From positions 1 to 38,237 of IMG/VR virus record IMGVR_UViG_3300046786_000124: a stretch of DNA of 38,237 bases; one strand, written 5' to 3'. The notes beneath the pieces were generated by a model that searched no databases, had not been told where the DNA came from, and was given only the letters and a program-made list of their open reading frames with translations. Positions 1-38,237 of this stretch are shown here, one piece after another; positions within the stretch are counted from its first letter, which is position 1, and each line of letters opens with the position of its first letter. The position numbers and the translations under genes were made by a program. This DNA is from a virus. Lineage: Duplodnaviria; Caudoviricetes.

Positions 1-126
1 GTTCAATTACTTTTTAAGGCAACCAAATGAGTAGCAATTTAGGCGGTTTCATTTCGGCAACATTTAACCCGTTAGATGGTGTTGCGCCACCAACGGTTGA
101 ATATTTGGTTGTTGCGGGCGGTGGCG
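1..126. repeat. Terminal direct repeat, left copy (circular assembly overlap)
   Basis: 1-126 is identical to 38098-38223; the break falls at a tail-gene junction. Confidence 0.92.
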
Positions 127-890
127 GCGGCGGTTCACAAGCAAATGATTCATCCGGTGGCGGTGGTGGTGGCGGCGTTTTAACTGCAAATAATTTTTCT
201 GTAACTGCCGGAACAATTCTTACCGTAACGGTTGGCGCGGGCGGTGCGGGAAATTCAAGTACTGGAAATGGTAGCCAAGGTGCAAATTCTGTATTTAGTT
301 CTATAACCGCAACTGGTGGAGGATATGGTTCGGGTAGTTCAACGGGCGGTTCAGGCGGTTCGGGCGGTGGTGGCACGCAAGGCTCGGGAGGCGGTTCGGG
401 AACATCAGGACAAGGTTATGCCGGAGGTGGTTCAACTTGGGCCGCACCCGCTTACGGTTCTGGAGGCGGTGGCGGTGCGGGTTCAATCGGAGTTACAGGT
501 AGTAGTAGCGCCGGAAGTGGAAATGGTGGTGCGGGATTTTGTTCAACAATTACCGGACAATCTATTTTTTATGCGGGCGGCGGCGGCGGCGGTTCTTATA
601 CATCAGTTCTTGCTGGAATTGGTACGGCTGGTGGTGGTAATGGTGGCAATTTAACACCAACTTATCCAACCGCCGGAATTGCAAATACTGGTGGCGGTGG
701 CGGTGGTGGCGGTGGTAATGCCAGTACTGGTGCAACTTTAATAGGAAAATCAGGCGGTAGCGGTATTGTAATTATTCGCTATTCTGTAAGGCAAAATCCG
801 CCAACACTAACAAGCGGAAACCCGCAAATTAGTTATGCCGATGGCTACCAAATTTATACTTTCACTAGTTCCGGTTCAATTGTTTTCTAA
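27..890 (+). CDS. Glycine-rich virion/tail-associated protein (paralog 3 of 4)
   Basis: TVEYLVVAGGG start and GGSGIVIIRY...YTFTSSGSIVF end, shared with 1265, 35675 and 36576; lies in the tail-fibre region. Confidence 0.75.
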   Translation: MSSNLGGFISATFNPLDGVAPPTVEYLVVAGGGGGGSQANDSSGGGGGGGVLTANNFSVTAGTILTVTVGAGGAGNSSTGNGSQGANSVFSSITATGGGYGSGSSTGGSGGSGGGGTQGSGGGSGTSGQGYAGGGSTWAAPAYGSGGGGGAGSIGVTGSSSAGSGNGGAGFCSTITGQSIFYAGGGGGGSYTSVLAGIGTAGGGNGGNLTPTYPTAGIANTGGGGGGGGGNASTGATLIGKSGGSGIVIIRYSVRQNPPTLTSGNPQISYADGYQIYTFTSSGSIVF

Positions 891-900
891 GGAAAAAATC

Positions 901-1263
901 ATGGCACATTTTGCACATATTACAAACGGCGTTGTTGACCAAGTTATTGTTATTGATGCCGAAACATTGGCATTAGGACATTGGGGCGACCCCGCTGAAT
1001 GGGTACAAACATCCTACAACACCATTGGCGGCGTTCATACCCAAGGCGGCACACCGTTGCGCAAAAACTATGCGGGTATTGGTTATACATACGATGCCGA
1101 ACGCGATGCGTTTATTCCTCCAAAACCATTTGCATCATGGTTGCTAAATGAAGATACTTGCCTTTGGGATGCGCCAACGGCAATGCCTAATGATAGCAAG
1201 ATGTACACATGGAACGAAGAAACAACATCATGGGTTGAAGTTGTAATTCCTACAGGGGAATAA
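901..1263 (+). CDS. Conserved phage protein accompanying Gly-rich tail genes (possible fibre-associated protein)
   Basis: ATG at 901 after AAGGA RBS; MAHFA...WVQTSYN...LRKNYAGIGYTYD...FIPPKPFASW type sequence. Confidence 0.7.
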   Translation: MAHFAHITNGVVDQVIVIDAETLALGHWGDPAEWVQTSYNTIGGVHTQGGTPLRKNYAGIGYTYDAERDAFIPPKPFASWLLNEDTCLWDAPTAMPNDSKMYTWNEETTSWVEVVIPTGE

Positions 1264-1264
1264 T

Positions 1265-2107
1265 ATGCCGCAATATTCGGGAATTTGGACACTTAGCCAA
1301 GCATCCCAAGCAATCAAAGATAACAATTGGACAGGCTTGCCGCCTACTATTGTTGAATATTTGGTTGTTGCCGGCGGAGGCGGCGGTGCGGCTTATACTG
1401 CCGGTGGCGGCGGCGGCGGCGGTTTACGCGCAGGGTTTAGCGGGGTAATTCCTAATTCTGCTATTACGATAACAGTAGGCGCGGGCGGTGCGGCGGGTAC
1501 TACTTCTACATGGAAAGGTTCAAGTGGCCAAGATTCCGTATTTGGGTTAATAACTTCAACGGGCGGTGGCGGTGGAGGTTCTTTTAACGCTACTGTTAAT
1601 GGATTAAGTGGTGGTTCAGGTGGTGGCGGCTCTGATAATGGTTTTGCCGGTTCAGGAACATCAGGGCAAGGCAATGCGGGTGGTAATGGATTTTTTGGAA
1701 GTTTAAGCATTACCGCCGGTGGTGGTGGTGGCGGCGCGGGTGCAGTTGGTTTAAATGGCCAATCTAGTAATGGTGGAAGTGGCGGTTCAGGTGTTGCATT
1801 AGATATTTCAGGAACTAGAACGGCTTATTCTGGAGGCGGTGGTGGTAGTTCATCTAGCGCTTTTGGTGTAGGCGGCGCGGGCGGTGGCGGTTCAGGAAAT
1901 GGAACATCGGGTTCTGCTAATACCGGCGGCGGCGGCGGAAGTATTCAATCATCGGCAACAGGCGGCGCGGGCGGTTCGGGCATCGTAATCATCCGTTACC
2001 CCGATACATTTAATGCCGCAACAAGTACAACCGGTTCGCCAACTATTACGGTTAGTGGCGGCTATAGAATTTACAAATTTACCGCATCGGGTTCGATAAC
2101 CTTTTAA
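1265..2107 (+). CDS. Glycine-rich virion/tail-associated protein (paralog 4 of 4)
   Basis: Same conserved N- and C-terminal boundary motifs as the other three paralogs. Confidence 0.75.
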   Translation: MPQYSGIWTLSQASQAIKDNNWTGLPPTIVEYLVVAGGGGGAAYTAGGGGGGGLRAGFSGVIPNSAITITVGAGGAAGTTSTWKGSSGQDSVFGLITSTGGGGGGSFNATVNGLSGGSGGGGSDNGFAGSGTSGQGNAGGNGFFGSLSITAGGGGGGAGAVGLNGQSSNGGSGGSGVALDISGTRTAYSGGGGGSSSSAFGVGGAGGGGSGNGTSGSANTGGGGGSIQSSATGGAGGSGIVIIRYPDTFNAATSTTGSPTITVSGGYRIYKFTASGSITF

Positions 2108-2121
2108 ACACAATATAAGAT

Positions 2122-3186
2122 ATGACAAGAAAATTAAAGATAGCAGTTTACGCAATCAGCAAGAACGAAGAACAATTTGTAAATCGTTTTTGCGATTCCG
2201 CTAAAGATGCCGATGTAATCCTAATTGCGGATACCGGTTCTACCGATGCTACGGTTGCCCGCGCAATCGAAAACGGCGCGGTAGTTCACGATATTTGCGT
2301 TAGCCCTTGGCGCTTTGATAAAGCCCGCGATACCGCCTTGGCGTTGTTGCCGCGTGATATCGATGTTTGCATTAGCCTAGATTTAGATGAAGTATTAGAA
2401 CAAGGTTGGCGCGAAGAAATCGAACGCGTATGGCAAGAAAATACTACGCGCCTACGCTATAAATTCGATTGGGGTTGCGGCATTAGTTTCTTTTACGAAA
2501 AGATACATCACCGGCACGGCTACCATTGGCATCATCCGGTACATGAATACCCGCGGCCCGATGGCCGTATCCAAGAAGTTTATGCGCATACCGATATGCT
2601 ATTGGTTACGCATCTACCGGATAACACTAAATCGCGCGGCCAATATATGCCGTTATTGGAATTGGCGGTACGGGAGGACCCGCATTGCCCGCGTAACGCT
2701 TTCTACCATGCAAGGGAACTAACCTTCTATGCGCGTTGGCATGATGCCATTACGGCGTTAAAAAAGTACCTAGCAATGCCGGAAGCCAATTGGCAAAACG
2801 AACGATGCTATGCGATGCGTTTGTTAGGCAAATGCAATGATGAATTAGGCCAATCTGTAGAAGCCCATAAATGGTATCGCCTAGCAATTGCCGAAGCGCC
2901 TAATACCCGCGAACCTTGGTGCGAATTGGCTATGTTTGCGTATCGCCGTAATCTTTGGGTTGAATGCTATAGCGCGGCCAAATCATGTTTGGAAATCAAG
3001 GATAAGGCGTTGGTTTATACGATGGACCCCGAGGTATGGGGGGCGCGGCCTTGGGATTTGGCAAGCCTAGCCGCATGGCAATTGGGGTTAAAAGATGAGG
3101 CTACCCAACTTTTAGAAGAAGCCCTAAAATTAGCCCCCAACGATGAACGATTGAAAAACAATCTTCAACTAATGAAACCAACCTAA
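2122..3186 (+). CDS. Glycosyltransferase family 2 with C-terminal TPR-like repeats
   Basis: AISKNEE, ADTGSTDAT, FDKARD and DxD-type SLDLDE motifs; helical TPR-like C-terminal half. Confidence 0.85.
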   Translation: MTRKLKIAVYAISKNEEQFVNRFCDSAKDADVILIADTGSTDATVARAIENGAVVHDICVSPWRFDKARDTALALLPRDIDVCISLDLDEVLEQGWREEIERVWQENTTRLRYKFDWGCGISFFYEKIHHRHGYHWHHPVHEYPRPDGRIQEVYAHTDMLLVTHLPDNTKSRGQYMPLLELAVREDPHCPRNAFYHARELTFYARWHDAITALKKYLAMPEANWQNERCYAMRLLGKCNDELGQSVEAHKWYRLAIAEAPNTREPWCELAMFAYRRNLWVECYSAAKSCLEIKDKALVYTMDPEVWGARPWDLASLAAWQLGLKDEATQLLEEALKLAPNDERLKNNLQLMKPT

Positions 3187-3196
3187 CGGTAACGCC

Positions 3197-3367
3197 ATGA
3201 ATGAAACGGATGCCCGCCTAAATAGCCATGAAGCGGTTTGCGCATTGCGCTATGAACAGATAAACGCCCGCCTAAAGCGTTTGGAAGGCATCTTAATCAA
3301 GGCTTCCGGCATCATGCTTTGCGGCATGGCCGGCGTTATTTGGGTATCTTTAATCAAGGTTGGCTAA
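3197..3367 (+). CDS. 56-aa membrane protein, coiled coil plus C-terminal TM (holin-like); not in the ORF track
   Basis: Hand translation MNETDARLNSHEAVCALRYEQINARLKRLEGILIKASGIMLCGMAGVIWVSLIKVG; fills the gap between neighbouring genes. Confidence 0.65.
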   Translation: MNETDARLNSHEAVCALRYEQINARLKRLEGILIKASGIMLCGMAGVIWVSLIKVG

Positions 3368-3368
3368 C

Positions 3369-4088
3369 ATGGTTACGGCTAAGAAAACCGTTAAACCGCC
3401 CGCCAAAGTAGCACCGGTTAAACGATCTATTCCAAAGCCTAAAGCGGAACCAAAACCCAAACCGCAACCTAAAGTTGTTCCTAAACAACAAACGAATGTA
3501 GATAAGGTTATCGGCCTTATTCAATGGGTAGATAACCCGTTTAAGTTGTTTACGGTAATCCTTCTTTCTTTCCTATTCTTTGCCGGTTACTTTGCTTGGG
3601 ATTCGCGCCAAGTAATCCTACACGCCATAACAACGCATGAAAATATGCCGCAATTGGCTAAACAGGAAGATTTAATACCGCCGGCGCAATCATTACTTAA
3701 AGATGTTGATGGCATTATTTTGTTGGTACACAAAGCCAACTTGGCTACCAATTCCCGAACAACGGTTCTAGCGCTTAACGGCGATGGAACGCGGGAAAAG
3801 AAAATAGAAGGTACGGTTACATCGTTGTTTAACGCAAGCGCCGATAGAAATAGCGCTATGGTTGCCATGCTAAACGGCGAAGTAATTTGCGAAGATTTCA
3901 ACCCATCATCCAAGGTAGGCGAATGGGGCGCTAAACAGGGCGTAAAGTTTATTTGCCGCGGTAGCATCCCGCCCGATATGGGTAAGTTTGCCGGCTATGT
4001 AGCCATTGGGTTTAAAGATAAAGTAGAAGATATAGCCGCGCTTAAAACGCGAATTAACCTAGCCGCAACGGATATGGCGGATGAATGA
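3369..4088 (+). CDS. Single-TM membrane protein with large C-terminal domain; possible T4 T-like (class III) holin
   Basis: Lys/Pro-rich N-terminus, one TM (LFTVILLSFLFFAGYFAW), ~160-aa C-domain; in the lysis region; ATG at 3369. Confidence 0.5.
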   Translation: MVTAKKTVKPPAKVAPVKRSIPKPKAEPKPKPQPKVVPKQQTNVDKVIGLIQWVDNPFKLFTVILLSFLFFAGYFAWDSRQVILHAITTHENMPQLAKQEDLIPPAQSLLKDVDGIILLVHKANLATNSRTTVLALNGDGTREKKIEGTVTSLFNASADRNSAMVAMLNGEVICEDFNPSSKVGEWGAKQGVKFICRGSIPPDMGKFAGYVAIGFKDKVEDIAALKTRINLAATDMADE

Positions 4089-4369
4089 AATGGTTTCTTG
4101 TTGGCGCTTTGGCCGCATGGTTGTATGTTTCTGCGCAATCAAGATGCGTAGTTAATGATTTCTATGCGATAAGTTGGATGGGCAACCCTAGCGATAGGCA
4201 CCAACAACTTTCATTATGGCTAACAACTAACGGCAATAGTTGTTCATCGGAACAACTTGTTATTATTTGGAACAACCTTGCCATGTGGGCCGGAACCGCC
4301 GATAGTTCCGAACTACGAAGCAAGATTTTGCATTACTACGCGAAAGCAATGGAAAGGGAAAAGAAGTGA
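4085..4369 (+). CDS. Small exported protein with signal peptide and two Cys; possible antiholin
   Basis: MKWFLVGALAAWLYVSA signal-like N-terminus; ATGA overlap with the upstream gene. Confidence 0.45.
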   Translation: MKWFLVGALAAWLYVSAQSRCVVNDFYAISWMGNPSDRHQQLSLWLTTNGNSCSSEQLVIIWNNLAMWAGTADSSELRSKILHYYAKAMEREKK

Positions 4370-4605
4370 TTTCCCTACACAAATGGTATCCGTTTGTTCA
4401 TCCAAGGCCCTTTGATGTTCAAACCATTGCGTTGGAAAAGCGCGCGGAACGGTTAGATAATGAATACCGTTTAGAAGTTAAAGCACAAAAAGTTAGGGAA
4501 GCCGTAGAAGCCTACGATTTAGAACTTTACAACAAGCGGGCGCGGCAAAATACGGTTGAACTAGAAGTATTTAGGGATACCAAAAGATTTCAAGTTTTAG
4601 TTTAA
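4366..4605 (+). CDS. Hypothetical charged helical protein (79 aa)
   Basis: GTGA overlap with the upstream stop, GGGAAAAG RBS; fills the operon. Confidence 0.55.
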   Translation: MISLHKWYPFVHPRPFDVQTIALEKRAERLDNEYRLEVKAQKVREAVEAYDLELYNKRARQNTVELEVFRDTKRFQVLV

Positions 4606-4615
4606 GGGGATACAA

Positions 4616-5119
4616 ATGGATTGGTTAAAAACTATTGCGCCTACGATTGCTACCGCTATGGGCGGCCCGTTGGCCGGCATGGCCGTAGATGCCATTGGTA
4701 GCGCCCTTGGAATGAAGGATGCAACCAAAGAACAAGTTAAAGATTTGCTTGCAAGCGGAACCCTAACAAGCGATCAAATGGCAAGCATTAAACAGGCGGA
4801 TGCAACGCTAAAAGTTCGTATGAAAGAACTTGAAATCGATATGGAAAAGGTACACGCCGGCGATCGGAATTCTGCTCGTGAAATGGCGGCGCGAACGGGG
4901 GATGTATGGACGCCGCGGATTATGGCGTTGGTTGTATTTATTGTTTGGGGCGCGGTTAACTACAAGTTGTTTAACGGCACAATTAACGGCGATATGCGCG
5001 AACTAGTTGCGCGCGCCTTGGGAACTTTAGATGCGGTTCTAATGGCGGTAATTTATTACTACTACGGTTCATCATCTAGTAGTGCGGCAAAAACCGAAGC
5101 AATGGCGGGGAAAAAATGA
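4616..5119 (+). CDS. Putative holin-like membrane protein
   Basis: APTIATAMGGPLAGMA N-terminus, two C-terminal TM segments ending YYYGSSSSS; immediately upstream of the endolysin. Confidence 0.65.
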   Translation: MDWLKTIAPTIATAMGGPLAGMAVDAIGSALGMKDATKEQVKDLLASGTLTSDQMASIKQADATLKVRMKELEIDMEKVHAGDRNSAREMAARTGDVWTPRIMALVVFIVWGAVNYKLFNGTINGDMRELVARALGTLDAVLMAVIYYYYGSSSSSAAKTEAMAGKK

Positions 5120-5544
5120 AATTAACCGAACACTTTTCGTTAGAAGAACTAACGCATACCGATCACCGCGAATTGGATAACACGCCAAACGATGCGGAAT
5201 TGGCTAACCTAACGCGCCTAGCGGAATTCCTAGAAGAAGTTAAAACGGTTCTTGGCGGCAAACCTATTATGGTTAATTCTGCTTTCCGTTCTAAGGCGGT
5301 TAACGATGCGGTTGGAAGCAAAGATACATCGCAACACCGCGTAGGTTGCGCGGCGGATTTGCGGGTTCCAGGAATGGTTCCGGATGAAGTTGTTAAAACA
5401 ATCATCGCAAGCGAGTTGGGCTACGATCAGATAATCCGCGAATTTGATCGATGGACGCATATAAGCATACCGAACGAAGCCGCCCGCGCACCCCGTAAAC
5501 AGGCTTTGATTATTGATAAACAGGGTACGCGCGTTTACGCCTAA
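5116..5544 (+). CDS. Endolysin, peptidase M15A family
   Basis: LTEHFSLEEL, NSAFRS, SQH..GCAAD and WTHIS zinc-peptidase motifs. Confidence 0.88.
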   Translation: MKLTEHFSLEELTHTDHRELDNTPNDAELANLTRLAEFLEEVKTVLGGKPIMVNSAFRSKAVNDAVGSKDTSQHRVGCAADLRVPGMVPDEVVKTIIASELGYDQIIREFDRWTHISIPNEAARAPRKQALIIDKQGTRVYA

Positions 5545-5846
5545 ACTTCTTTAACAAAGATGCCTTCTTTGTTTAGATAGCCCTTGCGGTTTTTGATTTC
5601 ATCATATGCGCCTTTAAGGCATTCAACCAAATCTAAATCGGCGCAAGCGCAACCCATGATTAGCGTAACTAGGATATCGCCGTAGGCATCTTTCATTGCG
5701 GCTATATCTTGTTTGGATATTGCTTCAAACAATTCGTTTAGTTCTTCTTGGGTTTTGATTGCTTGCGCGTAAGGCGTACTATTTTGTACGATGCCGCGCG
5801 CTTCGCCCCATTGAATAACCGAAATTTCTGTATTTGCGTAACTCAT
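5541..5846 (-). CDS. MazG-like nucleotide pyrophosphohydrolase
   Basis: EELNEL...DAYGDILVTL...AYDEIKNRKG pattern. Confidence 0.8.
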   Translation of the reverse strand: MSYANTEISVIQWGEARGIVQNSTPYAQAIKTQEELNELFEAISKQDIAAMKDAYGDILVTLIMGCACADLDLVECLKGAYDEIKNRKGYLNKEGIFVKEV

Positions 5847-6337
5847 GCCGTTTCCCTATCAAACCGTGAATTCATAACTTGTTGTAAATCGAAGTAATCT
5901 TTAAAACATTCGCTAAAAAATACTTGTTGTTCGCTAAACCCGATTAGCGTTCTATCAAATACAAACGCCTTCTTAGGCAATTGCATTTCGCCGCGGATGT
6001 ACTTAACCGCCTTGCTTGTAACGCGCCAAAGGCCCGAACCTTTTACATCTTTATTATCGTTGGGGTAGTTTTCAATTAGCCCCCAATAGCGCAGATTTGT
6101 AAAACTTTTTGCCCGCATGAATTCGCGCGGCGCGGCGCTTGGCATGTGGACCCAACCCTCTTTATCGCCATTTACAAAAATCCAAACCAAAGCCTTGGCA
6201 TCCGTTTTGGTAATTGAATAGCCGTTGTACTTACCGTATCTTTTGCAACAGGGGCAATCGCCGCCTTCGCCTTGTAGAACTTTCAAATAATCTTTGCGTA
6301 TCTTGGCTAAATATTCTTGTTCAAATAGATCGTTCAT
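5843..6337 (-). CDS. Hypothetical protein with CPCC motif (possible Zn/winged-helix)
   Basis: ORF with TAGGA RBS and ATGA overlap with the next gene. Confidence 0.6.
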   Translation of the reverse strand: MNDLFEQEYLAKIRKDYLKVLQGEGGDCPCCKRYGKYNGYSITKTDAKALVWIFVNGDKEGWVHMPSAAPREFMRAKSFTNLRYWGLIENYPNDNKDVKGSGLWRVTSKAVKYIRGEMQLPKKAFVFDRTLIGFSEQQVFFSECFKDYFDLQQVMNSRFDRETA

Positions 6338-6406
6338 TTTGTAGTTTCCTATAAGGCGGGGCTACTAGCGTTCGTCCGGCATTACTGCCCGCGTTCGCCC
6401 CTTTAT

Positions 6407-6655
6407 TTAGAATGGGATATCTTCATCTATATCGGGCATCGCCGGAGCGGCTTGGCGTTGCGGTGTACGCGGTTCAAGCGGCGGTTTAGCGCTTAACCAA
6501 CCATCCCAACTAACGGGGATGTTATCGATTTTTAGGCTAATGCCTTGTTGGCCTTTATCCCAAAGCGTACCTACCTTGGCAAAGCGCTTTTTGTTGTTGC
6601 CTTGCGCATCGGTGTATTCGCCAACTACGGCGATCAAATCTAGTTTATTGGACAT
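6407..6655 (-). CDS. ssb: Small single-stranded DNA-binding protein
   Basis: Beta-rich OB-like body with acidic tail DIDEDIPF; next to the recombinase/exonuclease pair. Confidence 0.7.
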   Translation of the reverse strand: MSNKLDLIAVVGEYTDAQGNNKKRFAKVGTLWDKGQQGISLKIDNIPVSWDGWLSAKPPLEPRTPQRQAAPAMPDIDEDIPF

Positions 6656-7277
6656 GGTTCAATCTTTCATTCAGTTTAAAAATCTTTGCATCAAGTTCTT
6701 CTAAAAACTTAACAATTTCCGCGGCAAGCATTTCCGCATATTCCGCATCATATTCAACGCGTTTAACAAACAATTGCAATCCGTTTGGTAATCGGGGATC
6801 AAACGATACAAAATCACACCATGCGCGGCGCGTACAGGCCATTTGCCATTGCATTTGGGTAAAGTATTTGGTTGGTACTTGATTGTTCAACAATGTATCG
6901 ATATGGGTAGCCGTATTTGGGCATTTGATCTCGATCTGTCCATCCAAGCCTACCAACCCATCGGGCGAAGCGCCGGCGCGTTCAATGATGGGATGCGGAA
7001 CATACCCTACTTCATCTACCAAAACATCCGCAAACGATTCATACGCGGCGCGGGCCAATGGTTCCGTTTCCGTACCCCATTGCATAGCCGCATTGCTATA
7101 CGATTCCGCTACGGTGTTCGTCATCCGTTCGCAGATCAATTGCGCCATGTAGTTTTCACGCGATGCCGAATAGCCGCTTTTAGTTTTAGCGATTACATCC
7201 GCAACGCGGGATGCCGTTACATTCCCTAGCCGCGCGGCAAACCATTCCGGCGTACCTTGTTCCATCTTTTCGATCAT
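6645..7277 (-). CDS. YqaJ/lambda-exonuclease family recombination nuclease
   Basis: QGTPEWFAARLG.VTAS, GASPDGLV, EIKCP and QMQWQM motifs. Confidence 0.9.
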   Translation of the reverse strand: MIEKMEQGTPEWFAARLGNVTASRVADVIAKTKSGYSASRENYMAQLICERMTNTVAESYSNAAMQWGTETEPLARAAYESFADVLVDEVGYVPHPIIERAGASPDGLVGLDGQIEIKCPNTATHIDTLLNNQVPTKYFTQMQWQMACTRRAWCDFVSFDPRLPNGLQLFVKRVEYDAEYAEMLAAEIVKFLEELDAKIFKLNERLNHVQ

Positions 7278-7822
7278 AGTTTGGCCTTTACTTTATCTTT
7301 AACCGCAATAACTTTTTTCTGCCAATCCGTATTACCGTTGCAAGCGGCGTAGGCGGCTTTGTAGGCTTTCTTTAAACCATCTTCATCGGTAGCGCTTTCG
7401 ATGGCCGCCAAGTGATCCGCAAGGGCGCTTTCATCTACGCCTTTGGCCGGTATAGTTGCCAACGCGCCATCATCATCTTCGGGGGCTATGCCGCAAGCGG
7501 CCATAAGGGAACCGCGGCGGGCATAAGTTAACGCACTCATATACGCCGGCGGATCATTCTTTACAACCGGAAATTGCAAGATGCCGCATTCAAGCATTTC
7601 GCCGGATTCATGTACGAAAACGGTTTCTACCATGATGCCGCCAACGCAATCATAGGATTTCTGTACAAGCGCAATGCCGTTATTGTTTAGGGCATCTATA
7701 ACCGCTTCAACGCAAGCGGCTAGATCGGCATACTTGTTTTTGAAATGCGGGTTGTAGGCGTTCTTTAAAGCCGGTGCAAATGCCTTTTGGGCTTGCACTA
7801 AGGCGGTTGCAATATGTTTCAT
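7274..7822 (-). CDS. erf: ERF-family single-strand annealing protein
   Basis: NPHFKNKYADL and SALTYARR...GIAPEDDDG motifs. Confidence 0.85.
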   Translation of the reverse strand: MKHIATALVQAQKAFAPALKNAYNPHFKNKYADLAACVEAVIDALNNNGIALVQKSYDCVGGIMVETVFVHESGEMLECGILQFPVVKNDPPAYMSALTYARRGSLMAACGIAPEDDDGALATIPAKGVDESALADHLAAIESATDEDGLKKAYKAAYAACNGNTDWQKKVIAVKDKVKAKL

Positions 7823-8010
7823 TCTGCGGTTTCCAAATAGTTACTAAGGCGTTTGATTCGATCCGCATGGTAATCACTCATGCGCTTGGCGTATTCCATG
7901 CCGCTTTGCGCATCTAGGAACCGGCGCTTGGCTTCTTCAAGTTCTTTAGCCGCAAGTTCTTTGGGCGATGGCAATTGCCAAAGGGATTGGAAGCGTTCAA
8001 TAAAGTTCAT
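7819..8010 (-). CDS. Hypothetical protein (63 aa)
   Basis: Better start is ATG 8010 (MNFIERFQ) after GGAGGGG RBS; ATGA overlap with erf. Confidence 0.65.
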   Translation of the reverse strand: MNFIERFQSLWQLPSPKELAAKELEEAKRRFLDAQSGMEYAKRMSDYHADRIKRLSNYLETAE

Positions 8011-8012
8011 GC

Positions 8013-8105
8013 TTAACCCCTCCAAGCCAACAATACGCCCCAACCGCCAAAGATAACAATGGCTAATGCGCATTCAATTAAAGTTGTAATGATTTTGTGT
8101 TTCAT
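8013..8105 (-). CDS. 30-aa membrane peptide; not in the ORF track
   Basis: MKHKIITTLIECALAIVIFGGWGVLLAWRG with AAAGGA RBS. Confidence 0.55.
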   Translation of the reverse strand: MKHKIITTLIECALAIVIFGGWGVLLAWRG

Positions 8106-8120
8106 GTTTTGTCCTTTGAT

Positions 8121-8134
8121 GGGGCCGTAGCCCC
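8121..8134 (-). other. RNA hairpin GGGGC-UACG-GCCCC (UNCG tetraloop), no U-tract
   Basis: Perfect 5-bp stem just downstream of the 8142-8303 stop. Confidence 0.6.
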
Positions 8135-8141
8135 GTTTAAT

Positions 8142-8303
8142 TTAGATTGATTTTTTGAAGGTGCGCAACATGGCTTTGAATTCTTTTGAATCGGGGGTCA
8201 TGTTGGAATAAATTACATTGCCGTTTGTGTCTAAACGCATCATGCAAGTGAATGCGCCATAAACTACAAAGCCTGAAGATGTTTTGATTACTGAGCGTGT
8301 CAT
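8142..8303 (-). CDS. 53-aa early protein with its own promoter; not in the ORF track
   Basis: MTRSVIKTSSGFVVYGAFTCMMRLDTNGNVIYSNMTPDSKEFKAMLRTFKKSI, purine-rich RBS, bracketed by a promoter and a hairpin. Confidence 0.65.
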   Translation of the reverse strand: MTRSVIKTSSGFVVYGAFTCMMRLDTNGNVIYSNMTPDSKEFKAMLRTFKKSI

Positions 8304-8349
8304 TTTGGTTTCTTTCTAAAAGTCCGCAAGATGTTTGCGGCATGGGTGA

Positions 8350-8377
8350 ATTATAAGCCAACTAATACAGATGTCAA
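8350..8377 (-). promoter_or_regulatory. Leftward sigma70 promoter with overlapping operator
   Basis: TTGACA-16 nt-TATAAT; palindrome TATAAG-N4-CTAATA at 8352-8367. Confidence 0.85.
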
Positions 8378-8413
8378 CAACTTTTTAAAATTATTTTCTA
8401 GGTAGTTTCCCTA

Positions 8414-8431
8414 GGGGGGCTTTCGCCCCCC
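8414..8431. terminator. GC hairpin GGGGGGC-GAAA-GCCCCCC on the minus strand; possible terminator or stabiliser
   Basis: 7-bp stem directly after the 8439 stop; a T-rich tail is present only on the plus strand. Confidence 0.55.
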
Positions 8432-8438
8432 CGCTTTC

Positions 8439-8648
8439 TTATTCTTGTTCGGTTAAGAATTGTTCATATTCTTGATTGGCCCAAGCATTAGCGGTCCATT
8501 CCGCATGATCCCAACAAGTAAATGTATTGGCCGGAACTTCGGATAAACGCGTTCCCCTATCAAGTATCCATTTGCCGGTTTTGGTTCTGCTAACCCGTAC
8601 CGCTTGCGCGTAGGGATTGCGTTTAACTTCAGATTTGTAAACTCGCAT
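8439..8648 (-). CDS. 69-aa early protein with its own promoter
   Basis: Start ATG 8648 (MRVYKSEV) after TAGGAG RBS. Confidence 0.7.
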   Translation of the reverse strand: MRVYKSEVKRNPYAQAVRVSRTKTGKWILDRGTRLSEVPANTFTCWDHAEWTANAWANQEYEQFLTEQE

Positions 8649-8693
8649 TTCACTTTCTCCTATAAGACCCCAAGAAGTTTGGGGCATGGTGTA

Positions 8694-8721
8694 ATTATAA
8701 GCCAACTAATAACTTATGCAA
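8694..8721 (-). promoter_or_regulatory. Second leftward sigma70 promoter with overlapping operator
   Basis: TTGCAT-16 nt-TATAAT; operator TATAAG-CCAA-CTAATA at 8696-8711, identical to 8352-8367. Confidence 0.8.
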
Positions 8722-8765
8722 GCCTTTTTTAAATTATTTTCTAAGTATTTACCCTAATATGTTGT

Positions 8766-8828
8766 TGTAAGGCAACTAATATATAAGGGTTTGTACTTAT
8801 GTACTTTTTCTATAAGTTGGCTTATAAT
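8766..8828 (+). promoter_or_regulatory. Rightward promoter and two operators upstream of the cro-like gene
   Basis: TATAAT 8823-8828; perfect palindrome TATAAG-TTGG-CTTATA 8811-8826; degenerate copy 8766-8781. Confidence 0.75.
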
Positions 8829-8833
8829 GGGGT

Positions 8834-8986
8834 ATGACAAAACAAGAATTATTAGCAAAGGTACGCAATCAAACCGAATTGGCGCAATTGCTAGGTATCA
8901 ACCAATCGGCTATTAGCCAATGGAAAGAAATACCCAAAGCGCGCCTATGGCAATTGAAGGTACTTAAACCGGAATGGTTCAAATGA
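8834..8986 (+). CDS. cro: Cro-like HTH regulator (50 aa); not in the ORF track
   Basis: MTKQELLAKVRNQTELAQLLGINQSAISQWKEIPKARLWQLKVLKPEWFK: LAQLLGI.QSAISQW HTH and IP..R..QL pattern; first rightward gene. Confidence 0.85.
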   Translation: MTKQELLAKVRNQTELAQLLGINQSAISQWKEIPKARLWQLKVLKPEWFK

Positions 8987-9180
8987 AAAATATAGAAAAA
9001 TACTTGTATTACAAATCGTTGATGATGCTATGTTTATCGATGGCCGCTGAAGAACAAGCCTTAGAACATTCCATCTATCAATTGCTTTCGTACCATGCTT
9101 ACAAAGATTTGGCACAGGCGCAATATTGGGCCATGATGCACAATGAACGCGAAATTTTGCACACGCTAATGATTCTTTGA
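8983..9180 (+). CDS. Hypothetical protein (65 aa)
   Basis: ATGA overlap with the cro-like stop. Confidence 0.5.
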   Translation: MKNIEKYLYYKSLMMLCLSMAAEEQALEHSIYQLLSYHAYKDLAQAQYWAMMHNEREILHTLMIL

Positions 9181-9186
9181 TACAAT
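9157..9186 (+). promoter_or_regulatory. Putative promoter for the MTase/replication operon
   Basis: TTGCAC-18 nt-TACAAT with an extended TGn. Confidence 0.55.
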
Positions 9187-9191
9187 TTTTT

Positions 9192-9259
9192 GAAACACGG
9201 CTAGGAACGGATTGATCCCCGTTCCGAAAAGGGTTCATCCTTTCCCCTGCCGCCGTTTC
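9192..9259 (+). ncRNA. Candidate structured leader RNA (three-way junction)
   Basis: Outer GAAAC/CGGC pairs with GCCG/GTTTC; inner stems GGAACGG/CCGTTCC and AAAGGG/TCCTTT. Confidence 0.45.
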
Positions 9260-9292
9260 TTTTCTAAAGGGTGTTTTAAGGATGAAAAAATT

Positions 9293-10228
9293 ATGGATGA
9301 ACTGTCTTTATACGGAACCGATCTGTTTGGTGATCCCATCAAACCGCGTGCATCCGGCGTTGTTGCGCAACGATTTACATTGCCCCCGTTTTCATTGCTA
9401 GATAGCCGCCAAGGCGAATGGCAAGAACGCAAGCGCGCTTGGCTTTCTTTGGGCCTTAAAAGCGATGCCGGCCGCGATGATGCCTATTGCTACCGCGGGG
9501 CTACTTCTACCGATGATTTCATGGGTAGCGAAATGGCAAAAATAGGAAGCGCGGTTAGCGTATTTGATCCCGTAGTTTGCGAATTAGCCTACCGTTGGTT
9601 TTCGCCAAAAGGCGGGCAAATTGTTGATCCGTTTGCGGGCGGTAGCGTTAGGGGAATTGTTGCCGGCGCTTTGGCTATGAATTATTGGGGATGCGATCTA
9701 CGCCAAGAACAGATCGATGCAAACAACTTGCAAGCCGATTTGATTGAAACCGCAATCCGGCCGCAATGGGTATGCGGCGATAGCATGGTAAAAATGGATG
9801 AAGCGCCCGAAGCGGATTTTGTTTTTTCATGCCCGCCATACGGCGATTTAGAAGTTTATAGCGATGATCCTAACGATCTAAGCAACATGGATTACCATGT
9901 ATTCATAGCCGCCTACAAACGCATCATTTTGCGTAGCGTAAAGGTTATGAAAGAAGATACATTTGCCGCTTTTGTTGTTGGCGATTTCCGCGATAAAAAA
10001 GGGTTCTACCGGAACTTTGTAAGCGAAACAATTGATGGGTTTGAACAGGCCGGCGCTAAGTTGTACAACGAAGCAATCCTAGCAACAAGCGTAGGTAGCG
10101 CGGCCATGCGGGTAACTAAGCAATTTGAAACCGGCCGCAAGATGGCTAAAACGCATCAAAATATGTTGGTATTTTGCAAGGGCGATTGGCGTAAGGCTAC
10201 CGCCAAAATCAACGCGGCGGGGGGTTGA
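9293..10228 (+). CDS. Amino (N6-A/N4-C) DNA methyltransferase-like protein
   Basis: SAM-binding DPFAGG followed by catalytic-type FSCPPY; likely start ATG 9293 after AAGGA. Confidence 0.8.
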   Translation: MDELSLYGTDLFGDPIKPRASGVVAQRFTLPPFSLLDSRQGEWQERKRAWLSLGLKSDAGRDDAYCYRGATSTDDFMGSEMAKIGSAVSVFDPVVCELAYRWFSPKGGQIVDPFAGGSVRGIVAGALAMNYWGCDLRQEQIDANNLQADLIETAIRPQWVCGDSMVKMDEAPEADFVFSCPPYGDLEVYSDDPNDLSNMDYHVFIAAYKRIILRSVKVMKEDTFAAFVVGDFRDKKGFYRNFVSETIDGFEQAGAKLYNEAILATSVGSAAMRVTKQFETGRKMAKTHQNMLVFCKGDWRKATAKINAAGG

Positions 10229-10229
10229 T

Positions 10230-11000
10230 ATGCACTACTACCAACATCACATAGGCGATTTTATTAAGGCTACGGCAAGGTTATCCGATGCGCAAACAAT
10301 GGCGTATTTGCGATTGCTTTGGATGTACTACGATAGCGAAAAGCCGCTTAAACCCGATGCTAAAGTTCTTGCATTTCAAATTGGCGCAACCGTAGAAGAT
10401 ACAGAATTGTTATTAGAAAGTTTTTTTGTATTGTGCGAAAACGGTTGGCATCAAACCCGATGCGATAAAGAAATTCAAGAATACAGGGAATTTTTGAACA
10501 AAAAATCTAACGCCGGTAAAGCATCTGCTGAACGAAGGAAGAACAACCGTTTAACAGGTGTTGAACAGGTGTTAAACAATAGTGCAACCGATGTGCAACT
10601 AACCACTAACCACTCACCACTAACCACTAACCAAGATAAGAAAGTACAACGCGGTTCCCGCATTGTTTCTGATTTTCAGTTTCCAAAAGAATGGGAAGAT
10701 TTTTGCGTTGAACAAAGGCCCGAACTTAACGCTAAAAAAACCTTCGAACAGTTTAAGGATTATTGGGTAGCCCAGGCCGGCCAAAAGGGGGTTAAGTTGG
10801 ATTGGTTTGCAACATGGCGGAATTGGGTTCGCAATACCAACGCGCCAAAGGTTAATTTTGCAGATATCGGCCGCGTAACCGTTCCAAGCAACAACCAACC
10901 CGATCCGGCTTTAGAAAAGATTAAAGCCGATGCGAAAATGGCCGCGCCAATCCCATTAGAAGTTTTGGCAAAGATGGCCGCATTAAGGGTTAAGCAATGA
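10230..11000 (+). CDS. Replication initiator, YdaU/DUF1376-like
   Basis: MHYYQHHIGDF...AYLRLLWMYY N-terminus, DWFATWRNW C-terminal motif, internal iteron-like repeats. Confidence 0.8.
   Translation: MHYYQHHIGDFIKATARLSDAQTMAYLRLLWMYYDSEKPLKPDAKVLAFQIGATVEDTELLLESFFVLCENGWHQTRCDKEIQEYREFLNKKSNAGKASAERRKNNRLTGVEQVLNNSATDVQLTTNHSPLTTNQDKKVQRGSRIVSDFQFPKEWEDFCVEQRPELNAKKTFEQFKDYWVAQAGQKGVKLDWFATWRNWVRNTNAPKVNFADIGRVTVPSNNQPDPALEKIKADAKMAAPIPLEVLAKMAALRVKQ
10549..10633. repeat. Iteron-like repeats, probable replication origin
   Basis: 11-bp-phased GTTTAACAGGT/GTTGAACAGGT/GTTAAACAATA/GTGCAACCGAT/GTGCAAC, then five CT(A/C)ACCA heptamers. Confidence 0.7.
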
Positions 11001-11119
11001 ACTACGAAACCGCTATGCGGATATTAGATCGGGTGCGGGATGGGGTTACATACCCGCAATGGGTAATCCTAAAAGCATTAGAACTAACCGGCGATATTGA
11101 TGGGCATGGAACACTTTAA
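10997..11119 (+). CDS. 40-aa hypothetical protein; not in the ORF track
   Basis: MNYETAMRILDRVRDGVTYPQWVILKALELTGDIDGHGTL; ATGA overlap with the initiator. Confidence 0.55.
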   Translation: MNYETAMRILDRVRDGVTYPQWVILKALELTGDIDGHGTL

Positions 11120-11312
11120 AGATTGCGAAGCGCGGGAATGGATAGCCCGTTACCGCAAAAAGCAATTGGAAGAAGGCAAAGGCGAAGCCATTGAATGGTG
11201 GGCCAAGATCATCAAAGATATCGCCGCCAAACGGGGCCAAGCCGCCGCCGATGATTTAAAACGCCGGATGAACATACAAAGGGAATCAAATGCGATACGC
11301 CGCAAGGGTTGA
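11106..11312 (+). CDS. Hypothetical protein
   Basis: MEHFKDCEAREW...; tightly packed in the operon. Confidence 0.6.
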   Translation: MEHFKDCEAREWIARYRKKQLEEGKGEAIEWWAKIIKDIAAKRGQAAADDLKRRMNIQRESNAIRRKG

Positions 11313-11556
11313 TGCAAACCAAGAACAGATCGTTAGCGCCCTACGGGCGGCCGGCGCTTATGTTTGGATTATTGGCCTACCGGTTGATCTTTTGGTTGGC
11401 TACCGCGGCCATACCTTTTTAGTAGAAGTAAAAAGTAACGCTAAAAAGCGTTTTACGGCCCTACAAGCCGATTTTTTTGAACATTGGGCCGGAAGTACCT
11501 TATGCCGCGTTGATAGCGCGGAATCGGCCCTAAGAATGATTGGGGTAATCAAATGA
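11290..11556 (+). CDS. VRR-NUC-like PD-(D/E)xK nuclease (possible resolvase)
   Basis: DANQEQIVSALR...PVDLLVGY...LVEVK. Confidence 0.75.
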   Translation: MRYAARVDANQEQIVSALRAAGAYVWIIGLPVDLLVGYRGHTFLVEVKSNAKKRFTALQADFFEHWAGSTLCRVDSAESALRMIGVIK

Positions 11557-11885
11557 ACGCACCGTACAAGGCTATAGATTTCATCATCGCTAACGCGCCT
11601 AAATATGCCAAGGCTAAAAGTGAGCGCATCTATTTGGAGGAATTTCGCAAGACAAAAAAGGCGCTTTTGATGAAAGTAGCAATGGAAGCCGGTTTCGAAA
11701 GCGCGGTTAGCCAAGAACGGGAAGCCTATGCGCATCCGGAATATCAAGAACTATTGCGGGGATTGGCCGTAGCCATTGAACAGGAAGAAGGGTTGAAATG
11801 GCTTCTTACCGCGGCGCAAATGCGTAGCGAAGTATGGCGTACCGAATCGGCTAACGAACGCCAAGGCGTTAAGGTAACGGAATAA
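11553..11885 (+). CDS. Hypothetical helical protein
   Basis: ATGA overlap; coiled-coil-like composition. Confidence 0.65.
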   Translation: MNAPYKAIDFIIANAPKYAKAKSERIYLEEFRKTKKALLMKVAMEAGFESAVSQEREAYAHPEYQELLRGLAVAIEQEEGLKWLLTAAQMRSEVWRTESANERQGVKVTE

Positions 11886-11893
11886 CCCTATAG

Positions 11894-11923
11894 TTGCGTA
11901 GGATATATAAGCCCGCTTATAAT
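11894..11923 (+). promoter_or_regulatory. Internal promoter with the same operator palindrome
   Basis: TTGCGT-18 nt-TATAAT; TATAAG-CCCG-CTTATA at 11906-11921. Confidence 0.7.
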
Positions 11924-11964
11924 TGGCCCATGCCGTTACATCACGGTCTAAACGAAAGCGCAAA

Positions 11965-12171
11965 ATGAAACACGCATCTACCAAGAAAAACAACCTTGTA
12001 GTTATGTTGGATGAATTTAACAATGTATGGATTGATAAAACAATTCCATCTACAGAATTGCAATGTATCCGCTATGTTTGCCATCGCAATTGGACGCACG
12101 CGATTGCTAAAGGTACGGTAAAAATTGTTACCTTGGCCCAATTTGCAGAAATGCCAAAGGTTGCGGCATGA
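11965..12171 (+). CDS. 68-aa early-type protein with its own promoter
   Basis: ATG 11965 (MKHASTKK); leader resembles those of the 8303 and 8648 cassettes. Confidence 0.6.
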   Translation: MKHASTKKNNLVVMLDEFNNVWIDKTIPSTELQCIRYVCHRNWTHAIAKGTVKIVTLAQFAEMPKVAA

Positions 12172-12263
12172 ATTGGCCGTTTCCCCCATTCCCAAACCCA
12201 AAAGATAAGGGCCATAAGCGCCCTAAATTCAATCCCGAAAACTTTGAGGATGCGCCGGTATGA
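12168..12263 (+). CDS. 31-aa Pro-rich peptide; not in the ORF track
   Basis: [31 protein letters not shown]; ATGA overlaps at both ends. Confidence 0.55.
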
Positions 12264-12505
12264 ATGATTACGAATTTACATTTAACGCAACTACGGGCGC
12301 GGGAGATGAAACCGTTACTTGCCTTATGTCCTACGAACGCGATGAACATGGCCCGTACTTTGAAAACATTGAAACCGTTAAGTTTGAAGGTGTAGATGTA
12401 ACCGCTTTGATTTCTGAAGAACAGTTTGCCGATTTAGAAATGGTTGGCATTAACAAATTACGCGAACACATTAAAGAAGAAAACGAAAGAAGTTTAGAAC
12501 CATGA
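12260..12505 (+). CDS. Acidic hypothetical protein
   Basis: ATGA-coupled ORF, strongly D/E-rich. Confidence 0.65.
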
Positions 12506-12588
12506 GCAACAAGATAGTATTAACAACCATGTTTTTAATGCTTGCCGCATTTTGGGCATGGGTTATTTATGTTTGGGTTAAAGCATGA
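12502..12588 (+). CDS. 28-aa membrane peptide; not in the ORF track
   Basis: [28 protein letters not shown]; ATGA overlaps at both ends. Confidence 0.55.
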
Positions 12589-12776
12589 TGCCTTCGATAG
12601 ATATGGGCGCAACCCATTCAACGCATAAATTTAAGTTTTGTACCAAATGCGAAACGGCCAAGCCGCCCGAAGGCGGGATAGAAATGGGCGTTAAATGGAT
12701 ATGCCAAAATTGTTGGAATAAACGCATAACCGGCAAAAACCTTCAACAAAACCGTAAAAATGCGAAAAAAAACTAA
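12585..12776 (+). CDS. Small zinc-finger protein
   Basis: CTKC...CQNC. Confidence 0.6.
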   Translation: MMPSIDMGATHSTHKFKFCTKCETAKPPEGGIEMGVKWICQNCWNKRITGKNLQQNRKNAKKN

Positions 12777-13221
12777 GCGCAAGATCTGGGCCTTACTCGA
12801 TCCAATTGCGCATAGCATCATTGGCGCATCGATTACCCCGCGCCAAACGCTAGATAAACTTCGGTTTACGGAATATGCGGCTTTAGATGCCATAACTAAA
12901 GGGTTGGGAACAATTCAAGATTGGCGCACATTGGTTGATGTTTTAAATCTATCGGAACAAATGGCCCGCGGTGGGATCGGAAAAGATGAAGTTTTACCGA
13001 TATGCCAAAAAGCCCAAACCGCGCTACATGAAGCGGCCATTCGTTACCAAAAAACCATGCGCATGGGTTTAGATGGGGTTGGGATACAGGCGATTAGGGA
13101 TTTGATCGAGTACGCGGACTTGCAACAAGGTAGCATTACCCGCGCAGAATTCGAACGCTATGTAAAGAAAACCAAAGATTACATTAAATCAAACGGAAAC
13201 CTAGTTGTTGAAATCGAATGA
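12760..13221 (+). CDS. Hypothetical protein
   Basis: 153-aa ORF in the operon with the genome-typical codon pattern. Confidence 0.65.
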   Translation: MRKKTKRKIWALLDPIAHSIIGASITPRQTLDKLRFTEYAALDAITKGLGTIQDWRTLVDVLNLSEQMARGGIGKDEVLPICQKAQTALHEAAIRYQKTMRMGLDGVGIQAIRDLIEYADLQQGSITRAEFERYVKKTKDYIKSNGNLVVEIE

Positions 13222-13547
13222 AATTCCCAAAACACCAATACATCCGTAGCCCTAGCCTATTGCGCAACGCCCGCGAAATCCCATGCCAACATTGCGGGGC
13301 AAACGATGGAACCGTAGTAGCGGCGCATACCAATTGGCAAGGCGGAAAGGGCCGCGGAATTAAGGCGGATGACAACCTTATTGCAAGCCTTTGTTACGGT
13401 TGCCATGCCGAAATCGATCAGGGCAAAAATTTAGATAAGTTTGAACGCCAAAAGATTTGGCTTGCCGCGCATTTAAAAACGGTGCGAAAATTACAGGAAT
13501 TAGGGCTTTGGCCCGAAGATATCCCATTACCCGAAGGATTAACATGA
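13218..13547 (+). CDS. DUF1364/YbcO-like HNH-fold zinc-binding nuclease
   Basis: PCQHCG...AAH...GKGRGIKADD...LCYGCHAEID. Confidence 0.7.
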   Translation: MKFPKHQYIRSPSLLRNAREIPCQHCGANDGTVVAAHTNWQGGKGRGIKADDNLIASLCYGCHAEIDQGKNLDKFERQKIWLAAHLKTVRKLQELGLWPEDIPLPEGLT

Positions 13548-13945
13548 AATTTCGCGCCGAAGCCGCCCAAACAAACGAAACCGATCCGGTTATGCAATTT
13601 GTTCAATGCCTATTGCATAGCGTAACCAATGCGCACATCCTACATTTTCAAACGCCTAGTTTTTCGGAACACATGGCTTTAGGAACTTTCTACGAAGAAG
13701 TAGGCGATTTAGTTGATTCATTCGTAGAAGCATTCCAAGGCAAATATGGTTTGCTTACAAATTACAAAGCGGAATATCAATTGCCGGCTACCGATCCCGT
13801 AATCTACTTAACCTACCTTAAAGATGAAGTAGAAACCTTACGCCGTATGCCTAAGTTCCCGCAAGATAGCGAACTTCAAAACGAAGTAGATAACATCGCT
13901 AATCTAATCAATAGCACCCTTTACAAACTACGATTCCTAAGTTGA
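13544..13945 (+). CDS. Ferritin/Dps-like four-helix protein (DUF5856-like)
   Basis: HILHF...SFSEHMALGTFYE...DSFVE pattern; ATG 13544 after AAGGA. Confidence 0.7.
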   Translation: MKFRAEAAQTNETDPVMQFVQCLLHSVTNAHILHFQTPSFSEHMALGTFYEEVGDLVDSFVEAFQGKYGLLTNYKAEYQLPATDPVIYLTYLKDEVETLRRMPKFPQDSELQNEVDNIANLINSTLYKLRFLS

Positions 13946-13946
13946 T

Positions 13947-14123
13947 ATGCCTATCCGTAAAACGCAACAGGGTTGGTATTGGGGAAGTAAAGGGCCATTC
14001 CCTACCAAAGCCAAGGCGCTTCAAGTAGCCCGCGCCGCGCACGCATCAGGATTTAAAGAATATGCCAACGATGCCATCAAACCAAAAGTGTTCCGAATTG
14101 GGGTGCAAAAACCCCCGAAGTAG
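13947..14123 (+). CDS. 58-aa basic hypothetical protein; not in the ORF track
   Basis: MPIRKTQQGWYWGSKGPFPTKAKALQVARAAHASGFK...; fills the gap and overlaps the HNH start. Confidence 0.55.
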   Translation: MPIRKTQQGWYWGSKGPFPTKAKALQVARAAHASGFKEYANDAIKPKVFRIGVQKPPK

Positions 14124-14508
14124 GCTTAACACCTACTGTTTAAATCACGGGGGATTAGATAATATGCCTACCCGTGATACCGATAGCGCCTACCAAACGC
14201 CGTTATGGAAAACCATACGCATGGCGCAATTAAGCAAGCAACCCCTTTGCCAAGGTTGTTTATCGCGCGGAATAGTAGCGCCGGCCAAACATATAGATCA
14301 CTTGTTCGCATGGAAGCATATAGGTAGCCATGCGTTTAGCCGCAACATCTTCCAATCCCTATGTCATAACTGCCATTCGCAGAAATCATCGCTAGAAAAA
14401 CAGGGCATCTATAGGCACTATGCCCAAGAAGGCCCCAAAGATTACGGCAAGCATGATTACGCATTTATGTTGCACCAATACAACACGCGGGCCGAAACAA
14501 GGGCCTAA
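14062..14508 (+). CDS. HNH endonuclease (HK97 gp74-like packaging cofactor)
   Basis: QPLCQGC...IDH...NIFQSLCHNCHSQK; directly upstream of the terminase genes. Confidence 0.85.
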   Translation: MPTMPSNQKCSELGCKNPRSRLNTYCLNHGGLDNMPTRDTDSAYQTPLWKTIRMAQLSKQPLCQGCLSRGIVAPAKHIDHLFAWKHIGSHAFSRNIFQSLCHNCHSQKSSLEKQGIYRHYAQEGPKDYGKHDYAFMLHQYNTRAETRA

Positions 14509-14633
14509 AGCCGCGAAAAACTAAAATTTCCGGCACTCTGTGGAAAGCAAGCGCGGGGCTCTTTCTGTAGAAAGGCAAAGTTAGGGGGGGCTATAAGGTT
14601 GCTAATAAACAACAAAGCGTTTAAGATAAAAAA

Positions 14634-15005
14634 ATGAAAAAAGCACCAAAACAAATAATCGGCTTTTTGCGTAATCCCGAAACATGGGATGCAAATGTTT
14701 TTGAAACGGCCATTAGAAACGAAGTTGAAAATTCAACGGGCGCATTAACCGCATCCGATGAACTGCTAGTTGGTTCATTGGTTCTAACCGTTGATACTTT
14801 GATCGAAGCGCATATTGGCTTGCAACAAAACGGCGCGATTTACCATTACAACGCGGGCGATGCGCCAAGCCCGTACTACAAGATAAGAACGGAATCTATG
14901 GATAAGGCCATAAAAATCCTAGCCGAATTGGCTTTAGTTGCTAGGGGCCGCCCAAAGATTAAAAACAAGGTATCCGAAGTAGATGAATTATTCGCAACTG
15001 CTTGA
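14634..15005 (+). CDS. terS: Terminase small subunit
   Basis: Size and position upstream of and overlapping terL; P27-like SPYY...LAELAL..R ending. Confidence 0.7.
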   Translation: MKKAPKQIIGFLRNPETWDANVFETAIRNEVENSTGALTASDELLVGSLVLTVDTLIEAHIGLQQNGAIYHYNAGDAPSPYYKIRTESMDKAIKILAELALVARGRPKIKNKVSEVDELFATA

Positions 15006-16662
15006 ACCCGCTTTCCAATATGCAAGGGGCGTAACCCTTGGCGATATACCCGCTTGCGAAGATGTTAAGTTAGCGGCCCAACGATTCCTAGATATGGTTG
15101 AACGGCGGGATGCGCCGTATGAATTCGTACCGGAAAAGGCGGAACACATCCTAAAGTTTGCTAAATTCTGCCGCCATGTAAAAGGCGCGGATGCCGGCAA
15201 GCCTATTACGCTACAACCGTTTCAAGTTTTGTTCTTGGCGGCCATCTACGGGTTCCGCGATAGGAAAGATAAAAGCATCCGATGGGTAACCGATGTTATT
15301 TTGTTTGTTCCGCGCAAATCCGGTAAAACTACCCTTGCATCTATTATTGCGCTTTACGAATTGCAATTCGGGGATGCGGGCGCGGAAGTTTTTACATTGG
15401 CTACCAACCGCGAACAGGCAAGCATTTGTTTTGATTCATCCAAGGCAATCATTGAAAACATGGTTCCGGAATTTCAACAAAAGTTTATCGTTTACCGTAG
15501 CGAACTAAAGAAAGCCGGCGATTCAACTTCTACCTACCGCGCCCTTTCCCGTGAAAACCGGAAAACCGGCGATGGCAAAAACCCATCGTGCGCAATGATC
15601 GATGAAGCCGCGCAGATTACGGAACGCGGTTCAATTGAAGTTTTGCATTCGGGCATGGGCGCGCGGAAGAACCCTTTGCGGATGTATTTAACCACGGCAA
15701 GTTTTACCCGCGAGACGAAATTCTTTGAGGATTTAAACCATTTGCGTAGCGTATTGCGCGGGGCCGCGGAAGATAACTATCGTTGGTTCGGGTTGTTGTA
15801 TAGCATCGATGCCGGCGATGAATGGTCCAACGAAGAAACATGGGCCAAAGCCAACCCGATGCTAGGCATTTCGGTTACAAAGGAACACATTAGGCACATG
15901 GCCCAGGAAGCGCAAGCAAAGCCGGCAAGCCTTAACGAATTCCTATGCAAGCAATTAAACATCTATGTTTCCGCAAATAGCGCATGGGTTGATCGCCGGT
16001 ATTGGGATGATTCCGTTAGCACTATGCCGGAAGATAAACCCGAATCTACTTTTATTGCATTCGATTTGGCCTATTCGCGCGATTTGAATGCGGTTTGTAC
16101 TTTGCACCGATATTCCGAAGAAAAGTTCCATGCGGAATTTCAATTTTTCCTACCGGAAGAAAGTTTAGATTTAATCCCCAACCATTACAAACCTATCTTT
16201 TCCCAAGCGCACCAAAGCGGCATATTGCGGCTAACGCAAGGTAATGTTACGGATTTAAATGAAGTAGAAGCGTACATAAAAGGCCAATGCCTTAAATATG
16301 ATGTAAAGGAAATTGGCTACGATCCGTATAACGCGGCATCGTTGGTTGCAAATCTGTACGCGGAAGGTTTGCCCGTTAAGAAGGTTGGGCAAGGCATGGC
16401 GGTTCTATCTAATCCATCAAAAACCGCGGAACAATTGATTATGAAAAAGGCAATTACACATGATGGCAACCCGTTTGTAGGATGGCAAATCGGGAATACC
16501 GAAGTCTATGTCGATGTCAACGGTAATGTAAAAGTACGGAAGAATGAAGCCGATACATCCGCCAAGGTTGATGGAATTATTGCGATGATTATGGCGTTGC
16601 ATTGCCATCTTGACAATGTTTTCGTTTCTGATACATTCGGATTTAGAAGTTTTGAATGGTAA
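14983..16662 (+). CDS. terL: Terminase large subunit
   Basis: Walker A PRKSGKT, Walker B MIDEA, TTA coupling motif, nuclease FDLA...D, YDPYN and KVDG. Confidence 0.95.
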   Translation: MNYSQLLEPAFQYARGVTLGDIPACEDVKLAAQRFLDMVERRDAPYEFVPEKAEHILKFAKFCRHVKGADAGKPITLQPFQVLFLAAIYGFRDRKDKSIRWVTDVILFVPRKSGKTTLASIIALYELQFGDAGAEVFTLATNREQASICFDSSKAIIENMVPEFQQKFIVYRSELKKAGDSTSTYRALSRENRKTGDGKNPSCAMIDEAAQITERGSIEVLHSGMGARKNPLRMYLTTASFTRETKFFEDLNHLRSVLRGAAEDNYRWFGLLYSIDAGDEWSNEETWAKANPMLGISVTKEHIRHMAQEAQAKPASLNEFLCKQLNIYVSANSAWVDRRYWDDSVSTMPEDKPESTFIAFDLAYSRDLNAVCTLHRYSEEKFHAEFQFFLPEESLDLIPNHYKPIFSQAHQSGILRLTQGNVTDLNEVEAYIKGQCLKYDVKEIGYDPYNAASLVANLYAEGLPVKKVGQGMAVLSNPSKTAEQLIMKKAITHDGNPFVGWQIGNTEVYVDVNGNVKVRKNEADTSAKVDGIIAMIMALHCHLDNVFVSDTFGFRSFEW

Positions 16663-16686
16663 AACATCGGGAAATTGGGGAAAAAC

Positions 16687-18084
16687 ATGGCTATTTTGGA
16701 TATTTTTAAGCGCAATAAAGGCGAACAAAAGGAAAGTAATACCCTTTTTGGCCAATCCGCTTTAGGTAATAACATTGTTTACCAAGGTTCTAACCAAACC
16801 CCAAATGTAAATACCCAAATATTATATGTAACTACGGGCGCAACAAATACTGCGGGCCGCCCCGTGGATATGTCCCTTCTTACCCGCAACAGTACCATCA
16901 TGGCTTGCGTTGCGGCCAAAGCCCGCGCCCTTTCGCAACTTCCGATTCGGATTGTTAGCGAAGCGGATGATGGAACCTATGTAGATGCGGTTAAATCCGA
17001 ACTAGTAGGCGCGCGCGATAAAGCCAAAGCAAAGCAAGTTGCAAACCTTTTGGCCCAACCTAATCATTTCCAAAGTACCTATGAATTTTGGTATCAATGG
17101 CTAATGTGGTACGAACTTGCCGGCGAAGCCTTTACCCTATGGTGGCGCAAGGATCAAAAAAGTACAACGGAAACCCCGTTAGAAATGTACTTGCTTGATT
17201 CAACCCTAATTGCCGTAACCATTACGCCGGCCCGCTACCCATCGTATCGTTTAAGCACGCCTAGTTATGGATTTAGCCGCGATGAACCGTTGAATTTCAA
17301 CCAAGTAATGCACATTAAAGAAATGAACTGGCAAGGTTCCGCCGGCTTTAACAAAGGCATCTTGGCCGCGGAATTGGTTTCGTTAGATCAAGATATTGAT
17401 TTATACGCCAACTACATTATGCAGAACGGCGCTAAACCTTCCGGTATGTTTACTACGGAACAAGTTATTCCGGATGCAAAGTACAAAGAAGTTGCCGCCC
17501 GCCTTAAAGAAGCATGGTCCGCTATGGTTTCTAGCCGCCCAAGCGATCCAAGCAAAGCCGGTCAAGGCATGATGCTAGATCAAGGCATGAAATATACGCC
17601 TTTGGATATGCTTACCCTTCAAGATACCGATGCGGCCAAGTTGAAAGAACAAACCATGAAGCGTATTTGCGGTTTGTTTGGCGTACCGCCAGCAATGATC
17701 GGGATTGCGGATCAAAAATACAATAATACGCAAACAATGTTGGATGAATTCTACAAATCAACAATGTACCCAACGCTAATCAATATTCAACAGAAATTAA
17801 AGCAACATTTGTTTGTTGGCTATCCTAATTTATCTATCGAATTTGATACTCGCAATTTCCTAAAAGGCGCGCCGCTAGATCAAATGAATTTTGCAAGCGC
17901 GGGGGTTACAAACGGGATTATGACGCCGAATGAAGCGCGGCAATATTTGGGAATGCCTAACATTGATGGCGCGGATGATTTGATCGATAAAGGCGGAATG
18001 GATAAACCCATTGCCGGAACATCTCCGCAAGATACCGGCGGTGGCGGCGGTAGCCAAACCCGAAAAATGAATATCGGCAAGTAA
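16687..18084 (+). CDS. Portal protein (HK97 family)
   Basis: NGAKPSG, ICGLFGVPPAMIG and GIMTPNEARQYLG motifs; follows terL. Confidence 0.93.
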   Translation: MAILDIFKRNKGEQKESNTLFGQSALGNNIVYQGSNQTPNVNTQILYVTTGATNTAGRPVDMSLLTRNSTIMACVAAKARALSQLPIRIVSEADDGTYVDAVKSELVGARDKAKAKQVANLLAQPNHFQSTYEFWYQWLMWYELAGEAFTLWWRKDQKSTTETPLEMYLLDSTLIAVTITPARYPSYRLSTPSYGFSRDEPLNFNQVMHIKEMNWQGSAGFNKGILAAELVSLDQDIDLYANYIMQNGAKPSGMFTTEQVIPDAKYKEVAARLKEAWSAMVSSRPSDPSKAGQGMMLDQGMKYTPLDMLTLQDTDAAKLKEQTMKRICGLFGVPPAMIGIADQKYNNTQTMLDEFYKSTMYPTLINIQQKLKQHLFVGYPNLSIEFDTRNFLKGAPLDQMNFASAGVTNGIMTPNEARQYLGMPNIDGADDLIDKGGMDKPIAGTSPQDTGGGGGSQTRKMNIGK

Positions 18085-18091
18085 AAATAAA

Positions 18092-18301
18092 ATGTCACAC
18101 ATTTTTAAGATTGTGATAGCATCCCTAGCAACATATAAGCCAAATACAGAAGCGCCGCCTAAACGCGGGCGGCCCCCAAAGTTAATACATGACATCGACC
18201 GTACGAAAATCGATGAGGTAATTTATGAGCAAAAACCTAATGATGGTTTGCGAAGCCAAACTAGTTTTGGAAAAGCAAGGCGAAAGCACCGGCAAAATTG
18301 A
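18092..18301 (+). CDS. Possible small AT-hook protein
   Basis: PKRGRPPK motif; overlaps the protease gene by 77 nt; weak RBS. Confidence 0.3.
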   Translation: MSHIFKIVIASLATYKPNTEAPPKRGRPPKLIHDIDRTKIDEVIYEQKPNDGLRSQTSFGKARRKHRQN

Positions 18302-19019
18302 AGCAACCGTTACTACTTGGGGCGCACGCGAAGGCGCAGATGGTAGGCGCTTTAATTACCAACCCGAAGGTTTCATGCAATGGGCCGAAGATTTTTCTAA
18401 ATCAGGCCGCCCCCTTCCAATGTTTGTTAATCACGATGCGGATGCAATCCCCGTTGGCGAATGGAACGCATTTGAATTTGATGAAACCGGCATGAAAGCC
18501 GAAGGCCGTTTGTACACAAATACAACCGCCGGTTCCGATCTATACAAAATCATGCAAGAAAGCCCCGCCATGTTTGGCGGCGTTAGCGTTGGCGCGTATG
18601 CCGAAGAATACCAATGGGTAAAAGAAGATGGCGAACCTTACCCCGCCGGTAGCGGCGATTATTACGAAGATGGTTATTTTCAAATTACTAAAGGCGGATT
18701 GCGCGAAGTATCCGTAGTTATGTATCCTAATAATCCAAATGCCGAAGTTAGCAAATTGGAATATTTCCGCCCCGATGGAAGCGCGGATTTAAAAGTTTTG
18801 GAACAGGCCTTGCGTGAAGTTGGGCTATCTAAAAAAGATGCGGTAGCCGCCGCATCTACATTCAAGAAGGTTTTGGAATTGCGCGATGCAGTTACAACGC
18901 CTATTGAAATTGCGCCTATTTTGAGTGATTCAAATGCGGAGGCTACCGAAGCGGAAATTCTTGCGGCTTTAGAGGCCCGAGAACTTCTTAAATTACTTGA
19001 TACCAAAATTAAAGGTTAA
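18225..19019 (+). CDS. Prohead maturation protease (HK97 family)
   Basis: PMFVNHD, GVSVG and LREVSVVMYP motifs; GAGGT RBS. Confidence 0.92.
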   Translation: MSKNLMMVCEAKLVLEKQGESTGKIEATVTTWGAREGADGRRFNYQPEGFMQWAEDFSKSGRPLPMFVNHDADAIPVGEWNAFEFDETGMKAEGRLYTNTTAGSDLYKIMQESPAMFGGVSVGAYAEEYQWVKEDGEPYPAGSGDYYEDGYFQITKGGLREVSVVMYPNNPNAEVSKLEYFRPDGSADLKVLEQALREVGLSKKDAVAAASTFKKVLELRDAVTTPIEIAPILSDSNAEATEAEILAALEARELLKLLDTKIKG

Positions 19020-19022
19020 ATC

Positions 19023-20363
19023 ATGTCCCAAGCAATCATTGAAAAATTGGATGCTATCGAAGCCAAGCAAAGCGAAAGCATTGCGGCCGTAGAAGCAAAA
19101 ATCCCCGCCGCCGTTGAAGCGATTAAAAACGAAATGCAAGAAACTATTGCCGCTTTGGAAGCCAAAGTAGCATCGATTCAAGCGCCCGCCGTTGTTAATC
19201 CCGCTAAAACAATTACCGCCGATGTAAACCGTTCCGTTAAAGAACAATTGGCTTCTTTCTACAAAAGCAATGCCCGCGTAGAAAAAGAACTGCAAATTTT
19301 TGCAGATGAAAGCCAAGCCGCGGCATACATGGCCGAAGCATCCGCGCTTACCGGTTCCGGTAACAACCAAGGTGGCCGTACCGCCTACGATCCCGTATTT
19401 GCCGCATTGCGTTTGGCAAATCCTATGCGCGGCGTATCGCGTACCGTTGCAACCGATGGTTCGTCCTACCAGTTTCGCGTCAAGACAGGCAACGCGGGAG
19501 CCGCGTGGGGATATGCAATCCAAAACAACGGCGCGGCAACTACCGAAGATACAACAATTTGGCAAATGGTTTTGCAGGATTTGAATGTTCAATTCCCAAT
19601 CCGTACCGCCGCTTTGGATGATATCGATGGTTTGGAAGCCAATGTCGTGAACGACATGCTCATGGAATTCTCACAGGCTGAAGCCTTGTCCATGATTCAA
19701 AATAACGACCAAGGCTCTACATCATTGCCCTACGGTGGTTCTAACGGTTTGCGTGGCCTAAACCAATATGCCGGCGCTAATTCAACCTATACCGGCGGTA
19801 CAACTTCCGCGGCCGCTTTCGGTTCTAGCGGTACTGGTTCTACAAGCGGTTTGCATAGCCTTGCTACTTATGACCAATTGACAACGAACGGTAACACCGT
19901 AGGCGCGGCTAACATCACTTATAAAGATGTTGTTAACTTTATCTATGCGTTGCCACAGCAATATTGGACCTCAAGCGCTAAGTTTGTTATTAACCCCGTT
20001 TTGCTTGCGCAAATCCGCGGTTTGGTTGATACAAACGGCACGCCAATTTTCGAGCGTATGAGCCCATTGGAAACCGATGGTATCGTTGGCCGTTTGTTGG
20101 GCTTCGATGTTGTTGTTAACAAGTACCTTAATACACCTAGCCAAACTACAACCGGTTCCGCCGGCACAACTAGTTTGTACCCAATGTATTTCGGTGATTG
20201 GTCACGCGGTCACACAATCATTGACCGTTTGAACATGGTTATGCGTCGTTACGATCAGACTCTTCCAGGCTACATTACTTTCTTCGGGGAGAAGAGATTG
20301 AATGCGTCCGTTCGTGACCCTAATGCGATTGTGCGTTACCGTTCTACAGGAACGGCTACTTAA
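19023..20363 (+). CDS. Major capsid protein (HK97 fold) with N-terminal scaffold/delta domain
   Basis: Coiled-coil N-terminus, GRLLGFDVVV and YFGDW motifs; follows the protease. Confidence 0.92.
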   Translation: MSQAIIEKLDAIEAKQSESIAAVEAKIPAAVEAIKNEMQETIAALEAKVASIQAPAVVNPAKTITADVNRSVKEQLASFYKSNARVEKELQIFADESQAAAYMAEASALTGSGNNQGGRTAYDPVFAALRLANPMRGVSRTVATDGSSYQFRVKTGNAGAAWGYAIQNNGAATTEDTTIWQMVLQDLNVQFPIRTAALDDIDGLEANVVNDMLMEFSQAEALSMIQNNDQGSTSLPYGGSNGLRGLNQYAGANSTYTGGTTSAAAFGSSGTGSTSGLHSLATYDQLTTNGNTVGAANITYKDVVNFIYALPQQYWTSSAKFVINPVLLAQIRGLVDTNGTPIFERMSPLETDGIVGRLLGFDVVVNKYLNTPSQTTTGSAGTTSLYPMYFGDWSRGHTIIDRLNMVMRRYDQTLPGYITFFGEKRLNASVRDPNAIVRYRSTGTAT

Positions 20364-20379
20364 TAGTTGCGTTGCCATT

Positions 20380-20409
20380 AGCGGGGGGCGAAAATCCCCC
20401 GCTTTTTTT
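20380..20409 (+). terminator. Rho-independent terminator between the two capsid genes
   Basis: AGCGGGGG/CCCCCGCT stem followed by a T-tract. Confidence 0.85.
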
Positions 20410-20424
20410 AAATAGGAATTCAAA

Positions 20425-21444
20425 ATGTCAATCACCGAAAAAATCTTGAACGGAATCAAACAAGCCATCACCGAAGGCGGCAAGGTAACGATCGACTTGC
20501 GCGAAGCAAGTGCAATTACCGGTTCGGGTTCGGGTGTCGGTGGTAATGTTGTTTTTGATGAATCCTTTGCCGCATTGCGCCAAGCAAATCCTTTGCGCCA
20601 AGGTTCACGCCAAATTATTGTTAACGGTTCGGATGCGCAGTTTGTTGCGAAAACCGGTAACGCCGCAAATTCTACAAACCCTTGGGGTTATACATTTACG
20701 CCTAATAGCGGTTCGCCTAATGTTGATACAACAATTTGGCAATTGCCCGTTCGCGTATTGGTTGCACAATTGCCCATTAGAACGGCGGTGCTAAATGATG
20801 TTAATGGGCTTGATTCAACATTGGTTGAAGATTTGTTTCTTGAATTTGCGCAACTTGAAGGCCAGTCAATGGTTATCAATGATGACCAAGCGGGTTCAAC
20901 TACTACATCAACTGGCGCTACTAACGGTTTGCGCGGTTTGGATACTTACATTAGCGCTTCTACTAGCGCTTTTGGTTCTAGCGGCACGGCTATTACAAAT
21001 GGTATTCATAGTATCGCTACGGTTGGCCTTGGCGGTTCTGCCGTAACCTACGATAAAGTTGTAGAAATGGCTAACGCATTGCCCGCGCAATATTGGGCTT
21101 TGGAATCTACCGCTTGGCACATTCAACCCGCAATGATTCAAACATTACGCGAATTAAAAGATTTGCAAGGTTTGCCTTTATTCTTGGAAGTTGGCGATGC
21201 CGATGGCGCGGCGGTTGGCCGAATTTTCGGTTGGCCCGTTGTTCCTAATCCATACCTTTCCGGTGATTTCCCAATGTACTTGGCAAATTGGAATCGTTTT
21301 TTAACGATTGGCGATACGGAACAAATGAATGTTCAGATGTACGAACAGACGGCCCCTGGGTTTGTAACCATGTATGCGGAAAAGCGCGTAGTTAGCACGG
21401 TGCGGGACCCATTTGCTGGCGTCCGCATGAATATTGATTTCTAA
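20425..21444 (+). CDS. Second HK97-fold capsid protein (paralog with short N-terminus)
   Basis: Colinear with 19023: EASAITGSG, FAALRQANPLR, KTGNA, TTIWQ, QLPIRTA, NGLRGL, ALPAQYW, EKR...VRDP. Confidence 0.88.
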   Translation: MSITEKILNGIKQAITEGGKVTIDLREASAITGSGSGVGGNVVFDESFAALRQANPLRQGSRQIIVNGSDAQFVAKTGNAANSTNPWGYTFTPNSGSPNVDTTIWQLPVRVLVAQLPIRTAVLNDVNGLDSTLVEDLFLEFAQLEGQSMVINDDQAGSTTTSTGATNGLRGLDTYISASTSAFGSSGTAITNGIHSIATVGLGGSAVTYDKVVEMANALPAQYWALESTAWHIQPAMIQTLRELKDLQGLPLFLEVGDADGAAVGRIFGWPVVPNPYLSGDFPMYLANWNRFLTIGDTEQMNVQMYEQTAPGFVTMYAEKRVVSTVRDPFAGVRMNIDF

Positions 21445-21453
21445 AGGCATTAA

Positions 21454-22125
21454 ATGTCCGTAGATAACCAACTTCTAGGCGCGCCCTACGGGGCCGCTAC
21501 CCGCAATCCGTTTAGTTATGTAAAAGCCGAACAGATTGGCCGCGATGTTGTTACGCCTTGGCTTACCTTGGATGAAATCACCAATCAAATTAACTTGTTT
21601 GAAGATGAATCCCAAGATGGTTATTTGCAATCATTGGAACTAGCCGTAAGGCAAGCCATTGAAGATTATTTAGGGCTTTCTATTTTTAGCGTTACATACC
21701 GCGTTTGGTATGGCGCTGAAAACTTGGCTACATCGCCGGTTTGCTTGGATTTGCCCGAAGTATCGCAAAACAACTACCCCGATATGGCCGGCGTAACCGT
21801 AAACAAGGTTGCGTATTGGAACAATAGTTATCCGCCCCAACTAACGATTGTTTCGCCTTCGGAATATTACTACGATGCAAGCGGTAACAAGGTAATCATT
21901 CAAACCTTGCCTACTAGTATCAATAGCGATATGACGGCCCCGATTATTTGCGAATACACTACCGCGCCAAACCCGTTGCAAACTTATCCCGTAATTAAAC
22001 AAGCGGGCTTGCTATTGTTTACCCATTTGTATAACAATCGTAGCAATACAACGGATAATCAATTGAAAGAAATTCCGTTCGGCGTTGCAACATTGTTGCG
22101 CCCTTACAAACCTTTGGTAATGTAA
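21454..22125 (+). CDS. Head-tail connector (gp6-like)
   Basis: IKQAGLLLFTHLYNNR...IPFGVATLLRPYK. Confidence 0.85.
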   Translation: MSVDNQLLGAPYGAATRNPFSYVKAEQIGRDVVTPWLTLDEITNQINLFEDESQDGYLQSLELAVRQAIEDYLGLSIFSVTYRVWYGAENLATSPVCLDLPEVSQNNYPDMAGVTVNKVAYWNNSYPPQLTIVSPSEYYYDASGNKVIIQTLPTSINSDMTAPIICEYTTAPNPLQTYPVIKQAGLLLFTHLYNNRSNTTDNQLKEIPFGVATLLRPYKPLVM

Positions 22126-22126
22126 T

Positions 22127-22471
22127 ATGGCAATAGCACGGTTTGAACAGATTACGGTAAACAACTTGGCTTTCGCTAAAAGTGATTTCGGCGAACAAAG
22201 TACCGCCCAAAGCACATGGTTTAGAACCCGTGCGCGCGTTCAATCCGTTGCCAATAGCCTAAAGATTTCGGAAAAATACCGTTTGTATCAAGATGTTGTT
22301 AACTTCATTTTGAATTACACGCCTAACACCCGTGAAATGGTACGGAACCAAAATCTTTATTCGATTAGTTACAACGGTTACGATTGGCGGATTGATAATG
22401 TACGAGAATCAAACGATAGGATGACGGTAGTTATCTTGGCGTACAGAACCGATCCAGTTACGGCGGTATAA
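22127..22471 (+). CDS. Head closure/head-tail adaptor
   Basis: Size, synteny, SDFGE and YNGYDWRIDNV patterns. Confidence 0.75.
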   Translation: MAIARFEQITVNNLAFAKSDFGEQSTAQSTWFRTRARVQSVANSLKISEKYRLYQDVVNFILNYTPNTREMVRNQNLYSISYNGYDWRIDNVRESNDRMTVVILAYRTDPVTAV

Positions 22472-22891
22472 ATGGCAACGCAACAAAATCCGGTTCAATA
22501 CGGCAAAGCAATTCAATACCAATTGCAAAGCATTGTTTCGCCCGTTCCCGTTTACGCGGCGTTTAACCGTAACTTTGCTACCGAACCTAAGTTTGTTGTT
22601 TGGATGTTGCGCAATGTTCATCAAGATGTTTATACCGGCCCCGTTCAATCGGTTAAAGGTATTGATCGCCCAACATTTCAAATAAGTATTTTTACGCAAC
22701 AAATAGAAGATGGTTTCACTATTTCCAATCAAATACTACAATCGCTACATGGATATAGCGGTTTGTTTGGCGGTGCAACCAATGGATTTCAAATTAGTAA
22801 GGCGGATGTTTTTTGGCTTTACAACACTTATGACAATGATGAAAAATTGGCGCAGATTTTTCTTGATTGCACACTAGATATACCAACCTGA
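22472..22891 (+). CDS. Tail terminator/completion protein (DUF3168-like)
   Basis: FQISIF...LHGYSG; synteny. Confidence 0.7.
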   Translation: MATQQNPVQYGKAIQYQLQSIVSPVPVYAAFNRNFATEPKFVVWMLRNVHQDVYTGPVQSVKGIDRPTFQISIFTQQIEDGFTISNQILQSLHGYSGLFGGATNGFQISKADVFWLYNTYDNDEKLAQIFLDCTLDIPT

Positions 22892-22933
22892 CAAGATAGT
22901 TCAATCAACCATTCTTTTTAAGGAATAACGAAA

Positions 22934-23455
22934 ATGGCTTTACCTAACAAAATTCTTCCTGGCTTTGCCGCCGCCCTTTGGATGCAAACCGGCGCTACAC
23001 CTACACCGGTTACGGCCGCTAACTTGGATGTTTGGACCGGCGATATTGGCGATATCGTTGGCACGGCCGCCAATGGAACCGGAACCGATGGTATCTTGGT
23101 TCCCGTTGAAGCCGTACCCGCTTTCGGCCAAGATGATGCCGTAGCAAACTTTAGCGTTGCCGGTTCACGCCAAAGCGATAAAATCCCAACGCAATCCGCG
23201 CCTACATCTTTAAGCATTACGGCCGCTTGGAATCCTAGCGATGCCGCATTGTTGTTGATCCGCGGTGATTCGGAATCCGGCGTTATTGATCGTACTTTTG
23301 TAGTTACCGCTACGGCCGGTACAAATACCGTTGCGTATGCCTTCAATGGCCGCGTATCGCAATTTACGATTGATGCGGCCCCAGGCGCTGAGGCGAAATG
23401 TAACTTTACGGTTCATCCCCGCGGCAACCAATACGGTTGGTCAAACAATACCTAA
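22934..23455 (+). CDS. Major tail tube protein
   Basis: Strong AAGGA RBS, 173 aa, AFNGRVSQF pattern, synteny. Confidence 0.75.
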   Translation: MALPNKILPGFAAALWMQTGATPTPVTAANLDVWTGDIGDIVGTAANGTGTDGILVPVEAVPAFGQDDAVANFSVAGSRQSDKIPTQSAPTSLSITAAWNPSDAALLLIRGDSESGVIDRTFVVTATAGTNTVAYAFNGRVSQFTIDAAPGAEAKCNFTVHPRGNQYGWSNNT

Positions 23456-23460
23456 ACACT

Positions 23461-23688
23461 ATGCAAACTACAATAAAAGATAGCAACGATCTACTAGGTT
23501 TTTTAGTAACCCAATCCGATTCCCGAAAGGATTGGTTTGGGTTTACCGCGCAGAAACTAACCGCGATTTCATTGGCGCATGAAATAGCCGCTAACCATGC
23601 GGATAAGTTTACGCCCGATGAAATCGTTAATTATGTACATACGCTAAACAACGCGTTGTATCAAAAGATCATTAAACCGATGGGCTAA
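23461..23688 (+). CDS. Hypothetical tail-region protein
   Basis: ATG 23461; fills the operon. Confidence 0.6.
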   Translation: MQTTIKDSNDLLGFLVTQSDSRKDWFGFTAQKLTAISLAHEIAANHADKFTPDEIVNYVHTLNNALYQKIIKPMG

Positions 23689-23690
23689 TC

Positions 23691-24251
23691 ATGGGCATTA
23701 CTTTCAAAATTGAAGGTTTGAAAGATGTTTACGCCGCATTTGAAGATTTGGCCGCGGAAATCGGGGATAAGAACGCTAGAAGTAAGGTTCTAATTCCGGC
23801 CGCCCGCGAAGCCATGCAACCGGTTTTAGTTCAAGCGCAAACTAATGCGCCCGTAGATACCGGCGCTTTATCAAATACTTTAATTGTTGAAGCGCGCCGC
23901 CCTACAAAGCGCGATATGCGTTCTAAATACATTACGCAAAACGATACGGTAATTGCCGCAATTACTACAAAGGCTTTTCCAAAAAAGATACGCGGCGCGT
24001 TCTTCAAAGAAAATCAAGCCCTTTATGAATCAGATAAAGAAGCATACAAACAGAAATTTAAGGCGCTTACAAAGCAACTAAATTTTCCGTATGATGCCCG
24101 CGCAATAGCGCAAGAATTCGGCACGGCAAAGATGAAAGGGCATAAACCTTTTCTACGGCCGGCGATGGAATCCCAATCCGAATCAACGGTTAGAAGGCTT
24201 GGGCAAATATTGGCAAGGCGTATAAATCAATACAAGGCAAAACAGAAATGA
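23691..24251 (+). CDS. HK97 gp10-like neck/tail protein
   Basis: IEGLKD, APVDTGAL and QEFGTAKM...PFLRPA motifs. Confidence 0.85.
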   Translation: MGITFKIEGLKDVYAAFEDLAAEIGDKNARSKVLIPAAREAMQPVLVQAQTNAPVDTGALSNTLIVEARRPTKRDMRSKYITQNDTVIAAITTKAFPKKIRGAFFKENQALYESDKEAYKQKFKALTKQLNFPYDARAIAQEFGTAKMKGHKPFLRPAMESQSESTVRRLGQILARRINQYKAKQK

Positions 24252-24730
24252 CAAAATTTAGTTCGGCGTTTGGCGAAAAGTACCAAACAAACAAGAAAAA
24301 CCTTTTAACCCGTTCTTTTGAATTGGGAGGCCATACCTTTAAAGTGCGCATTCCATTGATTGCGGAATCGGATGCCATCTACAAAAAGGTTTCCGAACCG
24401 GATGAAGAAGTTATCGAAAAAACTTACAAAGAAATTACAGAACCTTTGCGCCAATTTGAAAACAATCAAAGCGAAGAATTCAAATTTATCGATAATGATA
24501 TTTTGGTAGATGGCCGTTCAATGCGCGAAGCCGCCAAGAACAAAGCCATTACGGAAGCCCGCATTACCGAATTTTTTAAACTTCTAGTTCCCGAATTAGA
24601 AGGCGCAAGTTTAGAAGATTTAACCTACGCGGATATTGAAGAAGAATTCCCTATTCCCGTACAAATGCAAATCGTAGAAAAGATTGGCGAAGTAATTAGC
24701 CCAACCTACAAGGAAGCGCGGGGAAACTAA
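24248..24730 (+). CDS. Tail assembly chaperone (gpG-like)
   Basis: Upstream of the tape measure gene; ends at slippery G GGA AAC TAA. Confidence 0.75.
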   Translation: MTKFSSAFGEKYQTNKKNLLTRSFELGGHTFKVRIPLIAESDAIYKKVSEPDEEVIEKTYKEITEPLRQFENNQSEEFKFIDNDILVDGRSMREAAKNKAITEARITEFFKLLVPELEGASLEDLTYADIEEEFPIPVQMQIVEKIGEVISPTYKEARGN

Positions 24731-25092
24731 TTGGCTCGTTAAAAACCCAATGCCTAGCCGCAATGGTTTTTAACGGGCATACCCTAGATTCAATTGCCGA
24801 AATTGATGATGTAACTTTGGCAAACATCCAAACGATGTATGCCGATGGGTTAATTGGCAATTACGGGCTTTTAACCCAAATTGCTACCCTAACAAATGGC
24901 GTATTTAACTATATGCGCCCCGCAAATTCGCCCGCATATAAACTAGCCAACATTTTGGGTAGTGCGTATGATTACATATATCCGCCTTTATCTGCCGAAC
25001 AACAAAAGGCGGCGGTAAACGATAGCCTTTTGGCCTTCATGTCACAGGCGCATGGATTTGATAAAACAAAGTTTGGGGTAAAAGATGGCTAA
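24721..25092 (+). CDS. Frameshift extension of the tail chaperone (gpT-like)
   Basis: The -1 frame from GGGAAAC (24721-24727) is open and in frame with ORF 24763-25092. Confidence 0.75.
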   Translation, partial: GKLIGSLKTQCLAAMVFNGHTLDSIAEIDDVTLANIQTMYADGLIGNYGLLTQIATLTNGVFNYMRPANSPAYKLANILGSAYDYIYPPLSAEQQKAAVNDSLLAFMSQAHGFDKTKFGVKDG

Positions 25093-27064
25093 TATGATTG
25101 CCCGCCTTGGCGTAGTTCTAGGGCTAGATACCGCGGAATTTAATAAAGGTATTGAATCCGCCGGTAAAAAACTAGAACAGTTTAGCCAAACCGCCGAAAA
25201 ATTCGGCAAGATGGGCGCAACCGCTTTGGTTGCCGCAACTGCCGCCGCTTTGCAATATGCAGATGAACTATCGGATGTTGCGCAAGCAAATGAAATAGCC
25301 ATTGGAACGGTTCTTAAATTATCGGATGCGCTTGCAAACAACGGCGGCAAAGCGGATAACGCCGGAAAAATGCTTTCCGCGTTTAGCAAATTTATTGATG
25401 AAGCGGCAAGCGGTTCGGATCAAGCGCAGAAAACGGCGGCAAAGTTAGGCGTAACGCTAAAAGATTTGGGTACGCTATCGCAAGAACAATTACTAAATAA
25501 ATTTGTTAAGAATTTAGCGGCGGTAGAAGACCCGATTACGCGTAGCGCGAAATCAATGGAAGTTTTTTCCAAAGCGGCCAAAAGCGTAGATATGGTTGGC
25601 TTCGCCGAACAAATGGCGGAAGCAAACAAAGTAACCAAAGAACAAGAAGAAGCCATTAAACAAGCGGCCGAAATGTTTGATGTAATGGGCCAAAACGCCC
25701 GAAAAACAATGCTTGTTATTGCTACGGAAGTAGGCCCAACTTTAAAAGCATTTAGCGATTTCCTTAAAGATTTAAATGGCGAAACTAATGATTTTGGCAA
25801 TGCCTTTAAAGTAGTTTTTCAAACGGTTGCCGTTGTTGCCGCAAATGTTTTATATGTTGTTAAAAGTATCTTTGGCGAAATATATGCCATCGGTAGTTAC
25901 ATTGATAACCTAATTAACAAGAATTGGGCAACCGCCGAAGCGGAAAACGATGCCTACATCAAGAAAACAATTAAAGAACGCGCCGCGCTAGATGATTTCT
26001 ACGATAGGGTAATGAACCCCGCATCGCCGGCAAAGCAATCAACCGCCGCGCCTAATGTTGGTAGGAAGATTTCCGAATCTAAAGAAGCGGAAGCGGCAAG
26101 AAAAAAACAAATGCAAATTTATGCGCAAGGGGCGGCCCATGCGCTAAAAGCGGCGGAAGAAGATGCAAAAGCCCGCGCGGAATTCTTTTCAAGTTACGAA
26201 AAAGGAAATGCCGCGGTAGCCGAACGCCAAAGGCTAATGAACATTGCATTAGATAACGAAAAAGAAATGATGCTATTGGAAATGAAATCCGCCAATATGC
26301 GCCAAGAAGATTACACGCTAGAACGCGAAAGATTACAGATTAAACAACAGTTAGCGGCCAACTTAGAAGAAATTGATAACCGTAGGGATTTAACGGCGGA
26401 AGCCCGTGCGCAAGCGGAAGCCCGCGAAGTTGCATTATCGGAAAAGGCTTTAGCAATTGCGCAAGAACGCTATCAATTAACTTTGCAATCGCGCCAAGGT
26501 ACTTTTGAAGAAGGCTTTACAAAGAACGCTATGCGTTTCCTACGCGATATGCCTACCGAATTAGAACAGGGCGCAAAGGCTTTTGATTCGTTAATGGGCA
26601 ACATGGAATCGGCCATCGATCGTTTTGTTAAAACCGGCAAGATTGGTTTTAAAGATTTGGCGCGTAGCATCATTCAAGATATGTTGGCGATGCAAATGAA
26701 AGCCGCCGCATCGGGCTTTTTAAGTTCTTTGTTTGGTTCTATGTTTGGTATGAAATCAAATCCATACCAACCCGCGGCCGTTATGGGGATGCCTGGCTAC
26801 GCCGATGGCGGCAACCCCGCCGTTAATTCGCCTAGCATTGTTGGCGAACGCGGGCCGGAACTATTTGTACCGCGCACGGCCGGAACTATTATCCCTAACC
26901 ATGCGTTAGCGGGAGTAGGCGGTACTACAAATGTAACGAACAACTACATTAACGCAATCGATACCAAATCGTTTGAACAACGGCTTTTAGGTAGCCCTAA
27001 CGCGGTTTGGGCGGCAAATCAATACGCTACAAAATCGTTGGCGGTTAGCAGGGGTAGAACATGA
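25085..27064 (+). CDS. Tail tape measure protein
   Basis: Ala/Lys-rich helical 659 aa; FVKTGK..FKDLARSIIQD and YADGG...VGERGPELFVP motifs. Confidence 0.92.
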   Translation: MANMIARLGVVLGLDTAEFNKGIESAGKKLEQFSQTAEKFGKMGATALVAATAAALQYADELSDVAQANEIAIGTVLKLSDALANNGGKADNAGKMLSAFSKFIDEAASGSDQAQKTAAKLGVTLKDLGTLSQEQLLNKFVKNLAAVEDPITRSAKSMEVFSKAAKSVDMVGFAEQMAEANKVTKEQEEAIKQAAEMFDVMGQNARKTMLVIATEVGPTLKAFSDFLKDLNGETNDFGNAFKVVFQTVAVVAANVLYVVKSIFGEIYAIGSYIDNLINKNWATAEAENDAYIKKTIKERAALDDFYDRVMNPASPAKQSTAAPNVGRKISESKEAEAARKKQMQIYAQGAAHALKAAEEDAKARAEFFSSYEKGNAAVAERQRLMNIALDNEKEMMLLEMKSANMRQEDYTLERERLQIKQQLAANLEEIDNRRDLTAEARAQAEAREVALSEKALAIAQERYQLTLQSRQGTFEEGFTKNAMRFLRDMPTELEQGAKAFDSLMGNMESAIDRFVKTGKIGFKDLARSIIQDMLAMQMKAAASGFLSSLFGSMFGMKSNPYQPAAVMGMPGYADGGNPAVNSPSIVGERGPELFVPRTAGTIIPNHALAGVGGTTNVTNNYINAIDTKSFEQRLLGSPNAVWAANQYATKSLAVSRGRT

Positions 27065-27714
27065 GTTTTCAAACAATCTTTGAAATACAACAATCCATGT
27101 CGGTAAACAACCGGCGTACCGTTGGCCAACAAGTTGCGCGAAGCGGCTATGTAACCGTTGCCCAATACCTAACCGCCGTACCTTGGGTATTTACCGTAAC
27201 GCCGCATAACTATTTGTATTACCCGCAAGTTCGAAGCGTTATCCAAACCATTGATAACTACGATAGGCAATTGCCGGAAAACATTTTTTTCCAAAGCGAT
27301 AACCTATCTTGGTTTATGAAATACCAAGGCGATAACCCAACTACGCCTACCGGCATTCAGATCGCTACAACGCCTACAACAAATACCCAAACAATTGTTT
27401 TAAAAACTTTGCCATCGATTGCTTCAACGGCATACCTTTTTAAAGCGGGCGATTTCATTGAATTCGGCGGCTATACCTACAAGATTACGGCGGATGTTTT
27501 ACGCGGTTCCGGCGCTACGGTTACGGTAAGTATCCATCGCCCCGTTATCGTTGCATCCGCGGCTAATACGGCCGTATTGGTTGGTACGGATTGCGTTATC
27601 CGCGTAGTTGCGGAACAATGCCCTACATATACGCTAAACCCGATGACGGATGGGGCGTTTGTACAATGGGATGGCCCATTTGTTTTTCGGGAATACATCA
27701 TAGGGGTATATTGA
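27061..27714 (+). CDS. Distal tail protein-like
   Basis: Synteny after the tape measure gene; beta-rich. Confidence 0.6.
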   Translation: MSFQTIFEIQQSMSVNNRRTVGQQVARSGYVTVAQYLTAVPWVFTVTPHNYLYYPQVRSVIQTIDNYDRQLPENIFFQSDNLSWFMKYQGDNPTTPTGIQIATTPTTNTQTIVLKTLPSIASTAYLFKAGDFIEFGGYTYKITADVLRGSGATVTVSIHRPVIVASAANTAVLVGTDCVIRVVAEQCPTYTLNPMTDGAFVQWDGPFVFREYIIGVY

Positions 27715-27715
27715 T

Positions 27716-28396
27716 ATGACAACGATGACCGCGCTTAATAGTTCGCAAATCAACCATGCGGAATTTGTTAGGCTTACCGTAGGAAAAACCGGCGCGCAAA
27801 CGGTATATACATTTTGTAACGCCGCATCACAGATAACGGTAAACGGAATTGCGTTTAGCAATTTAGGCGCGTTGTTGAATGTTGGCGATGTTCAACGGGA
27901 TATCAAGGCTACATCGGATGATATGACGATTGCGTTAACGGGAATTGATCCTACCAATGTAGGCATCATTCTTGGCAACGATATCAAAGGTTCATTGGTT
28001 GAAGTATGGCGCGGCTTCTTTGATTCAAACAACCAAATCATTACAACGCCTACGCAACAATTTTTCAAGCGCTATCAAGGCATCGTAAGTAGCGTAGCCC
28101 TAACGGAAGATTGGAACCAAGAAATGCGTAGCCGCGTTGCTACTTGTTCGATTGCTTGTTCATCGATGCGCCGCATTTTAGAAAACAGAATTTCCGGCGT
28201 TAAAACAAACCAAAATAGTTGGCAATTTCTTTATCCTAACGATGTATCAATGAATCGGGTATCTGAAATCATGCAAACTTATTTTGATTTTGGCGGAACA
28301 CCTAAAACGCAAACCCAATCTTCAAGCGGTGCGCCATCGGGCGGCGGAAGTTCGGTTAGCGATAGTTCTACAACATCCGGAGTTCAACTTTACTAA
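27716..28396 (+). CDS. Tail tip/hub protein (minor tail L-like position)
   Basis: Synteny; VEVWRGFFD...RYQGIV pattern. Confidence 0.6.
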   Translation: MTTMTALNSSQINHAEFVRLTVGKTGAQTVYTFCNAASQITVNGIAFSNLGALLNVGDVQRDIKATSDDMTIALTGIDPTNVGIILGNDIKGSLVEVWRGFFDSNNQIITTPTQQFFKRYQGIVSSVALTEDWNQEMRSRVATCSIACSSMRRILENRISGVKTNQNSWQFLYPNDVSMNRVSEIMQTYFDFGGTPKTQTQSSSGAPSGGGSSVSDSSTTSGVQLY

Positions 28397-28398
28397 AT

Positions 28399-28845
28399 AT
28401 GATAAGACAAGCAACAAGATACGATATCCCTAGATTGTTAGAAATTGTTGAGGCGTATGCGTATGAAAACCCAATTAAAAAACTTGGCGAACCGTGTAAT
28501 CACTTTCCCCGCTATGTTGAAGAACTATTGTTTAGCATCATTCAAGGGCGCGGGTTCATTTTTATCGATTCGCATTTGCGCGGCGCGATCATTGCTTATA
28601 AAAGTTCTAACATCTGGTCGCCCAAAGTAAAAGAATTAAACGAACTGCTATGGTGGGTAGAACCCGAATACCGTAACAGTACGATAGGCGGCCGGCTTTG
28701 GAAAGCATTTGATAAGCGGGCGGAAGAAATGTTAAAAGCGGGCGATGTAGATTTTGTTTGTACTTCAATATCGGCAAACGGGCCATTGATTGATTACACG
28801 CGCCGCGGCTATAAGCCATTGGGCGCAACTTTCGTTAGGGAATAA
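28399..28845 (+). CDS. GNAT-family acetyltransferase-like protein
   Basis: MIRQATRYDIP and WWVEPEYRNSTIGGRL (acetyl-CoA motif A-like). Confidence 0.75.
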   Translation: MIRQATRYDIPRLLEIVEAYAYENPIKKLGEPCNHFPRYVEELLFSIIQGRGFIFIDSHLRGAIIAYKSSNIWSPKVKELNELLWWVEPEYRNSTIGGRLWKAFDKRAEEMLKAGDVDFVCTSISANGPLIDYTRRGYKPLGATFVRE

Positions 28846-28847
28846 AA

Positions 28848-31800
28848 ATGGTAACTAGTATTATTTTGGCGTTTGAATACATCGGCATGTCAACCGCCGT
28901 TGCTACCTTTGCCGCCAACTTTGCGCTTTCCTATGTTGTTACCCGCGTATTTGGTTCAAATACATCTAACCAACAAGTAGATAACGGCGTTAGGTTGCAA
29001 GTTCCGCCAAGCACCGTTAACGCTATCCCTATTGTTTACGGCGATGCCTATTTGGGCGGAACCTTTGTAGATGCCGCGTTAACTACAAATCAGCGCAAGA
29101 TGTATTATGTTTTGGCGGTTTCAAGCATTAGCCCCAACGGTACTTTTACTTTCGATAGAACGGATATGTACTATGGCGATAGGCTTATTACATTCGAAAG
29201 CGGAACCGGCGCGGATTTGGGTAAGGTTGTAACGCTAACGGATGAAGCCGGCAATGCCGATCCTAAGATTAGCGGCAACCTATACATCTATTTGTTTACT
29301 TCAAACGATGCCGGCGTTATTACGCCTATCAATAGCGCGGGTACATTGCCTAGCGGCATCATGGGTTCCGCAAGCGGATTGGCTAGTTCGCAACAATGGC
29401 CTACAACCGGCCGCCAAATGAACGGTACGGCTTTTGCTATTGTTGTTTTGAACTACAACCGCGATGCGGATACAACAAGCCTTCAACCAATTACATTTAA
29501 AGTTAGCCATAACCTAAACGGCCTAGATCGTGCGCGCCCTGGGGATGTTTGGTATGACTACATGACAAGCCCCGTTTATGGCGGCGCTATCGATCCCGCC
29601 TATGTAGATACAACTACGCAAGGTTTGTTGAATACCTATTCCGATGCGTTGATTACCTATACGGATTCAAGCGGCAATCCGGCTACGCAACGCCGCTACA
29701 AAATTAACGGCGTATTAGATGCCGGCGAAACGGTTATTAACAATGTTGATCGCATCATGTCCGCGTGCGATTCTTGGATGACCTACAACGCGGCATCGGG
29801 CAAATGGGCCGTTGTTGTTAACAAATCCGAAACAACCGCCTACGCCTTTAACGATAACAACATCATTGGCGAAATCCGCGTTAGCGCTACCGATATTTCA
29901 AGTTCCGTAAATCAGGTAGAAGCGCGATTCCCGTTTAAAGAAAACCGCGATCAAGCCGCGTTTGTTAACCTTGAAACGCCGCCCGCTTTGCTTTACCCCA
30001 ACGAACCGGTTAACAAATATTCCGTTACTTATGATTTGGTAAACGATAGCGTACAGGCTACCTATCTTGCTAACCGCGTTTTGGAACAAGCGCGCGAAGA
30101 TTTGATTGTTAACTTTAATACAACCTATTACGGCATCCAAGTAGAAGCCGGAGATGTTGTATCGGTTACTAATACCGACTATGGTTGGTGCGCGCCTACC
30201 TATCCCGATGGCAAACCTTTCCGCGTAATGAAGGTTAACGAAGCCGCGTTAGGCGATGGAACTTTGGGCGCGCGTTTGGAACTAAGCGAATATAACGCCG
30301 ATGTTTATGATGATAAAGATATTACGCAATTTACGCCGGTAGCAAATAGCGGCCTAGTTTCGCCTATTTACTTTTCCGCATTGGCCGCGCCGGTTGTAGT
30401 TGCATCCTACCCATCGGCATCGGTTCCTAGTTTTGATTTGCAAATTACAACGCCGGTAACGGGCCGTTCCGTATTTGCAAACATTTACTATTCAACAACG
30501 CCAACGCCTACTACAAGCGATTTGGTTTTGTTGTACTACACGCAAACATCGGATAACAAACCCGCCCCCGCAAATACGGCCATTGTTTTCCCTAACTTTG
30601 TTTTGCCGGCCGGTACTTATTACTTTGTTTTCAATGTTGGAAATAGCGATAGCCTTTCCGCGTTAAGCGGCGTTAGTTCGGCGTTTGTTTGGAATCCGGT
30701 AGGGATGACAGGCCCAACGGGGCCAACAGGCCCAACCGGTAGCGGAACAAGTGGTACAAATGGTTTAACGGCCATTACGGCGTATAGGGTACAAAGCCAA
30801 TCGGCAAGTACGCCTACATTTACTACGCCTACAAGCGGCGCAACCGCGCCTAGCGGATGGACACTTAGCGCGCCTAGCGTTTCCGTTGGGCAAGTTCTTT
30901 GGTACATCCAAGGCCAATACAATAGCAATTCGGTAACGGTTAGCGGGGTTGCGGCAAATACAACGGCATGGACAGGCCCGATTGCGGCAAGCGTATTTCA
31001 AGATATCCGTTCGGATAATTGGAACGGCGGCAACCCGCCCGTATCCGGTACGCCTTCAACCTACGGTACGGTTGGTTACTACATCAAGCAATCAACCGGC
31101 GATATGTTCTTGAATAGCGTTTATGGCCGCGGCGTAGCGCAATTTGATGGATACAACAACGCCGGCGGTACGGGATACGCAATTGTTATTAACCAATCCG
31201 GTGCGCAAACCGGCGGCGGTTGGTTTAATGCCGGAACCGGCGGCTATGGCATTTCCGCAAATGGCGGAACGGGTAAAGTAGGTATTTATACGCATGGATA
31301 TGGCGGTAATGGTTTAGAAGCCTATTGTTATGGTTCTACGGCCGTTGCAATCCGCGCGGAACACGCATTTGCCTTGCCGGCCCTATACATTTCTAACGGT
31401 ACTATTCGTTGGGGTGTTTACGATATTGCGGCCCCCGCGGGTTCTACAAGTACATTCTTACGCAACGATGGGCAATGGGCATCGCCATCTTCTAGCGGCG
31501 TATCTAGCATTTCAACTAGTAATAGTTCTAGCGGCCTAACCCTTTCCGCATCATCATCTACCGGCGCGGTTACTTTAAGCCTTTCCGGTACGCCTACAAA
31601 CGCTACAAATGCCACAAACGCTACAAACGCAACAAACGCAACCTACGCAACCTACGCAAGTTATTTGGGCGGCATAGCGGATTCCGGATGGGCGCGTATT
31701 TTCCCAACCAATTCCGGAACTGCTAATGCGGCCGGCGCGGGCCTAAACCTTTTTGGTTCATCTTCTACGGGAATTGCCGGCGCTTATATTGGTACAAGCG

Positions 31801-32153
31801 GTTCGGGCAATACCGTTACTTTTGGCGTACAAACAACAAGCCCATCGGATATCCGGTTGAAAGAAGAAATTACGGATAGCGATTTAGGCTTAGATTTTGT
31901 TAAGAAATTGCGCCCCGTTTCCTACAAACTTAAAGCCGATCCCAAGCATCAAAAAGGCTACGGATTTATTGCCGATGAAGTTGAAGAAATCATAGAATTG
32001 GGTTCATCGTTGGTTTATGAAGAACCCGATTGGAAAGTAGGGGATGAAATAGGATTTAAAACAATCCATTACCCTTCATACATTGCGGTTCTAACCAAAG
32101 CAATCCAAGAATTAACGGCCAAAGTTGAAGCATTAGAAGCAAAGGTTAAATGA
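28848..32153 (+). CDS. Central tail fibre/tip attachment protein with C-terminal S74 intramolecular chaperone
   Basis: IPIVYG N-terminal tip motif; SDIRLKEEI...LRPVSY...GFIADEVE...KAIQEL. Confidence 0.85.
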   Translation: MVTSIILAFEYIGMSTAVATFAANFALSYVVTRVFGSNTSNQQVDNGVRLQVPPSTVNAIPIVYGDAYLGGTFVDAALTTNQRKMYYVLAVSSISPNGTFTFDRTDMYYGDRLITFESGTGADLGKVVTLTDEAGNADPKISGNLYIYLFTSNDAGVITPINSAGTLPSGIMGSASGLASSQQWPTTGRQMNGTAFAIVVLNYNRDADTTSLQPITFKVSHNLNGLDRARPGDVWYDYMTSPVYGGAIDPAYVDTTTQGLLNTYSDALITYTDSSGNPATQRRYKINGVLDAGETVINNVDRIMSACDSWMTYNAASGKWAVVVNKSETTAYAFNDNNIIGEIRVSATDISSSVNQVEARFPFKENRDQAAFVNLETPPALLYPNEPVNKYSVTYDLVNDSVQATYLANRVLEQAREDLIVNFNTTYYGIQVEAGDVVSVTNTDYGWCAPTYPDGKPFRVMKVNEAALGDGTLGARLELSEYNADVYDDKDITQFTPVANSGLVSPIYFSALAAPVVVASYPSASVPSFDLQITTPVTGRSVFANIYYSTTPTPTTSDLVLLYYTQTSDNKPAPANTAIVFPNFVLPAGTYYFVFNVGNSDSLSALSGVSSAFVWNPVGMTGPTGPTGPTGSGTSGTNGLTAITAYRVQSQSASTPTFTTPTSGATAPSGWTLSAPSVSVGQVLWYIQGQYNSNSVTVSGVAANTTAWTGPIAASVFQDIRSDNWNGGNPPVSGTPSTYGTVGYYIKQSTGDMFLNSVYGRGVAQFDGYNNAGGTGYAIVINQSGAQTGGGWFNAGTGGYGISANGGTGKVGIYTHGYGGNGLEAYCYGSTAVAIRAEHAFALPALYISNGTIRWGVYDIAAPAGSTSTFLRNDGQWASPSSSGVSSISTSNSSSGLTLSASSSTGAVTLSLSGTPTNATNATNATNATNATYATYASYLGGIADSGWARIFPTNSGTANAAGAGLNLFGSSSTGIAGAYIGTSGSGNTVTFGVQTTSPSDIRLKEEITDSDLGLDFVKKLRPVSYKLKADPKHQKGYGFIADEVEEIIELGSSLVYEEPDWKVGDEIGFKTIHYPSYIAVLTKAIQELTAKVEALEAKVK
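31596..31658 (+). repeat. Seven 9-bp tandem repeats encoding (TNA)5(TYA)2
   Basis: ACAAACGCN-type units read directly from the sequence. Confidence 0.85.
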
Positions 32154-32154
32154 T

Positions 32155-32430
32155 ATGCCAAGAGAAATTAACATCCCCGCGCAACAGATTTACGAAGATA
32201 TCTATTCGTTGCAAGAACTACCCGATAACCAAAGCGTTAGGGTTGTTGTTTGCGTAACAACGCAAGAAGGCGAATTTATCGTTCCTAGCCAATGCCGCGA
32301 ATACATGATTAGCGGTGATATGTATGTAGAACTAAATTCGGCTAATCCGCCTTGGCATCCTAACAAACCGGCGGGTACTTATTTCAATGAAGATTTATGG
32401 CATTTCATTGATTTATTAAAGCAATCTTGA
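32155..32430 (+). CDS. Hypothetical protein (possible fibre chaperone)
   Basis: Starts 1 nt after the fibre stop. Confidence 0.6.
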   Translation: MPREINIPAQQIYEDIYSLQELPDNQSVRVVVCVTTQEGEFIVPSQCREYMISGDMYVELNSANPPWHPNKPAGTYFNEDLWHFIDLLKQS

Positions 32431-32504
32431 TAAGATAGAAACAATACAAGACACCATTAGCCCGTAAGAATTACGGAAGTTCTAACTAAGTTTAGGGAAC
32501 CGCT

Positions 32505-32993
32505 ATGGCGATTTTCAATAAGAACACCCTTGCGCAAGTAAGCGGTTTTGATAACCCAATTCTTGCGGGCGAATTGGTATGGGATCAACAAACCTATTGG
32601 AACCTTACATTTACCAATAGCGCAACCGGCGAACCCGTAGATTTAACCGGCGCAACCATTGATGCGCAGATCGTTCGCCGCCAACTTTCAAACATCATCG
32701 ATACCCGTAACGGCCTTACCTTTGATATTGCCGATTACACGCCTACGCCTAGCGCAATTCCGCTAACGGTTACTAACATTGTTTCGTTGGCCGGTAGTTG
32801 TACATTGGTTATCGATGCCGGCGCTTGGTCCTTGATGCAAACCGATCCCGAACTAGAAATCAACGCGGCCGATCCCGTTGGTTATAGCGGCCGCGTAAAG
32901 GTTAGTTTTCCGCAAGTAGGTTCTACACCCGCGGATGATGCAATTATCTTTTTGTTGTTCTTAGTTCGTAGCGATGGGGTGATCGTGCTATGA
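32505..32993 (+). CDS. Virion adaptor protein (BppU-like pattern)
   Basis: [15 protein letters not shown] pattern; precedes the collagen-like fibre. Confidence 0.55.
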
Positions 32994-34984
32994 GTAACAT
33001 TAAAGTTTCGGTTCAAGATGGCAACAATGTAAATTTACAAGTTACGCCGCAACCGCGCATTGATCTACGGATTGATCGGGCAATTAGCGGCGCAACGGGA
33101 CCAACAGGCCCGCAAGGTAGCGGCCCAACGGGACCAACAGGACCTACCGGCGCGCCTAGCACGGTGCAAGGCCCAACAGGACCAACAGGGGCGCAGGGTA
33201 ACACCGGACCAACTGGGGCTACGGGCGCGCCATCTACGGAAGTTGGACCTACAGGACCTACTGGGCCAACGGGCAATCAGGGTTCGCAAGGTATTGCCGG
33301 ACCTACGGGGCCGCAAGGCATTCAAGGTATCCAAGGCGTACAGGGTATTCAAGGTATCCAAGGCCCAACCGGCGCGCAGGGCGCTAATGGAAATAATGGA
33401 CCAACCGGTCCAACAGGAACCAACGGCGCAAACGGTAGCACGGGGCCAACCGGTGCGCAGGGACCAACAGGGGCGCAGGGCATACAGGGTAACAACGGCG
33501 CAACCGGCCCGCAAGGTTTACAGGGCGATGTTGGACCAACCGGACCAACGGGTGCAGATAGTACCGTTGCGGGACCAACCGGACCTACAGGCCCGCAAGG
33601 AATTCAAGGCATTGCCGGCCCTACCGGCGCGCAAGGCGTACAGGGCGATCAGGGTATCCAAGGGGTGCAAGGTATTGCGGGACCAACAGGACCGCAGGGA
33701 GCGCAGGGCGTAACGGGGCCTACAGGGGCAATCGGACCTACGGGGGCTAATGGCGCAAATGGCGCTACAGGCGCTACCGGCCCCACGGGACCTACGGGCG
33801 CGGATTCAACGGTAGCGGGACCTACAGGGCCAACGGGCGCGCAGGGCGCGGATGGGCAATCTTCATCTTTCTATCAATATCAAGCCGATACAAACCAATT
33901 TTCAGGAACTCCAACCGCGGGCCATGTATTTTGGAATAACGCTACGCAAACTTCCGCAACCGATTTAACTTTTAGCCATCTAACAAGCAACGGCATCGAT
34001 GTAGATTTGTTTTTAAGCATTTTAAAAACAGGCGATAGCGTTGTATTGCAAGATGCAAATAATTCAAACAATTACCAAAAATGGGTTTTATCCGGCGATG
34101 CGGTTGTAGTTCCTAATTCATCTATAACTTGCCCCGTTACCCTTTCTACATCAAGCGGAACGGGTACTACGGGTTTTGCTAACAATCACAATCTAATCGT
34201 TGTTATTCAATCTATTGGTTTGGTTGGCCCAACGGGACCGCAAGGCGCTACCGGACCAACAGGGGCGGATTCAACGGTTGCCGGACCAACCGGCCCGCAG
34301 GGCGCTACGGGACCAACGGGTGCGCAAGGCGCGGTAGGGGCTACGGGGCCAACGGGTGCACAGGGCATCCAAGGTATTCAAGGCAACCAAGGCATTCAAG
34401 GCGTAGCGGGGCCAACCGGACCACAGGGCATCCAAGGCGATCAAGGTATCCAAGGGGTTGCGGGACCAACGGGACCTACGGGTAGTGCGGGCGCTACCGG
34501 CGCAACCGGACCTACCGGCGCAGATAGTACCGTTGCCGGCCCAACAGGCCCGCAAGGTATTCAAGGCGTACAAGGAATTGCGGGGCCAACCGGACCGCAA
34601 GGAAATACGGGCGCGCAAGGAAATACGGGACCAACCGGTCCAACCGGAAATACCGGCGCTACGGGCGCGCAAGGACCAACGGGTCCAACCGGTGCGCAAG
34701 GTACGCAAGGCAATGTAGGCCCAACGGGACCGCAGGGTATCCAAGGCATACAAGGCGTTCAAGGCATACAGGGGCCGACGGGACCAACGGGTTCCACGGG
34801 ACCAACGGGTAGCGCAAGCACAATTGCCGGACCTACGGGACCTACGGGGGCTACAGGGCCTACGCCAAATACCTATTTACCCGTTGCAAAATTTGTAGGA
34901 ACAATCGTTAATGTTTTGTTTAGCGGCGGTTACTTACCAATATTGTTAAACAACGGTTCAACCGCTAACATCCCCGTTTATTGA
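32990..34984 (+). CDS. Collagen-like triple-helix fibre protein
   Basis: Long G-X-Y runs ([12 protein letters not shown]) at ~33089-33859 and ~34217-34866 flanking a ~120-aa globular domain. Confidence 0.9.
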
Positions 34985-34993
34985 AGGTGAAAC

Positions 34994-35257
34994 ATGGCTA
35001 ATAAATATCCTTTGGTTTTAAATGGTTCAACCATTCAAGAACTACAAACGGGCGATGGCTTGCAATTGCCGATTGCCCTAGCGCCGCAATATGGCGGTAC
35101 GGGCATTGTTAATAACGCCGCTAGTACATGGGCAATTAGCGGCAACTACGCAACAACCGTTACGGTAACGGGCGTTACAACGGTTACGCTACCAACAAGC
35201 GGGGTAATTGCTACGCGAAGCAATGCGGTTGCCTATTCAATTATCTTTGGCCTTTAA
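34994..35257 (+). CDS. Small virion-associated protein
   Basis: GAAGGT RBS; YGGTG fibre-like motif. Confidence 0.6.
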   Translation: MANKYPLVLNGSTIQELQTGDGLQLPIALAPQYGGTGIVNNAASTWAISGNYATTVTVTGVTTVTLPTSGVIATRSNAVAYSIIFGL

Positions 35258-35266
35258 GGAACAGTT

Positions 35267-35662
35267 ATGACAACGGTAAACATTGCCAACGCTACAAGCA
35301 TCATTGGTACAACAACTTTTTACACGCCTACCGGAACTTCCGCGGTTGTTTTGTTGCCTAATTCCGCTACATCGGCGGCGGTATATAAAATTAACCAAAT
35401 CGTTGCGGCCAATGTAAATGGTTCCGCCGCGGTAAATACTACGGTTTCCATTTATTCAAATGGCGCGGTAGCCCAAGGTTCGGCTCCTAGCGGCGGTACG
35501 GCCTACCCTATTGCTTCTACGGTATCGGTTCCGCCTAGCGCATCATTGGTTGTTGTTGATAAAACATCCGCCATCTATTTGATGGAAGGCCAATCGATTA
35601 TCGTAACAAGCGGTACGGCAAGCGGCATTACATATTCCATTAGTTACGAAATCATTTCCTAA
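35267..35662 (+). CDS. Ser/Thr-rich beta protein, likely virion-associated
   Basis: AAGGA RBS; lies in the fibre operon. Confidence 0.65.
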   Translation: MTTVNIANATSIIGTTTFYTPTGTSAVVLLPNSATSAAVYKINQIVAANVNGSAAVNTTVSIYSNGAVAQGSAPSGGTAYPIASTVSVPPSASLVVVDKTSAIYLMEGQSIIVTSGTASGITYSISYEIIS

Positions 35663-35674
35663 TAGGGGCTAACA

Positions 35675-36568
35675 ATGTCCTTACGCTACACGGGCAACAT
35701 TCTTGCGGCGGGGCTTAATGGCCTAAATTCGCCCGTTACAACCGTTGAATACTTAGTTGTTGCGGGTGGTGGTTCGGGTTCGGACCAAGTTACTGGCGGT
35801 GGAGGCGGCGCGGGCGGCTTGTTAACCGCCGTAGGTTATCCCATAACAATGGGTACATCTATTACGGTAACAATTGGTGCGGGCGGTGCGGTTGTTACTA
35901 ATAATGTTGGTAACGCGGGTAGCAATTCTTCTTTTGGTTCAATTGTTGCAGTAGGCGGCGGTTATGGTGGCCCTTATGGAAATCCAACAGGCGGTACTGG
36001 CGGTTCGGGTGGTTCAGGTGGCGGCGGTGGATTCTCGCAATCTTCCGGCAATGGCGTTGGTGGTTCAGGAATAGCGGGTCAAGGTAATGCGGGTGGTACT
36101 GGCGGAACAGGAGGCGTTCAAAATGGTTCAGGCGGCGGCGGTGGTGCGGGTTCTGTAGGCGGCGCGGCTACAACAAATAATTTAGGCGGCAATGGCGGTG
36201 CTGGCATTGTTTCTTCTATTACGGGTTCATCTGTGCAATATGCAGGTGGTGGCGGTGGTGGTAGTGAAAGATTCACTACTAATTCACCTAGTCTTGGTGC
36301 GGCTGGCGGGGGTAACGGGGCTTATAGAACCGATGCTAGTAATGGCGGCGTTTCAGCAACTAGTGGTTTAGCAAATACAGGTGGTGGCGGTGGCGGTAGT
36401 TCTAACTATGCGCATCCATCAGCGGGGGCGGGCGGTTCGGGTATTGTTGTTATTCGTTACCCATCATATTTAGCGCCCGCCGCATCTACAACCGGTTCGC
36501 CCGAAATGTACATTGCCGGAAATTGGCGGGTTTATAAATTTGTAGCATCAGGCACAATTACTTTTTAA
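35675..36568 (+). CDS. Glycine-rich virion/tail-associated protein (paralog 1 of 4)
   Basis: Shared VEYLVVAGGG and SGIVVIRYP...SGTITF motifs. Confidence 0.75.
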   Translation: MSLRYTGNILAAGLNGLNSPVTTVEYLVVAGGGSGSDQVTGGGGGAGGLLTAVGYPITMGTSITVTIGAGGAVVTNNVGNAGSNSSFGSIVAVGGGYGGPYGNPTGGTGGSGGSGGGGGFSQSSGNGVGGSGIAGQGNAGGTGGTGGVQNGSGGGGGAGSVGGAATTNNLGGNGGAGIVSSITGSSVQYAGGGGGGSERFTTNSPSLGAAGGGNGAYRTDASNGGVSATSGLANTGGGGGGSSNYAHPSAGAGGSGIVVIRYPSYLAPAASTTGSPEMYIAGNWRVYKFVASGTITF

Positions 36569-36575
36569 GGTTGTT

Positions 36576-38114
36576 ATGGCAAACGGTTTATTTACGCTAA
36601 AACAAGTTAACCAAGCGTTGCGCCAATCGGCTTGGACAGGACAAAAAACCCCATCGGTTCAATACCTTGTTGTTGCCGGTGGCGGTGGGGCGGTTCGTGG
36701 TGGTGGTGGTGGTGGTGGTTTATTAACAGGCGTTGTACCCGTTGTTACCGGTTCTTCAATTACTGTAACTGTTGGTTCGGGTGGTGTTGGTCGCGCGGTA
36801 AATGGAACAACTGCCGGCGGTATTGGCGGTAGTTCTATTTTTAGTTCTATTTCTGCAACAGGCGGCGGCGGTGGTGGAGCAGATACAAACACTACCCCTT
36901 TTATTGTAAATAATGTTGGACAAGCGGGCGGTTCGGGTGGCGGTGGTCCGGCATCAGGTTTAGCCGGAATTTATGTTGGTGGTCAAGGAATTTTTAATCA
37001 AGGTAATGCCGGTGGTTCTAATGGTGGTTTTGCTTCATCGCCATATCCATCAGGCGGCGGCGGTGGTGCGGGAACTATTGGATTAAATGCTTCAAATGCA
37101 TCTACATCAGGCAATGGAGGTTCGGGTGTTGCATCATCTATTTCCGGAACTACAACTTCATATTCCGGCGGTGGCGGTGGTGCAAATTATGATGGAAGTG
37201 GTACGCAAGGTAGTGGCGGCGTAGGCGGCGGCGCATCGGGTTCGAATTTATCTACTGGAAATGCCGGTACTGCAAATACTGGAGGCGGCGGTGGCGGAAC
37301 TTCGGGTTCTAGCGGTTATGTTGGCGGCAATGGCGGTAGCGGAATTGTTATTCTTTCTTACCCCGATACCTATGCGGCGGCGGCATCTACAACCGGTTCA
37401 CCAACTGTAAGTACAAGCGGTTCGGGTAGTTTTTACAACAATGCAAATAGTTTTACTTACACGCCAAGTAGTTCAACATATAACTTGGGTTCAAATAATT
37501 TCACTTTGGAAATGTGGATAAATGTATCTACACAAAACAATTTAATTCGTGGAATTAGTCAGTATGGTTTTGCAATTCTTTTAAGTGGCGGCCAACTTCA
37601 ATATTACTTATCTAGTAATGGAACAAGTTGGGATGTTGCTTCTGCGGTTAATAGCGGTTCTGTATCGTTAAACACTTGGACACATATTGCATTAGTTAGA
37701 AATGGAACTGTATTTACGCCTTATGTAAATGGCGTTGCTGGTACATCTACAACTTCTGCGGCAACTATTTCAACTAATAATGGTTTTTGTCTTTTGTCAG
37801 AACAACCGCTTACACAACCGGCGGGAAGCGGCCTTACTACAGGATATGTTTCTAATTTTAGAGCAGTAATAGGTAACGCTATTTACACTTCTAATTTCAC
37901 ACCATCAACAATTCCATTAACGCCAACAACAAATACAAAAGTTTTGTTAAATACGGTATCAGGTTCGTATTTAGCAGATTCATCTTCTTTAAGCGCGTCT
38001 ATGCTTGTTGGTACAAATACGCCATCATGGAATTCATCATCCCCATTTGCAACGGGTTTAGGTTATAAAAACCGTGTGTACACTTGGACAAGTAGCGGTT
38101 CAATTACTTTTTAA
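36576..38114 (+). CDS. Glycine-rich protein with inserted LamG/concanavalin A-like domain (paralog 2 of 4)
   Basis: NFTLEMWI, NTWTHIALVRNG..FTPYVNG and GYVSNFR LamG-type motifs. Confidence 0.8.
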   Translation: MANGLFTLKQVNQALRQSAWTGQKTPSVQYLVVAGGGGAVRGGGGGGGLLTGVVPVVTGSSITVTVGSGGVGRAVNGTTAGGIGGSSIFSSISATGGGGGGADTNTTPFIVNNVGQAGGSGGGGPASGLAGIYVGGQGIFNQGNAGGSNGGFASSPYPSGGGGGAGTIGLNASNASTSGNGGSGVASSISGTTTSYSGGGGGANYDGSGTQGSGGVGGGASGSNLSTGNAGTANTGGGGGGTSGSSGYVGGNGGSGIVILSYPDTYAAAASTTGSPTVSTSGSGSFYNNANSFTYTPSSSTYNLGSNNFTLEMWINVSTQNNLIRGISQYGFAILLSGGQLQYYLSSNGTSWDVASAVNSGSVSLNTWTHIALVRNGTVFTPYVNGVAGTSTTSAATISTNNGFCLLSEQPLTQPAGSGLTTGYVSNFRAVIGNAIYTSNFTPSTIPLTPTTNTKVLLNTVSGSYLADSSSLSASMLVGTNTPSWNSSSPFATGLGYKNRVYTWTSSGSITF

Positions 38115-38223
38115 GGCAACCAAATGAGTAGCAATTTAGGCGGTTTCATTTCGGCAACATTTAACCCGTTAGATGGTGTTGCGCCACCAACGGTTGAATA
38201 TTTGGTTGTTGCGGGCGGTGGCG
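38098..38223. repeat. Terminal direct repeat, right copy
   Basis: Identical to 1-126. Confidence 0.92.
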
Positions 38224-38237
38224 CAACACCATCTAAC

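Follow-up and report, generated by a model that had tools for sequence, protein, structure and literature searches.

Avoidance of recognition sites is thought to be effective against Type II restriction systems, and not against Type I or Type IIG systems, whose specificities change too fast. The genome-wide survey of Rusinov et al. 2018 (PMC6286503) reports that virulent phages lose Type II palindromes by point mutation, while Type I and IIG sites are not avoided, which is attributed to fast specificity change. Phage Mu instead masks adenines chemically via Mom, a protein with a GNAT fold (bioRxiv 10.1101/861617) whose S-A-S-N-Y target (where S is C or G, W is A or T, and Y is a pyrimidine) and presumed broad protection from many restriction enzymes are given in PMC3299994. 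Strand-biased loss of Type III and MANTIS sites, the latter being CAACAG and CAACAC, is described in a recent preprint (bioRxiv 10.64898/2026.09.23.753747). Finally, the second-strand T lies 7–10 bases after the A in all 26 distinct bipartite m6A motifs that we counted by hand in the first part of Table S4 of Blow 2016.

Here, we analysed a 38,237-nucleotide stretch of viral DNA (“the window”), a complete genome of a P19250A-like freshwater siphovirus from which about six-sevenths of the three-letter words with an adenine between two C/G bases are gone. As in Rusinov et al. 2018, Type II palindromes are lost (ACGT, AGCT, GCWGC, CCSGG, and 27 of the 64 six-base palindromes), but in this genome the purge extends to a shared three-base core, and the footprint of Type I spacing can be measured. 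These genomes thus suggest another route to escape, namely purging the core common to changing specificities. The S-A-S core, noted in the original prediction, is shared with Mom, and so is the presumed benefit of wide protection, whereas the N-Y part of that parallel is not seen: this phage deletes the word rather than masking the adenine, shows no pyrimidine preference at +3 (C +0.11, T −0.11), which also excludes a Mom-type target, and encodes a GNAT that belongs to the tail module and is also found in unpurged relatives. The Type III and MANTIS sites resemble the present case in that asymmetric m6A targets with S-A-S cores shape virulent phage genomes; in the preprint these are, however, single six-base sites on one strand, whereas this phage has shed three-base cores on both. 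PA73, KL1, and RcTitan display a similar depletion (observed/expected, O/E, of 0.01–0.02 for GAG, 0.22–0.36 for CAC, and 0.40–0.60 for CAG) together with the Type I spacing footprint, but form a separate phage group that spares GAC (~1.0), while the window purges all four words. The closest isolate, P19250A (KX815270), shares the gene order of the head and tail modules, yet has a GC content of 35%, no S-A-S purge (GAG 0.64, CAG 1.28), and no spacing footprint, and its host is not transferable to this phage.

Extent and form of the purge

Between positions 2,122 and 32,990, 500 S-W-S words were found when 3,483 would be expected from base composition (GC 0.455), in line with the original prediction, whose five hand counts (2, 6, 2, 2, and 0) were exact. 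The depleted unit is S-A-S, in the order GAG < GAC < CAG < CAC, along with the complementary S-T-S words, and the depletion is graded (whole-genome O/E of 0.07, 0.14, 0.24, and 0.33, respectively) rather than absolute, in contrast to that of ACGT and AGCT. Across 47 core genes, as delineated by our own gene calls, S-W-S words number 165, 146, and 137 in the three frames, whereas synonymous shuffles that retain protein sequence and codon usage yield 713 ± 14 and 675 ± 14 in the two off-frames (60 shuffles, minima of 680 and 648), i.e. 283 observed off-frame words against 1,388. Only 51 S-W-S words are forced by the protein sequences, and intergenic regions contain 59 where 237 are expected. The avoidance noted earlier across codon junctions and on both strands is therefore genuine, and since it extends off-frame and between genes, it is not confined to in-frame codons.

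The purge spans the whole genome, including the flanking Gly-rich genes (Table 1), in which only 27 of 2,378 codons are in-frame S-W-S and the remaining sites lie mainly at Gly-Gly and Gly-Pro junctions. Across all flank genes, Gly preceding Gly is encoded by GGC (98), GGT (71), or GGA (11), while Gly preceding Pro is encoded by GGA in 35 of 63 cases, the GGC and GGG alternatives creating GGCC, which is avoided in sister genomes. An identical sequence, with zero differences, was recovered in contigs from three public freshwater runs, the best of which is possibly the source sample. RNA runs, in which the fraction of the words reached 0.11 at most, did not enter the analysis.

Table 1. Position and main characteristics of the genomic features considered in this study
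Feature	Position	Strand	Characteristics
Gly-rich genes, purged in frame	27..2107	+	2 in-frame and 107 second-frame sites at codon junctions
Core region purged of S-A-S / S-T-S	2122..32990	.	S-W-S 500 vs 3,483; off-frame 283 vs 1,388
YqaJ exonuclease	6645..7277	-	Further nuclease genes at 11290, 13218, 14062 (four in total); no link to purge
N6/N4 DNA methyltransferase (DPFAGG ... CPPY)	9293..10228	+	PF01555; PADLOC MTase_II
Terminase large subunit (TerL), used for placement	14983..16662	+	61% identical to Methylophilaceae phage P19250A TerL
Two HK97-type capsid genes	19023..21444	+	Sites per kb: 43 in the first gene (weakest purge among core genes), 28 in the second
Tail-module GNAT	28399..28845	+	PF00583; not linked to purge
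Collagen-like and Gly-rich tail-region genes, partial purge	32990..38114	+	Site counts; codon choice

Selection on the word

S-A-S words are removed by selection on the word itself and not by a mutation hotspot, as all three positions change, by transitions as well as transversions, with GC-raising changes at the center (A>C 845, A>G 1,557) and GC-lowering ones at the flanks; these numbers come from an equilibrium comparison in which synonymous sites are near saturation. Consistent with this, the first four words selected by a codon-choice model were the S-A-S set, with weights of −2.2 to −3.8. Off-frame loss, the spectrum of changes, and the codon-choice model thus all support the proposed DNA-level selection against C/G-flanked adenines. 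Codon preference was rejected as a cause since the depletion survives codon shuffles, and the genome is without tRNA genes. Similarly, off-frame depletion is of similar size on both strands, which rules out an mRNA-level nuclease. Avoidance of DarT2, the motif of which we take to be TNTC, does not fit either: TCTC occurs 13 times, yet TTTC (420) and TATC (334) are not depleted in the same way.

A Type I spacing footprint

S-A-S words that survive are further penalised when a T lies 7–10 bases downstream, which corresponds to the A-to-T spacing of Type I targets and is a new finding of this analysis. In the window, words without such a T are relieved by +0.40 log units, the corresponding values being +0.37 to +0.59 across all eight sister genomes and, for five window-like loci, +0.55, compared to −0.19 to +0.16 for controls at other spacings. 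The model standard errors are too small, since pairs enter via each of their two codons and related genomes do not represent independent samples. A direct count in the window gave 175 of 414 S-A-S sites without T at +7 to +10, for an expected fraction of 0.337 (p = 2.7e-4). Relief is higher in PA73 (+1.20), KL1 (+1.02), and RcTitan (+0.84), and for the PA73 group as for the window, +7 and +9 are the positions of strongest penalty. Values for T7 (0.03), P19250A (0.04), and lambda (0.12) are low, and the footprint is not seen in T7 or P19250A. This footprint provides a sequence-only readout of Type I pressure that can be computed for any phage genome, and because it is strongest in culturable phages (PA73, KL1, and RcTitan), the idea is directly testable.

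Within the window, the spacing signal is carried by CAC and CAG, while GAG and GAC show no relief without T (14/288 vs 12/174 and 26/330 vs 23/207, respectively). Overall, the Type I effect covers about 0.4 of 2–3 log units, and words without T at +7 to +10 are not at normal frequency in the window (O/E of 0.05, 0.08, 0.18, and 0.32). Normal frequency is reached without T for CAC in the sister genomes (1.05) and for CAG in the PA73 group (0.98, against 0.23 with two or more T). A scan for specific bipartite words returned an excess of A-left/T-right words (10/18 and 13/17 vs 34%), which is only suggestive given the few matches (18, 17, and 2), some of which correspond to Type II interrupted palindromes.

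Methylated-adenine contexts and Type II sites

Among targets tallied by hand, S-A-S is the most common methyl-adenine context, enclosing the m6A in 45 of 122 Type IIG motifs and, for Type III, in 28 of 53. The top context in both tallies is GAG; Mme2I includes both GAG and CAC cores. Across 16 contexts, with motifs ending in A omitted, the penalty was correlated with m6A context frequency (Spearman −0.59, p = 0.016), although AAG, the second most common IIG context (17/122), is unpurged (O/E 1.17). In four sister genomes, the depletion of GAC, CAG, and CAC vanishes in contexts unlike restriction–modification (R-M) sites (O/E of 0.99, 1.32, and 0.93) and is retained in R-M-like ones (0.21, 0.18, and 0.70).

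Classic palindromes had been described as abundant, which holds for GGCC (193), GCGC (343), CCGG (204), and GATC (82) but not for ACGT, AGCT, GCWGC, or CCSGG (0 vs 79 expected for the latter), all absent from the phage genome. Of the 52 six-base palindromes free of S-W-S, ACGT, and AGCT, 16 are among those missing, and palindromes with W-flanked adenines are also absent. Many Type II sites are missing from both the phage and its relatives, including known Type II sites that were tested and found absent.

Probable cumulative escape and competing explanations

With moderate confidence, we attribute the S-A-S purge to cumulative escape from many m6A-type host systems. In this view, many fast-changing R-M targets, whether of Type I, IIG/IIB, III, or related m6A systems, would have S-A-S in common at their methylated adenine, so that every such word would add slightly to the overall risk of being cleaved. 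Individual specificities may turn over too fast for the clean-out of any one site, while the three shared bases would remain under constant pressure, leading to loss through selection at synonymous and non-coding sites. The Type I spacing signature and the context dependence provide direct statistical support for this option among those originally proposed. What the data show is the purge, selection on the word, wide loss of classic Type II sites, and stronger penalisation at Type I spacing. We infer that the hosts carry such m6A systems, the sum of which would account for the full depth of the purge. Several observations argue against this explanation: 63 of 64 N-S-A-S-N contexts are weighted below −1 in the window, a uniform penalty outperforms a scaled sister profile in fit (log-likelihood −6,854 vs −6,966), and a joint fit leaves a uniform component of about −2.0. 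In addition, the Type I effect is small, the GAG and GAC words of the window show no relief, AAG is spared, and weaker relief is also detected in unpurged relatives (0.08–0.22) and in three unpurged loci bearing a methyltransferase (MTase; 0.25). The absence of Type I and IIG site avoidance in Rusinov et al. 2018 (PMC6286503) points in the same direction.

A roughly 7-fold component of the penalty, apparently flank-independent, leaves room for a degenerate reader of S-A-S. Tentatively, an undescribed defence of one host group could, besides ordinary R-M avoidance, read any unmodified S-A-S, or GAG across the wider clade, in duplex DNA. Its efficiency per site would be low and its damage would scale with site number, and the phage would have cut its exposure ~7-fold more than ordinary restriction sites call for. 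The uniform ~−2.0 log units, with no 5-mer context spared in the window, are consistent with such an extra layer, as is the PA73 group, where GAG O/E is 0.012 while GAC is 0.95. GAG is also the lowest of the four words in all 129 loci, out of 194 partly overlapping ones, with GAG O/E <0.25. Moreover, a single signature is common to deeply purged contigs, with CCGG tolerated, CCSGG missing, and GATC at about half, and these contigs lie at three places of a quick TerL tree in which many forks are unsettled. Against the short degenerate specificity initially proposed stands a strong context heterogeneity: the log-likelihood rises by 140 units from four triplets to 64 five-mers, CAG weights span −5.4 to −1.0 depending on context, the fitted 64-context profile includes tolerated ACAGA as well as avoided CCAC, CGAC, and GCAGG, and the four words vary independently among relatives, with CAG O/E of 1.03–1.13 and GAG of 0.15–0.17 in genomes G003 and G004. 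Should the flank-independent part be real, it would imply a defence with a three-base target, no report of which was found in the literature searched, and this escape would have arisen convergently in several phage families without common origin.

The phage-encoded MTase may mark the deeply purged lineage, judging from its distribution in relatives. It is missing from 33 of 34 relatives, the last one having a weak match, and its presence is not readable in L264 (deeply purged), which ends before this position, or in L022, L048, L145, and L190, which lack coverage. Three copies at 89–96% identity are all found in deeply purged contigs, while 40 of 43 MTase-bearing loci at 45–78% identity are unpurged; a PDB sequence search returned weak matches only. 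It is improbable that this MTase marks the DNA and that a Type IV (Mrr-like) host nuclease cuts marked S-A-S, deepening an older GAG purge. The window and the three closest copies being all deeply purged, and 13 near-complete, GAG-purged but less deeply purged relatives lacking the gene, would fit this scenario. However, this pattern may reflect one single acquisition, the GAG purge is present without the gene, most MTase loci are unpurged, and one would expect an MTase this costly to disappear. The same distribution, along with the absence of W-flanked palindromes, weakens the proposal that the phage removed adenines its own MTase cannot protect, even if the three closest copies provide a counterpoint. 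Neither the MTase nor the GNAT, which is found in purged and unpurged relatives as well as P19250A and is thus not restricted to affected genomes, explains the clade-wide GAG purge, and neither the GNAT nor the YqaJ exonuclease is linked to the purge.

Self-avoidance of a phage nuclease degrading host DNA at S-A-S is very unlikely: the genome encodes four nuclease genes, and the YqaJ/ERF early module is found in 10 of 10 purged and 0 of 8 unpurged genomes clustered by gene content (which returned no candidate besides this co-inherited module), but GAG O/E is <0.25 in only 9 of 80 YqaJ loci, homologues occur in unpurged contigs, GAG is also purged in PA73 and KL1, whose recombination module is annotated differently, and the +7 to +10 T dependence of a bipartite spacing is not accounted for. 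We consider equally improbable a compositional or mutational bias copied from the host lineage, as changes in either GC direction remove the word, the purge is missing from close relatives, the window has no tRNA gene, and GAG is purged again in phages of three named genera. Hosts of these three genera use GAG and CTC freely.

Relatives and possible gene exchange

Searches of genome collections for a host returned one 4.8-kb contig in a Chitinophagaceae MAG, possibly misbinned; across 201 Chitinophagaceae genomes, this contig and short matches were detected, nearly all to one low-complexity stretch and none taken as a CRISPR spacer. YqaJ and the endolysin, searched against isolates, pointed to mixed hosts, a Limnohabitans phage paper gave no link to this phage, and no integrase was found among annotated genes. 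Near-identical freshwater phages separate by word signature into groups, which probably follow their hosts.

TerL identified relatives in 79 IMG/VR loci, and the gene itself contains 25 S-W-S words here compared to 220 in the unpurged relative L027. The first capsid protein is 82–87% identical to those of purged relatives and mostly 78–85% identical to those of unpurged ones, while most other genes differ far more between the two sets, which suggests that gene exchange may have occurred at this capsid gene.

Extent and exact motif of the purge

The original prediction of a genome-wide purge of S-W-S words (C or G, A or T, C or G) was borne out: its five hand counts were exact on recount, and the core (2122-32990) holds 500 such words against 3,483 expected, with just 51 forced by the encoded proteins. 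The depletion extends beyond in-frame codons (146 and 137 off-frame words vs 713 and 675 in codon shuffles of 47 core genes) and outside genes (59 intergenic words vs 237). Synonymous codon choice was then modelled given its neighbours, with all 2,772 strand-symmetric words up to six bases long on offer. CAG, GAG, GAC, and CAC were picked first (weights -2.2 to -3.8), and led again once in-frame codon bias was absorbed; later picks included ACGT, AGCT, and CCSGG. Because these four words come first, the purged motif is exactly S-A-S on either strand, and its depletion is a strong, confirmed observation. In the Gly-rich flanks of the window the purge is in-frame, with sites kept at codon junctions.

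Ribosome-binding regions (20 bases upstream of genes) mostly carry AAGG, AGGG, or GGGG in place of GGAG; of the 55 leftover core GAG/CTC, 5 lie in these zones and 10 in ATGAG. In PA73, a cultured phage of another group, many leftover GAG sit in AGGAGT.

Words present in relatives and missing from the window had changed at all three positions, with A>G (1,557) and A>C (845) at the centre, and changes to A or T at the 5' (1,366) and 3' (1,501) flanks. These counts pool nine related genomes with synonymous sites near saturation, so the argument is one of equilibrium. A rise in GC at the centre together with a fall at the flanks is beyond any single mutational process, which upholds the proposed DNA-level selection on the word.

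Purge levels and probable host signatures

GAG observed/expected (O/E) was below 0.25 in 129 of 194 overlapping related loci, and at every one of these 129 no other word of the four scored lower; all four fell below 0.5 in 7 of the 194. Relatives fall into three levels: an unpurged clade (terminase large subunit, TerL, about 82%); most close relatives, with GAG purged (0.10-0.17) and GAC, CAG, and CAC partly so; and a deeply purged set comprising the window and loci L022, L048, L101, L145, L190, and L264, which share absent CCSGG, allowed CCGG, and GATC at about half. Because the window, L022, and L048 sit at three points of a quick TerL tree, this signature may track the host instead of descent, although recombination would look the same.

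Classic palindromes had been described as abundant, which holds in the window for CCGG (204), GGCC (193), and GCGC (343) but not for ACGT, AGCT, GCWGC, and CCSGG, all wholly absent; in most sister genomes the missing words are CCGG and GATC instead. Such word signatures probably split near-identical phages into host groups. About 15-30 six-base words are avoided per clade, purged and unpurged alike, most of which we take to be familiar Type II sites. A divergent TerL in an otherwise close relative carries 5 GAG sites, as purged as native copies, against 58 in an unpurged relative; judging from this comparison, genes that are imported likely take on the signature. ATTGTA/TACAAT, ATTCTA/TAGAAT, and ATTTTA/TAAAAT are also depleted in many of these genomes, and their likeness to -10 boxes suggests that this may be cryptic-promoter avoidance.

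A Type I spacing footprint

Around surviving S-A-S, bases at -2 and +2/+3 had effects; beyond these, the clearest was that of a T lying 7 to 10 bases past the A (+7 to +10), on the downstream side only. Among 26 distinct bipartite m6A motifs (24 labelled Type I, 2 Type II) counted by hand in part 1 of Table S4 of Blow et al. 2016 (PMC4752239), the A-to-T offset is 7, 8, or 9 in 8 motifs each and 10 in 2. For words without T at +7 to +10, the penalty was relieved by +0.40 log units in the window and by +0.37 to +0.59 in every one of the 8 sister genomes; the 7 unpurged relatives gave +0.08 to +0.22, the Methylophilaceae phage P19250A +0.04, and control windows -0.19 to +0.17. Relief reached +1.20, +1.02, and +0.84 in PA73, KL1, and RcTitan, whose GAG O/E is 0.01-0.02, and was 0.03 in T7, which encodes Ocr, and 0.12 in lambda. 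Penalties peaked at +7 and +9 (window -0.29, -0.39; PA73 group -0.58, -0.78). In window-like and sister genomes relief reached AAG, GAA, GAT, and CAT, yet left AAC, TAG, and TAC unaffected. Model errors are too small, and the claim rests on cross-genome replication and a direct count: 175 of 414 window S-A-S lack T at +7 to +10, vs an expected 0.337 (p=2.7e-4). A Type I footprint is thus measurable in these genomes.

Probable restriction avoidance and its rivals

The purge behaves like restriction-site avoidance widened to the core that variable m6A systems have in common. From that Table S4 (PMC4752239), our hand tally of Type IIG motifs (133 rows less 11 non-m6A or unknown) gave S-A-S around the m6A in 45 of 122: GAG 21, CAG 13, GAC 7, CAC 2, and degenerate 2, beside AAG 17, AAT 8, GAT 7, and CAT 5. 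For Type III (60 of 84 rows covered, 7 dropped), S-A-S accounted for 28 of 53 (GAG 11, CAG 8, CAC 4, GAC 3, degenerate 2), with AAG at 2. The tally of contexts, restricted to motifs that do not end in A and have defined flanks, correlated (Spearman -0.59, p=0.016) with the net penalties of the window. The S-A-S core is shared by the MANTIS targets CAACAG and CAACAC, by Mme2I (GAG and CAC), and by the Mu Mom target S-A-S-N-Y.

Cumulative escape from restriction-modification (R-M) predicts the context dependence seen elsewhere: away from R-M-like contexts, depletion in four sister genomes is gone for GAC, CAG, and CAC and eases from 0.03 to 0.41 for GAG, and in the PA73 group CAG stands at 0.23 with at least two T and 0.98 without. 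In the window, GAG (14/288 against 12/174) and GAC (26/330 against 23/207) lack T-dependent relief, and depletion persists (0.09-0.36) even where the context is least like an R-M site. Of 64 five-mer contexts, 63 have weights under -1; a uniform -2.0 added to half of the sister profile gives the best simple fit. AAG is spared though frequent in Type IIG targets. On balance, we favour a host pool whose R-M repertoire would be so varied that every S-A-S context is targeted. The uniform part left over by the context fit could instead reflect an additional, single degenerate reader of S-A-S acting besides R-M avoidance, an undescribed defence with a three-base target, which we consider unlikely.

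The suggested role of the phage's own N6/N4 methyltransferase (MTase) fares poorly: the gene marks the deep lineage, but the clade-wide GAG purge occurs without it. Of 34 relatives, 33 lack it (one weak match), among them 13 near-complete GAG-purged genomes; the deep purge is seen in the 3 of 43 MTase-bearing loci at 89-96% identity, and the other 40 (45-78%) are unpurged. Judged from gene presence, the MTase cannot cause the clade-wide purge and serves as a lineage marker. GNAT and the YqaJ nuclease show no link to the purge: unpurged genomes also carry the former, with 77% identity in one copy, and only 9 of 80 loci with the latter are purged.

Contigs with the closest MTase copies (L101, L341, L342, and the window) tolerate CCGG (O/E 1.1-1.8), which is purged in most relatives lacking the gene. 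On this pattern the MTase might protect CCGG, although more distant copies occur in CCGG-free contigs.

Relation to published work

In Rusinov et al. 2018 (PMC6286503), avoidance chiefly concerns orthodox Type II sites, with none reported at Type I or IIG sites, whereas the window combines a purged shared core with a Type I footprint. The MANTIS preprint (bioRxiv 10.64898/2026.09.23.753747) finds that asymmetric sites of Types I, IIG, and III are not avoided uniformly, but that palindromic Type I sites and some Type III sites are doubly depleted; a further study places early-injected DNA under Type I pressure (PMC12455610). No report of a trinucleotide purge or spacing footprint in phage genomes was found in the full-text literature searched, which leaves most subscription journals outside.

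The genome and its setting

The window is a complete virus record of 38.2 kb, whose terminal repeat identifies it as a complete, circularly assembled genome. It encodes HK97-type head genes, a lambda-like tail, a YqaJ/ERF recombination pair, the MTase, and a tail GNAT, with no integrase among its annotated genes and no tRNA gene. The nearest isolate is P19250A (TerL 61%). At least half of the sampled window words occurred in 3 public runs, all freshwater metagenomes, and contigs from 3 runs match long stretches without a difference.

Coordinates of features in the window and in one related locus
Feature	Position	Remark
Exact end repeat, 126 bases	1-126 and 38098-38223	both ends of window
Glycosyltransferase-TPR protein	2122-3186	
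MazG-like pyrophosphatase	5541-5846	
Element of ~100 bases, two copies	8316-8413 and 8660-8756	344 bases apart
N6/N4 methyltransferase	9293-10228	
DUF5856 protein	13544-13945	
Two HK97-type capsid genes	19023-21444	446 and 339 aa
Divergent TerL, locus L066 (genome G029)	1905-3545	72-73% identity

The two capsid genes lie in tandem, likewise in P19250A and relatives. The duplicated element, upstream of small leftward genes, probably represents early promoters.
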